From contig NW_025964079.1 in NCBI RefSeq assembly GCF_023055435.1, positions 434,001-498,000 of the forward strand: a stretch of 64,000 bases of DNA, read 5' to 3'. Within the stretch, counting starts at the first letter, position 1. Each line of letters starts with the position of its first letter. The translations under genes and the position numbers were made by a program. This DNA comes from Haliotis rufescens. Its lineage: Eukaryota. Shown here piece by piece: positions 1 to 64,000 of the stretch. The notes under the pieces are model-generated. The model was not told the DNA's origin and made no database searches. It was given only the letters and a program-made list of their open reading frames with translations.

Positions 1-919
1 GTTCTTGATTTTAGACATAAATGCGCATTTTAAAAATGCGAGTGCCCATACCCTTTCCTAAAAATTTATGCGCTGGATTTATGTTCGGTGTTATTTTAAT
101 AAATGTAACCACCGTAAATAAAAGCCTTACCTGAAAACGCTTCGTTTGTTTCAAATGACGTTTTGAGCAGGAACTGTGAGTAGACAGAGATAAATAAAAT
201 AACTGTGCACATTAAATCCCCTGTCCATGTTTTTTCAGTGTGAGATTCCTTCCTTATTTTAATATTATTTAAGCTAATTGCCCGTATGTTTGATGGCGAA
301 GCGTGAGAATGGTTTCCTTGCAACTATTGAAGGCCTAGCGTGAGAATGGTTTCCTTGCAGCTATCATTGTAATGTTTTAGTTGACAGTCTGTTGGTACTA
401 GTATATACGTTTGGCCCTTTGATGAAAAGAAGTAGAAAACAGATCAGTGTATCAAATAAGGGGATTATGCTGATAGGATATTCACTAGTATATAAGTAAT
501 TAGTGTCATGAAACCCCTTCATGCGCGTTGCCTCGTGTCTGCTCTTGACAAGCTTGTAATGTAAAGGACACTGATGGGATAATTCGTGGCTGGCGCCAAT
601 CTGGGCTGCTTGACAGGATGTGAACTGACCACTACTCAACTTCATTTTGTGTAGGTGACTTTGTAATTTTGTCTAGTGCTTTATTTATCTACTACCTTTG
701 TGACTGATTGATGTCAGTGGCTGCTATCAACTTGTAATAATCTGATATCATTGTTTTTGATGTAATACTAGTAACTAAATTGAAGTGATTTATTTGGTTT
801 GTTGATTGTTTCCTTATTTTGATGGTACAAAATTAATGCGCATAAAATTAATACGACCTTCGGTCTCTCGCTTTTTTCGCATTAATATTCTGCTCGCATT
901 AATTTCCTGTTTTACAGTA
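1..919. mobile_element. Probable non-autonomous DNA transposon/MITE; right end ...ATTAATTTCCTGTTTTACAG|TA, left end outside window
   Basis: Terminus CTGTTTTACAGTA with repeated CGCATTAA/TAATGCG sub-terminal motifs at 830-905, mirrored by AATGCG motifs at 20-75; internal 27-bp direct repeat at 301-364. Confidence 0.4.
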
Positions 920-1879
920 ATCCCGAAATTCACTAGTGTAAGCATGCAGACAAGGACTTTCAGTAACACAAATACAAAAGTCAACTTCACTTCAAAAAGG
1001 AAATAATTATTACACTTTTAAAACCAGCTTTAGACTCACATGTTAAACCTTTACAGTGTATTTGATGAATTCTATGGCAGATATTCACCGAGTCGGTATT
1101 TCTGCAAAATATTCCGAGACCACGGAATACGGCAGGGACTGGATAGAGTTGTTTCAACCAACAAACACGCACAAACGCACGCTGATACATTGTGATATAT
1201 CTCAATCATTCACTACAAGTCCAGGGATTAAACAAGGTGAAATATGCTTTCCTTGGTTGAATAAAAACTTCATGAATGAAGACAAATTTGGCATGTATTG
1301 TCTAAACAGTTGTAGCAGCATCCCGAGGGTACATGTGGTTTTATGCATCCCGTGTCAGGTGTTATACCAAGAGCCCGTGCTGGGGTACAAGGGATTTATT
1401 CTCCCGCTGAAAAATGTTTTTCCCTCTAAGGCGGGATACATAGTATTTTATAAAGATCACATGAACCAATGAGATCTCATACATGGAGGTATGATAATTA
1501 ATATTATCCCTGTACAATTGTTTGCATCCAGGACTCTAACAGGTGATTTTCTCCCACACTGACTCCAAACCCAAGAGCTCATCATTTTAGATGTTATTTT
1601 GTTTTCAACATTGGGATTTTAGGATGTCATTAAAAACTAACAACTGATACTAGCGATACAATGTAGTTATTAACACATACAATAAACGAAATAGCCATTT
1701 TTTCTTAAAAATATATTACAAATTGGGTGTGTACATTATTCTTAAGTGCATACTATGTATGCACAAGAAAATACAGTGCTTTTAGTTCTGCTGTAGAAAA
1801 ATATTGTAACTTTGATTGTTGTCTGATTTTAGAAGCTTAATATGTCTTCAAATCCAAGTAGGTTAACTTAAGCCAGGGC

Positions 1880-2580
1880 CCCATTCCACAGAGTGATCTT
1901 AGCACTAAGATGATTGTAGCTCCCATACTTTAACATAGACTTATGACAATTGTAGTGCTGAGATTATCAAAAGTCCCATACTTTAACATACACTTACGAC
2001 AATTGTAGTGCTAAGACAGTTGTAACTCTCTTATTTTAACATAAACTTACGATAATCGTAGGGCTAAAATTAGACGATTGTACCATTTTTATCCCCCGCC
2101 CCTACAAAGTTGGCGTGTGTGTGCATGTGTGCGTGTGTGCGTCCCGAAATCGTTTCCGGAGCATCACTCAGAAACCGTTAAATTTTTCTCTACGAAACTT
2201 TGCATGTCGATCAGAATCATGCTGAACTAGTGCCTTTTGCTATATACTGATATAGGAATTTTATAAATTTTTATTTTTTTACGTTTCCATGGCAACAAGT
2301 TGGACTTAGGTTCTATAAGGGTGCTGTTCGTTATATAATTTCTTACAAAACTTTGCATGTTTACCAGACACATACTGAACTCCTCCATTTGATATTAAGG
2401 AGTTTTATAAATGTTTATTTTAGAATTTCCATTGCAGCTATTTTGACATGGCCTAAGAGAAATGTTGGGTCCGTTACCCGGTTTGGGACCATAACGTGTT
2501 AAAATGGCGGGGAATATAGATGACTTCGTCGTCTATACGCTTGTTTAACATAGACCTGTGACAATTGTAGAGCCAAGATC
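1880..2580. repeat. Degenerate short tandem repeat (..CCCATACTTTAACATAGACTTATGACAATTGTAGTGCT..) interrupted by an element at 2086-2545
   Basis: About 3 imperfect copies at 1910-2080; the motif resumes at 2545 (TTAACATAGACCTGTGACAATTGTAG). Confidence 0.55.
2086..2545 (+). mobile_element. Helentron/HINE-like non-autonomous element
   Basis: T-run start, subterminal inverted repeats ATCCCCCGCC / GGCGGGGAAT, (GT/GC) microsatellite near 5' end, 3' hairpin then CTTGTT; related copy at 7907-8225. Confidence 0.5.
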
Positions 2581-2635
2581 CCATGTTCTTTTGTGTTCTC
2601 CAGTAAAATGTAATATCTGTTTTGTGTTGTTTCAG

Positions 2636-2715
2636 AAATTTACGTTGAACACAGAATATGTGTGCATCCCTGGGAGTCAGTCGGGCCTGAGTACAGGATC
2701 AATACTTGTTATTTT
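2636..2715 (+). CDS. Cation-dependent mannose-6-phosphate receptor/ATG27-like protein, coding exon n-2 (KFTLNTEYVCIPGSQSGLSTGSILVI)
   Basis: TTTCAG acceptor and GTAAGT donor; phase 2 joins the next exon; GLSxGSIL juxtamembrane motif of the CD-MPR family. Confidence 0.85.
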
Positions 2716-2743
2716 GTAAGTATGGCCAGGTGGCTGAGTGGAT

Positions 2744-3050
2744 TAGGCTACAAAAATATTCTTGGTTCTCAGGCACCGCCCGCATCATAAAGTTCGCCGC
2801 ACATTTTGTGTTAATTTCCATTTTTAAAAAAATCCTTAAATATTCCAAATCCAACGGTAGTCAAATACTATATTCCAGTATTTTACTCATCAAGGAATAC
2901 ATTTATGTAGTGAGGCCCTTTCCCAGGTTAAATGTAAACAACTGTTTTTTGCTTACACACTAGTCTGAACAACCAAAAAAAACATAGACACCGTCCGCCC
3001 ACACTTTAGGTTAAAAAAACATTTCCTGAGAACCAATTCCTGGTAGCAGC
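2744..3050. mobile_element. Short MITE-like element in intron
   Basis: Inverted repeats TTGGTTCTCAGG (~2763) / CCTGAGAACCAA (~3026). Confidence 0.4.
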
Positions 3051-3654
3051 TCTTTATTTTGTATCCTTTGTTACAATATCAGGTTGTGATGTTCTGCTTA
3101 AACTTTTCGAAAATGTCATGTTGGCAAATTTAATATGTCCTGTTTGCACTATTTCAAATCAGACATTTTACAGTCACATTCTGACAAGTCCGGTGCCCTG
3201 ACCGGTTTCCGGATCCCTGCCAAAATGTACTGGAATCTGTACATTACAAAGAAAGTGTTATCCCAAATATAACATGGTTTTTAACTTGGTGTTAAGAATA
3301 CAAGGAAGAAGTGGAAAAAATTTTAATATGGAATACAAATGAATCACAAATATGCCAAATTAGCAAAGCAAATTTGAATATCCAGACATAATCAATAAAA
3401 TATACCTAAAAGATATACCAGAAAAATCAAACATATCCTTTGCAAAAATGCAGTGTTAGAGAATCAGTCGCTTCACAGACTCATATTTGGTATGTTTCTC
3501 ACTAAGCGGTTTTGAGTGCAATATTGCTGAGTGTTGTGTTAAACAACAAACAAATCATCCTGAGCAGATCAGCTGTTAGTTGCAGGTTGTGGCAATAGGG
3601 CAGCAAGGTCAAGGTGCAAGGTCAATAATGAAATTTTCTTTTTTTATTTTGCAG

Positions 3655-3781
3655 ATTCTTTGTGCTTCTGGTGGTGTATTTGATAGCAGGAATCTTGTTC
3701 CTGAGGTTTATCCGAAAAGCAGAGGGATTAGAGTTGGTTCCGAATTATGATTTCTGGACTGCTATACCTTCCTTGATACGG
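3655..3781 (+). CDS. CD-MPR/ATG27-like protein, coding exon n-1 (TM helix and cytoplasmic ...AEGLELVPNYDFWTAIPSLIR)
   Basis: Long polypyrimidine tract + GCAG acceptor, GTAAG donor, consistent phases; GxExxPNxxFW motif typical of M6PR/ATG27 tails. Confidence 0.88.
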
Positions 3782-4067
3782 GTAAGACTGAACTTCTTGG
3801 ACAGAGCTTGTAGTATATAAGTAGCCTATATTCCAGGTGCATGACAGACATGTTTTCTTGTGGATATTACAGATTTTTTTGTACATGAAACAGCAGTGTA
3901 GAAGGGGCATTTTATCAAAACGTTTGATGTTTGAAATTTGTTTCTTGACTACCAAAGCTCCATCTTTGAAAACAACTTTAACTTGTGCATGGTTTTCATA
4001 AGCAATGATAAGTTCCCCTAGGTGCTTGTTACGATGAGTATGGTGTCTGAGTACGCTGTCTTTGGTG

Positions 4068-4279
4068 GAGTGAGTGAGTGAGTTGGGTTTAACGCCGCTT
4101 TTGACAGTATTCCAGTTATATCACAGCGTGTCAGCTTAATGTGGGAGGAAAGCCCGAAGTTATGCAGGTCTTAGACGTTTACCACTTTGGTGAAACCCAC
4201 GAGCACGGGTAGGGTGCTGACAAACCTAGAAACATAATCGGGGCGAACCGGGGTTCGAACCCACAATCATAGGTTTCTG
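4068..4279 (-). mobile_element. tRNA-derived SINE family 1, 5'-truncated copy
   Basis: Reverse complement of 4383-4591; B-box GGTTCGAACCC and (ACTC)n tail. Confidence 0.8.
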
Positions 4280-4311
4280 AATTGAAAACAGCTCAAGTTC
4301 AGACACCATAC

Positions 4312-4591
4312 GGGGGCACGGGTGGCACAGTTTTCTAAGGCGACGCGATTCGCTGTGCAGAGTTGCGTCCCTTGGGCACGCCCGAAACCTATGATTGTGG
4401 GTTCAAATCCTGATTCGTACCGATTATGTTTCTAGGTTTGTCAACAACATACCTGTGCTCATCGGTTTCACCAAAGTGGTAAACGTCTGAGACCTGCTTT
4501 ACTTCAGGCTTTCCTCCCACATTAAGCTGACACGCCGAGATATAACTGGTAAACTGTTAAAGGCGGCGTTAAACCCAACTCACTCACTCAC
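4312..4591 (+). mobile_element. tRNA-derived SINE family 1, full-length copy
   Basis: GGGGGCACGGGTGGCACAG head, B-box GGTTCAAATCC, (ACTC)n tail; further copies at 5241 and 9641. Confidence 0.8.
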
Positions 4592-4828
4592 AAAAAATGT
4601 TATGGCTTTGTTGTGGTAACTTGTATTTCACTAATAACCTAACCAATATAGGAGAAGAGCATTCATGGTTAGTATTACATTTTCAAATTACCTCAGTATT
4701 TAGGGAAATAAGATCTTTCAGAAATAATCCCAATTTTGAACAAAGTAATGATTTTTCCCCCAGTTCCCCCAATTTGACTGCTAAGGTGGCATTAAACCAA
4801 CTCATCCGCTGTTTTCTCTATTTTGCAG

Positions 4829-4888
4829 GATGGAATTTATTTCACTCTCCGAGGATTCAAGACTGAATCAACATATCAGAAGATTTGA
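4829..4888 (+). CDS. CD-MPR/ATG27-like protein, last coding exon (DGIYFTLRGFKTESTYQKI*)
   Basis: TTTTGCAG acceptor, in phase; continues the LxxDG motif and ends in a YxxPhi sorting signal (YQKI) then TGA. Confidence 0.85.
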   Translation, partial: DGIYFTLRGFKTESTYQKI

Positions 4889-5240
4889 TAGTCTCTTCAT
4901 GTTTCTTGTTATTTGTGTGTGAGAGGAACTCAGGTTTTCACTGGTGTCACTGGTGCATAGTGCATAGTTCATAATATCAAAATCTCATGTGTGAAATCGA
5001 ACTTATTTATGCATACGTAGTTTTCTAGACATATTCCAGAATGTATATATTTTTGAAATAATAGATGATAGCTATGTGTAATATATTTTCAAGAAGATAT
5101 GTTTTGAATAATTCCATGCAAAGATTTCTTCAACATGATATTTTCCATCTATTGCTTTGTGTCGGTTTGAATCGTCAGTTGGTTGTGACAAGCAGAAAGT
5201 CTGCTAAAGAAACCGCTAGGTGGATACTTCCAATAACAGA

Positions 5241-5504
5241 GGGGCACAGGTGGCCCAGTTGTCTTAGGTGCTGCAATTCACTGTGCAGAGTTGTGTCCCT
5301 TGGACATGAATGATCATGGGGTTGAGTCTTGGTTCTGCCCTATGATGTTTCTAGGTTTGTCAGCACTATACCCGTGCTTGTGGGTTTCACCGAAGTGGTA
5401 AACGTCTGAGACCTGCATCACTTCAGGCTTTCCTCCCACATTAAGCTGACATCCCGTGATATAACTGGAATACTATTAAAAGTGGCATAAAGCCCAGCTC
5501 ACTC
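5241..5504 (+). mobile_element. tRNA-derived SINE family 1 copy
   Basis: Aligns along its length with 4312-4591. Confidence 0.75.
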
Positions 5505-5577
5505 CACCAAAAGTTACGGAACTTTTGCTATGATCTTATTTAGCAGTGGTCTAAAGTTGTCTAGTTGTTGCAGTTGG

Positions 5578-5748
5578 AGTGAGTGAGTGAGTGTGTATGG
5601 TTTTTACGCTGCTTTTAGCAATATTCCAGCAATATCAGCGCGGGGACACCAGAAATCGGCTTCACACATTGTACCCATGTTGGGAATCGAACCCGGGTCT
5701 TCGGCATGACGAGCGAATGCTTTAACCACTAGGCTACCCAACCGTCCC
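5578..5748 (-). mobile_element. tRNA-derived SINE family 2
   Basis: Minus strand reads GGGACGGTTGGGTAGCCTAGTGGTTAAAGC...GGTTCGATTCCC (A/B boxes), short body, (ACTC)n tail. Confidence 0.8.
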
Positions 5749-5945
5749 TGTTGCTGTTGGAGATGGAGGAGTTGGAGATAAGGGTGCATGGGCAATGTAT
5801 CTCTTTGAATGTTTGATAAGAAAGATTTAACACAAACTTTCTACCGTGACGTTCTTCAATTATGATATATATCCAACCTGCTTTTGTATGTTCTGTAAGA
5901 TAAGACTGTGTTGAATGATGTATGAGAGATTCAGCTTCTTTTTGT

Positions 5946-7520
5946 TAGATCTGAAGTAGATGTGGATCCACATGTATGTAATTCCTGCCACTGTTTGCCC
6001 ACTAGGGGATACCAAGTTTTGGCTATTAGATCTGAAGTAGGCGTGAATCCACATGTATCTTGGCCCTGCCACTGTCTGCCCAGAGGTTCCAAGTTTTGAC
6101 TTTTAGATCTGAAGTAGATGTGAATCCATATGTATCTCGGTCCCAAGTTTTGGCTATTAGATCTCAAGTAGATGTGAATCCATATGTATCTAGGCCCTGC
6201 CACTGTCTGCCAAGAGGTTCCAAGTTTTGACTTTTAGATCCGAAATAGACGTTATTCCATATGTATCTAGGTCCTGCCACTATATGCACAGAGGCTCCAA
6301 GTTTTGACTCTTAGATCTCAAGTAGACGTTATTCCATATGTTTCTAGGTCCTGCCACTGTCTGCCCAGAGGTTCCAAGTTTTGACTTTTAGATCTCAAGT
6401 AGATGTGAATCCATATGTATCCAGGCCATGCCACTGTATGCACAGAGGCTCCAAGTTTTGCCAATTAGATCTCAAGTAGATGTGAATCCATATGTATCTA
6501 GGTCCTGCCACTGTCTGCCCAGAGGTTCCAAGTTTTGGCTATTAGATCTGAAGTAGACGTTATTCCATATGTATCTAGGTCCTGCCACTATATGCACAGA
6601 GGTTCCAAGTTTTGGCTCTTAGATCTGAAGTAGACGTTATTCCATATGTATCTAGGTCCTGCCACTATATGCCCAGAGGTTCCAAGTTTTGGCTATTAGA
6701 TCTGAAGTATACGTTATTCCATATGTATCTAGGTCCTGCCACTATATGCACAGAGGTTCCAAGTTTTTACTCTTAGATCTCAAGTAGACGTTATTCCATA
6801 TGTATCTAGGTCCTGCCACTATATGCACAGAGGTTCCAAGTTTTGACTCTTAGATCTCAAGTAGGTGTGAATCCATATGTATCTAGGTCCTGCCACTGTC
6901 TGCCCAGAGGTTCCAAGTTTTGACTTTTAGATCTGAAGTAGATGTGAATCCATATGTATCTAGGTCCTGCCACTATATGCACAGAGGCTCCAAGTTTTTA
7001 CTCTTAGATCTCAAGTAGATGTGAATCCACATGTATCTAGGTCCTGCCACTTTCTGCCCAGAGGTTCCAAGTTTTGACTCTTAGATCTCAAGTAGGTGTA
7101 AATCCATATGTATCTAGGTCCTGCCACTGTATGCACAGAGGCTCCAAGCTTGACTTTTAGGTCTCAAGTAAATGTGAATCCATATGTATCTAGGTCCTGC
7201 CACTGTCTGCCCAGAGGTTCCAAGTTTTGACTTTTAGATCTCATGTAGATGTGAATCCATATGTATCTAGGTCCTGCCACTATATGCACAGAGGTTCCAA
7301 GTTTTGACTTTTAGATCTGAAGTAGGTGTGAATCCACATGTATCTAGGTCCTGCCACTGTCTGTACAGAGGTTCCAAGTTTTGACTCTTAGATCTCAAGT
7401 AGGTGTGAATCCATATGTATTTAGGTCCTGCCACTGTCTGCCCAGAGGCTGCAAGCTTTGACTTTTAGATCTGAAGTAGATGTGAATCCATATGTATCTA
7501 ATTCCTGCCACTGTCCTTCC
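5946..7520. repeat. Satellite, 77-bp unit, ~20 copies
   Basis: TAGATC anchors at 6389, 6466, 6543, 6620 etc.; consensus TAGATCTCAAGTAGATGTGAATCCATATGTATCTAGGTCCTGCCACTGTCTGCCCAGAGGTTCCAAGTTTTGACTTT. Confidence 0.95.
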
Positions 7521-7906
7521 AATAGGAGATTCAAAGTTTAAGCTTTTACATCCTAAGTAGTAAACTGACACACTAAAATTGCATATTTGATTTTTTGTAA
7601 TATTTTGCAAAATGGCCACAAAAATCAATTGAAATTGCTCAGAGCATTTGGGCATGAGATAATCAACACAATGTCATCGTTGGGGTTCAAGTCTCATTTG
7701 ATGTGTTTCGATATAGACACAGAAAAACACAGCTTGTCTGATGCTTCAAATTTTGATTGTGTGTTTTTCTGTGTGCCAGTATATGAAACTCCTGCCATGG
7801 TCTGCCCAGATATTTCAAGTTTTGGCAGTTAGATCTGAAGTGTATGTGGATCCACGTGTCTCCCTACGTCCTGCTACTTTCTAATAACAAGTTACAGCTT
7901 TCTGAT

Positions 7907-8225
7907 TTATTATTATCCCCCGTTACGAAGTGGAAGGCGGATATAGGAATGGTAGCTGTCCATCCATCCATGACGTTTTGTTTCTGGAGCCGAACTAAAA
8001 AACCATGAAGGATATCTTAACCAAACTTGTCACATAGATAGGTCTAGTGGTGAACTGGTGCCTTTTGATAGTTTGGGATTTTTAAAAAAGATTCTTTTTA
8101 AGTTTCCATAGTCACGACTTGGACTTAGACTGAAAGTGGTGGTAGTGCCCGTTTCTGGAGGACTGATGCCTTGCACACAACCAGTCATGTCATATTGGCG
8201 GGGGATATGAGTATTTCATGCTTAT
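7907..8225 (+). mobile_element. Helentron/HINE-like non-autonomous element
   Basis: TTATCCCCCG / CGGGGGATA subterminal inverted repeats, (TCCA)n microsatellite, internal similarity to 2086-2545. Confidence 0.5.
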
Positions 8226-8909
8226 TATATGTTAATTGAATACTATTACTCATTCTTATTTCCCTTCCATGGATTTGTCCCTACTTTATGAGTGTTATCC
8301 TGAACCCAAAGTGTTTAAGCAAAGTGTGAAAGGTAAAATATACTGTAAGTCATGAAATTAATGCAAGCCTTACTTAATGCAAAATACATAATAACAAATC
8401 TCATAATAAACAATGTAATTGGCGCTAGATTAAGACAGTGCTTCTTACCATGTTCATTGTCAAGTGTGGTCAACTTGTTTACACATGTTGATCAAACAGT
8501 TATGACTGTCGCAAACCAGGTAGGACAGCATCTTTGTTCTTGGTAAGCTTGTCAAATAATCTTACATAGTGATAATGTCCAGTACAGTTACAGCAGCCGG
8601 TAAAGCATTTCGCAAACTGTTTTAACAAGCTTTGTCAGTGATCCGAGCTATCTCTTTTGAATATGCGTTGTCTGAAATTTCCTGTTTTTGAGTTCCTGAA
8701 AGTTTTATCACATGTAAAGCAGTTAAGTTAAGTTGTGAGATAACAACATATCATCCCACACTATATGATTGAATTCCATGTCTACAACCTTTATCTTATT
8801 GTTTGCTGATTAACTTTTGAAGGGTACTCACATTAATCTGGTGAAATTAACTTCATGATTTACAGTACATTTATTTTTGTCAAGGAAAGAATGATGGATA
8901 TATTTATTT

Positions 8910-9110
8910 TGTTTGTTGTTTAACAACACACTCTGCAACAGTCCAGCTTATAACAGCGGTTTGTAAATAATTGAGTGGATCAGACGACCCTCTGGTAGAC
9001 ATCATGAGCATCAGCCTTTGCATTTTGATATGATGACCTGCATCAATGAGTCAACAAGCCTGACCACCCGATCCCGTTAGTCTCCTAATTTTAATCTGGA
9101 TCTTCACAGG
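8910..9110 (-). mobile_element. SINE family 3 fragment
   Basis: Reverse complement of the 11778-12016 body (CCTGACCACCCGATCCCGTTAGTC). Confidence 0.6.
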
Positions 9111-9640
9111 TTGAAGGACATATACTGCCCCAAGTTTGGCCTGTTAGATCTAAAGATGTGGAACCCAAGTTAACTTCATTTTGCTTCTGTACACTCTTGC
9201 TATTCATGCAATAACTAACATGGTAGAAGGTAATATATTGTCATGGAGATGTACATTGCAAGCATTGCATTTGATTGGCATTTCTTTCATTTTGTTTCCA
9301 TAAACCAAAGAAAATATGCCATGCCCAAAAGAAGACTACGGTTTTGTGATTGGCTGATAATAGAATGGGAGGGGCTTAAAATGCATTATTGTGCTGAATG
9401 ATGTCACTCCTTTCATACTGTTCACAGTTTTTTGTGTAAATGATTACATGAGAAAGACGTCTGTAAATTTATTATTGGTGGTGTATTCATTTATAAGAAT
9501 TGTCTTCCATGTTTTTTGCATTGTGGATTTACATAGTATGCACACCAGTTTTTACGTTTTTACATACATAAGCGCTATTGATACCGAAGTCACTTCTTTA
9601 TTTATTTAATACTATTTGTTAGGCTAATGGTAATTTTGTC

Positions 9641-9896
9641 TTAGGCGCCACGATTCACTGTGCAGAGTCACGTCCCCTGGGCACGCCAGAAACCTATGAT
9701 TGCTGGTTCGAATCCCGGTTTGCCCCGATTATCTTTCTGGGTTTGTCATCACCATACCTGTGCTCGTGGGTTTCACCAAAGTGGTAAACGTCTGAGAGCT
9801 GCATCACTTCAGGCTTTCCTCCCACATTAAGCTGACATGCCGAGATATAACTGGAATACTGTTAAAAGCGGCGTTAAACCCAACTCACTCACTCTC
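9641..9896 (+). mobile_element. tRNA-derived SINE family 1 copy
   Basis: Aligns with 4335-4591; GGTTCGAATCC B-box; (ACTC)n tail. Confidence 0.8.
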
Positions 9897-10427
9897 ATGG
9901 TAATTTCCATTTCATTGTTTACTCCATGCTCTGTGAATGTTATCCTATCCAAAAGCTATATATTTATACATGTTTATGCCAAGTGTGTAATTCCTGTTTT
10001 AAGATCTAAAAAAATATGTAAACATTGTTGTTTGTCAGAGAAAGAATGAAGGCTATATACTTGTATACTGAAATTTTTGTGTGAATTTAGTAAGTATTTG
10101 TGGTTGTTTGAAGTTCATCGTGTGTTGTAGCTCGAGGCCATATAACGTGCCTCTGTGCCACTTGCTCATGTCATGTCCCAAGGATGAACCAGTTTGTGTG
10201 AAGCAATACATTAAGAATTTTTGTTTATTTAAATATATTGAGTTTGTTAATCATGTAATAATGATGACGGTTATTTGTTTCTGTTGTGAATGATAGGTTG
10301 ATTGTAGGTTATTACCATATATAACACTTTGCAAATAAGATTTCAGAAATAAAATTCCTAACTTTTATAACTGATAAGTCTTTGTCTTATTACTACCATA
10401 CAGTCAGTTTATCACTGTATTAATTAG

Positions 10428-11770
10428 ATGGTGTAGCTTCCAGAAAGGGGTTGAATATTGTATAATTGAGCTGTTTACCACATGTTGTAGCTTTCAGAAA
10501 GGGGTTAATTATTGTGCAGTTGAGCTGTTTACCACGTGGTGTAGCTTCCAGAAAGGGGTTGAATATTGTATAATTGAGCTGTTTACCACGTGTTGTAGCT
10601 TTCAGAAAGGGGTTGAATATTGTGCAGTTGAGCTGTTTACCACGTGTCATAGCTTTCAGAAAGGGATTGAATATTGTGCAGTTCAGCTGTTTATCAGGTG
10701 GTGTAGCATTCAGAAAGGGTTGAATATTGTCCAGTTCTGCTATTTACCACGTGGTGTAGTTTCCAGAAAGGGGTTGAATATTGTTTAATTGAGTTGTTTA
10801 CCACATGGTGTAGCTTTCAGAAAGGGGTTGAATATTGTGCATTTGCGGTGTTTACCACGTGTTGTAGCTTTCAGAAAGGGGTTGAATATTGTGCAGTTGA
10901 GCTGTTTACCATGTTTTGTAGCTTTCAGAAAGGGATTGAATATTGTGCAGTTCTGCTATTTACCATGTGGTGTAGTTTCCAGAAAGGGGTTGAATATTGT
11001 GCATTTGCGGTGTTTACCACGTCTTGTAGCTTTCAGAAAGGGGTTGAATATTGTGAAGTTCAGCTGTTTTTCAGGTTGTGTAGCTTTCAGAAAGGAGTTG
11101 AATATTGTCCAGTTCTGCTTTTTACCACGTGGTGTAGTTTCCAGAAAGGTGTTGAATATTGTGCAGTTGAGCTATTTACCAGTTAGTGAAGCTTTCAGAA
11201 AGGGGTTGAATATTGTGCAGTTGAGCTATTTACCAGGTGGTGTAGCGTCCAGCGAGGGGTTGAATATTGTGCAGTTCAGCTGTTTACCAGTTAGTGAAGC
11301 TTTCGGAAAGGGGTTGAATATTGTGTAGTTGGGCTGTTTACAAGGTGGTGTAGCGTCCAGAGAGGGGTTGAATATTGTGCAGTTCAGCTGTTTACCACGT
11401 GTAGCTTCCAGAAAGGAGTTGAATATTGTGCATTTGAGCTATTTACCAGGTGGTGTGGCTTACAGGAAGAGGGTGAATATTGTGTAGTGAGTGAGTATTG
11501 ATTTGCTCTACTTTTAGCAGCATTCCTGCAATATCACGACGGGGAACACCAGAAATGGGCTTCACTCATCATACCCATGTGGAAATTGAACCCAGGTCTT
11601 TTGTGTGACGAGCGATCGCTTTAATCACTATTCTACCCCACCGCCCCCTGTAAAGTTGAGCTCTGTACACGGGTGGTATCACTGCCAGAAAGGTGTTAAA
11701 TATTATGAAGTTGAGCACTGTTGACCAGGTGGTGTAGCTCCAAGAAAGGGGTTGAATATGGTGTAGCTGA
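10428..11770. repeat. Satellite, 54-bp unit, ~20 copies, interrupted by a SINE
   Basis: Consensus GTAGCTTTCAGAAAGGGGTTGAATATTGTGCAGTTGAGCTGTTTACCACGTGGT; degenerate copies resume after 11648. Confidence 0.95.
11488..11648 (-). mobile_element. tRNA-derived SINE family 2 inserted in the 54-bp satellite
   Basis: Aligns with 5578-5748. Confidence 0.75.
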
Positions 11771-11777
11771 AGATCAA

Positions 11778-12016
11778 TGAAGATCCGGATAAGAATAGGT
11801 CTTAAGCAACCCTTGCTTGCTGTAAAAGGCTACTATACTATCCTAAGAGGCGACTAACGGGATCGGTTGGTCAGGCTTGCTGACTTGGTTGATGCATGTC
11901 ATCGTATCCCAATTTTGCCAAGTTCGATGCTCATGATGTCAATCACTGGATTGTCTGGACCAGTCTCGGTTATTTACAGGCCGCCGTCATAAAGTTATAT
12001 TGCTGTGTTCGGCGTA
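11778..12016 (+). mobile_element. SINE family 3 (central AAGAGGCGACTAA motif, recalled as Meta/MESC-domain-like; tentative)
   Basis: Dispersed copies at 8910, 15000, 23590, 35525, 46085, 60780. Confidence 0.55.
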
Positions 12017-12632
12017 AGTAAGTACCGCGGACCTTCACCCCCAGATAGACCCTCTGAGCATCAAGTGGATATGGTGAAATTGAATTTATAGAATTTATGT
12101 ATATATTGCCATTCATAATGTTTTGCAGCAGCTGCTGTCAAGCTGACACATTTTGTATTACGTGCCCCCGAAGAGATCACCCGCTTTAACTAACATACAG
12201 CTGGATTACACATTGTGTAATACCAAAAGGCGTGCTTATGTACTCTCGGAACGTTTCATGAACAAATATTGAAAGCTCTCAACATCCCCTGGCTTATTCA
12301 ACGACATTGCGTGTGGAGATGATTTATCACTGAGAGGAGCTTATGCACACTCGGTTACCCCAGCAACCTTGTTGCAAGGCTGACGTCACATGGCATTGTT
12401 TCGCCGATGGATCTTGCAACAAAATTCCACAAATTACGTCATCGGGTATATTGGCAATTTTTAAGTTACTCTCACCCTAGTCTATGAGACGTCACGTTTC
12501 TCTAGAGTCCGCCTGCACTGTCATAACGTTACGAAGTGCAGTCAAATATACACACAGCGACAAAACGAAAACAGGTTACAATTGGTACATATTTCTGCCA
12601 AATCCTGCCGAGAAACCTACCCTCTATACGAT

Positions 12633-12789
12633 ATATAGAGGTTATCACACGAGTGTGTTTGGGAATGGTAAATATCCTGCATTAGGAACACTATGTATTT
12701 AGCTCGCCAAGGCTCGCTAAATACAATGTTTATTCCCAATGCAGGATATTTACCATTTCCCAAACACACTCGCGTGATAACCTCTTTAT
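12633..12789. repeat. ~157-bp near-perfect palindrome
   Basis: AGAGGTTATCACACGAGTGTGTTTGGGAATGGTAAATATCCTGCATT... is mirrored around CGCCAAGGCTCG. Confidence 0.9.
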
Positions 12790-13659
12790 CATATTATGTC
12801 ATTCTTTAATTCTGTGCTTTAATATCGCTTTCCCCTTCTCACAAACATTACCGAAACATTGGAGTTTTCCCGGAATATGCACATTAATATTTATTACGTC
12901 ACAGGGTAAGTGATGTGTCAGTCGGACAGTGACAGTAGCCAATGTAGTTCCAACTGAAATTTGTTTTTTATACAGTGGCGAAGCAACATATACGCAAAAC
13001 AACAACTGTTTTTACTTGACTTTCGCGGTAATCCATCGGTCTGTCCGCTACAGTAACTGCCCTTTGTCAAAGGGCAGCTACTCTAACCCTAGTCTATGAG
13101 ACGTCACGACCACGTTCAGACGTTGTTGACAGACGGCCTGTCCTGTCATAACGTTAAGAAGTGCAGTCAGATGCACACACAGCGGCAAAACGAAACAAGG
13201 TAACAATTCAAACATATTTCGGCCAAATCCAACTATTTTAATTTGTGGAAAAGGTTTCAAGCTGCTGAGGTCTATAAGCACAGATATGGATACTGATCTA
13301 GGCTAGGCCTATTGCCCTCGCAAAATGGTTTCGAAATTTATATATCTCCAAAGTAGCCAAAACATATAAAATGCCTTAGCTACGTCACAGTTAGACACTG
13401 GTTTTCCGTATATTTGTCTATTCTTTTGATAATGATAGCAATTATCCCTGTAGTTTATCCAGATTCCCGATGGTTAATGCTGACTCGATCGCCGAATGAC
13501 AAGGGCGACGCCATGTTTGTTTATGAACACTGAAAGTAGTCCCTACTTGACCTTTGATATTTGCATCTCTATCCGCATATGACCCCAACGGATATCGTTT
13601 TTATCCGTTGGTTTTATCCTGTCGAGAAACCTACCCATTATATGATATCTTATGTTTTA

Positions 13660-14385
13660 ATCTTTACTTTAGAGATGAGCGATAACAATCTATCGTTTCT
13701 AGATGTAATGGTTACAATTTCAAACAATAACATTGAAACAGATGTATATTACAAACCAACCGATTCGAAGCAATACCTCACTCATTAGCAAGTAGAATCT
13801 GCGCAATTGTATCTAATTAAGATCGTGCACAATATAGACTCGATGAACTGAGGGAGTCACTATTAGAAAGAAACTACCCTAGAAAAATAGTGGAAGACGC
13901 AATAAACAAGGCTAAATCACAAAACCGTTGTGATCTTTTTAAACCTAAAGCTAAACCTAACGAGAGTGTTCTCCCTTTTGTTACAACCTTTAATCCCCCA
14001 AACCCGGAAATATTTGGAAGTGTTCGGGAAACACTGTATCCCTTAAATAAGTGTAAAGAACTACAAAAACAAAAAAAATATCACAAAATAAACTTATTAA
14101 AAGTAAAAGACAAAATCTGAAACCGATTCTTAAAAGGCTTCTCTCTCAAATGGAAAACAAGAATGTAAAACAGTACAAAAGTGTAACAGACCAAATTGTG
14201 GTACTTGCCCTCATGTTTTACAATGTTGTTCTTTTACATTCAAAGACGGAAAAAACTTTCTATGTCCGTGAAAATATTAATTGTGCTTAAAAAAACTTGA
14301 TTTATGTCATACAATGTGCTGGATGCAAGGCCGAATACATTGGACAGACAGGGGACACCCTAAGAACGAGAGTGAGGGTCCACCA
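13660..14385 (+). mobile_element. Penelope-like retroelement fragment (RT C-terminus + GIY-YIG endonuclease), disrupted
   Basis: FTLE..LSFLDV..TDVYYKPTDSKQYL, LPFVTTFNP, and NLIYVIQCAGCKAEYIGQTGDTLRTRVRVH at ~14290-14385; stops and frameshifts. Confidence 0.85.
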
Positions 14386-14393
14386 GTTTTAAT

Positions 14394-14439
14394 TGACTAG
14401 CGCTTTCAACTCGTACAACGTACGAGTCTCATCAGGCCA
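14394..14439 (-). ncRNA. Minimal type I hammerhead ribozyme (Penelope-associated)
   Basis: UGGC-CUGAUGA-GACUCGUAC(GUU)GUACGAGUU-GAAA-GCGC-UA^GUCA: intact core, 9-bp stem II, palindromic stem III, 4-bp stem I. Confidence 0.8.
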
Positions 14440-14915
14440 TATCGGACATGAAGTAGTAACATATAGTTACGTGACGTCATAACATTTAGGAGAACTATGA
14501 CGCCACAATGCCAAGGTGACAATGGACCAAATAACTTACGCCTTTACATTTAACTTAGGCGCGTATTTAGGAATGAAATGTTGCCCATTTTGAAACAATG
14601 TAGGTTCATGTTCATAATTTAGCTTATACAGTGGGAAAACTAAAAAGTTACCGCTTCCACATGTATCTAAATGTTCACTGAGTGGAATCGTGCGGTTGTT
14701 AGGCTGCTTTATTTGTAAACTGTGACGATTCATTCTTCTTTTCAATTTGAGTTCTGTCTTTCCGTTATACTTTTCATGCATCCACTACAAACAATCAAGT
14801 AAATAACATTTCTAGTATCACGAGTCATATTTTGTTTTACAGTAAGTTTAGTGTCCTTTTGGACTAAAGAGCCTTCAATTATATTTCTGCAAGTAAGGCA
14901 ACGTTTGTCACGGCA
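14440..14915 (-). mobile_element. Second Penelope-like fragment (GIY-YIG 3' end), tail-to-tail with the first
   Basis: NVIYLIVCSGC..Y.GKT..LKRRMNRH..IPLSEHLDTCG...FIPKYAPKLN. Confidence 0.8.
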
Positions 14916-14919
14916 CTAA

Positions 14920-14929
14920 AACAAACAAA

Positions 14930-15001
<72 letters not shown>
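14920..15001. repeat. (CAAA)n(CA)n(TA)n microsatellite marking the left edge of the tandem array
   Basis: Seen directly. Confidence 0.95.
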
Positions 15002-15539
15002 GGCTGAACCCGACACTCCATTGTGTGAGCATCGATCTACGCAATTGGAAGACGATGACTTGCATCACTGTATCAACCAAGTCAGCGAGCAGGAATACGG
15101 ATCCATTTAGTTGTCTTTTGCAACAAACATATGTTAGGATCCAGGGATGCTTTAATTATTGACATGTTTTCGTACAATGCATTCCCATATTCTATTCATT
15201 GCTTTCCATTGAATATTTAACGAAACCACGTGCTTGTTTAAACAATGGCATTTGCATTCTCTGTCATCGGTTAATGCAGGGTAATAAGAGCGACAAAACC
15301 CTTTTCATGTCCATAACAAATCTGCTCAAAGGAGAGTCGATTGTACAATTCTCACTATCCTGAGCATGTGTTTATTTATTACTTTCACAGTGATGACACC
15401 ATGGGGGAGCGTATCCTGCCCCACTGTTGGCACCTGTCATAAACACCTTCAAAGTCAAATCAATTGATTCCGTAAAAAACACTGGGACAAGTAAAAAAAG
15501 TGAATTGCCTTGGACTTTATCTTTGTCATTGATGCGTGA

Positions 15540-15900
15540 AATGTGGAACTTTCCTCCACATGTCTACCATTAAACTGTTTGAAAGCTTCTCTGAGTCATT
15601 GAATCAAACAATTACAGAGACAAAGTTGTAATCTTCGTTAAAGAGCATGCTCGATTGTACCTCAAAAGTTGCGAAATGTAGACATGTGGACAATGTTTAT
15701 GCATAGATCTAAATATGAAACAGGTGAAGCGGTCTCACTGGTCTTCTTTATTCCTAGTTCAGATCAGGTGGGTAAATCAATGGAAGGAGATGGCTATTCG
15801 GTGCTTATTGAATACAATTTCAGTTGAACCATCAAGCCATTTCCGTGATGTCAAAAATGTAAAACAATTGCATCGAGTACGCCGACGAGGGACGACCTAC
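15540..15900 (-). mobile_element. Decayed Penelope-type RT fragment (copies at ~28300-28650, ~39880-40230, ~50690-51030)
   Basis: Copies translate as YSPELGIKETGE...SYLDVCIKI, matching the YPxELxIKxT..SYLD motif of PLE RTs. Confidence 0.55.
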
Positions 15901-16796
15901 GGCGACAAAATCCTTTAAGGCCAGGTGAGCTAAAACTAAGTTGTATGCTGGATGTCCTGATGTCGGCTCCTCCTTTCGCAAAAAACTAATCGCTTGTTTT
16001 GAAGCAGTGAAATTTTGGGTCCCCAACAGTATATTTTGACAAAAATAATAAAAATTCAATTCATCACATTAGAAGTTTCCATTCTCCACATTCTTATATT
16101 GAGATATTATTCTGACGGTATCGCAAATACAATTTCAGCAGTACGTCACATTTGGTATGTGACTGGTCAAATATTTAATAGGTTAATCCGAATTCTTACC
16201 TAATTAGCGTTCTGGTTATTCTAAAAGCGTTACCCTGCATGATTGTTTCAGTTTGATCACCGCAGACCTAAATATTTGTAGAAACGTAGTTTTTCAATAT
16301 TCGTTGGAGGGCATTAAAAAATGTAGATTTGCAGACACTACATTATTCAGAGAACATGTCAAATACATTGATAACAGACAATACGGTGTGTTTCAAATAT
16401 CGGAAATATTGAAACAACATGTACCATTGGATCAGTGAGGTCAATTGACGAGAAACTGATCGCTCTAAATTAATAAAACGGACAAACCTATTCCCATATT
16501 CATAAGAAATCTCTTCTAAAAGCAGAGTGAACGTTGATGACAAATCACTCACGCAATTTCCCGAGAAGCTAAAACATGTGCCACCTCTCAGTGATATATT
16601 AAATAAAGTGAGATAAATTGAAAGGGTCATATGTCAGTGAAATGGCATACACAAGTATGTTACTGACCAGTCTTCCGTAAATCAGTTCAGATCATTACCA
16701 TTATGTTTGTCTTTGACTTTATCGCCAAACGCATCTCAACCTTTTCCTTGGACAATGTCCAAAACTCGGAGTTGTAGGGTCCTAACATTTCACAAT

Positions 16797-17718
16797 AATT
16801 AAATTTTCGTTGTGTTCATGGAAATTCCTGCATTCTGATTAGCTGAATTGGTCACGTGTTATTGCATTCATTTCCCAATGAATGTAAAAAATTAAGCCAC
16901 GCCCACCGCGGCGCACTACTTTTATTACTTCGGAATGTCGGGGAATCCCAATATTACAGTCGAGGGAATTCCCTTTCTGCTCACGTGTATCGTCATGCAC
17001 AGGACATTTAGCGACTTTCATGCATATTCATTGTCCAAACTACCCTTTGAAACCGAAGGCCGAGAATGAATGAAACAGCAAACGTGCAGGCTCGCTCGCC
17101 TGTTTTTTTCCCGCTCGCCCCGGTTCAACTTTCATGTCTTCGGGTTTCATTTATAACTAGCATTTCTCCAACTGTGATTTACCGTAATCGGGGAAGTAAT
17201 GTTTGAATCACGCAGTAAATGACCATGTTATTTGAAACTGCCGCCTTCTCTCGGACATATTTCTTCCGGTTCGTTACAGTCTGACTGTTGCAGTTCTTTT
17301 CGCCTCTTGCCTTAATTGACAGGTCAAATGAACATTGTTTTAATCCCACTCTCCGTTGATTGGCTACTGACTGTGTAGGCGTGTCAAGTTATGTGCATAA
17401 ATTAAACGATCACCTGATTCATGTCACGCCACTGTATGTATTACTACACCTGGAATGTTTATCAATGTCGTCATTTTTGTCTGTTTTGATATATGCAACT
17501 GTTTTGGGTTAAACTATTGTAGATAAAACATGTTTTACGTTGTCGAATTTAATTATAAGCATTGACTGTATATTTTTTTCGGTTCATTGAGGTATGAATC
17601 GAAAAGCCGATGTGCAAACTTTTGTAAGAATCCGCTACGCGGATTCATACAGTTTGCACATCGGCTTTTCGATTCATACCTCAATGAACCGAAAAAAATA
17701 CACAGTCAATCCTTAAAT
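16797..17718. mobile_element. ~920-bp insertion unique to unit 1, ending in a 160-bp palindrome (17556-17715)
   Basis: Other units read TTTCACAATGAAACACG uninterrupted (~29685, ~41250, ~52070); no terminal inverted repeats seen. Confidence 0.8.
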
Positions 17719-18637
17719 GAAACACGGATTCACAGCATAACAGGAACGAGTGTTTTGTACGTCCAACTACTTCAGCAGTTCATTTACAATTTAAGGGATC
17801 CAGACAGTGCAATGTAAACATGGGCACAGAGACCCAGAGCATCACAGCAATCAATAACCGTCAGTACATGTTATCACAGATTCCACACTGCATCAAGATT
17901 AATAATTGGCACCAACTCTGTTTAACATCTGTGGAAACCATGGCATCTTTGGTTCGTTGCAGTCGCAGATGTTGCTGCCTTTTAAGATAAACACATGTGC
18001 CCTAGTGTCACCTTAACGCATGTGTCTAACACCACACATAAAACTATCATAAAATTGTGAGTTATTGATAATTATATGCTATTTGCACATGGGCATTTTA
18101 GCAATTTTCAATGCTGAATGGTCAGTTAAAAGGGAGATGACGCCAAATTTGTCCATTCTGGAGAACAATACGATACGATTTTATTCATTATTCATGTCTC
18201 TTAAAAGCATTTCTTCATCTGAACACTGTTTCTGATATGTAACCATGACGTTTGATTCGTCCTTCCTCATTTATTCTCATAAAACGTATTGCATAAACCA
18301 AAGAACGGGGCGTACAGTTTTGAGTTTCGGGTCGCGAAAAACTAGTATCATCACTGATTTGCAGTGGTCCATTCATATAGCTTTCACTGCTGTTTTGCCT
18401 TTTGTGCCAAAAGAAATCTGTTTTGACGGAAACTCGAGACTGGTATTCTCTGGTGATGACGTGTTGTATTTCAGATGGCACATCATAATAGCACATACTC
18501 AAGTCATAAAAAAACAAAGACCTTGTCATTGATTCCTACGCACAATTCACAATGAATATTTTTCTCAGAGAATTACTATAACCTATTCTACTAAATACGA
18601 CATATACAATTGATGGTTCGTAAGAAACATTTTGTCA

Positions 18638-19867
18638 TTAAAACACCGCTATGGACACCAACAGTACTGGGATCGCTATCAACAAAGGTATACACAACAC
18701 CCAGAAGAAAAACAGATCAAGGGCCTTGCTCACTCGATTCCACGTCATTACTTTAGTATGTTCCTTAGCCTCGGAATCATCTGATTGTTCTGTGTCCTCA
18801 GAGATATGGTTAGGATGCGACTTCTTTTGTCGACCACAGCTTTTAACATCTTCAACCCAGACGGTGATTCTTTGGAATGATTTAGGAACGGGTCGTGAAT
18901 TACTGCGTGCTGAGATCCTGACACTGAATATGCTGAGGATGACAAATAACGCAGACAATGATAGCGTGATTCCAAGGAAAATGATAAAGGTGGACACACC
19001 CTCGGAACTTTGTGGTACCATGTTTGTTAGAAATCCCATGTAGACTCCATAGGAAAGAGGAATTGTGATGGCAAATGATACTTTTTCTCCTGAATCTGCT
19101 GGAATGAGGAACACAAATGTTCCTAGAAGAGAGAGAATCATGACGGGAAGGATAAAGTTAAAGACAAAATTGGTTGGGAGTCTTTCTAGAATGAGTGTAA
19201 TTTTCACTGTTGACATTGTTTTGTTGTCAGAATGTTTTTTCAACGAAACGATAGTGGCTGACGTCAAACTCCACTGACCTCGTATATTGGAACTGGACAC
19301 TCCAGCACGAGATTGCCCTGGTTTCAGGTGAACTTCTGTCACTGAGTGTGACCACACAACCAGGTCCATAGAACACTTCAGGCTATCAAATGGGTACAAC
19401 TCAACGTCAACATTACATGGCAGGTAGAATAAATCCCCAGGCATCCACTGTATATGTCCATTTGAAAATAGTTTCAGAGACACGAAATCTCCTCCAAGGC
19501 GGTCGAGTTGTTGGAAGGAATTGGACACAACAAGATCAGGTATCCAGATGTAGCTATCTGGGGGTCTGATAAATTCAACTCCGTCATACATCTCAGAATT
19601 CCAGGTGAGAAACTGATCAGACCACGTCACAACAAACCACCCTGTGCATATGAGCTGTTGTTGAGACTCAATGTATCGGCTCACTGTGTGTAGATGAAAA
19701 TCAAATTCAACCGTAATAGTTTCGGATTTGTTGTAGACGGGCCTCTCGTATGGGTTGTTGTTCCAGATGATGTCATTGTAGAGGCGGAATTCACCAGTGG
19801 CTTTTCTGAGTTGTGTCTCAACGGACACAAAACCACAGGCAAGAATATACAAAATTGGCGACATCAT
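18638..19867 (-). CDS. Atypical nicotinic acetylcholine receptor-like Cys-loop channel subunit, type A copy 1 (single coding exon)
   Basis: 409 aa; signal peptide, RPV, WxD..W, WIPD, C-x13-C loop with YPFD, M1-M3, PADSGEK, W..V...LD..F M4; no loop C CC. Confidence 0.96.
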   Translation of the reverse strand: MMSPILYILACGFVSVETQLRKATGEFRLYNDIIWNNNPYERPVYNKSETITVEFDFHLHTVSRYIESQQQLICTGWFVVTWSDQFLTWNSEMYDGVEFIRPPDSYIWIPDLVVSNSFQQLDRLGGDFVSLKLFSNGHIQWMPGDLFYLPCNVDVELYPFDSLKCSMDLVVWSHSVTEVHLKPGQSRAGVSSSNIRGQWSLTSATIVSLKKHSDNKTMSTVKITLILERLPTNFVFNFILPVMILSLLGTFVFLIPADSGEKVSFAITIPLSYGVYMGFLTNMVPQSSEGVSTFIIFLGITLSLSALFVILSIFSVRISARSNSRPVPKSFQRITVWVEDVKSCGRQKKSHPNHISEDTEQSDDSEAKEHTKVMTWNRVSKALDLFFFWVLCIPLLIAIPVLLVSIAVF

Positions 19868-20626
19868 GGTCGTATAGCATCAGCCCTTATCTTCTTCCTC
19901 TGCGATGACAGCTTAATGCTCAGCACACTTGGCTGCCTGTTCTCAATTCTGAGACCAGCCGATGAAACACACTGACTTTGGTCAAAAGCACTTCTTGTGT
20001 CTTACCTGAAATTAATATGAAAAATAATTAAGTAATTCTTTCTGAATATATGCAAACAAATCTGGTTTTGTTGTGTGAGAGTGCTTATCAATTCTGAAAT
20101 TTGATAACATGCTGACCGTGTTGGGGCACAAATAATATATTTTGTTGTCTTTTGACTTGATCTGTTTGTTGTTTACCTCCGCGCTCAGCAATATTCAAGC
20201 TCTATGACATCAATCTCTGGATAATCGAGTCTGAACCAGACAATCAAGTGATTGACATCATACGCATCGATCTTAATAATTGGTATCTGATGAAATGCAT
20301 CAACCAATTTAGCGAGCTGGAAAACCCGATCCCGGATCTTCACAGCGGAACTTTTTGTGTGCAATGAGTCATTGTAAGATTGATCAGTTAGTCCGGTTTT
20401 CAAACTGAATCTGTGTTTTGCATATGGCATATTGAATTGAATTTATAGTAATAGTGTGAATGGTAGCTGATATTTTGAACCTTTCCGTGTACAAAATATG
20501 TACATTTAAATGGGTACTATGTATATATATTTAGTATCTTAAAAGCCACATGCAGATGGCCAAAGAATTGTTTGCAAGTTTCATTCCGCTGCTGACAATA
20601 CATGGTGAGGTGAGGTGAAGGTTATG

Positions 20627-20896
20627 CGTCATACGAAAAGACGTTAAAAGATAGTACTTCTTTTTACACTTACACACTTACGCCGCGACGTGCATGTGTG
20701 TGTGTGCGTGTGTGTGTGAGTGCATGCGTGCGTGTTTGTCGACGGTCCATACGAATGCCGATTGTATAGTTCTAGTCCACACAGATAGCACGCCACAATG
20801 TATCATTGATACCCCACTCAGACACAGTACACTGAATGTCAGCCGACCAGGCAGGGTAAAAATAAGCACTATCTTTTAACGTCGTTTCGCATGATG
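20627..20896. mobile_element. SINE-derived segment with (TG)n, bounded by ~40-bp inverted repeats (present in all four units)
   Basis: CGTCATACGAAAAGACGTTAAAAGATAGTACTTCTTTTTAC (20627-20667) vs GTAAAAATAAGCACTATCTTTTAACGTCGTTTCGCATGATG (20856-20896). Confidence 0.55.
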
Positions 20897-20994
20897 TAGG
20901 TGGGCGTCGAACTACCGACCTTTTGTTCTTCGGGTAGACTCTCTTTCCACCAGACCACGGATGTAGTCTGTATCTAAATGGCTTAATGAATGTT

Positions 20995-22203
20995 GAATGA
21001 ATATATTGTTTATTCACAAAAAGTGTTAGCTCTTTTCTTACACCTTACGGTATCCTTATATGTTTTACACTGCAGTGAATAGGCTTGTAACGAAACATTA
21101 TTCTTTTTCCTATTAAAAACATCTAGTAGTCGGAAGGCTTCTCTTCTTTGATAATCACATTCTTTATCAAACCACGGACTGTCGCGTCCATGACGCTGAA
21201 CAATCCTACGCTTTGTAAAATCTGCTGCTTTCAACAAAGCGTCCGTAAATTTACTAATTTCTGCATATATGTCTGTTAATGCTAACGTAATACAATCATC
21301 AAACAAATGCTTAATTTCATCACATGAGACATTTTTTTTTAACCGATCACCAAAAATATCACGCCAAGTATACTTAATACAAACATCCGGCTTCACATTC
21401 TCACCCGACATAGCACTGTCAATTTCAGTATCATGTGACTGAAAGGTACAATTGGTTGGCGCGTGCAGAGACTCGATCCGAGATCCGATGTTAAAATTCT
21501 TACACAATGTAAACAAATCACTTGTTGTGATAACATAGTCAATAACGCTTGCGCCTGTAGGGGACATAAACGTAAAATCTCCCACACTGGCATCAGATCC
21601 ACAACGAACATTAAGTATAGACAAGTTTAGAGAAGCACACATATTAAGCAAAATTCGCCCAAATTTGTTCAGTCTTATCGGATGAAAATCGCTGTGTGCA
21701 AATACCCCGGCAGAGACAATGACACTTGTCAATGTGCAGAGCTCTACTTATATCGTCCTCAACAAAATCAAAGTCTGTTCCAGTGCGGGCGTTGAAGTCG
21801 CCCCCGAGGAGGATAGAGACGTCCCCCACTTGTTGAAGTACATATATTAACGCATCCTGGAGTATAGATACGCCACACTTGTCAGCTTTATTGACATACC
21901 AATTTGACTTCTCTGGATTGTTGTATGCACAACCTATAAGAGTGTCCTTAGCATTATTAAATACAGATTTCTTTAGCAAAATTAAAACACAGTTGTCACA
22001 TATTTTTGACCATAAAATGGATTTTGAAAGTGTTTTTTATTAACAATGTAATACAACCGGATAGCTTACCTTGTTTGGAGATTTGGCAAACATCAACATT
22101 AAAGTAAACATATTCAGAGAACTCCTTTGAAAAGTCGTAAGCTTTTAGCCAGGTTTCACACAATCCTATAATTGTAAATGTACGTATGTAATTAAGGAAT
22201 TCA
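20995..22203 (-). mobile_element. Endonuclease-only LINE derivative (APE domain + 3' tail), 11-bp TSD
   Basis: IGLCETW, GGDFNARTG, SVIDY, PWFDKEC motifs; AATAAA..ATTCATTC tail; TAATGAATGTT at 20984-20994 and 22204-22214. Confidence 0.88.
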
Positions 22204-23329
22204 TAATGAATGTTAAGGGTAATAGATACGTTATATTTAATCATACTTCTTTTCAAGAGACTGTCCCGTCAGCCAAACAAAATGTGTTTAAACAATATGT
22301 TAGAGATTTGTCTAGTTACCTGCATATTTGAAACAATACCACGATATGTGAAGAAATTAACTTAATTTCCTTTGATTCGAAATCGTGTATTTTTGTTGAA
22401 AATATATAACTAAACAAATTTACGAAATCATATGCGTAACTGGTTAGATTTTTCAAGAAAATGAAAATATAGAAATGACGTCATTATAAAACTATGCCAG
22501 TACAAATATTCGCATACAATGCCTTTTACATTGATATGAGTATGAGTATCAGTTAACATCAGAATAGGAAAACAATATCCATCAGGGCATACTCCACAAA
22601 GCGATATTTGCACCAAGACAGCCGTAGCGCCCATGCATTACCACTGATAAAGGCAGCCTTAGAACTAAGGTCGCTTTGTGGAAAAGGTATCCTGCTCGCT
22701 AACAAAACTTACCGGTAAAGATGTAGTTATTTCCTTGGTAAAACACCTTAGTCCATTGTAAATCCATATCCCTCCTGATGGTACAGTGATATCGTGTCGC
22801 AGAAAGACATGTAGTTCGTTTTATCTTCCCTGTGACAAACGTAAAAACATTCCACTCCAAAACGTCCCATTAACGATAATGCCACCTTCTCATCTGTTAT
22901 CAGCCTGTACACAGATCGATGAGGTGCAACCGATATGACTGTGTGTAGGCAGCCTCCTCGGTACCGCACGTCCATGATGAATAACATAACAAACACCACT
23001 GTCGCCCTGTAACCTGCAACACTGGTTTACACAAATGCCATTAGGACTGATGAATAATTACCACATGCAGACAGTTGTCGGGACATCAGTTACACAATAC
23101 AAATCAGTTGATGTGTCTCGTAACATCGGGGATGTTTACAGTGATTTCCATGGAGAACGTTGATCACATTAAACACTGTGTGATTGATCATGAGAAGTCG
23201 TAATCTGTCAGAATCATTCAATTTCCTTTTGAGGTGTCTATTAGAGGCTGCTACACGCATCCACTATTAAATGTCGGGATCACTTGTGAATCTAAAACCA
23301 ATAAACTTGCTCTAAGCACCTTGTACACA

Positions 23330-23480
23330 GGCAGTCAAAACCATGGCAACCTGTGTAACCCGCTGAATGACAAAAGGGATGATTTGGATTTTCCAGCTGT
23401 GGATTTCGGCTTCATGTTGACTAATATGCAATCAGATCCAGCTTATGGCGTCAACATTTTTGCTAAAAATAGTTTAGAAC
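23330..23480 (+). mobile_element. Decayed Penelope-type RT C-terminal fragment (in every unit)
   Basis: LYDKRDDLDFPAVDF...PAYGV.IS motif. Confidence 0.65.
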
Positions 23481-23589
23481 ATTTTATCCACATTCCGCAG
23501 AAAGACGTGTCTTACAACTGAGTACTTCAATAAAGACTTTACCACCAAAGGCCCTATTCCAATGATAATACATTCAAAATACCCATAAA

Positions 23590-23800
23590 AAGATCCAAGT
23601 TAGAATTGGTCTTCAGCAACCTGTGCTTGCCATAAGCGATGATTAACATGATCGGGTGGTTAGTCTCGCATGGCACCATCCAAATTGCGTAAATCGATGC
23701 TCATAATGTCAGTCATTGGATTGTCTGGTCGAGATTCGGTTATTTACAGACCGCCGTCATATGGCTGGATGATTGCTGAGTTTGGCGTTAAACAACAAAC
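23590..23800 (+). mobile_element. SINE family 3 copy (in every unit)
   Basis: Similar to 11778-12016. Confidence 0.6.
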
Positions 23801-24071
23801 AAAGAAACAAATATAATCAAAAGACTACTTTCGAAGCAGTTGCACATAATCGAATGCATTGAGTGAGTACATTATTGCTAAGATCTTATGTTTGCAAGGC
23901 GCTTGGTTCTGATAATGCTCAAATTAATTCTGTCTGAAAGATCCTCAAAACATTGTGTGAAGTATTTCTCCTCCCTCAAAATCTTTGTAAATGTTTTGTG
24001 ATGCGTAAACAGGTTTGAGTGGGATAGTGAATTTTGTACTGTACAGAGTGAAACCATCCACGACGATCTCA

Positions 24072-24180
24072 ACTGACGAATTCCATCTCTACGATCACCT
24101 GTAACATGAACCCATACGAGAGGCTTGTCTTCAACAAATAAGAAACTATTACAGTTGAATTTGACTTTCATCTGCATACC
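24072..24180 (+). pseudogene. Inverted 5' fragment of a receptor paralogue
   Basis: TDEFHLYD / NMNPYERLVFNK*ETITVEFDFHLHT vs TGEFRLYND..NNNPYERPVYNKSETITVEFDFHLHT; frameshift and stop. Confidence 0.85.
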
Positions 24181-24424
24181 GACACATTGAGTCACGAGAA
24201 CATTGAGTCATACAGATGGACAAGTGCATAAAACCATAAACAAACAAGCAAACAAAACATGCGACAAGACATACCGATCATTTGAATTAACTGGTTCGAT
24301 GTTTGTTCGCAAAGTAAACTTTTTGCTTTTGCTTCGGCCACCGAATATATGCCCGTTTAGGTAGACAGAACCTTTCAATCACTGGTTTGCCTGGTCCAGA
24401 CTGGGTAACTGTCATGCTGCGTGA

Positions 24425-24587
24425 GTCAGTAACTGAGTTTTGTTTTACGCCGCTTTTAGCAATATTCTAGCAAAATGGCGGAGGACACCGGAAATGGGTT
24501 TCACACATTTTACCCGTCTGGGGAATTAATCCCCGACCTTCGATGTGATGAGCGAACACTTTAACCGCCAGACTACCCAACGGCCAC
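24425..24587 (-). mobile_element. SINE family 2 copy (also ~36150, ~46925, ~61415)
   Basis: Aligns with 5578-5748. Confidence 0.7.
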
Positions 24588-25066
24588 CATGATATGTTTT
24601 GAAAACTGCTGATTGTGGCGTTAAACCATCACTTGATAAGCATCCTAAACGTGGTATGATCACATCTTATCTTGGTCCCATGTCTCTCCAGTGCATGCCG
24701 CAAGAACAGATTGAAACAACACGTTCAGAAATTGTTGCCAGGCTGACCCTGTTTTTGAACTGTGATGACTGAGAAAATCATACAATGTTATCTGTGCTAG
24801 AAACAGTTAATGCGGTCACAACTTCCGCAACTGGACGGCACGTGGCAATCAGTTTGGTTGAACGGGCGTTCGGAAAGGAGGAGAGACACAAACACACTGG
24901 CCAAGATGTTAGCTCACGTTTGATGAGGTCTTGCTCTCGATACACCTCCTGGGGGGTTGTAATTACAATCACAGGCTTATCGTGGAAGAGTGGTTATCTT
25001 GCTTCGATATCGTCGAATAACGATCTATTATAACAGAAAAAAGGGAGAAAATAGAGACGAAGATTA

Positions 25067-25082
25067 GTGTGTGTGTGTGTGT

Positions 25083-25148
<66 letters not shown>
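25067..25148. repeat. (TG)n microsatellite (also 36647-36725, 47426-47484)
   Basis: Seen directly. Confidence 0.95.
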
Positions 25149-25150
<2 letters not shown>

Positions 25151-26396
25151 AACGCAGTTTAACGTTTATCCCCTACTCGGACACAGTGCACTGAGCCGGC
25201 TAATCCTTGTATTATCCTCCTGATGCCGAGCGTCAGCCCATCGAAGAAAAACGGACGTGTTTTTTACTGTGATAGTCACGTAATATACAAATGTGTTCCT
25301 ATTACAAACAAGTCTACTAACAAGTCTTTCATTGGGGAGTAACATTTAATAAGAATGCTTTTTACTTATACATGTATACTATTTATGTTTACTGAAAAGG
25401 AAATTATAAAAGAAATAATTTATTATGCATATTTGTATGTATATCTTGAGATGAGGTGAGGTGAAGCCGGTTCAAGATAACTTCACTTATATAGTGGTCT
25501 GCGTGTCTGCTTGTACTAGTCGGGATGTATGCCAGTTTCATAGTGGACTTTGTCACTGTCAGCCATTTGAAAAGACACCCTTCAAGCTGTAAAAAAGCTT
25601 TATAGATTGTGTAAACATCATTACCTCTTTACTTTTTGCACTTTGAAAATCAAGGATCGTGTTCAGAATCTGCTAACGATACCCGATGTCTCAAATGACA
25701 GCAAATCTAAGTCTCTCGTGGGCCAGTGACGTCATTATACGCGGGACCAACGCCTGTCAAGGGTAGCTTAATGATTCAGGCGTTTACTCGTCACGTCGTG
25801 GTTTTATTTTCTGCATCGGCACAATCTCTGGAAAACATTCCTGGGAGCCTGAGAAGATTTGTTTGCTCCTTCAGATACTGGTTTGGCTGCAAAACACATG
25901 AGTTCGACTTATTTTGTTTAATTAATCGATAATCATAAATTGCAACATCTTTATTCACATGAAAGAATCACATTAAAAGCAACTCATATTGTCATAGACT
26001 CCTCTAATTACTTCTATAAATATATGTCCATTGCACGATTCTGACTTCATCATTTGTGAATCGCTATCAAATAGATGACATCAGGTGATCGCGAAAATGT
26101 GACCATATCCTGTCCCACCAGTTGCTCACGTCACAAACACGCGTAAAGGCAAGTCAAGTGTTCACCTGAATAAACACAGAAACTTCTAGTTCATGTTTAA
26201 ATAGGGAATTGCTTCAGACATCATTGTGGTCACTAATGGGTAAAATTTGAAAAGATCCACGTCATATATAACACTGTTTGACACTCTCCTTACGAGAGAA
26301 TACATTCAGAAGCAAAGACATATATACTACTCGAACTGATCTATACGAGAAACAACATGTAATAGCTTTAAACACACGCCATCAATGATTCATTAA

Positions 26397-27626
26397 CTAG
26401 AAGCCCAAGTTCAAGCCGATGTATATCAGTGTTATTGGAATTCCCACAAGTGAAGGGATACACAACAACCAGAAGAAAAACAAATCCAGTGCTTTGCTCA
26501 CTCGTTTCCATGTGACGGGCTGAGTAGTCTTCGCCTGAAGTTCTTGTAACTGTCCAGATTCCTCAATTGCAGGTTTGTCACGGTTTCCAAACCGGCCAAA
26601 TGCATCGACCTTTTCGACCCAAATTGTGAATCTTTGTAATGTTTTACGAATGGGTTTCGATTCACTCTGTCCACAGAACCGGACACTGAAGATGCTGACG
26701 ATGACAAATACTGCAGACATTGTTAGTGTGAGTCCAAGGATGATGATGAAGGGCGATATACCCTGGGAGCTCTGGGGTATCATGTCTGTGAGAAAGCCCA
26801 TGTAGACCCCATATGACAGAGGAATCGTTATGGCAAAGGATATTTTTTCTCCTGAATCTGCAGGAATGAGAAACACAAATGTCCCCAGGACGGACAGGAT
26901 CAACACAGGGAGGATGAAGTTGAAGACAAAATGCACAGGGCGTCTGTCCAGTGTAAGCGTAATAAGCACATGTGATATTGGCTTGTTGTCAAAGGTCTTT
27001 TCCTTGGCTGTGATTGATGTTGGTTTTAGCCTCCACTGACCTCCTATGTTTGAACTAGATGTTCCAGCTACTGACTGACGGACTTTCAGGTCAACTTCTG
27101 ACGTCGAATATGACCAGACGACAATCTCCATAGAACACTTCAGGCTATCAAATGGATACATTAGAACGTCCGTTTCACAATGCAGGTAGAATAAGTCTCC
27201 TGTCATCCACTGCACGTGTCCATAAGAGGATACTTTCAAAGGCACGAAATCTCCTCCAATGTGGTTTAGTTGTTGGAAGGAATTGGACACAACAAGATCA
27301 GGTTTCCACACGTAGCTATCTGGGGGTCTGATAAACTCAACTCCGTCATACATCTCAGAATTCCAGGTGAGAAACTGATCAGACCACGACACATCAAACC
27401 ACCCTGTGCATAGGAGCTGTTGTTGAGACTCAGTGTATCGGCTCACTGTGTGTAGATGAAAGTCAAATTCAACTGTTATAGTTTCGGATTTGTTGTAGAC
27501 GGGCCTCTCGTATGGGTTGTTGTTCCAGATGATGTCATTGTAGAGGCGGAATTCACCAGTGGAGTGTCTGGCTGACTCGATAGACACAACACCAATCACC
27601 AAATTACAGATTGTGAAGAGTAGCAT
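26397..27626 (-). CDS. Atypical nAChR-like Cys-loop channel subunit, type B copy 1
   Basis: 409 aa; signal peptide, WKPD, CETDVLMYPFDSLKC Cys-loop, PADSGEKIS, four TM helices, no loop C CC. Confidence 0.96.
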   Translation of the reverse strand: MLLFTICNLVIGVVSIESARHSTGEFRLYNDIIWNNNPYERPVYNKSETITVEFDFHLHTVSRYTESQQQLLCTGWFDVSWSDQFLTWNSEMYDGVEFIRPPDSYVWKPDLVVSNSFQQLNHIGGDFVPLKVSSYGHVQWMTGDLFYLHCETDVLMYPFDSLKCSMEIVVWSYSTSEVDLKVRQSVAGTSSSNIGGQWRLKPTSITAKEKTFDNKPISHVLITLTLDRRPVHFVFNFILPVLILSVLGTFVFLIPADSGEKISFAITIPLSYGVYMGFLTDMIPQSSQGISPFIIILGLTLTMSAVFVIVSIFSVRFCGQSESKPIRKTLQRFTIWVEKVDAFGRFGNRDKPAIEESGQLQELQAKTTQPVTWKRVSKALDLFFFWLLCIPSLVGIPITLIYIGLNLGF

Positions 27627-30606
27627 GATTGCACAGATGGTAATGTAGAACTTCGCAGTGTAGAGTTTTGATGCCGTGGAGCTGCAATAATGAAAAGATA
27701 CACGTGTCTCAGAGGTAAAATAAGTGGGAATGTAAAATAGTCAAATTGATATTGTTAGATTGTTTGATATCTAACGCCGCATTCAGGAATATATATAGCT
27801 CGAGGCTGGACCCGCGTCAGCGAGCAGGAACACCCAATCCATTTAGTGTCTCTTGCAACAAACATCGGTTAGAATAAAGGGATGCTTTAATTAACGCTAT
27901 ACTAAATCCACAACGTACAATGCATTCCATTCATTGCTTTCCAACGAAAACACGAGCTTGTTTAATCGATGGCATTTGCATTTTCTTTCATAGGTAAATG
28001 CAGGGAAATGAGAGCGACAAAACCCTTTTCATGTCCATTACAAATCTGCTCAAATGAGAGTTGATTGTACGATTCCCACTATCCTGAGCATGTGTTTAGT
28101 AATTACTATCAAATTGTGATTAAAACTCCTTTTTCGCGAAAAAGGGAGCAGATCCTGCCCCACTAGTGGCACCCGTCGCAAACACATTCAAAGTCAAATC
28201 AATTGTTTAACACGGGGACAAGTCCAAATAGGGAATTGCATCGGACATTATATTTGTCACTGATGGGTCAAATTTGAAACTTTCCTCTGTATGTCTACAT
28301 TAAAAATGGTTGAAAGCTTTGCTCAATCATTGAATGTTGTAACCTTGATCAAACAACTACTGACACAGAGTTGTAATCTTCGTAAAAGGGGCATGCTCGA
28401 TTGACCTCAAAAGTTGCAAAAATGTAGAAATTGGGAGAGTGTTTTGTCACTCTGAATCTTTATGCATACATCTAAATATTAATCAGATAAAATGGTCTCA
28501 CCAGTCTCCTTTATTCCTAGTTCAGGTGAGTAAAACAATTGAAGGGAATTGTTATTCGGTGCTTATTGAATACAATTTTAACTGAACCATCAAGCCATGT
28601 CGGAGATGTCAAAAATGTAAAACAATTGCATTGAGTACGCCGACGACGGACGACCTGCGGCGACAAAATCCTTTTAGGCCAGGTGAGCTAAAAATAAGTT
28701 GTATGCTGGATGTCCTGATGTCGGCTCCTTCCTCCACAGAATACTGAGGCACTGAAATTGTGGGTCCCTATATTATCGTATATTTTGACAAAAATGATAA
28801 AAATTCAATTCATCACATCAGAAGTCTCAATTCTCCACATTCTTATTCTGAGATATAATTCTAATTGTTTCGCAAATACAATTTTAGCAGTACGTCACGT
28901 TTGGCATGTGAGTGGTCAAATATTTAATAAGTTAATCCGAAATCTTACCTAATCAGCGTTCTGGTTATTCTAAAAGACATTGCCCTGCATGACTGTATCA
29001 GTTTGATCACCGCAGACCTAAATATTTGTTGAAAGGTTTATTTCTCAATAATTGTTGATGGGCATTTTATTTACAAAATGCAGATTTGCATTCACTACGT
29101 TATTCAAAGCATATGTCAAATACATTTTTGACAGACAATATCCATTTTTGACAGAAATATTGAAACAAAAATGAAACATTGGATCAGTGAGGTCATGTGA
29201 CGAGAAACTGATCGCTCTTATACCGAAATAAATAAAATATATAACGGATAAAACCATTCCCATATTCATAAGAAATAGTGAATGGTGATATCAAACCTCT
29301 TACGCAATTGCAGATAGGCTAATAACATGTGCTACCTCTCAATGATATAATGAATAAAGTAAAATAAATAGAAGGGTCATATTCCAGTTAAATGGTATGT
29401 TCAAGTATGTTACTTACCAGTCCTCCGAAAATCAGTTTAGATTATTACCATTATGTTTGTCTTTGCCTTTATCGCCAAACACATCTGAACCTTTTCGATG
29501 GACACTGTCAAGTCATGGAAACAGTTGAACAGCTGCATTTATCCCAAAGAACTATCTGCTATCAAAAAGCACAATGATTTACGTTGACAAAATCCGCTCA
29601 TAAAATCCCAACTCTGTTCTGTTTGCACACAATAGCTTGGACTGTTCAGGATGTCAAAACTCGGAGTTGTAGTGTCCTAATATTTCACAATGAAACACGA
29701 ATTCCCAGCATAAAAGGAACAGGTGTTTTGTGCGTCCAACTACTTTCGCAGTTCATTTACAATTTATGGGATCCAGACAGTGCAATGTAAACATGGGCAC
29801 AGAGGCCCAGAGCATCACAGCAATCAATAACCGTCAGTACACGTTATCACAGATTCCATTGTGCAGCAATATTAATAATTGGCACCAACTGTGATACCAT
29901 CTGTGGAAACCAAGGAATCTTTAGTTCGTGGCAGTCGCAGACGTTGCTGCCTTCAAGATAAACACATGTGCCCTAGTGTCACCTTAACGCATGTGTCTAA
30001 CTGCACACATAAAAAATAAAATAATATTGTGAGTTATTGATAATTATATGCTATTTGCACATGAGAATTTTAACAATTTTCAATGCTGAATGGTCAGTTA
30101 AAAGGGAGATGACGCCAAATTTGTCCATTCTGGAGAACAAAATGATACGATTTTATTCATTATTCATGTCTCTTAAAAGCATTTTATCATCTGAACACTG
30201 TTTCCGATATGTAACCATGACGTTTGATTCGTCCTTCCTCATTTATTCTCACAAAACGTATTGCATAAACCAAAGCACGGGGCGTACAGTTTTGAGTTTT
30301 GGGTCGAGAAAAACTAATGTCATCACTGATTTGCAGTGATCCATTCATATAGCTTTCACTGTCGTTTTGCCTTTTGTGTGGAAAGGAATCTGTTTTGACG
30401 GATTATTGACGGAGACTGGTTATTCTCTGGTGACGGCGCTTTGTATTTCTGATGGCGCATCATAATTGTGCATACTCAAGTCATAAAAAAACCAAAGATC
30501 TTGTCATTGATTCCTACGCACACTTCACAATGAATATTTAATTACTATAACCTATTCTACTAAATACGACATATACAACTGATGGTTCGTAAGAAACATT
30601 TTGTCA

Positions 30607-31836
30607 TTAAAACACCGCAATGGACACCAACAGTACTGGAATAGCTATCAACAAAGGTATACACAACACCCAGAAGAAAAACAGATCCAGGGCCTTGCTC
30701 ACTCGCTTCCACGTCATTACTTGAGTATGTTCCTTAGCCTCGGAATCATCTGATTGTTCTGTGTCCTCAGAGATATGGTTAGGATGCGACTTTTTTTTTC
30801 GACCACAGCTTTTAACATGTTCAACCCAGACGGTGATTCTTTGGAATGATTTAGGAACGGGTCGTGAATTACTGCGTGCTGAGATCCTGACACTGAATAT
30901 GCTGAGGATGACAAATAACGCAGACAATGATAGCGTGATTCCAAGGAAAATGATAAAGGTGGACACACCCTCGGAACTTTGTGGTACCATGTTTGTTAGA
31001 AAACCCATGTAGACTCCATAGGAAAGAGGAATTGTGATGGCAAATGATACTTTTTCTCCTGAATCTGCTGGAATGAGGAACACAAATGTTCCTAGAAGAG
31101 AGAGAATCATGACGGGAAGGATAAAGTTAAAGACAAAATTGGTTGGGAGTCTTTCTAGAATGAGTGTAATTTTCACTGTTGACATTGTTTTGTTGTCAAA
31201 ATGTTTTTTCAACGAAATGATAGTGGCTGACGTCAAACTCCACTGACCTCGTATATTGGAACTGGACACTCCAGCACGAGATTGCAGTGGTTTCAGGTCA
31301 ACTTCTGTCACTGAGTGTGACCACACAACCAGGTCCATAGAACACTTCAGGCTATCAAATGGGTACAACTCAACATCCACACTACATGGCAGGTAGAATA
31401 AATCCCCAGGCATCCACTGTATATGTCCATTTGAAAATAGTTTCAGAGACACGAAATCTCCTCCAAGGCGGTCGAGTTGTTGGAAGGAATTGGACACAAC
31501 AAGATCAGGTATCCAGATGTAGCTATCTGGGGGTCTGATAAATTCAACTCCGTCATACATCTCAGAATTCCAGGTGAGAAACTGATCAGACCACGTCACA
31601 ACAAACCACCCTGTGCATAGGAGCTGTTGTTGTGACTCAATGTATTTGCTCAATGTGTGTAGATGAAAGTCAAAATCAACTGTAATAGTTTCGGATTTGT
31701 TGTAGACGGGCCTCTCGTATGGGTTGTTGTTCCAGATGATGTCATTGTAGAGGCGGAATTCACCAGTGGCGTTTCTGAGTTGTGTCTCAACAGACACAAA
31801 ACCACAAGCAAGAATATACAAAATTGGCGACATCAT
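30607..31836 (-). CDS. Atypical nAChR-like subunit, type A copy 2
   Basis: Intact 409-aa ORF, near-identical to A1. Confidence 0.96.
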   Translation of the reverse strand: MMSPILYILACGFVSVETQLRNATGEFRLYNDIIWNNNPYERPVYNKSETITVDFDFHLHTLSKYIESQQQLLCTGWFVVTWSDQFLTWNSEMYDGVEFIRPPDSYIWIPDLVVSNSFQQLDRLGGDFVSLKLFSNGHIQWMPGDLFYLPCSVDVELYPFDSLKCSMDLVVWSHSVTEVDLKPLQSRAGVSSSNIRGQWSLTSATIISLKKHFDNKTMSTVKITLILERLPTNFVFNFILPVMILSLLGTFVFLIPADSGEKVSFAITIPLSYGVYMGFLTNMVPQSSEGVSTFIIFLGITLSLSALFVILSIFSVRISARSNSRPVPKSFQRITVWVEHVKSCGRKKKSHPNHISEDTEQSDDSEAKEHTQVMTWKRVSKALDLFFFWVLCIPLLIAIPVLLVSIAVF

Positions 31837-32975
31837 GGTCGTATAGCATCAGCCCTTATCTTCTTCCTCTGCGATGACAGCTTAATGCTCAGCACACTTG
31901 GCTGCCTGTTCTCAATTCTGAGACCAGCCGATGAAACACACTGACTTTGGTCAAAAGCGCTTCTTTTGTCTTACCTGAAATTAATATGAAAAATAATTAA
32001 GTTATTCTTTCTGAATATATGCAAACAAATCTGGTTTTGTTGTGTGAGAGTGCTTATCAATTCTGAAATTTGATAACATGCTGACCGTGTTGGGGCACAA
32101 ATAATATATTTTGTTGTCTTTTGACTTGATCTGTTTGTTGTTTACCTCCGCGCTCAGCAATATTCAAGCTCTATGACATCGATCTCTGAATAATCGAGTC
32201 TGAACCAGACAATCAAGTGATTGACATCATACGCATCGATCTTAATAATTGGTATCTGATAAAATGCATCAACCAATTTAGCGAGCTGGAAAACCCGATC
32301 CCGGATCTTCACGGCGGAACTTTTTGTGTTCAATGAGTCATTGTAAGATTGATCAGTTAGTCCGGTTTTCAAACTGAATCTGTGTTTTGCATATGGCATA
32401 TTGAATTGAATTTGGTTTACACATATTAGTAATGGTGTGAATGGTAGCTGATATTTTGAACCTTTCCGTGTACAAAATATGTACATTTAAATGGGTACTA
32501 TGTATATATATTTTGTATCTTTATAGCCACATGCAGATGGCCAAAGGATTGTTTGCAAGTTTCATTCCGCTGCTGACAATACATGGTGAGGTGAGGTGAA
32601 GATTATGCGTCATACGAAAAGACGTTAAAAGATAGTACTTCTTTTTACACTTACAAACTTACGCCGCGACGTGCATGTGTGTGTGTGCGTGTGTGTGTGA
32701 GTGCATGCGTGTGTGTTTGTCGACGGTCCATACGAATGCCGATTGTATAGTTCTAGTCCACACAGATAGCATGCCACAATGTATCATTGATACCCCACTC
32801 AGACACAGTATACTGAATGTCAGCCGACCAGGCAGGGTAAAAATAAGCACTATCTTTTAACGTCGTTTCGCATGATGTAGGTGGGCGTCGAACTACCGAC
32901 CTTTCATTCTTTGGGTAGACTCTCTTTCCACTAGACCACGGATGTAGTCTGTATCTAAATGGCTTAAGGAATGTT

Positions 32976-34167
32976 GAATGAATATATTGTTTATTCTCAA
33001 AAAGTGTTAGCTCTTTTCTTACACCTTACGGTATCCTTATATGTTTTACGCTGCAGTGAATAGGCTTGTAACGAAACATTATCCTTTTTCCTATTAAAAA
33101 CATCTAGTAGGCTTCTCTTCTGTGATAATCACATTCTTTATCAAACCACGGACAGTCGCGTCCATGACGCTGAACAATCTTACGCTTTGTAAAATCTGCT
33201 GCTTTCAACAAAGCGTCCGTAAATTTACTAATTTCTGCATTTATGTCTGTTAATGCTAACGTAATACAATCATCAAACAAATGCTTAATTTCATCACATG
33301 AGACATTTTCTTTTAACCGATCACCAAAAATATCACGCCAAGTATACTTAATACAAACATCCGTCTTCACATTCTCACCCGACATAGCATTGTCAATTTC
33401 AGTATAATGTGACTGAAAGGTACAATTGGTTGGCGCGTGCGGAGACTCGATCCGAGATCCGATGTTAAAATTCTTACACAATGTAAACAAATCACTTGTT
33501 ATGATAACATAGTCAATAACGCTTGCGCCTGTAGGGGACATAAACGTAAAATCTCCCACACTGGCATCAGATCCACAACGACCATTAAGTATAGACAAGT
33601 TTAGAGAAGCACACATATTAAGCAAAATTCGCCCAGTCTTATCTGATGAAAATCGCTGTGTGCAAATACCCCGGCAGAGACAATGACACTTGTCAATGTG
33701 CAGAGCTCTAATTATATCGTCCTCAACAAAATCAAAGTCTGTTCCAGTGCGGGCGTTGAAGTCGCCCCCGAGGTGGATAGAGGCGTCCCCCACTTGTTGA
33801 AGTACATATATTAACGCATCCTGGAGTATAGATACGCCACACTTGTCAGCTTTATTGACATACCAATTTGACTTCTCTGGATTGTTGTATGCACAACCTA
33901 TAAGAGTGTCCTTAGCATTATTAAATACAGATTTCTTTAACAAAATTAAAACACAGTTGTCACATATTTTTGACCATAAAATGGATTTTGAAAGTGTTTT
34001 TTATTAACAATGTAATACCACCGGATAGCCGACCTTGTTTGGAGATTTGGCAAACATCAACATTAAAGTAAACATATTCAGAGAACTCCTTTGAAAAGTC
34101 GTAAGCTTTTAGCCAGGTTTCACACAATCCTATAATTGTAAATGTACGTATGTAATTAAAGAATTCA
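32976..34167 (-). mobile_element. Endonuclease-only LINE derivative, duplicated with the unit
   Basis: Same boundaries as 20995-22203; TSD at 32965-32975 (1 mismatch) and 34168-34178. Confidence 0.88.
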
Positions 34168-36643
34168 TAATGAATGTTAAGGGTAATAGATACGTTATAT
34201 TTAATCATACTTATTTTCAAGAGACTGTCCCGTCAGCCAACCAAAATGTGTTTAAACAATATGTTAGAGATTTGTCTAGTTACCTGCATATTTGAAACAA
34301 TACCACGATATGTGAAGAAATTAACTTAATTTCCTTTGATTCGAAATCGTGTATTTTTGTTGTAAATATATAACTAAACAAATTTACGAAATCATATGCG
34401 TAACTGGTTAGATTTTTTCAAGAAAATGAAAATATAGAAATGACGTCATTATAAAACTATGCCAGTACAAATATTCGCATACAATGCCTTTTACATTGAT
34501 ATGAGTATGAGTATCAGTTAACATCAAAATAGGAAAACAATATCCATCAGGGCATACTCCACAAAGCGATATTTGCACCAAGACAGCCGTAGCGCCCATG
34601 CATTACCACTGATAAAGGCAGCCGTAGAACTAAGGTCGCTTTGTGGAAAAGGTATCCTGCTCGCTAACAAAACTTACCGGTAAAGATGTAGTTATTTCCT
34701 TGGTAAAACACCTTAGTCCATTGTAAATCCATATCCCTCCTGATGGTACAGTGATATCGTGTCGCAGAAAGACATGTAGTTCGTTTTATCTTTCCTGTGA
34801 CAAACGTAAAAACAGTCCACTCCTTAACGTCCCATCCACGATAATGCCACCTACTGATCTGTTATCAGCCTGTACACAGATCGATGAGGTGCAACCGATA
34901 TGACTGTGTGTAGGCAGCCTTCCCGTTATCGCACGTCCACGATGAATAACATAACAAACACCACTGAGGCCCTGTAACCTGCGACACTTGTTTACACAAA
35001 TGCCATTAGGACTGATGAATAATTACCACACGCAAACAGTTGTCGGGACATCAGTTACACAATACAAATCAGTTGATGTGTCTCATAACATCGGGGATGT
35101 TTACAGTGATTTCCATGGAGAACGTTGAACACATTAAATACTGTGTGATTGATCATGAGAAGTCGTAATCTGTCAGAATCATTCAATTTCCTTATGAGGT
35201 GTTCATTAGAGCTGCTACACGCATCCACTATTAAATGTCGGGATCACTTGTGAATCTAAAACCAATCAACGTGTTCTAAGCACCTTGTACATAGGCAGTC
35301 AAACCCATGGCAACCTGTGTAACCCGCTGTATGACAAAAGGGATGATTTCGATTTTCCAGCTGTTGATTGCGGCTTCATGTTGACGATTATGCAATCAGA
35401 TCCAGCTTATGGCGTCAACATTTCTGCTGAATAGTTTAGAACATTTGTCTTACAACTGAGTACTTCAATATAGAGTTCTCCACCAAAGGCCCTATTCCAG
35501 TGATAATACATTCAAAATACCCATGAAGATCCAAGTTAGAATTGGTCTTCAGCAACCTGTGCTTGCCATTAGAGATGATTAACATGATCGGGTGATTAGT
35601 CTCGCATGGCATCATCCAAATTGTGTAAATCGATGCTCATAGTGTCAGTCATTGGATTGCATGGTCCAGGCTCGGATATTTACAGACCGCCGTCATATGG
35701 CTGGATGATTGCTGAGTTTGGCGTTAAACAACAAACAAAGAAACAAATATAATGAAAAGACTTCTTTCATTGTGTGAGTACATTATTGCTAAGATCTTAT
35801 GTTTGCAAGGCGCTGTATTCTGATAATGCTCAAATTAATTCTGTCTGAAAGATCCTTAAAACATTGTGTGAAGTATTTCTCCTCCCTCAAAATCTTTGTA
35901 AATGTTTTCGTGATACGTGAACAGGTTCGAGTGTGATACTCAATTTTGTACTGTACAGTGTGAAACAATTGTGCATTCAAACTGTAAGTCACGTTTGTCT
36001 GTTCGAAGAATGGAACTCTTTTTCAACAATTTTGAAATGATAATAACGGTCCATATGAACCTCAAAATAGTTTTTGTGAAATATGTTATCTTTGTGTTGG
36101 GGCAAATTCTTAATGATTGCACCCAAAACGTCAGTCGAGTCCACGACGATATGGGCTCCACACATTCTACCCATCTGGGGAATAGAACCCGGACTTTCGA
36201 TGTGACGAGCGAACGCTTAACCACCAGACTACCCAACCGCCACCATGATATGTCTTGAAAATTGCAGATTATGGCGTTAAACCATCACTTGATAAGCATC
36301 CTAAACGTTGTATGATCACATCTTATCTAGGTACCATGTCTCTCCAGTGCATGCCGCAAGAACAGATTGAAACAACACGTTCAGAAATTGTTGCCAGGCT
36401 GACCCTGTTTTTGAACTGTGATGACTGAGCAGATCATACACTGTTATCTGTGCTAGAAACAGTTGATGTGGTCACAACTTCCGCAACTGGGCGCCACGTG
36501 GATATCTGTTTGGTTGAGCGGGCGTTCAGAAAGGAGGAGAGGCACAAACACACTGGCCAAGATGTTAGCTCACGATGTTCGATACCGTCGAATAACGATC
36601 TATTATAACAGAAAAACGCGGAGAAAATACATATGAAGATTAG

Positions 36644-36726
<83 letters not shown>

Positions 36727-37975
36727 ACTAATGCCGGCTTTATTGTGCAAGCACACTGATTCACCATGCCGCAGTTTAACGTTTATCCCCCACTCAGACA
36801 CAGTACACTGACTCCGAGCCGGCCAATCCAATTGTACTATCCTCTTAATGCCGAGCGTCAGCACATTGAAGAAAAACCGACGTGTTTTTGCTGTGATAGT
36901 CACGTGTTCTCATTACGTTCTACAAACAAGTCTTTCCTTGGTGAGTGACATTCAATAACAAGAATACTTTGTACTTATACATGTATACTATTTATGCTTA
37001 CTGCAAGTAAAATTATAAAAGAAATCTTGACATGAGATGAGGTGAAGTGGGTTCAAGATAACTTCACTTATTTTGCGGCCTGCCGGGCTGCTTGTACTAG
37101 TCGGGATGTGTGTCAGTTTGATTGTGGACTTTGTCACTGTCAGCCATTTGAAAAGACTCCCTTCAAGCTGAAAAAAGCTTTATAGATTGGGTAAACATCA
37201 TTACCTCTTTACTTTTTGCACTTTGAATATCAAGGATCGTGTTCAGAATCTGCTAACGATACCCGATGTCTTTAATGACAGCAAATCTAAGTCTCTCGTG
37301 GGCCAGTGACGTCATTATACGCGGGATTAAGGCCTATCCAGAGTGGCTTAATGATTAAGGCGTTTACTCGTCACGCCGTGTTTTTTTTTTCTGCATCGGT
37401 ACACTCTCTAAAAAAACATTCCTGGGAGCCTGAGATATGTTTTTTGCTCCTTCAGCGATTGGTTTGGCTGCAAAACACATGAGTTCGACGTATTTTGTCT
37501 AATTAATCGATAATCATAAATTGCAACATCTTTAATCACTGAAAGCATCACATTAAAAGCAACTCATATTGTCATAAATTCCTCAAAATTTATATTCTAT
37601 AAATATATGTCCATTGCACGATTCTGACTTCATCATTCTTGAATCACTATCAAATAGATGAATCCAGGTGTTCGCGAAAATGCGACAGTATCCTGTCCCT
37701 CCGGTTGCTCACGTCACACGCGTAAAGGCAAGTCAAGTGTTCACCTAAATAAACACAGGAACATCTAGTTCCTGTTTAAATAGGGAATTGCTTCAGACAT
37801 CATTGTGGTGGTTGATGCGTAAAATTTGAAAAGATCCACGTCATATATAACACTGTTTGACACTCTCCTTACGAGAGAATACATTCAGAAGCAAAGACAC
37901 ATTTACTACTCGAACTAATCAATACGAGAGACAACATATAACAACTTTAAACACACTCCATCAATGATTCATAAC

Positions 37976-39205
37976 CTAGAAACCCAAGTTCAAGCCGATG
38001 TATAGCAGTGTTATTGGAATTCCCAAAAGTAAAGGGATACACAGCACCCAGAAGAAAAACAAATCCAGTGCTTTGCTCACTCGTTCCCATGTGACGGGCT
38101 GATTAGCCTTAGCCTGAAGCTCTTGTAACTGTCCAGATTCCTCTATTGCAGGTTTGTCACGGTTTCCAAACCGGCCAAATGCATCGACCTTTTCGACCCA
38201 AGTTGTGAATCTTTGTAATGTTTTACGAATGGGTTTCGATTCACTCTGTCCACAGAACCGGACACTGAAGATGCTGACGATGACAAATACTGCAGACATT
38301 GTAAGTGTGAGTCCAAGGATGATGATGAAGGGCGATATACCCTGGGAGCTCTGGGGTATCATATCTGTGAGAAAGCCCATGTAGACCCCATATGACAGAG
38401 GAATCGTTATGGCAAAGGATATTTTTTCTCCTGAATCTGCAGGAATGAGAAACACAAATGTCCCCAGGACGGACAGGATCAACACAGGGAGGATGAAGTT
38501 GAAGACAAAATGCACAGGGCGTCTGTCCAGTGTAAGCGTAATAAGCACATGTGATATTGGCTTGTTGTCAAAGGTCTTTTCCTTGGCTGTGATTGATGTT
38601 GGTTTTAGCTTCCACTGACCGCCTATGTTTGAACTAGATGTTCCAGCTACTGACTGGCGGACTTTCAGGTCAACTTCTGACGTCGAATATGACCAGACGA
38701 CAATCTCCATGGAACACTTCAGGCTATCAAATGGATACATTAGAACGTCCGTTTCACAATGCAGGTAGAATAAGTCTCCTGTCATCCACTGCACGTGTCC
38801 ATCAGAGGATACTTTCAAAGGCACGAAATCTCCTCCAATGTGGTTTAGTTGTTGGAAGGAATTGGACACAACAAGATCAGGTTTCCACACGTAGCTATCT
38901 GGGGGTCTGATAAACTCAACTCCGTCATACATCTCAGAATTCCAGGTGAGAAACTGATCAGACCACGTCACATCAAACCACCCTGTGCATAGGAGCTGTT
39001 GTTGAGACTCAGTGTATCGGCTCACTGTGTGTAGATGAAAGTCAAATTCAACTGTTATAGTTTCGGATTTGTTGTAGACGGGCCTCTCGTATGGGTTGTT
39101 GTTCCAGATGATGTCATTGTAGAGGCGGAATTCACCAGTTGAGTGTCTGGCTGACTCGATAGACACAACACCAATCACCAAATTACAGATTGTGAAGAGT
39201 AGCAT
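37976..39205 (-). CDS. Atypical nAChR-like subunit, type B copy 2
   Basis: Intact 409-aa ORF. Confidence 0.96.
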   Translation of the reverse strand: MLLFTICNLVIGVVSIESARHSTGEFRLYNDIIWNNNPYERPVYNKSETITVEFDFHLHTVSRYTESQQQLLCTGWFDVTWSDQFLTWNSEMYDGVEFIRPPDSYVWKPDLVVSNSFQQLNHIGGDFVPLKVSSDGHVQWMTGDLFYLHCETDVLMYPFDSLKCSMEIVVWSYSTSEVDLKVRQSVAGTSSSNIGGQWKLKPTSITAKEKTFDNKPISHVLITLTLDRRPVHFVFNFILPVLILSVLGTFVFLIPADSGEKISFAITIPLSYGVYMGFLTDMIPQSSQGISPFIIILGLTLTMSAVFVIVSIFSVRFCGQSESKPIRKTLQRFTTWVEKVDAFGRFGNRDKPAIEESGQLQELQAKANQPVTWERVSKALDLFFFWVLCIPLLLGIPITLLYIGLNLGF

Positions 39206-42200
39206 GATTGCACAGATGGTAATGTAGAACTTAGCAGTGTAGAGTTTTGATGCCGTGGAGCTGCAATAATGAAAAGATACACGTGTCTCAGAGGTAAAAT
39301 AAGAGGGAATTTAAAATAGTCAAATTGATATTGTTAGATTGTTTGATGTGTAACCCCGCATTCAGCAATATATATAGCTCGAGGCTGGACCCACGTCAGC
39401 GAGCAATCACCCAATCCATTTAGTCGTCTCTTGCAACAAACATGGGTAAGAATAGAGGGATGCTTTAATTAATGTTATAATAAATACACAACGAACAATG
39501 CATTCCATTCATTGCTTTCCAACGAAAACACGAGCTTGTTTAATCAATGGCATTTGCATTCTCTTTCATCGGTAAATGCAGGGAAATGAGAGCGACAAAA
39601 CCCTTTTCATGTCCATTTCAAATCTGCTCAAAGGAGAGTTGATTGTACGATTGCGACTATCCTGAACATGTGTTTAGTAATTACTATCAAATAGTGATTA
39701 AAACCCGGTTTTCGCGAAAAAGGGAGAATATCCTGTCCCACTAGTTGCACACGTCACAAACACATTCAAAGTTAAACCAATTGTTTAACACGGGGACAAG
39801 TCAAAATAGTGAATTGCATCGGACATTATTTTTATCACTGATGTGTCAAATTTGCTACTTTCCTCCGTATGCCTACCATCAAACTGTTTGAAAGCTTTGC
39901 TCAATCATTGAATGTTGTAACCTGGATGAAACAACTACTGACAAAGAGTTGTAATCTTCGTAAAAGGACATGTTCGATTGTATCTAAAAAGTTGCGACAT
40001 GTAGACATTGGGAGAGTGTTTTGTCACTCTGAATCTTTATGCATACATCTAAATATGAAACAGATAAAATGGTCTCACCAGTCTCCTTTATTCCTAGTTC
40101 AGGTGAGTAAAACAATGGAAGGGACATGGCTATTCGGTGCTTATTGAATACAATTTTAACTGAACCATCTAGCCATGTCGGAGATGTCACAAATGTAAAA
40201 CAATTGCATCCAGTTCGCGATGACGGACGACCTGCGGCGACAAAATCCTTTTAGGCCAGGTGAGCTAAAAATAAGTTGTTTGCTGGATGTCCTGATGTCG
40301 GCTCCTTCCTTCACAGAATACTAATGGTGTGTTTTGAGGCAGTGAAATTGTGGGTCCCTAATATTATCGTATATTTTGACAAAAATGATAAAATTCAATC
40401 ATCACATCAGAAGTCTCCATTCTCCACATTCTTATTCTGAGATTTATTTCTAATGGTATCGCAAATACAATTTCAGCAGTACGTCACATTTGGCATGTGA
40501 CTGGTCAAATATTTAATTACTTAATCCGAAATCTTACCTTTTTTTCAGCATTCTTGTTATTCTAAAGAACATTACCTTGCACGACTGTTTCAGTTTGATC
40601 CCTGCAGGCCTAAATATTTGTAGAGAAGTAATTTCTCAATAATCGTTGGAGGCCAGTACAAAATGCAGATTTGCGGACGCTACATTTTTCAGAGAACATG
40701 TCAAATACATTGTTAACAGACAATACGGTGTGTTTCAAATATCGGAAATATTAAAACAACACGTACCATTGGATCAGTGAGGTCAATTGACGCGAAACTG
40801 ATCGCTCTCACAAATGATTGCACTAAATAAATAAAATGGATATTAATAAGAAATGGTGAATGATGATAACAAACCACTTACGCAATTGCAGATAAGCTGA
40901 AATAAGAAAACACGTGCCACCTCTCAGTGTTATATTAAATAAAGTAAAATAAATAGAACGGGTCATATTCCTGTATGTTACTTACCAGTCCTCCGAAAAT
41001 CAGTTCAGATTATTACCATTATGTTTGTCTTTGACTTTATCGCCCAACTCATCTCAACCTTTTGGATGGGCAATGTCATGTCATGGAAACAGTTGAACGG
41101 CTGCATAAATCCCAACGAACTATCTGCTATCAACAAGCACAATGATTGACGTTCCCCAAATCCGCTCATAAAATACCAACTCTGTTCTGTTTGCACAAAA
41201 CAGCTTGGACTGTTCAGGATGTCAAAACTCGGAGTTGTAGGGTCCTAACATTTCACAATGAAACACGGATTCGCAGCATAACAGGTACGAGTATTTAGTG
41301 CGTCCAACTACTTCAGCAGTTCATTTACAATTTACGGGCTCTAGAAAGTGCAATGTAAACATGGGCCCAGAGGCCCAGAGCAACACAGCAATCAATAACC
41401 GTCAGGTACGGACCTCTTAAATCAGTTTTATGAACTGCTAATTCATGTTATCACAAATTCCACAGTGCATCAATATTAATAATTGACACCAACTCTGTTT
41501 AACATCTGTGGAAACCAAGGAATATTTTCTAGCTCGTGGCAGTCGCAGACGTTGCTGCCTTCAAGATAAACACATGTGTCCTAGTGTCACCTTAACGCAT
41601 TTGTCGAACTGCACACATAAAAATAACATAATATTGTGATTTGTGGACTCGGTTGTCATGATAATTATATGCTAATTGCACATGGGAATTTTAGCAATTT
41701 TCAATGCTGAATGGTCAGTTAAAATCTTATTCATTATTCATGTCACTTTATGGCATTACCTCATTTGAACACTGTTTCTGCTCGGTAGGCATGACTTTTG
41801 ATTCGTCCTTCTTCATTTATTGACACAAAATGTATTGCATAAACCAAAGCCAGAGAGTGCACCATCCATAGTACACGGTCATAGTTGTTTACCACTCTGG
41901 TCAAGCTTTGATTCGATCAACGGTGCACGGGTGCCCAAGTTGTTACGTCCAAGGATCCTATTATCGTCGGGTCAAATCCAAGATTTGCACTGAATATGAT
42001 CCTTAGTTTTGCAGACTGTACCCGCTCTCCTTTGGGCTTCACACACACAAAACTGTCAGAGACCTGCGTCACTTTGCTTTGTTCTCTCAACTATGACTTG
42101 ACAACCAGCGTCCCCCAATGTCTCTCCCAATTGCGAGGGCTGAAAACTGATTCTTCTCCTGCGACACATGATAGCTTTTGCTAGTCTAATCTGATTTAGA

Positions 42201-42555
42201 TGAGTTCTTATGTCCTCATCCGTGCCATCATTGGAGAACAGACCATACAGTTTTGAGTTTCGAGTCATCACTGATTTGCAGTGATCCATTCATATAGCTT
42301 TCACTGCTGTTTTGCCTTTTGTGCGGAAAGGAATCTGTTTTGGCGGATAATCGAGACTGGTTACTCTCTGGTGATAACGTTTTGTATTTCAGATGGCACA
42401 TCATAATAGAGCATACTCAAGTCACACAAAAATAAAGACACTGTCAATTATTTCCACGCACAATTCACAATGAATATTTTTCTCAGAGAATTACTATAAC
42501 CTATTCTACTAAATATGACATATACAATTGATGGTTCGGAAGAAATATTTTGTCA

Positions 42556-43785
42556 TTAAAGCACTGCTATGGACAGCAACAGTACTGGAATCGCTATCAA
42601 CAAAGGTATACACAACACCCAGAAGAAAAACAGATCCAGAGCCGTGCTCACTCGCTTCCACGTCATTACTTGAATATGTTCCTTAGCCTCGCCCTCATCT
42701 GATTGTTCTGTGTCCTCAGAGATATGGTTAGGATGCAACCTTCTTTGTCGACGGCAGTTTTTAACATGTTCAACCCAGACGGTGATTCTTTGGAATGCTT
42801 TAGGAACGGGTCGTGAATTACTGAGTGCTGAGATCCTGACACTGAATATGCTGAGGATGACAAATAATGCAGACAATGATAGCGTGATTCCAAGGAAAAT
42901 GATAAAGGTGGACACACCCTCGGAACTTTGTGGTACCATGTTTGTTAGAAATCCCATGTAGACACCATAAGAAAGAGGAAGTGTGATGGCAAATGATACT
43001 TTTTCTCCTGAATCTGCTGGAATGAGGAACACAAACGTTCCTAGAAGAGAGAGAATCATGACGGGAAGGATAAAGTTAAAGACAAAATTGGTTGGGAGTC
43101 TTTCTAGAATGAGTGTAATTTTCACTGTTGACATTGTTTTGTTGTCAGAATGTTTTTTCAACGAAATGATAGTGGCTGACGTCAAACTCCACTGACCCCG
43201 TATATTGGAACTGGACACTCCAGCACGAGATTGCAGTGGTTTCAGGTCAACTTCTGTCACTGAGTGTGACCACACAACCAGATTCATAAAACACTTCAGG
43301 CTATCAAATGGGTACAACTCAACGTCAACATTACATGGCAGGTAGAATAAATCCCCAGGCATCCACTGTATATGTCCATTTGAAAATAGTTTCAGAGACA
43401 CGAAATCTCCTCCAAGGCGGTCGAGTTGTTGGAAGGAATTGGACACAACAAGATCCGGTTTCCACACGTAGCTATCTGGTGGTCTGATAAACTCAACTCC
43501 GTCATACATCTCAGAATTCCAGGTGAGAAACTGATCAGACCACGTCACGACAAACCACCCTGTGCATAGGAGTTGTTGTTGAGACTCAATGTATTGGCTC
43601 AATGTGTGTAGATGAAAGTCAAATTCAACTGTAATAGTTTCGGATTTGTTGTAGACGGGCCTCTCGTTTGGGTTGTTGTTCCAGATGATGTCATTGTAGA
43701 GGCGGAATTCACCAGTGGCGTTTCTGAGCTGTGTCTCAACAGACACAAAACCACAAGCAAGAATAAACAAAATTGCTGACATCAT
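42556..43785 (-). CDS. Atypical nAChR-like subunit, type A copy 3 (most divergent A)
   Basis: Intact 409-aa ORF; B-like YVWKPD patch. Confidence 0.96.
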   Translation of the reverse strand: MMSAILFILACGFVSVETQLRNATGEFRLYNDIIWNNNPNERPVYNKSETITVEFDFHLHTLSQYIESQQQLLCTGWFVVTWSDQFLTWNSEMYDGVEFIRPPDSYVWKPDLVVSNSFQQLDRLGGDFVSLKLFSNGHIQWMPGDLFYLPCNVDVELYPFDSLKCFMNLVVWSHSVTEVDLKPLQSRAGVSSSNIRGQWSLTSATIISLKKHSDNKTMSTVKITLILERLPTNFVFNFILPVMILSLLGTFVFLIPADSGEKVSFAITLPLSYGVYMGFLTNMVPQSSEGVSTFIIFLGITLSLSALFVILSIFSVRISALSNSRPVPKAFQRITVWVEHVKNCRRQRRLHPNHISEDTEQSDEGEAKEHIQVMTWKRVSTALDLFFFWVLCIPLLIAIPVLLLSIAVL

Positions 43786-46571
43786 GGTCGTATTGCATCA
43801 GACCTTATCTTCTTCCTCTGCGATTGACATTGGTCAAAAGTGCTTCTTGTGTATTTCCTGAAATTAATATGAAAAATGAAGTAATATGAAATAATTCTTT
43901 CTGAATATATGTAAACAAATCTGGTTTTGTGGTGTTGAAAGTGCTTATCAGTTCTGAAATTTGATAACTCGCTGACCGTGTTGGAGCACATATAATATAT
44001 TCCCACGACTACAAGCGTTCCTTCTCAGGCCTTTCGGGTGTGTGTGTTGAGTATGTGTTTGTTGATTTGTTTTATCAAAACCGTTTTGGATAATCAATTG
44101 CTCACCATAGGTACGGTTGGGTAACAAAAGATTTTCTTTTTCTTTCCACTTACATATCGCCGTAAATGAGGCTTACATGACAAATATAGCCTTGAGCTTC
44201 AGACATTTTGTAAAGAATCGAATAGTGTGAATGGAAGCTGATATTTTCGCCCTTTCCATGTGCAAGATATGTGCATTTCAATGGGTACGATGTAGGTATA
44301 TTTTGCATCTTTATAGCCTCAGATGGCCAAAGTATTGTTTGCAAGTTTCATTCCGCTGCTTACAATACATGGGGCGATGAGGTGAAGATTATGCGTCATA
44401 CGAAAAGACGTTAAAAGATGTGTGCGTGTGTGTGTGAGTTCATGCGTGCGTGTTTGTCGTTGACGGTCCATATGAATGCTGTTTGTATAGTTCTAGTCCA
44501 CACAGATAGCACGCCACAATTTATCATTGATACCCCACTCAGACACAGTAAACTGAATGTCAGCCGACCAGGCAGGGTAAAAAGAAGCACTGTTTTTTTA
44601 ACGTCTTTTCGTATGACATATGACGTATGACCTTTCGTTCTCCGGGCAGACTCTCTATCCGCTAGACCACGGATGTAGTCTGTATATAAATGACTTAATG
44701 AATGTTAAGGGTAATGGGTACGTTATATTTTATTATACTTCTTTTTAAGAGACTGACCTGTCAGCCAACCAAAATTTGTTTAAACAATATGTTTGAGTTT
44801 TGTCTAGTTACCTGCATATTTATAACAATGCCAAGATATGTGAAGAAATTAACATAATTTCCTTTCATTCGAAATCGTTTATTTGTTGTAAATACATAAC
44901 TAAACATATTTACGATATCCTGTGCGTAACTGGTTAGATTATTCAAGAAAATGAAAATATAGAAATGACGTCATTATAAAACTATGCCAGTACAAATATT
45001 CGTATAAAATGTCTTTTACATTGGTATGAGTATATTGGACCAATCAGTTAACATCAAAATAGGAAAACAATATCCATCAGGGCATACTCCACAAAGCGAT
45101 CTTTGCACCAAGACAGCCGTAGCGCCCATGCATTACCACTGATAAAGGCAGCCGTAGAACTAAGGTCGCTTTGTGGGAAAGTGGCCTGCTCGCTAACTAA
45201 ACTTACCGGTAAAGATGTAGTTATTTTCTTGGTGAAACACCTTAGTCCATTGTAAATCCGTATCCTTCAAGATGGTACAGTGATACCGTGTCGCAAAAAG
45301 ACATGAAGTTCGTTTTATCTTTCCTGTGAGAAACGTAAAAACATTCAACCAATCTCCAAAACGTTCCATCCACGATAATGCCACCTACTGATCTGTTATC
45401 AGCCTGTACACAGATCGATGAGGTGCAACCCATATGACTGTGTAGGCAGCCTTCCCGGTATCGCACGTCCATGATGAATAACATAACAAACACCACTGTC
45501 GCCCTGTAACCTGCAACACTGGTTTACACAAATGCCATTAGGACTGATGAGTAATTACCACATGCAGACAGTTGTCGGGACATCAGTTACACAATACAAA
45601 TCAGTTGATGTGTCTCGTAACATCGGGGATGTTAACAGTGATTTCCATGGAGAACGTTGATCACGTTAAAGACTGTGTGATTGATCATGAGAAGTCGTAA
45701 TCTGTCTGAATCATTCAATTTCCTTTTGAGGTGTTCATTAGAGGCTGCTACGCGCATCCACTATTAAATGTCGTGATCACTTGTGAATCTAAAACCAATA
45801 AACTTGCTCTAAGCACCTTGTACACAGGCAGTCAAACCCATGGCAACCTGTGTAACCCGCTGTATGACAAAAGGGATGATTTGGATTTTCCAGCTGTGGA
45901 TTTCGGCTTCATGTTGACGAATATGCAATCAGATCCAGCTTATGGCGTCAACATTTCTGCTGAAATAGTTTAGAACATTTTATCCACATTCCGCAGAAAG
46001 ACATGTGTCTTACAACTGAGTACTTCAATAAAGGCTTCACCACCAAAGGCCCTATTCCAATGATAACACATTCAAAATACCCATAAAAAGATCCAAGTTA
46101 GAATTGGTCTTCAGCAACCTGTGCTTGCCATAAGCGATGATTAACATGATCGGGTGGTTAGTCTCGCATGGCATCATCCAAATTGTGTAAATCGATGCTC
46201 ATAGTGTCAGTCATTGGATTGCATGGTCCAGGCTCGGATATTTACAGACCGCCGTCATATGGCTGGATGATTGCTGAGTTTGGCGTTAAACAACAAACAA
46301 AGAAACAAATATAATCAAAAGACTACTTTCGAAGCAGTTGCACATAATCGAATGCATTGAGTGAGTACATTATTGCTTAATATCTTATGTTTGCAAGGCG
46401 CTGTGTTCTGATAATGCTCAAATTAATTCTGTCTGAAAGATCCTCAAAACATTGTGTGAAGTATTTCTCCTCCCTCAAAATCTTTGTAAATGTTTTTGTG
46501 ATACGTGAACAGGTTCGAGTGGGATACTGATTTTTGTACTGTACAGAGTGAAACCATCCACGACGATCTCC

Positions 46572-46680
46572 ACTGACGAATTCCATCTCTACGATCACCT
46601 GTAACATGAACCCATACGAGAGGCTTGTCTTCAACAAATAAGAAACTATAACAGTTAAATTTGACTTTCATCTGCATACC
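46572..46680 (+). pseudogene. Inverted 5' receptor fragment, second copy
   Basis: Duplicate of 24072-24180. Confidence 0.85.
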
Positions 46681-47422
46681 GACACATTGAGTCACGAGAA
46701 CATTGAGTCATACAGATGGACAAGTGCATAAAACCATAAACAAATAAGCAAACAAAACATGCGACAAGACATACCGATCGTTTGAATTAACTGGTTCGAT
46801 GTTTGTTCGCAAAGTAAACTTTTTGCTTTTGCTTCGGCCACCGAATATATGCCCGTTTAGGTAGACAGAAACTTTCAATCACTGGTTTGCCTGGTCCAGA
46901 CTGGGTAACTGTCATGGTGCGTGAGTCAGTAACTGAGTTTGGTTTTACGCCGCTTTTAGCAATATTCTAGCAATATGTCGGAGGACACCGGAAATGGGTT
47001 TCACACATTTTACCCGTCTGGGGAATGAATCCCGGACCTTTGATATGATGAGCGAACACTTTAACCGCCAGACTACCCAACGGCCACCATGATATGTTTT
47101 GAAAACTGCTGATTGTGGCGTTAAACCATCACTTGATAAGCATCCTAAACGTGGTATGATCACATCTTATCTTGGTCCCATGTCTCTCCAGTGCATGCCG
47201 CAAGAACAGATTGAAACAACACGTTCAGAAATTGTTGCCAGGCTGACCCTGTTTTTGCACTGTGATGACTGAGAAAATCATACAATGTTTTCTATGCTAG
47301 AAACAGTTAATGCGGTCACCCGCAACTGGACGCCACGTGGCAATCAGAGTGGTTATCTTGCTTCGATATCGTCGAATAACGATCTATTATAACAGAAAAA
47401 AGGGAGAAAATAGAGACGAAGA

Positions 47423-47485
<63 letters not shown>

Positions 47486-48771
47486 ACTAATGCCGGCTTA
47501 ATGGTGCAAGTATACTGATTCACCATGCCGCAGTTTAACGTTTATCCCCTAATCGGACACAGTGCACTGAACCGGCCAATCCTTGTATTATCCTCCTGAT
47601 GCCGAGCGTCAGCCCATCGAAGAAAAACGGACGTGTTTTTTACTGTGATAGTCACGTAATATACAAAAGTGTTCCTATTACAAACAAGTCTACAAACAAG
47701 TCTTTCCTTGGGGAGTTACATTTAATAAGAATGCGTTTTACTTATACATGTATACTATTTATGTTTACTGAAAAGGAAATTATAAAAGAAATAATTTATT
47801 ATGCATATTTGTATGTATATCTTGAGATGAGGTGAGATGAAGCCGGTTCAAGATAACTTCACTTATATAGTGGTCTGCGTGTCGGCTTGTACTAGTCGGG
47901 ATGTATGCCAGTTTCATAGTGGACTTTGTCACTGTCAGCCATTTGAAAAGACACCCTTCAAGCTGTAAAAAAGCTTTATAGATTGTGTAAACATCATTAC
48001 CTCTTTACTTTTTGCACTTTGAAAATCAAGGATCGTGTTCAGAATCTGCTAACGATACCCGATGTCTCAAATGACAGCAAATCTAAGTCTCTCGTGGGCC
48101 AGTGACGTCATTATACGCGGGACCAACGCCTGTCAAGGGTAGCTTAATGATTCAGGCGTTTACTCGTCACGTCGTGGTTTTATTTTCTGCATCGGCACAA
48201 TCTCTGGAAAACATTCCTGGGAGCCTGAGAAGATTTGTTTGCTCCTTCAGCGACTGGTTTGGCTGCAAACACATGAGTTCGACTTATTTTGTTTAATTAA
48301 TCGATAATCATAAATTGCAACATCTTTATTCACATGAAAGAATCACATTAAAAGCAACTCATATTGTCATAGACTCCTCTAATTACTTCTATAAATATAT
48401 GTCCATTGCACGATTCTGACTTCATCATTTGTGAATCGCTATCAAATAGATGACATCAGGTGATCGCGAAAATGTGACCATATCCTGTCCCACCTGTTGC
48501 TCACATCACAAACACGCGTAAAGGCAAGTCAAGTGTTCACCTGAATAAACACAGAAACTTCTAGTTCATGTTTAAATAGGGAATTGCTTCAGACATCATT
48601 GTGGTCACTAATTGGTAAAATTTGAAAGGATCCACGTCATATATAACACTGTTTGACACTCTCCTTACGAGAGAATACATTCAGAAGCAAAGACATATTT
48701 ACTACTCGAACTGATCTATACGAGAAATAACATGTAATAGCTTTAAACACACGCCATCAATGATTCATTAA

Positions 48772-50001
48772 CTAGAAGCCCAAGTTCAAGCCGATGTATA
48801 TCAGTGTTATTGGAATTCCCACAAGTGAAGGGATACACAACAACCAGAAGAAAAACAAATCCAGTGCTTTGCTCACTCGTTTCCATGTGACGGGCTGAGT
48901 AGTCTTCGCCTGAAGCTCTTGTAACTGTCCAGATTCCTCAATTGCAGGTTTGTGACGGTTTCCAAACCGGCCAAATGCATCGACCTTTTCGACCCAAATT
49001 GTGAATCTTTGTAATGTTTTACGAATGGGTTTCGATTCACTCTGTCCACAGAACCGGACACTGACGATGCTGACGATGACAAATACTGCAGACATTGTTA
49101 GTGTGAGTCCAAGGATGATGATGAAGGGCGATATACCCTGGGAGCTCTGGGGTATCATGTCTGTGAGAAAGCCCATGTAGACCCCATATGACAGAGGAAT
49201 CGTTATGGCAAAGGATATTTTTTCTCCTGAATCTGCAGGAATGAGAAACACAAATGTCCCCAGGACGGACAGGATCAACACAGGGAGGATGAAGTTGAAG
49301 ACAAAATGCACAGGGCGTCTGTCCAGTATAAGCGTAATAAGCACATGTGATATTGGCTTGTTGTCAAAGGTCTTTTCCTTGGCTGTGATTGATGTTGGTT
49401 TTAGCCTCCACTGACCGCCTATGTTTGAACTAGATGTTCCAGCTACTGACTGGCGGACTTTCAGGTCAACTTCTGACGTCGAATATGACCAGACGACAAT
49501 CTCCATGGAACACTTCAGGCTATCAAATGGATACATTAGAACGTCCGTTTCACAATGCAGGTAGAATAAGTCTCCTGTCATCCACTGCACGTGTCCATAA
49601 GAGGATACTTTCAAAGGCACGAAATCTCCTCCAATGTGGTTTAGTTGTTGGAAGGAATTGGACACAACAAGATCAGGTTTCCACACGTAGCTATCTGGGG
49701 GTCTGATAAACTCAACTCCGTCATACATCTCAGAATTCCAGGTGAGAAACTGATCAGACCACGACACATCAAACCACCCTGTGCATAGGAGCTGTTGTTG
49801 AGACTCAGTGTATCGGCTCACTGTGTGTAGATGAAAGTCAAATTCAACTGTTATAGTTTCGGATTTGTTGTAGACGGGCCTCTCGTATGGGTTGTTGTTC
49901 CAGATGATGTCATTGTAGAGGCGGAATTCACCAGTGGAGTGTCTGGCTGACTCGATAGACACAACACCAATCACCAAATTACAGATTGTGAAGAGCAGCA
50001 T
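48772..50001 (-). CDS. Atypical nAChR-like subunit, type B copy 3
   Basis: Intact 409-aa ORF, closest to B1. Confidence 0.96.
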   Translation of the reverse strand: MLLFTICNLVIGVVSIESARHSTGEFRLYNDIIWNNNPYERPVYNKSETITVEFDFHLHTVSRYTESQQQLLCTGWFDVSWSDQFLTWNSEMYDGVEFIRPPDSYVWKPDLVVSNSFQQLNHIGGDFVPLKVSSYGHVQWMTGDLFYLHCETDVLMYPFDSLKCSMEIVVWSYSTSEVDLKVRQSVAGTSSSNIGGQWRLKPTSITAKEKTFDNKPISHVLITLILDRRPVHFVFNFILPVLILSVLGTFVFLIPADSGEKISFAITIPLSYGVYMGFLTDMIPQSSQGISPFIIILGLTLTMSAVFVIVSIVSVRFCGQSESKPIRKTLQRFTIWVEKVDAFGRFGNRHKPAIEESGQLQELQAKTTQPVTWKRVSKALDLFFFWLLCIPSLVGIPITLIYIGLNLGF

Positions 50002-52999
50002 GATTGCACAGATGGTAATGTAGAACTTAGCAGTGTAGAGTTTTGATGCCGTGGAGCTGCAATAATGAAAAGATACACGTGTCTCAGAGGTAAAATAAGA
50101 GGGAATGTAAAATAGTCAAATTGATATTGTTAGATTGTTTGATATATCTAACGCCGCATTCAGGAATATATATAGCTCGAGGCTGGACCCGCGTCAGCGA
50201 GCAAGAACACCCAATCCATTTAGTGTCTCTTGCAACAAACATCGGTTAGAATAGAGGGATGCTTTAATTAACGCTATACTAAATACACAACGTACAATGC
50301 ATTCCATTCATTGCTTTCCAACGAAAACACGAGCTTGTTTAATCGATGGCATTTGCATTTTCTTTCATCGGTAAATGCAGGGAAATGAGAGCGACAAAAC
50401 CCTTTTCATGTCCATTACAAATTTGCTCAAATGAGAGTTGATTGTACGATTCCCACTATCCTGAGCATGTGTTTATTAATTACTATCAAATTGTGATTAA
50501 AACTCGCTTTTCGCGAAAAAGGGAGCAGATCCTGCCCCACTAGTGGCACCCGTCGCAAACACATTCAAAGTCAAATCAATTGTTTAACACGGGGACAAGT
50601 CAAAATAGGGAATTGCATCGGACATTTTTTTTGTCACTGATGCGTCAAATTTGAAACTTTCCCCTATATGTCTACCATGAAAATGGTTGAAAGCTTTGCT
50701 CAATCATTGAATGTTGTAACCTTGATCAAACAACTACTGACACAGAGTTGTAATCTTCGTAAAAGGGGCATGCTCGATTGACCTCAAAAGTTGCGAAATG
50801 TAGAAATTGGGAGAGTGTTTTGTCACTCTGAATCTTTATGCATACATCTAAATATGAATCAGATAAAATGGTCTCACCAGTCTCCTTTATTCCTAGTTCA
50901 GGTGAGTAAAACAATTGAAGGGAATTGTTATTCGGTGCTTATTGAATACAATTTTAACTGAACCATCTAGCCATGTCGGAGATGTCAAAAATGTAAAACA
51001 ATTGCATTGAGTACGCCGACGACGGACGACCTGCGGCGACAAAAATCCGTTTAGGCCAGGTGAGCTAAAAATAAGTTGTATGCTGGATGTCCTGATGTCG
51101 GCTCCTTCCTTCACAGAATGCTAATCGCGTGTTTTGAGGCACAGAAATTGTGGGTCCCTATATTATCGTATATTTTGACAAAAATGATAAAAATTCATCA
51201 CATCAGAAGTCTCAATTCACCACATTCTTATTCTGAGATATAATTCTAATGGTTTCGCAAATACAATTTTAGCAGTACGTCACGTTTTTGTATGTGACTG
51301 GTCAAATATTTAATAAGTTAATCCGAAATCTTACCTAATCAGCGTTCTGGTTATTCTAAAAGACATTGCCCTGCATGACTGTTTCAGTTTGATCACCGCA
51401 GACCTAAATATTTGTTGAAAAGTTTATTTCTCAATAATTGTTGGTGGGCATTATAATTACAAAATGCAGATTTGCATTCACTACGTTATTCAAAGCATAT
51501 GTCAAATACATTTTTGACAGACAATATCCATTTTTGACAGAAATATTGAAACAAAAATGAAACATTGGATCAGTAAGGTCATGTGACGAGAAACTGATCG
51601 CTCTTATACCGAAATAAATAAAATATATAACGGATAAAACCATTCCCATATTCATAAGAAATAGTGAATGGTGATGACAAACCTCTTACGCAATTGCAGA
51701 TAGGCTAATAACATGTGCTACCTCTCAATGATATAATGAATAAAGTAAAATAAATAGAAGGGTCATATTCCAGTTAAATGATTTGTTCAAGTATGTTACT
51801 TACCAGTCCTCCGAAAATCAGTTTAGATTATTACCATTATGTTTGTCTTTGCCTTTATCGCCAAACACATCTGAACCTTTTCGATGGACACTGTCAAGTC
51901 ATGGAAACAGTTGAACAGCTGCATTTATCCCAAAGAACTATCTGCTATCAACAAGCACAATGATTTACGTTGACAAAATCCGCTCATAAAATCCCAACTC
52001 TGTTCTGTTTGCACACAATAGCTTGGACTGTTCAGGATGTCAAAACTCGGAGTTGTAGTGTCCTAACATTTCACAATGAAACACGAATTTCCAGCATAAA
52101 AGGAACAGGTGTTTTGTGCGTCCAACTACTTTCGCAGTTCATTTACAATTTACGGGATCCAGACAGTGCAATGTAAACATGGGCACAGAGGCCCAGAGCA
52201 TCACAGCAATCAATAACCGTCAGTACACGTTATCACAGATTCCATTGTGCAGCAATATTAATAATTGGCACCAACTGTGATACCATCTGTGGAAACCAAG
52301 GAATCTTTGGTTCGTGGCAGTCGCAGACGTTGCTGCCTTCAAGATAAACACATGTGCCCTAGTGTCACCTTAACGCATATGTCTAACTGCACACATAAAA
52401 ATAACATAATATTGTGAGTTATTGATAATTATATGCAATTTGCACATGAGAATTTTAACAATTTTCAATGCTGAATGGTCAGTAAACATGGAGATGACGC
52501 CAAATTGGTCCATTCTGGAGAAAAATACGATATGATTTTAATCATTATTCATGTCTCTTAAAAGCATTTTATCATCTGAACACTATTTCCGATATGTAAC
52601 CATGACGTTTGATTCGTCCTTCCTCATTTATTCTCACAAAACGTATTGCATAAACCAAAGCACGGGGCGTACAGTTTTGTGTTTTCGGTCGAGAAAAACT
52701 AATGTCATCACTGATTTGCAGTGATCCATTCATATAGCTTTCACTGTCGTTTTGCCTTTTGTGCGGAAAGGAATCTGTTTTGACGGATTATTGACGGAGA
52801 CTGGTTATTCTCTGGTGACGGCGCTTTGTATTTCTGATGGCGCATCATTATTGTGCATACTCAAGTCTTAAAAAAACAAAGATCTTGTCATTGATTCCTA
52901 CGCACAATTCACAATGAATATTTTTCTCAGAGAATTACTATAACCTATTCTACTAAATACGACATATATATTTGATGGTTCGTAAGAAACATTTTGTCA

Positions 53000-54229
53000 T
53001 TAAAACACCGCAATGGACACCAACAGTACTGGAATCGCTATCAACAAAGGTATACACAACACCCAGAAGAAAAACAGATCCAGGGCCTTGCTCACTCGCT
53101 TCCACGTCATTACTTGAGTATGTTCCTTAGCCTCGGAATCATCTGATTGTTCTGTGTCCTCAGAGATATGGTTCGGATGCGACCTTTTTTGTCGACCACA
53201 GCTTTTAACATGTTCAACCCAGACGGTGATTCTTTGGAATGCTTTAGGAACGGGTCGTGAATTACTGCGTGCTGAGATCCTGACACTGAATATGCTGAGG
53301 ATGACAAATAACGCAGACAATGATAGCGTGATTCCAAGGAAAATGATAAAGGTGGACACACCCTCGGAACTTTGTGGTACCATGTTTGTTAGAAATCCCA
53401 TGTAGACTCCATAGGAAAGAGGAATTGTGATGGCAAATGATACTTTTTCTCCTGAATCTGCTGGAATGAGGAACACAAATGTTCCTAGAAGAGAGAGAAT
53501 CATGACGGGAAGGATAAAGTTAAAGACAAAATTGGTTGGGAGTCTTTCTAGAATGAGTGTAATTTTCACTGTTGACATTGTTTTGTTGTCAAAATGTTTT
53601 TTCAACGAAATGATAGTGGCTGACGTCAAACTCCACTGACCTCGTATATTGGAACTGGACACTCCAGCACGAGATTGCCGTGGTTTCAGGTCAACTTCTG
53701 TCACTAAGTGTGACCACACAACCAGGTCCATAAAACACTTCAGGCTATCAAATGGGTACAACTCAACATCCACACTACATGTCAGGTAGAATAAATCCCC
53801 AGGCATCCACTGTATATGTCCATTTGAAAATAGTTTCAGAGACACGAAATCTCCTCCAAGGCGGTCGAGTTGTTGGAAGGAATTGGACACAACAAGATCA
53901 GGTATCCAGATGTAGCTATCTGGGGGTCTGATAAATTCAACTCCGTCATACATCTCAGAATTCCAGGTGAGAAACTGATCAGACCACGTCACATCAAACC
54001 ACCCTGTGCATAGGAGCTGTTGTTGAGACTCAATGTATCGGCTCACTGTGTGTAGATGAAAGTCAAAATCAACTGTAATAGTTTCGGATTTGTTGTAGAC
54101 GGGCCTCTCGTATGGGTTGTTGTTCCAGATGATGTCATTGTAGAGGCGGAATTCACCAGTGGCGTTTCTGAGTTGTGTCTCAACAGACACAAAACCACAA
54201 GCAAGAATAAACAAAATTGGCGACATCAT
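53000..54229 (-). CDS. Atypical nAChR-like subunit, type A copy 4
   Basis: Intact 409-aa ORF. Confidence 0.96.
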   Translation of the reverse strand: MMSPILFILACGFVSVETQLRNATGEFRLYNDIIWNNNPYERPVYNKSETITVDFDFHLHTVSRYIESQQQLLCTGWFDVTWSDQFLTWNSEMYDGVEFIRPPDSYIWIPDLVVSNSFQQLDRLGGDFVSLKLFSNGHIQWMPGDLFYLTCSVDVELYPFDSLKCFMDLVVWSHLVTEVDLKPRQSRAGVSSSNIRGQWSLTSATIISLKKHFDNKTMSTVKITLILERLPTNFVFNFILPVMILSLLGTFVFLIPADSGEKVSFAITIPLSYGVYMGFLTNMVPQSSEGVSTFIIFLGITLSLSALFVILSIFSVRISARSNSRPVPKAFQRITVWVEHVKSCGRQKRSHPNHISEDTEQSDDSEAKEHTQVMTWKRVSKALDLFFFWVLCIPLLIAIPVLLVSIAVF

Positions 54230-55363
54230 GGTCTTATCTTCTTCCTCTGCGATGACAGCTTAATGTTCAGCACACTTGGCTGCCTATTCTCAATTCTGAG
54301 ACCAGCCGATGAAACACACTGACTTTGGTCAAAAGCACTTCTTGTGTCTTACCTGAAATTAATATGAAAAATAATTAAGTAATTCTTTCTGAATATATGC
54401 AAACAAATCTGGTTTTGTTGTGTGAGAGTGCTTATCAATTCTGAAATATGATAACATGCTGACCGTGTTGAGGCACAAATAATATATTTGTTTTGTCTTT
54501 TGACTTTATCTGTTTGTTGTTTACCTCCACGCTCAGCAGTATTCAAGCTCTATGACAGCGATCTCTAAATACTCGAGTCTGAACCAGACAATCAAGTGAT
54601 TGACATCATAAGCATCGATCTTAATAATTGGTATCTGATGAAATGCATCAACCAATTTAGCGAGCTGGAAAACCCGATCCCGGATCTTCACGGCGGAACT
54701 TCTTGTGTGCAATGAGTCATTGTAAGATTGATCAGTTAGTCCGGTTTTCAAACTGAAACTGTGTTTTGCATATGGCATATTGAATTGAATTTGGTTTACA
54801 CAAATTAGTAATCGTGTGAATGGTAGCTGATATTTTGAACCTTTCCGAGTACAAAATATGTACATTTAAATGGGTACTATGTATGTATATTTTGTATCTT
54901 TATAGCCACATGCAGATGGCCAAAGAATTGTTTGCAAGTTTCATTCCGCTGCTGACAATACATGGTGAGGTGAGGTGAAGATTATGCGTCATACGAAAAA
55001 ACGTTAAAAGATAGTACTTCTTTTTACACTTACACTCTTACGCCGCGACGTGCGTGTGTGTGTGTGCGTGTGTGCGTGTGTGTGTGAGTGCATGCGTGCG
55101 TGTTTGTTGTTGACGGTCCATACGAATGCCGATTGTATAGTTCTAGTCCACACAGATAGCACGCCACAATGTATCATTGATACCCCACTCAGACACAGTA
55201 TACTGAATCTCAGCCGACCAGGCAGGGTAAAAAGAACTACTATCTTTAAACGTCTTTTCGCATGATGTAGGCAAGCATCGAACTACCGACCTTTCGTTCT
55301 CCGGGCAGACTCTTTCCACTAGACCACGGATGTAGTCTGTATCTAAATGGCTTAATGAATGTT

Positions 55364-58300
55364 GAATGAATATTTTATTTATTCACAAAAAGTGTTAGCT
55401 CTTTTCTTACACCTTTCGGTATCCTTATATGTTTTATGCTGCAGTGAATAGGCTTGTAACGAAACATTATCTTTTATCCTATTAAAAACATCTAGTAGTC
55501 GGAAGGCTTCTCTTCCGTGATAATCACATTCTTTATCAAACCACGGACTGTCGCGTCCATGACGCTGAACAATCCTACGCTTTGTAAAATCTGCTGCTTT
55601 CAACAAATCGTCCGTAAATTTACTAATTGCTGCATTTATGTCTGTTAATGCTAACGTAATACAATCATCAAACAAATGCTCAATTTCATCACATGAGACA
55701 TTTTCTCTTAACCGATCACCAAAGTTATCACGCCAAGTAGACTTAAAACAAACATCCGGCTTCACATTCTCACCCGACATAGCATTGTCAATTTCAGTAT
55801 CACGTGACATGATGATGATATGATGATGCTTTTATTCAGGTAATGAGGCCACCGGCCCATTATACACGTGCAGAGCATGATGGCATACAAATGTGACAGA
55901 GCGCTGAATTATAAGATTTACAATGCAGTGTTCAAACTGTTAATATTGGAGTTAATTATATGACACAGGTATTCCCTTGAAAATGGAATTACGTTTCTTA
56001 CCAGCAAGAAATACATATTTTGCTAAATTGTTGCAAATACTTTGATTAGTAGAGCTGAATAATAAGAACATTTTCTCACGACTTGGAAACATGTGATAAT
56101 AATTGTGTATGAGATTAGACCGCAGATCAAGATAGAACGGAAACACCATACAAAAGTGGAACTCATCTTCGATAGCACTTACAACACAGAGGGGACAGAA
56201 ACGTTCATGTCTTGGTATATTATGATATCTGCCTGTTTCAACCATAAGACGATGATTGGATCCGAGAAAATTCAAGATATTAATTCGAAATAATGTGACA
56301 TCAATTAATCGAATCCAGTTATTATATGAAAATGTATCCCTTACTGCAGAGAACAATTCAAGCTTAGAACAAGATTCACAATTATTGTGCAACACTTGAT
56401 TTTCAATGTCTACGCTCCTTTGCCTAAACTGATGTAAGAATAAGTCAGATCACCAACACCCTGTTGTAGCCATACCTCTGCAAATCCGTAAGAAAACAGC
56501 AATGATTTAACCTTGAGTGCCCAGCAAGCGTTGCCATTCTCTGCCCTTTTTTTCAAAATCAAATTATTATCTTGTATCAATAGTCGAAGCCAAAATTTTA
56601 TAATTTTTTAAATAATGTGACACTTTGACCGAGTTTGTCATCAAGACAGATTTTACAAAGCTATTTGGTGTGTTTCTACTCAAACCCAAAGTCAGTTTAA
56701 AGAATTTACTGTGCACATTTTCAATGTCAGGTGATGCATGGAATCCCCAAACTTCCGATGCATATGTCAAAATTGGTAACACTTTTACATCAAAAATTTT
56801 GAAACAGACATCTGGTGGCAGGTATGAGAATTTACCTAGTCTAGACTGGAGGATTTGAATCATCTTCCAAGCTTGCTGGGCTAATGTCTTCTGAGTTAAA
56901 CTCCACGAGCCCAAAGAGGATAACTGGACACTGAGATACTTATAATTCGATACTGTGGTGACATCATCATTTCCTATCCTAAATTTTTCCTGATTTCTAA
57001 GTTTTCCGCCATTTCTAAAAATGACAACTTTACTTTTATCAGTATTAATAGTAGGTTTCCATTTATCACAATATAAAGATAGTTTATCAAGTCGCTTTTG
57101 AAGACCAACAACTGACACGTCCATTAAAATAATGTCATCGGCGAACAACAAGATGAACAGTTCTAGAGTATGTAGGGTAACACCATGAGCATCACACTCC
57201 AACTCCTCGACAATGTCATTAATAAAAAATGAGAATAAAAATGGAGACAGCTGACATCCCTGTCTAACACCTGACATACAATCAAAGAAATCTGTAAGAC
57301 CACAATCTAATGAAACACAAGATTTGACAGATTTATACATATTTTTAAGAACTCTAAATACTCGTCCCTTGATACCACCCTTCCATAGTTTGAAAAATAA
57401 ACCATTTCTATACACAGAATCAAATGCCCCTTTTAGATCGATGAAAGCACAGTATAGTCTACCTTTTTTGTAGGAAAGATATTTACAAATCAATGTCTCA
57501 ACAACAAAGATGTTATCCGTGGTCTGAAAACCCTTTCTGAAGCCAGATTGTTCTCCAACGATACAACTTTCCTGAAACGCCCAGTTATTCAACCTGTTAC
57601 AGAGAATTTTTGCAAAAATCTTACCAGCTACGTCAAGGAGTGTTATAGGCCTATAGTTTTGGGGGTCACGTGAACTACCTTTCTTAAAGATTGGAAGAAT
57701 AATACCAAAGGACCATTGATCGGGGAATATACCAGTAGACAAAGCTAGATTAAATAAATCCAACAGCATGTTCAGACAAACCGGTGGAGCGTTCTGAAAG
57801 AACTCGACTGATATACCTGAGAGACCTGGTGCTTTACCTGGCTTCATACTGCCTAGTGCTGATAACAACTCGTTTATACTGATAACTTCATCTAGCTCAC
57901 TTTCTATATCAACAGTTCTATCAATCACTTCAGCTGAAATAGAGTTCACAAAATCATCAACAGATTTATAAAATTCAATAAAATCTTTACATTCACGGTT
58001 TCCATGAAATACAAATTCAAAATAACTCATCCATTCATAGGAAGTAATGTCTTTTGAAATCACAAACGATTTATTTTGCAAAGTACGCCAAAATCTCTTA
58101 TTGTCATTATTATTCAAATAATTTACCAAATTGTTGGCAAGTCTTTATACTCTCGCCAAGCCGATGTATATTGCAGTCTGTCAGCTTGGCTACCGGAGAC
58201 ATGAAATGCACGAAGCCATCGCCGCGCACTTGCACGTGCACTTTCACAGTCAGGATCAAACCAGTTACGTCTCTTGTTTGATTGACAGTTGATTGATGTG

Positions 58301-59428
58301 GACGGATTAGTTTCACAATGGCTGGCACATTTTGATAACATGTTTGTAAACAAATCAGTTGCACTGTTTACCTTGTTACAGGCTACTGCATCGTCGAATG
58401 CTGAATGTATCTCTGTCGATTGGTTATTCCAGTTGTCAACATACGTTGATTGATTTTCATCTTTAGATTTGTATATGGTCCTTGTTGATAAAAGACCACG
58501 GGAATTGGCACTTGATGAAGTTTTTACTTTGAGAGAAAATGCAATTGGTAGGTGAGTGGAATCAACTTGATCTCCGATTTGAAAAAATGATATCATCGGG
58601 AACGAGGTTTCAAATGTCAGTACATAGTCAATAACACTTTGACCATTGTAAGCAAAGCAAGTCTCACGTGACTGAAAGGTACAATTGATTGGCGCGTGCG
58701 GAGACTCGATCCGAGATCCGATGTTAAAATTCTTACACAATGAAAACAAATCACTTGTTGTGATAACATAGTCAATAACGCTTGCGCGTGTAGGGGACAT
58801 AAACGTAAAATCTCCCGCACTGGCATCAGATCAACAACGACCATTAAGTATAGACAAGTTTAGAGAAGCACACATATTAAGCAAAATTCGCCCAAGTTTG
58901 TTCACAGTATTATCGAATGAAAATCGCTGTGTGCAAATACCCTCACAGTGAAAATGACACTTGTCAATTTGCAGAGCTCTCATTATATCGTCCTCAACAA
59001 AATCAAAGTCTGTTCCAGTGCGGGCGTTGAAGTCGCCCCCGAGGAGGATAGAGACGTCCCCCACTTGTTGAAGTACATATATTAACACATCCTGGAGTAT
59101 AGATACGCCGCACTTGTTAGCTTTATTGACATACCAATTTGACTTCTCTGGAATAATGTCTACACACCCTATAAGAGTGTCCTTAGCATTATTAAATACA
59201 GATTTCCTTAGCAAAATGAAAACACAGTTGTCACATATTTTTGACCATAAAATAGATTTTGAAAGTGTGTTTTTTATTAACAATGTAATACCACCGGATA
59301 GCCTACCTTGTTTGGAGATTTGGCAAACATCAACATTAAAGTAAACATATTCAGAGAAGTCGTAAGCTTTTAGCCAGGTTTCACACAATCCTATAATTGT
59401 AAATGTACGTATGTAATGAAGGAATTCA
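55364..59428 (-). mobile_element. Endonuclease-only LINE derivative, split by a nested LINE
   Basis: TSD TAATGAATGTT at 55353-55363 and 59429-59439. Confidence 0.88.
55809..58663 (-). mobile_element. Nested 5'-truncated non-LTR retrotransposon (RT; RTE-X-like, tentative), frameshifted
   Basis: KAPG, NYRPITLL, QSGFR, FIDLKGAFDSV, GVRQG..LSP, LFADD; C-terminal ETGRY..CxxC..EDEFHF; AATAAA + (CAT)n tail; TSD TCACGTGAC at 55800-55808 and 58664-58672. Confidence 0.92.
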
Positions 59429-61892
59429 TAATGAATGTTAAGGGTAATAGATACGTTATATTTAATCATACTTATTTTCAAGAGACTGTCCCGTCAGCCA
59501 ACCAAAATGTGTTTAAACAATATGTTAGAGATTTGTCTAGTTACCTGCATATTTGAAACAATACCACGATATGTGAAGAAATTATTTAATTTCCTTTGAT
59601 TCGAAATCGTGTATTTTTGTTGTAAATATATAACTAAACAAATTTACGAAATCATATGCGTAACTGGTTAGATTTTTCAAGAAAATGAAAATATAGAAAC
59701 GACGTCATTATAAAACTATGCCAGTACAAGTATTCGCATACAATGCCTTTTACATTCATATGAGTATGAGTATCAGTTAACATCAAAATAGGAAAACAAT
59801 ATCCATCAGGGCATACTCCACAAAGCGATATTTGCACCAAGACAGCCGTAGCGCCCATGCATTACCACTGATAAAGGCAGCCGTAGAACTAAGGTCGCTT
59901 TGTGGAAAAGGTATCCTGCTCGCTAACAAAACTTACCGGTAAAGATGTAGTTATTGCCCTGGTTAAACACCTTAGTCCATTGTAAATCCATATCCCTTCT
60001 GATGGTACAGTGATATTGTGTCGCAGAAAGACATGTAGTTCGTTTTATCTTCCCTGTGACAAACGTAAAAACATTCCACTCCAAAACGTCCCATCCACGA
60101 TAATGCCACCTTCTCATCTGTTATCAGCCTGTACACAGATCGATGAGGTGCAACCGATATGACTGTGTGTAGGCAGCCTGTTAGGTATCGCACGTCCATG
60201 ATGAATAACATAACAAACACCACTGTCGCCCTGTAACCCGCAACACTGGTTTACACAAATGCCATTAGGACTGATGAATAATTACCACATGCAGACAGTT
60301 GTCGGGACATCAGTTACACAATACAAATCAGTTGATGTGTCTCGTAACATCGAGGAAGTTTACAGTGATTTCCATGGAGAGCCTTGAACACATTAAATAC
60401 TGTGTGATTGATCATGAGAAGTCGTAATCTGTCAGAATCATTCAATTTCCTTATGAGGTGTTCATTAGAGCTGCTACACGCATCCACTATTAAATGTCGT
60501 GATCACTTGTGAATCTAAAACCAATCAATGTGTTCTAAGCACCTTGTACACAGGCAGTCAAAACCATGGCAACCCGTGTAACCCGCTGTTTGACAAAAGG
60601 GATGATTTGGATTTTCCAGCTGTGGATTTCGGCTTTATGTTGACGAATATGCAATCAGATCCAGCTTATGGCGTCAACATTTCTGCTGAATAGTTTAGAA
60701 CATTTGTCTTACAACTGAGTACTTTAATATAGAGTTCTCCACCAAAGGCCATATTCCAGTGATAAAACATTCAAAATACCCATGAAGATCCAAGTTAGAA
60801 TTGGTCTTCAGCAACCTGTGCTTGCCATTAGAGATGATTAACATGCTCGGGTGATTAGTCTCGCATGGCATCATCCAAATTGTGTAAATCGATGCTCATA
60901 GTGTCAGTCATTGGATTGCATGGCCCAGACTCGGATATGTACAGACTGCCGTCATATGGCTGGATGATTGCTGAGTTTGGCGTTAAACAACAAACAAAGA
61001 TACAAATATAATGAAAAGACTGCTTTCATTGTGTGAGTACATTATTGCTAAGATCTTATGTTTGCAAGGCGCTGTATTCTGATAATGCTCAAATGAATTC
61101 TGTCTGAAAGATCCTTAAAACATTGTGTGAAGTATTTCTCCTCCCTCAAAATCTTTGTAAAAGTTTTTGTGATACGTGAACAGGTTCGAGTGTGATACTC
61201 AATTTTGTACTGTACAGTGTGAAACAATTGTGCATTCAAACTGTAAGTCACGTTTGTCTGTTCGAAGAATGGAACTCTTTTTCATCAATTTTGAAATGAT
61301 AATAACGGTCCATATGAACCTCAAAATAGTTTTTGTGAAATATGTTATCTTTGGTTTGTGTTGGGGCAAATTCTTGATGATTGCACCAAAAACGTCAGTC
61401 GAGTCCACGACGATATGGGCTCCACACATTCTACCCATCTGGGGAATAGAACCCGGACTTTCGATGTGACGAGCGAACGCTTAACCACCAGACCACCCAA
61501 CCGCCACCATGATATGTCTTGAAAATTGCAGATTATGGCGTTAAACCATCACTTGATAAGCATCCTAAACGTTGTATGATCACATCTTATCTAGGTACCA
61601 TGTCTCTCCAGTGCATGCCGCAAGAACAGATTGAAACAACACGTTCAGAAATTGTTGCCAGGCTGACCCTGTTTTTGAACTGTGATGACTGAGCAGATCA
61701 TACAATGTTATCTGTGCTAGAAACAGTTGATGTGGTCACAACTTCCGCAACTGGGCGCCACGTGGATATCTGTTTGGTTGAGCGGGCGTTCAGAAAGGAG
61801 GAGAGGCACAAACACACTGGCCAAGATGTTAGCTCCCGATGTTCGATACTGTCGAATCACGATCTATTATAACAGAAAAACGCGGAGAAAAT

Positions 61893-62034
61893 NNNNNNNN
61901 NNNNNNNNNNNNNNNNNNNNNNNNNNNNNNNNNNNNNNNNNNNNNNNNNNNNNNNNNNNNNNNNNNNNNNNNNNNNNNNNNNNNNNNNNNNNNNNNNNNN
62001 NNNNNNNNNNNNNNNNNNNNNNNNNNNNNNNNNN
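61893..62034. other. Assembly gap (142 N) at the position of the (TG)n microsatellite
   Basis: Flanks match 36630 and 36745 in unit 2. Confidence 0.95.
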
Positions 62035-63267
62035 GTGCAAGCACACTGATTCACCATGCCGCAGTTTAACGTTTATCCTCCACTCAGACACAGTATACTG
62101 ACTCCGAGCCGGCCAATCCAATTGTACTATCCTCTTAATGCCGAGCGTCAGCGCATCGAAGAAAAACGGACGTGTTTTTGCTGTGATAGTCACGTGTTCT
62201 CATTACGTTCTACAAACAAGTCTTTCATTGGGGAGTAACATTCAATAACAAGAATGCTTTGTACTGATACATGTATACTATTTATGCTTACTGCAAGTGA
62301 AATTATAAAAGAAATCTTGACATGAGATGAGGTGAAGCGGGTTCAAGATAACTTCACTTATTTTGCGGCCTGCGTGGCTGCTTGTACTAGTCGGGATGTG
62401 TGTCAGTTTCATTGTGGACTTTGTCACTGTCAGCCATTTGAAAAGACTCCCTTCAAGCTGTAAAAAAGCTTTATAGATTGTGTAAACATCATTACCTGTT
62501 TACTTTTTGCACTTTGAATATCAAGGATCGTGTTCAGAATCTGCTAACGATACCCGATGTCTTAAATGACAGCAAATCTAAGTCTCTCGTGGGCCAGTGA
62601 CGTCATTATACGCGGGATTAAGGCCTATCCAGAGTGGCTTAATGATTAAGGCATTTACTCGTCACGGCGTGGTTTTATTTTCTGCATCGGTACACTCCGT
62701 AAAAAAAACATTCCTGGGAGCCTGAGATATGTTGTTTGCTCCTTCAGCGATTGGTTTGGGTGCAAAACACATGAGTTCGACTTATTTTGTTTAATTAATC
62801 GATAATCATCAATTGCAACATCTTTAATCACTGAAAGCATCACATTAAAAGCAACTCATATTGTCATAAATTCCTCAAAATTTATATTCTATAAATATAT
62901 GTCCATTGCACGATTCTGACTTCATCATTCTTGAATCACTATCAAATAGATGAATCCAGGTGTTCGCGAAAATGCGACCGTATCCTGTCCCTCCGGCTGC
63001 TCACGTCACAAGCGTAAAGGCAAGTCAAGTGTTCACCTAAATAAACACAGGAACATCTAGTTCCTGTTTAAATAGGGAATTGCTTCAGACAGCATTGTGG
63101 TGGTTGATGCCTAAAATTTGAAAAGATCCACGTCATATATAACACTGTTTGACAGTCTCCTTACGAGAGAATACATTCAGAAGCAAAGACACATTTACTA
63201 CTCGAACTGATCAATACGAGAGACAACATATAAAAACTTTAAACACACTCCATCAATGATTCATAAC

Positions 63268-64000
63268 CTAGAAACCCAAGTTCAAGCCGATGTATATCAG
63301 TGTTATTGGAATTCCCAAAAGTAAAGGGATACACAGCACCCAGAAGAAAAACAAATCCAGTGCTTTGCTCACTCGTTCCCATGTGACGGGCTGAGTAGCC
63401 TTAGCCTGAAGCTCTTGTAACTGTCCAGATTCCTCAATTGCAGGTTTGTCACGGTTTCCAAACCGGCCAAATGCATCGACCTTTTCGACCCAAATTGTGA
63501 ATCTTTGTAATGTTTTACGAATGGGTTTCGATTCACTCTGTCCACAGAACCGGACACTGAAGATGCTGACGATGACAAATACTGCAGACATTGTAAGTGT
63601 GAGTCCAAGGATGATGATGAAAGGCGATATACCCTGGGAGCTCTGGGGTATCATGTCTGTGAGAAAGCCCATGTAGACCCCATATGACAGAGGAATCGTT
63701 ATGGCCAAGGATATTTTTTCTCCTGAATCTGCAGGAATGAGAAACACAAACGTCCCCAGGACGGACAGGATCAACACAGGGAGGATGAAGTTGAAGACAA
63801 AATGCACAGAGCGTCTGTCAAGTGTAAGCGTAATAAGCACATGTGATATTGGCTTGTTGTCAAAGGTCTTTTCCTTGGCTGTGATTGATGTTGGTTTTAG
63901 CTTCCACTGACCGCCTATGTTTGAACTAGATGTTCCAGCTACTGACTGGCGGACTTTCAGGTCAACTTCTGACGTCGAATATGACCAGACGACAATCTCC
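63268..64000 (-). CDS. Atypical nAChR-like subunit, type B copy 4 (5' part beyond window)
   Basis: Co-linear with B2 up to the window edge; M1-M4 intact. Confidence 0.93.
   Translation of the reverse strand, partial: EIVVWSYSTSEVDLKVRQSVAGTSSSNIGGQWKLKPTSITAKEKTFDNKPISHVLITLTLDRRSVHFVFNFILPVLILSVLGTFVFLIPADSGEKISLAITIPLSYGVYMGFLTDMIPQSSQGISPFIIILGLTLTMSAVFVIVSIFSVRFCGQSESKPIRKTLQRFTIWVEKVDAFGRFGNRDKPAIEESGQLQELQAKATQPVTWERVSKALDLFFFWVLCIPLLLGIPITLIYIGLNLGF

What the first reader, a model, noticed from the sequence alone, without database searches (positions are those of the whole stretch)
19208..19560. Acetylcholine-binding box dismantled in both subunit types; possible glycan on loop C in type A only
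Loop C (canonical YxCC...Y) reads SLKKHS/FDNKTMST in A and AKEKTFDNKPISH in B, with no cysteines or tyrosines. The loop A Tyr is Ser (PDLVVSN). Only loop B Trp (VVWSH/VVWSY) and loop D Trp (TGWF) remain. Neither type is an alpha subunit, so an A/B pentamer would have no canonical ACh site. Type A has an N-K-T sequon at the loop C tip; type B has N-K-P (no sequon). This suggests asymmetric interfaces. The basic loop C could point to a non-cationic ligand (inference).
Basis: partly seen in the sequence, partly recalled or inferred. Interest (0 to 1): 0.7.

Follow-up and report, generated by a model that had tools for sequence, protein, structure and literature searches.

The report
Abalone paired non-acetylcholine receptor subunits
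Two alternating, intact abalone genes for nicotinic-receptor-like channel subunits lack most acetylcholine-binding residues, which is ordinary for this large mollusc gene family, but they share one half of their binding domain through gene conversion and differ in the other half, so they likely form a channel for some other, unknown chemical.

Summary
Observation essentially correct; its surprise value is overstated. The window holds an abalone array of nine Cys-loop channel genes with intronless coding regions, alternating A-B-A-B-A-B-A-B-A. Against alpha7, the vicinal cysteines are deleted, Y93 is Ser, Y195 is Met/Ile, W55 and W149 remain. The loss is not special: 0 of 57 sampled paralogues in this genome and 1 of 116 database relatives have the cysteines, and this is published for molluscs. 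The loop C sequon is real, at a predicted hairpin tip, in 11 of 12 A-type and 0 of 6 B-type proteins, but 11-16% of relatives have one too. More distinctive, found here: A and B are homogenised over codons 24-121 (dS 0.08 against about 0.9; P 2e-9); loop F has lost all acidic residues; E193 is Lys/Arg; M2 has a proline at 8', shared with a limpet relative. Both types occur in 4 of 4 transcriptome-like runs, with a splice joint. Best reading: orphan cation channel, likely A/B heteromer, non-acetylcholine ligand; ligand and tissue unknown.

The parts
18638..19867 (-). A1: single-exon ORF, 409 aa, Cys-loop channel subunit type A
19208..19243 (-). A1 loop C hairpin: no Cys; Ser213 at alpha7 Y188 (19229-19231; Phe in A2, A4, all B), sequon Asn215 (19223-19225), Lys216 at E193, Met218 at Y195
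19301..19303 (-). A1 loop F Gly189 at alpha7 D164; loop F has no acidic residue in 9 of 9 copies
19352..19354 (-). A1 loop B Trp172 (alpha7 W149), preceded by Val at the position of alpha-type Gly147
19523..19525 (-). A1 loop A Ser115 (alpha7 Y93)
19637..19639 (-). A1 loop D Trp77 (alpha7 W55)
19505..19798 (-). Gene-conversion tract, codons 24-121 (alpha7 2-99; loops D and A), homogenised between A and B
19058..19060 (-). Pro270 at M2 position 8', in all 18 family members examined
19868..20007 (-). A1 5' UTR part of the coding exon and AG splice acceptor (20006-20007)
26397..27626 (-). B1 ORF, 409 aa, type B; loop C at 26970-27005 with N-K-P, no sequon
27682..29417 (-). B1 5' UTR intron, GT-AG
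29418..29502 (-). B1 upstream non-coding exon (part covered by a contig)
30607..31836 (-). A2 ORF (Phe at Y188, F-D-N-K-T)
37976..39205 (-). B2 ORF
42556..43785 (-). A3 ORF
48772..50001 (-). B3 ORF
53000..54229 (-). A4 ORF (Phe at Y188)
63268..64000 (-). B4 ORF, 3' part; it continues past the window end, and A5 follows (both whole in L001)

Best explanation
A and B are intact non-alpha Cys-loop channel subunits of an old gastropod orphan lineage that lacks the acetylcholine box, and they likely co-assemble into a cation channel predicted to be opened by a ligand other than acetylcholine, probably a neutral or anionic one. Shown: the residues, the alternating array, purifying selection, the conversion tract, spliced contigs of both types in the same runs. 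Inferred: loss of the box is inherited from the whole intron-poor molluscan expansion, not an event at this locus. The pocket would be framed by W149, W55, Phe/Ser188, Met119 and Met/Ile195, with Lys193 and Lys109 on its rim and no loop F acid. Conversion keeps the first half of the ectodomain (loops D and A, much of the assembly surface) the same in A and B, while loops E, B, F and C differ, so a heteromer would carry two kinds of principal face. A glycan on the A hairpin tip would narrow access from outside rather than form the site. Step odds: not ACh-gated as A/B alone 0.85; sequon used 0.75; A+B heteromer 0.5; external chemosensor rather than internal receptor 0.4.
For: Box residues. -1' Glu (G-E-K) in 9 of 9, the cation-type motif of PMC13174522 (passage). 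9 of 9 ORFs open; A vs B dN/dS 0.13 in M1-M3 and 0.30 in the diverged half of the ectodomain. No fixed A/B nucleotide difference in codons 24-121, 145 in codons 122-320; synonymous differences 5.5/64 vs 73.5/147, Fisher P 2.3e-9. Trees disagree: the tract groups by species (UFBoot 97), the rest by type (100); an H. cracherodii A and B share a substitution (N116S) seen in no other species here. A- and B-specific contig pieces in 4 of 4 runs laid, from 4 studies and 4 coded organisms; a GT-AG joint for B; A contigs of two studies stop at an AG acceptor and go on with other letters. Both types also in H. cracherodii. Loop F acid 0 of 9 vs 47 of 57 and 112 of 116. Cephalopod CRs show that this family can become ACh-insensitive homo- and heteropentameric chemosensors (PMC11526382, passages).
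Against: No ligand, tissue or assembly data. The runs are contigs only, 'RNA' is the tool's guess, depth is low (about 2-10) and they were found with gene A; same sample does not mean same cell. A conversion island can persist without selection once its flanks diverge. B-type proteins were not found in H. rubra or H. asinina, where A-like genes may work alone. Whole-ectodomain charge is ordinary (-6 to -9) and the principal-face pocket positions are net 0 to +1. A basic residue at position 109 occurs in 17 of 57 paralogues and, from memory, in Lymnaea AChBP, which binds ACh. B keeps W55, W149, Y151, F188 and mostly Asp57, enough for some cation binding. Model identity to CRT1 (25%) and CRB1 (20%) is no higher than to alpha7 (28%).
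Confidence: 0.45

Rival explanations
1. A and B form separate homopentamers (or A works alone); the alternating array is just repeated duplication of an AB block and the conversion tract is a neutral, self-maintaining island of homology.
For: Only A-like proteins were found in H. rubra and H. asinina. Each B gene has its own upstream exon. Closest solved sequence is the homomeric alpha7. The tract's 5' edge is at the fast-evolving signal peptide.
Against: Strict alternation over nine genes, both types in 4 of 4 runs, conversion repeated in a second species.
Confidence: 0.25
2. A and B are beta-like accessory subunits that supply the complementary face or a structural slot to canonical alpha subunits in ordinary ACh receptors.
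For: W55 kept in 9 of 9 but in only 25 of 57 paralogues and 34 of 116 relatives. 26 genome matches to the alpha loop C pattern vs 1 control; 16 of 20 translated loci are alpha-type channel exons.
Against: The complementary face has lost the loop F acid and aromatic (0 of 9) and is net +2 in 4 of 5 A copies; B loop C is invariant in 6 of 6 proteins, unexpected for an unused principal face; the M2 proline would sit oddly in a canonical pore (inference).
Confidence: 0.12
3. They are EAT-2-like non-alpha receptors still gated, at low affinity, by ACh, choline or another amine, mainly through the B principal face.
For: EAT-2 lacks the cysteines yet is a homomeric ACh receptor (PMC7173930, passages). 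B keeps W55, W149, Y151, F188 and Asp57 in 3 of 4 copies.
Against: EAT-2 keeps a loop C Tyr; A/B have lost Y93 and Y195, have Val for the alpha-type Gly two before W149 (role described in bioRxiv 10.1101/2025.10.31.685654, passage) and Lys at E193. Alpo4 keeps more aromatics and still does not respond to ACh (PMC10338036, passages).
Confidence: 0.08
4. The orthosteric pocket is vestigial and the channel is opened by pH, metal ions or lipid, or leaks constitutively because the 8' proline kinks M2 next to the 9' gate.
For: 8' Pro in 18 of 18 family members and the limpet relative, 0 of 57 paralogues, 1 of 116 relatives; several His near the pocket.
Against: W149 and W55 are kept and B loop C is invariant; the model keeps M2 helical throughout, though a monomer model cannot show gating.
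Confidence: 0.1

Closest known systems
Molluscan intron-poor, tandemly arrayed nAChR-like genes (Jiao et al. 2019, PMC6896357; MolluscaGenes, PMC13174522)
   Same: Intronless coding region, tandem array, non-alpha, altered binding residues, G-E-K motif. In C. gigas only 33 of 132 are alpha and 13 keep the full principal site (passage).
   Different: [quoted passage not shown] Alternating two-type array, half-ectodomain conversion, type-specific loop C sequon and M2 8' Pro were not seen in those passages.
Cephalopod chemotactile receptors (CRT1 9e6b, CRB1 8eiz)
   Same: nAChR-derived, intronless, ACh-insensitive, homo- and heteropentameric. Same fold: CRB1 Z 24.6, rmsd 2.8, 308 aligned; CRT1 Z 22.6, rmsd 2.9, 287 aligned.
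   Different: Identity 20-25%, not above alpha7 (28%); nearest relatives are gastropod proteins at 33-36%. CRT1 uses an aromatic hydrophobic pocket (Y58, W122, F124, F192); A/B have basic residues on the rim. Sensory expression not shown here.
Vertebrate alpha7 nAChR
   Same: Best solved sequence match (E 9e-46); Cys-loop, W55, W149, -1' Glu, 9' Leu; B keeps the loop C Pro194.
   Different: C190/C191 deleted, Y93, Y195, D164, Y168 lost, E193 reversed, short intracellular loop, 8' Pro.
Loop C N-glycans of cobra and mongoose alpha1 (PMC7601176)
   Same: N-x-S/T on loop C; there it sterically blocks large peptide ligands (passages).
   Different: Those are on working alpha subunits that keep the ACh box; here it is on a non-alpha subunit and no selecting agent is known.
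C. elegans EAT-2; Alvinella Alpo4
   Same: Non-alpha, alpha7-like, no vicinal cysteines.
   Different: Both keep loop C tyrosine(s); EAT-2 is ACh-gated with EAT-18, Alpo4 is an orphan that binds a sterol detergent.

Membership tests
[quoted passage not shown] | C-x13-C loop | tested here: met
   9 of 9
[quoted passage not shown] | Neur_chan_LBD plus four membrane helices | tested here: met
   Pfam PF02931 and PF02932 above cut-off in 7 of 7 window ORFs; model with four helices, pLDDT 92.5
nAChR alpha subunit | Vicinal cysteines in loop C | tested here: not met
   0 of 9
nAChR alpha subunit | Principal aromatic box Y93, W149, Y188, Y195 | tested here: not met
   W149 9 of 9; Y93, Y188, Y195 0 of 9; Phe at 188 in 6 of 9
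Molluscan intron-poor nAChR-like expansion | Intronless or 1-2 introns | tested here: met
   single coding exon; one 5' UTR intron shown for B, acceptor for A
Molluscan intron-poor nAChR-like expansion | Tandem array, lineage-specific paralogues | tested here: met
   nine genes in about 50 kb; clade of Haliotis genes plus a Patella protein and one unnamed protein, FastTree support 0.98
Molluscan intron-poor nAChR-like expansion | Origin by retroposition | not tested
   inferred from gene structure and PMC6896357 only
Cation-selective pLGIC | -1' Glu (G-E-K) before M2 | tested here: met
   9 of 9
Cation-selective pLGIC | Measured cation permeability | not testable with these tools
   needs electrophysiology
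Cephalopod chemotactile receptors (CR / CR-like clade) | Placement in the CR or CR-like clade | tested here: inconclusive
   no CR sequence was returned for a tree; structural identity 20-25% vs 28% to alpha7
Cephalopod chemotactile receptors (CR / CR-like clade) | Loss of ACh-binding residues | tested here: met
   not diagnostic, shared by 57 of 57 paralogues
Cephalopod chemotactile receptors (CR / CR-like clade) | Expression in sensory epithelium and gating by poorly soluble ligands | not testable with these tools
   run tissues are coded
EAT-2-type non-alpha ACh receptor | Keeps W149, W55 and the second loop C Tyr | tested here: not met
   Y195 is Met/Ile in 9 of 9

The most novel reading that the evidence does not exclude
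Abalone evolved, independently of cephalopods, an obligate two-subunit ionotropic chemoreceptor for anionic or sulfated environmental cues: gene conversion locks a shared assembly half of the ectodomain, selection keeps two different ligand halves, a loop C glycan shields the A faces so that only B faces admit bulky ligands, and an ancient M2 proline changes the gate.
Probability: 0.12. Interest if true: 0.8.

Novelty: new variant of a known kind. Interest (0 to 1): 0.42.

Why it matters
The headline (ACh box gone) is the normal state of hundreds of molluscan nAChR-like genes and is in print. What makes this array useful is that it is a small natural experiment: two subunits identical in loops A and D and different in loops B, C, E and F, conserved and apparently transcribed together across abalone species. 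That makes it a tractable pair for the open question of what non-cephalopod molluscs do with their expanded receptor family, and whether gastropods have CR-like ionotropic chemosensors. A natural proline beside the 9' gate, kept between abalone and limpet, would interest channel biophysicists on its own.

Tried and rejected
Pseudogenes or assembly artefact: rejected; 9 of 9 ORFs open, dN/dS 0.13 in M1-M3, spliced contigs, both types in H. cracherodii. Locus-specific loss of the box: rejected. Shared 5' exon spliced to A or B: the B upstream exon has five copies, four ahead of B genes and one orphan at 16668-16752, none between an A gene and the B upstream of it; A's upstream exon was not located. 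Positive selection on A loop C: the ratio of 9 rests on almost no synonymous changes and is not used. Amino-acid gating of GABA/glycine/glutamate type: the loop D position that carries the carboxylate-binding Arg in those receptors (recalled) is Val/Asp/Phe/Thr here. No complex prediction was sent, since any pair of these subunits would resemble solved pentamers. CRs were not among the 34 Foldseek rows shown or the 60 rows. The primary CR papers were not held, so CR statements rest on a review and two preprints (passages only). Literature searches for a description of this array or of conversion between pLGIC subunits found none in the listings (titles and abstract starts only; subscription journals are not covered). 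Earlier scan notes: none relevant.

Full report
Setting. The window has seven complete minus-strand ORFs of 409 aa that match Pfam Neur_chan_LBD and Neur_chan_memb; an eighth is cut by the window end and a ninth follows. They alternate A-B-A-B-A-B-A-B-A; copies are 95-99% identical within a type and about 75% between types at DNA level. Named homologues at 75-93% identity are all from abalones (Haliotis rufescens, H. asinina, H. rubra), with three A-type and two B-type proteins in H. cracherodii.

The observation. Against alpha7 (numbering): W55 and W149 are kept, Y93 is Ser, loop C is two residues shorter with C190/C191 gone, Y195 is Met (A) or Ile (B). Residue 213 matches Y188 by HMMER, by one MAFFT run and by distance from the conserved Trp before beta9; a larger MAFFT run placed the gap two columns earlier. 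It is Phe in 6 of 9 copies, Ser in three A copies, Leu in H. rubra and H. asinina. So the box is largely but not wholly dismantled. An AlphaFold2 model of A2 from a 119-sequence alignment (pLDDT 92.5) shows beta9, a two-residue Asp-Asn turn and beta10: the sequon Asn is at the tip, and residue 213 pairs across the hairpin with Lys216 (read from the strand limits), the equivalent of alpha7 E193.

Is the loss special? No. A genome search gave 352 candidates, 150 scored. I fetched 56 regions around the better-scoring non-array matches plus 4 flanks; with the window this gave 76 channel ORFs; 10 under 370 aa were dropped, leaving 9 array genes and 57 others. Of the 57: vicinal Cys 0, Y93 2, W149 43, W55 25; 42 keep two or fewer of the five canonical aromatics, as the array does. 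The sample is biased towards long open frames similar to A1. Of 149 database representatives, 116 of 330-520 aa were scored: vicinal Cys 1, Y93 2, W149 89; some are the same genome's paralogues, so the sets overlap. Canonical alpha genes exist elsewhere in the genome: 26 pattern matches against 1 control; of 20 translated, 16 are alpha-type channel exons, 2 AChBP-like, 2 spurious. In print: C. gigas has 33 alpha of 132, 13 with a full site, and the expanded genes are intron-poor and tandem (PMC6896357, first part and passages); a phylum-wide survey reports clades with substituted binding residues and CR-like sequences in gastropods (PMC13174522, passages; its supplement was unreadable and may place these abalone genes).

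The sequon. Loop C has a sequon in 11 of 12 A-type and 0 of 6 B-type proteins from four species. It is N-K-T at the turn in this genome and H. cracherodii, but N-V/I-S two residues further on in H. rubra and one H. asinina gene, and absent in the other. B's Pro matches alpha7 P194, so A's Thr is probably derived. Background is 6 of 57 and 18 of 116, so a sequon in one type is not rare; retention at two positions is only two lineages and a weak hint of selection. In vertebrate alpha1, loop C glycans block large peptide ligands sterically (PMC7601176, passages); by analogy the glycan would limit access, not make the site. F-x-N-x-T in A2 and A4 resembles the 'enhanced aromatic sequon' (recalled, no call).

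Charge. Loop C is net +2 (A) and +1 (B); 13 of 57 paralogues are also positive. One Lys matches a basic residue of alpha7; the E193 reversal is real and holds in 18 of 18. Better support for a non-cationic ligand is loop F: no Asp or Glu in 9 of 9, against 47 of 57 and 112 of 116, with the aromatic and the Glu of G-E-W also lost. That loop F acids help bind ACh is established knowledge, recalled. Whole-ectodomain charge is ordinary.

What was not in the finding. (1) Conversion: codons 24-121 have no fixed A/B nucleotide difference and dS 0.08, against 145 fixed differences and dS about 0.9 in codons 122-320 (P 2.3e-9 for A1 vs B1). Outside the tract, A is closer to the H. asinina and H. rubra genes than to B (93% vs 79-80% in M1-M3); inside it, genes group by species. 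So A and B split before those species did and the tract has been converted since, still after the H. cracherodii split. It covers alpha7 2-99 (loops D, A); the A/B pocket differences fall in loops E, B, F, C, plus position 57, which varies among copies (Val, Asp, Phe). (2) M2 has Pro at 8' beside the 9' Leu in 18 of 18 family members, 0 of 57 paralogues and 1 of 116 relatives; that one is a Patella caerulea protein that groups with the family (support 0.98) and also has a loop C sequon. (3) Expression: 4 of 24 listed runs were laid. All four hold A-specific and B-specific pieces; one contig joins 29418-29502 to 27681 across a GT-AG intron, and A contigs of two studies stop at the acceptor at 20006 with extra letters; several flanking bins are empty. 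These are contigs of runs guessed to be RNA; tissue and level are unknown.

Mechanism. Shown: intact, constrained, apparently transcribed non-alpha subunits with a cation-type pore motif. Inferred: they open to a ligand other than ACh at a pocket framed by two Trp, Phe/Ser188 and Met/Ile, with basic rim residues; A and B co-assemble, helped by a shared N-terminal half (that this half carries assembly determinants is recalled); A faces carry a tip glycan, B faces keep Phe188 and Tyr151 and an invariant loop C, so B may give the main principal face. Rivals are separate homomers, accessory subunits of alpha receptors, EAT-2-like ACh gating (PMC7173930, passages) and a vestigial pocket.

Comparison. 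It works like an orphan molluscan nAChR-like channel and may work like a cephalopod CR, but CR membership is not shown: structural matches to CRB1 (Z 24.6, rmsd 2.8, 308 aligned, 20%) and CRT1 (Z 22.6, rmsd 2.9, 287 aligned, 25%) are below alpha7 (Z 30.9, rmsd 6.8, 370 aligned, 28%), and nearest relatives are gastropod. It fails the alpha-subunit test.

Verdict. The type-specific sequon is real but of unproven meaning. The conversion mosaic, acid-free loop F and M2 proline make this a distinct variant worth a functional test. I found no description of it in five searches (listings only). Interest 0.42.

Noticed in passing
window 19058-19060 and the same site in all copies: Proline at M2 8', next to the 9' Leu gate, with Tyr 11' and Gly 16'; shared with a Patella protein (P0056), absent from 57 paralogues.
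   Followed up: partly
window 15077-16759: Relic of a B gene's upstream exon and intron (79% identity; exon copy at 16668-16752) with no B coding exon after it; the array was once longer.
   Followed up: partly
window 24068-24210 and 46568-46702 (+ strand): Inverted, decayed fragments of the N-terminal ectodomain (about 76% identity) between A and B genes.
   Followed up: partly
window 19631-19633 (alpha7 position 57) and 19229-19231 (position 188): Pocket positions that vary among near-identical copies (Val/Asp/Phe/Thr; Ser/Phe/Leu), possibly tuning ligand preference.
   Followed up: partly
window 55379-59493, 33104-34000, 21010-22036 (- strand): Broken LINE retrotransposon (endonuclease and reverse transcriptase pieces) inside the array, duplicated with the AB unit.
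   Followed up: no
window 20005-20007: The A acceptor is directly followed by a donor-like GTAAG in A1, A2 and A4 but not in A3 and A5.
   Followed up: no
G000 contigs C113, C23, C35, C112, C124, C594, C290 and others (L005-L060): At least 150 nAChR-like matches, mostly long open frames in tandem clusters; each cluster has its own loop C; a few lack the Cys-loop cysteines or the -1' Glu.
   Followed up: partly
L071-L072 (G000:C23:75817-79408): AChBP-like exons with a tandem repeat of the loop C exon, on the same contig as a cluster of non-alpha genes.
   Followed up: no
L075-L080 (G000:C113:3.09-3.52 Mb): Cluster of alpha-type exons with P-A-K before M2, the anion-selective motif.
   Followed up: no

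What the first reader, a model, noticed from the sequence alone, without database searches (positions are those of the whole stretch)
18638..64000. Tandem array of intronless, strictly alternating A/B atypical nAChR-like genes: candidate heteromeric chemosensory channel system
Seen: at least 8 same-strand Cys-loop genes with single coding exons. All complete copies are intact and exactly 409 aa, although the TE ORFs around them carry stops and frameshifts. They always occur as an A+B pair. Established: cephalopod chemotactile receptors are nAChR-derived, single-exon, tandemly arrayed, lack the ACh-binding residues and co-assemble as heteromers; intronless nAChR expansions are also reported in bivalves. 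Inference: the repeat content suggests a non-cephalopod mollusc, so this may be an independent or ancestral contact-chemoreceptor family (for example for settlement or feeding cues). The paired A/B cassette may preserve the dosage of an obligate heteropentamer.
Basis: partly seen in the sequence, partly recalled or inferred. Interest (0 to 1): 0.88.

Follow-up and report, generated by a model that had tools for sequence, protein, structure and literature searches.

The report
Abalone array of orphan nicotinic-like channels
Red abalone carries nine intact, tandemly repeated genes for two kinds of nicotinic-receptor-like ion channel that have lost the acetylcholine site. They belong to a published mollusc gene expansion, the A/B alternation comes from copying a two-gene block, and a sensory role is untested.

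Summary
The window (Haliotis rufescens RefSeq scaffold) has seven complete 409-aa Cys-loop ORFs on the minus strand plus an eighth cut by the window end. The genome shows nine in total, A1-B1-A2-B2-A3-B3-A4-B4-A5, all intact.

The assembly gap is intergenic, about 1.2 kb 3' of B4.

The alternation is mechanical. The spacers are homologous too (88-97%), so a two-gene unit of about 11-12 kb, then a four-gene block, was duplicated. Another array in this genome shows X-Y-X-Y-Y.

The genes are under purifying selection: dN/dS is 0.2-0.7, there are no indels, and the CDS is better conserved than its flanks. Black abalone has A and B copies that interleave with these in the tree.

A sharp tract of about 290 bp is homogenised between A and B by gene conversion.

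Three of five aromatic-box residues and the loop-C Cys pair are lost. The GEK cation motif and the 9' Leu are kept.

B genes have a 5' leader exon and an intron, so only the CDS is intronless.

The nearest relatives are gastropod and bivalve ~400-aa receptors, the expansion published by Jiao et al. 2019. No affinity to cephalopod CRs was seen.

The scan has noted similar arrays elsewhere in this genome.

The parts
18638..19867 (-). A1, intact 409-aa type-A Cys-loop subunit gene (CDS in one exon)
   Evidence: It equals RefSeq-derived P0175. The AF2 model has pLDDT 89.5 and an nAChR fold.
26397..27626 (-). B1, intact 409-aa type-B subunit gene
   Evidence: It equals P0178.
30607..31836 (-). A2, intact type-A gene
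37976..39205 (-). B2, intact type-B gene
42556..43785 (-). A3, intact type-A gene (sub-lineage A-ii, with A5)
48772..50001 (-). B3, intact type-B gene
   Evidence: It equals P0004.
53000..54229 (-). A4, intact type-A gene
63268..64000 (-). B4, the 3' 733 nt of a type-B gene. The ATG lies 497 nt beyond the window, and the gene is whole and 409 aa in the genome. A5 follows at window-equivalent 67853-69082.
19506..19798 (-). Gene-conversion tract in A1 (CDS nt ~70-362, codons ~24-121). It covers the mature N-terminus, alpha1, beta1-beta2, loop D and loop A.
   Evidence: A-B dS is 0.07-0.09 here against 0.7-2.0 elsewhere. Shared mosaic sites are listed. Black abalone shows the same pattern.
27268..27560 (-). 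The same gene-conversion tract in B1
39261..40551 (-). B2 5' leader. The exon ends at 40538 (donor AG|GTAAGA), the intron is 39261-40537, and the acceptor lies 55 nt upstream of the ATG.
   Evidence: The exact splice reproduces the N-terminus of the RefSeq B4 model P0180. The donor and leader are conserved in B1, B3 and the relic.
15077..16759 (-). Array edge: a ~79% identical relic of the A-to-B spacer with the B leader exon and most of its intron, but no B coding exon
   Evidence: No tblastn hit lies below it.
56567..59481 (-). Degenerate LINE ORF2 (endonuclease plus RT) split by one stop and one frameshift, in the B4-to-A4 spacer
61893..62034 (.). Assembly gap (N), intergenic, about 1.2 kb 3' of the B4 stop. 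Not filled.
23693..24202 (+). Inverted, ~76% identical relic of a gene 5' region (A upstream -403..-295 plus CDS nt ~63-212). A second copy lies at 46166-46702.

Best explanation
Shown:
- This is a nine-gene tandem array in red abalone. It encodes two paralogous subunit types (A, B) of nicotinic-receptor-like pentameric channels.
- The A/B alternation arose from duplicating a unit of about 11-12 kb holding one A and one B (probably by unequal crossing-over, which is inferred), and then from duplicating a four-gene block of about 22 kb.
- The coding regions are kept intact by purifying selection.
- About 290 bp at the start of the mature protein is repeatedly homogenised between A and B by gene conversion.
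- The split into sub-lineages predates the divergence of red and black abalone.

Inferred:
- The proteins form cation-selective pentamers. The GEK motif, the 9' Leu gate and a confident nAChR fold are all kept.
- They are not gated by acetylcholine at a canonical site. The loop A Tyr, both loop C Tyr and the vicinal Cys pair are gone.
- They are therefore orphan-ligand channels of the molluscan intronless nAChR-like expansion.
- A and B differ most in loop C, loop F and the intracellular loop, while the pore is conserved. They probably present different ligand or assembly faces and may co-assemble, but nothing here shows that they do.

My odds: an ACh-insensitive ligand-gated cation channel about 0.65; a peripheral chemosensory role about 0.25.
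For: Array and unit homology.

Selection:
- dN/dS is 0.17-0.74 within a type and 0.3 between A and B.
- The CDS is 95-99% identical with no indels. The 1.2-kb flanks are 76-99% identical with 2-19 indel events per 1.2 kb, and are lower than the CDS in most comparisons.
- The chance of seeing no stop codon under neutrality is about 0.03 x 0.14.
- TM1-3 shows 1 non-synonymous to 5 synonymous changes.

Gene conversion.

Cross-species retention: H. cracherodii has 3 A and 2 B proteins that interleave with the red abalone copies, with 99/98 and 98/91 support.

Family and fold: Pfam, AF2 pLDDT 89.5, and nAChR as the top Foldseek hits.

Binding site against human alpha7: W55 and W149 are kept, Y93 is Ser, Y188 is Ser or Phe, the CC pair is deleted, and Y195 is Met or Ile.

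Published context: intronless, tandem nAChR expansions in molluscs (PMC6896357), and divergent or CR-like clades in gastropods (PMC13174522).
Against: - I have no expression, ligand or assembly data.
- Two of the five aromatic-box residues remain, so weak sensitivity to ACh or choline is not excluded.
- M2 carries unusual Pro 8', Gly 12' and Gly 16', which could alter or abolish conduction.
- Within-type dN/dS of 0.3-0.7 is only moderate constraint, and gene conversion could contribute to keeping the ORFs intact.
- One scaffold gap lies inside the array, so the copy number is uncertain.
Confidence: 0.8

Rival explanations
1. A and B form an obligate heteropentameric contact chemoreceptor (for settlement or feeding cues), and the strict A+B cassette is maintained by selection to keep subunit dosage balanced.
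For: - Both types are retained intact in two species.
- The ACh site is dismantled.
- A/B differences concentrate in loop C and loop F.
- The N-terminal ECD is kept identical by conversion, which could suit co-assembly.
- Cephalopod CRs set a precedent, and a 2026 preprint raises the idea for gastropods.
Against: - Spacer homology shows that alternation follows automatically from unit duplication.
- The ratio is 5 A to 4 B, with an unpaired A and a truncated B relic at the edge.
- Another array shows a similar pattern, X-Y-X-Y-Y.
- Copies within a type are nearly identical, and there is no significant excess of replacements in the binding loops. This differs from the diversifying pocket of octopus CRs.
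- B has its own leader exon in the spacer, so joint transcription with A is not implied.
- There are no expression data.
Confidence: 0.15
2. They are non-alpha, structural subunits that still serve cholinergic (or choline) signalling by co-assembling with alpha-type subunits. The setting could be neurons, muscle or non-neuronal tissues (development, immunity, stress), as proposed for the bivalve expansions.
For: - Loop B Trp and loop D Trp are retained, and the pore is cation-type.
- Vertebrate alpha7/alpha4/beta2 are the best sequence and fold matches.
- Bivalve paralogues are reported in early development and in immune or stress responses.
Against: - The loop A Tyr is lost in the whole ~400-aa family, whereas the aligned fish alpha7 keeps it.
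- Identity to any canonical subunit is 32% or less.
- The array is lineage-specific and copy-number dynamic, which is unusual for core synaptic subunits.
Confidence: 0.2
3. Assembly artefact: the repeated units are mis-placed haplotypes, or a falsely expanded repeat.
For: - A scaffold gap lies within the array (61893-62034).
- The two four-gene blocks are 96.7-97.3% identical.
- Heterozygosity is high for this genome, at 1.37%.
Against: - Seven genes (A1 to A4) lie in one gap-free stretch of a HiFi contig. Read N50 is 15.7 kb, longer than one unit.
- Unit divergence of 3-12%, with many indels and different TE content, exceeds heterozygosity.
- The sequences on the two sides of the gap are consecutive, not duplicates of each other.
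- No extra copies sit on other scaffolds.
- Black abalone independently has multiple A and B copies.
Confidence: 0.04
4. A decaying retro-pseudogene array drifting neutrally, whose ORFs look intact only because it is young.
For: Within-type divergence is low (1-5% nt), and some dN/dS values reach 0.5-0.74.
Against: - There are no stops or indels in nine copies, against indel-rich flanks.
- Orthologous intact copies exist in a second species.
- A-B dS is about 0.7-2 with dN/dS 0.3, so constraint has been long-term.
- The transmembrane region is strongly constrained.
Confidence: 0.03

Closest known systems
Molluscan intronless, tandemly arrayed nAChR expansion (Jiao et al. 2019, BMC Genomics, PMC6896357)
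   Same: - The CDS is uninterrupted, the proteins are short (~400 aa), and the genes sit in tandem arrays with lineage-specific clusters of paralogues.
- The nearest named relatives are Haliotis, Patella, Gigantopelta, Crassostrea, Pinctada, Mytilus and Ruditapes proteins.
- This genome alone has at least 102 such ORFs in many arrays.
   Different: - That paper centred on bivalves and did not include Haliotis.
- Here two old paralogues are amplified together as one cassette.
- There is a sharply bounded A-B conversion tract.
- B has a 5' leader intron.
Cephalopod chemotactile receptors (CRs; van Giesen 2020, Allard 2023, Kang 2023, as reviewed in PMC11526382)
   Same: They are nAChR-derived, have an intronless CDS, are tandemly expanded, have an altered canonical ACh pocket, and form pentameric cation channels able to make homo- and heteromers.
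   Different: - No phylogenetic affinity was seen. The best PDB sequence matches are vertebrate alpha7, alpha4 and beta2, and no CR chain is in the top 60.
- No cephalopod appears among 20 named nearest clusters.
- There is no evidence of pocket diversification between copies.
- Expression and ligands are unknown.
Vertebrate alpha7 nAChR
   Same: It is the best sequence match (182 bits with the profile; 25-32% identity) and among the best fold matches. The Cys-loop, the GEK motif, the 9' Leu, and the loop B and loop D Trp are shared.
   Different: - The loop A Tyr, both loop C Tyr and the vicinal Cys pair are lost.
- Loop C is shortened.
- The M3-M4 loop is very short.
- M2 has Pro 8', Gly 12' and Gly 16'.
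- The RefSeq name 'alpha-7-like' is a similarity label only.
'CR-like' and divergent nAChR clades of the MolluscaGenes preprint (2026, PMC13174522)
   Same: The preprint reports gastropod nAChR-superfamily clades with substituted ligand-binding residues and suggests that they may be ionotropic chemosensors.
   Different: Haliotis is not mentioned in its main text.

Membership tests
Cys-loop pentameric ligand-gated ion channel (nAChR-type, cationic) | Neur_chan_LBD plus Neur_chan_memb domains, and four TM helices | tested here: met
   Pfam E-values are 6.6e-38 and 5.9e-12. The AF2 model has a beta-sandwich ECD plus M1-M4 at pLDDT 89.5. Foldseek top hits are nAChR chains at E about 1e-32.
Cys-loop pentameric ligand-gated ion channel (nAChR-type, cationic) | C-x13-C Cys-loop with the (F/Y)PFD core | tested here: met
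   C151 and C165 are invariant and the YPFD core is present in all copies.
Cys-loop pentameric ligand-gated ion channel (nAChR-type, cationic) | Cation-selectivity signature (GEK at -2' to 0') and a 9' Leu gate | tested here: met
   The SGEK motif and L271 are invariant. Conduction itself was not tested.
Acetylcholine-binding (alpha-type) nAChR subunit | Vicinal Cys pair in loop C (YxCC) | tested here: not met
   It is deleted in the alignment to human alpha7 and absent in all A and B copies and their relatives.
Acetylcholine-binding (alpha-type) nAChR subunit | Aromatic box: loop A Tyr, loop B Trp, two loop C Tyr, loop D Trp | tested here: not met
   Only the loop B Trp (W172) and the loop D Trp (W77) are kept. 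Y93 is S115, Y188 is Ser or Phe, and Y195 is Met or Ile.
Molluscan intronless nAChR expansion (Jiao et al. 2019) | Uninterrupted CDS | tested here: met
   All nine copies are 1230-nt ORFs. RefSeq proteins of 408-409 aa equal the ORFs. B has a 5' leader intron outside the 409-aa CDS.
Molluscan intronless nAChR expansion (Jiao et al. 2019) | Tandem arrays of lineage-specific paralogues | tested here: met
   There are nine genes in about 51 kb and many further arrays in the genome. The nearest relatives are gastropod and bivalve ~400-aa proteins.
Cephalopod chemotactile receptors (CR) | Placement inside the CR clade in a phylogeny | tested here: inconclusive
   CR sequences could not be brought into a tree. 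Indirectly, no CR chain is among the 60 best PDB sequence matches and no cephalopod is among 20 named nearest clusters.
Cephalopod chemotactile receptors (CR) | Expression in peripheral contact-chemosensory cells | not testable with these tools
Cephalopod chemotactile receptors (CR) | Gating by poorly soluble or hydrophobic environmental ligands rather than ACh | not testable with these tools
   This needs electrophysiology.
Cephalopod chemotactile receptors (CR) | Diversifying selection in the ligand pocket among paralogues | tested here: inconclusive
   In loop F to loop C the A copies show 7 non-synonymous to 1 synonymous changes (Fisher p = 0.25) and the B copies 3 to 3. There are too few changes to decide.

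The most novel reading that the evidence does not exclude
A and B are the two subunits of a Haliotis-lineage heteromeric, acetylcholine-insensitive cation channel used as a peripheral contact or waterborne chemoreceptor. This would be a recruitment of nAChR-like genes to chemosensation independent of the cephalopod one. Recurrent A-B gene conversion would keep the N-terminal assembly and coupling surface identical, while the loop C and loop F faces stay distinct.
Probability: 0.12. Interest if true: 0.7.

Novelty: new member of a known kind. Interest (0 to 1): 0.3.

Why it matters
If any of these orphan channels proved to be chemosensors, gastropods would offer a second, independent case of neurotransmitter-receptor-to-chemoreceptor conversion beside the octopus CRs. 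Abalone settlement and feeding cues would then gain candidate receptors.

As it stands, the locus is a clean worked example of three things. A two-gene cassette is amplified by segmental duplication. Gene conversion homogenises one sharply bounded part of two old paralogues. And 'strict alternation' can look designed without being so.

The genes are already annotated in RefSeq ('alpha-7-like'), and the class is published.

Tried and rejected
There is therefore no read depth, no spanning reads and no RNA evidence.
The H. asinina, H. rubra and H. cracherodii loci could not be fetched, so I have no synteny and no outgroup CDS for branch tests.

Analyses that did not resolve:
- Dating the A/B split. 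In the best tree B falls outside A plus the H. asinina/H. rubra proteins, but with weak support (45/62). The alternatives are not rejected (AU p = 0.17 and 0.39).
- Diversifying selection in the binding loops is not significant.
- A and B upstream regions share nothing alignable, so there is no evidence for a shared promoter.
- No B coding remnant lies below the array edge.
- The protein-atlas search gave only generic nAChR clusters.
- The literature search on abalone tentacles and nAChR found nothing specific.

Steps I chose not to take:
- Complex prediction. Any two nAChR-type ectodomains would pass against unrelated controls, so a pass could not separate heteromer from homomer.
- A phylogeny with octopus or squid CRs. 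No tool supplied their sequences, and I did not type sequences from memory.
- The assembly gap was not filled or looked up.


Full report
**Observation.**
The window is G000:C301:434001-498000 of a 1.334-Gb, 615-piece genome. Protein A5 of the array is identical to XP_046363997.1 of Haliotis rufescens, on a record of 4,586,637 bases, which is the length of C301.

Seven ORFs of exactly 409 aa lie on the minus strand. All carry Neur_chan_LBD and Neur_chan_memb. They fall into two strictly alternating types. A-A identity is 92-97%, B-B is 97-99% and A-B is about 69%.

A tblastn scan finds the eighth copy, B4, from 63268 to the window end. The whole-genome search and the adjoining 10 kb show that B4 is intact and that a ninth gene, A5, follows. 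No further A or B copy occurs anywhere else in the genome. The array is therefore A1-B1-A2-B2-A3-B3-A4-B4-A5, with 5 A and 4 B.

The N run at 61893-62034 lies in the spacer about 1.2 kb 3' of the B4 stop, and no reading frame crosses it. The DNA on its two sides is collinear with consecutive parts of the paralogous unit 2. I did not fill it. Because it is a scaffold join inside a repeat, nine copies is a lower bound.

**Why A and B alternate.**
A self-comparison shows that the spacers are repeated along with the genes:
- 17716-24057 matches 29689-35969 at 94.9%.
- 24987-33413 (B1+A2) matches 47346-55808 (B3+A4) at 96.7% over 8.5 kb.
- The B1 and B2 units match at about 88%.
- B4+A5 matches B2+A3 at 97.3% over 5.1 kb.

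So a two-gene unit of about 11-12 kb was duplicated first. Later a four-gene block was duplicated, giving A1 [B1 A2 B2 A3] [B3 A4 B4 A5].

The protein tree agrees. A1/A2/A4 separate from A3/A5 with 99/98 support, and B1/B3 group apart from B2 and B4, which are left unresolved at the base of the B clade.

Alternation is thus the automatic product of segmental duplication. It needs no selection for dosage. Three further points support this:
- The array ends in an unpaired A.
- Downstream of A1 lies a 79%-identical relic of the A-to-B spacer with no B coding exon.
- A different array in the same genome (C113, 6.33-6.38 Mb) shows X-Y-X-Y-Y.

**Are the genes real and constrained?**
Nei-Gojobori dN/dS is 0.17-0.74 within a type and about 0.3 between A and B.

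Coding regions are 95-99% identical with no indel in any copy. Their 1.2-kb flanks are 76-99% identical with 2-19 indel events per pair, and are lower than the CDS in most comparisons.

There are at least 84 and 47 substitutions among the A and B copies. The chance of seeing no stop codon under neutrality is about 0.03 and 0.14 respectively.

The transmembrane core is the most constrained part, with 1 replacement to 5 silent changes in A.

Black abalone (H. cracherodii) RefSeq has three A-type and two B-type proteins on one scaffold. They interleave with the red abalone copies instead of grouping by species. The sub-lineages therefore predate that speciation, and both types were kept in both species.

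These points argue against an assembly artefact:
- The cross-species retention just described.
- Unit divergence far above the 1.37% heterozygosity.
- HiFi reads longer than one unit.
- Seven genes in one gap-free stretch.

Read-level confirmation was not possible.

**Gene conversion.**
Between A and B, dS is 0.07-0.09 in codons about 21-120 and 0.7-2.0 elsewhere. At the nucleotide level almost no fixed A/B difference lies between CDS nt 70 and 362. Several sites are shared across types in a mosaic: A3/A5 carry B states, and B4 carries A states. Exchange has therefore recurred since the array grew.

The 5' border sits at the end of the signal peptide. Black abalone shows the same pattern, 93-99% identity in the tract against 62-63% outside it.

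Outside the tract, A sits almost at the ancestral node while B has a long stem of 0.44 changes per site. Only A-like proteins were found for H. asinina and H. rubra. Whether B predates the Haliotis radiation is unresolved.

**What the proteins look like.**
The AF2 model is confident (pLDDT 89.5) and matches alpha4beta2, alpha7 and muscle nAChR chains best.

Aligned to human alpha7:
- The loop D Trp and the loop B Trp are kept.
- The loop A Tyr is Ser.
- The first loop C Tyr is Ser or Phe.
- The vicinal Cys pair is deleted.
- The second loop C Tyr is Met or Ile.

The same losses hold for all aligned ~400-aa gastropod and bivalve relatives.

The SGEK motif and the 9' Leu are invariant. M2 has Pro 8', Gly 12' and Gly 16'. 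Pro 8' recurs in one limpet protein.

Fixed A/B differences are distributed as follows:

| Region | Fixed A/B differences |
|---|---|
| Signal peptide | 70% |
| Intracellular loop | 60% |
| Beta9-loop C-beta10 | 50% |
| M1-M2 | 8-12% |

From this I infer cation-selective pentameric channels that do not use the canonical acetylcholine site. A and B would offer different ligand or assembly faces. Whether they co-assemble is unknown.

**Gene structure.**
The 409-aa CDS is uninterrupted. The RefSeq B4 model, however, has 23 extra N-terminal residues. These are reproduced exactly by splicing an exon that ends 1.27 kb upstream (donor AG|GTAAGA) to an AG acceptor 55 nt before the ATG.

The leader and its donor are conserved in B1, B2, B3 and even in the relic beside A1. 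In B1 and B3 the leader lacks the ATG. B therefore has its own leader, and probably its own promoter, in the A-to-B spacer.

The NCBI pipeline used RNA-seq, but I could not inspect reads.

**Comparison with what is known.**
This genome holds at least 102 uninterrupted ~400-aa Cys-loop ORFs in many arrays.

Outside the A/B cluster no protein representative exceeds 38% identity. The named nearest ones come from gastropods and bivalves:
- Gastropods: Haliotis, Patella and Gigantopelta.
- Bivalves: Ruditapes, Mytilus, Pinctada and Crassostrea.

This is the expansion described by Jiao et al. 2019, which is intronless, tandem and lineage-specific. A 2026 preprint already reports divergent and CR-like nAChR clades in gastropods and suggests that they may be ionotropic chemosensors.

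No link to cephalopod CRs appeared in PDB sequence or fold searches. A proper tree with CRs could not be built.

The scan has flagged similar arrays on other pieces of this genome. One follow-up there reached the same verdict. I re-derived all three.

**Verdict.**
The A/B alternation, the headline of the finding, is explained by duplication of a two-gene unit. The chemosensory, obligate-heteromer reading is possible but untested.

The locus is a new member of a known kind and is already annotated as 'alpha-7-like'. The recurrent, sharply bounded A-B conversion tract and the asymmetric divergence of B are its most individual features.

Noticed in passing
window 15077-16759 (-): Downstream of A1 lies a 79%-identical relic of the A-to-B spacer. 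It holds the B leader exon, its GT donor and most of the intron, but no B coding exon follows. It looks like the truncated edge of the array.
   Followed up: partly
window 23693-24202 and 46166-46702 (+): Inverted, ~76%-identical fragments of a gene 5' region sit in the B-to-A spacer of units 1 and 3. They cover the upstream -403..-295 plus CDS nt ~63-212, which is inside the conversion tract. Only stubs remain in units 2 and 4.
   Followed up: partly
window 5945-7560 and 10429-11488: Two satellite arrays lie left of the gene array: a 77-bp unit (about 18-21 copies, 89% matches) and a 54-bp unit (19.7 copies, 83% matches). The second coincides with a strong local GC skew.
   Followed up: no
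G000:C113:6331705-6378497 (loci L016, L015, L019, L017, L018): Another intronless Cys-loop array shows two types in the order X-Y-X-Y-Y (X-X 93%, Y-Y 94-96%, X-Y 74-84%). One Y copy carries a stop codon.
   Followed up: partly
window 40536-40551, and window-equivalent 65817-65832: In the B2/B4 sub-lineage the leader exon contains an ATG in frame with the CDS through the splice, giving a possible 432-aa form. B1 and B3 have ACG there and a 3-nt gap.
   Followed up: partly
protein P0174 (H. cracherodii XP_071102298.1): This black abalone A-type model of 326 aa lacks residues ~20-101, almost exactly the conversion-tract region. It may be a damaged copy or a model spliced around a lesion.
   Followed up: no
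A1 residue 270 (window ~19058-19060) and all copies: Pro at M2 8', next to the 9' Leu gate, together with Gly 12' and Gly 16'. Pro 8' is shared with H. asinina and H. rubra proteins and with one Patella caerulea protein (P0033).
   Followed up: partly
window 21427-21439, 33401-33413 versus 55808-58660: The LINE in the B-to-A spacer predates unit duplication. Units 1 and 2 share the same ~2.85-kb deletion of its RT part, which unit 4 retains.
   Followed up: no
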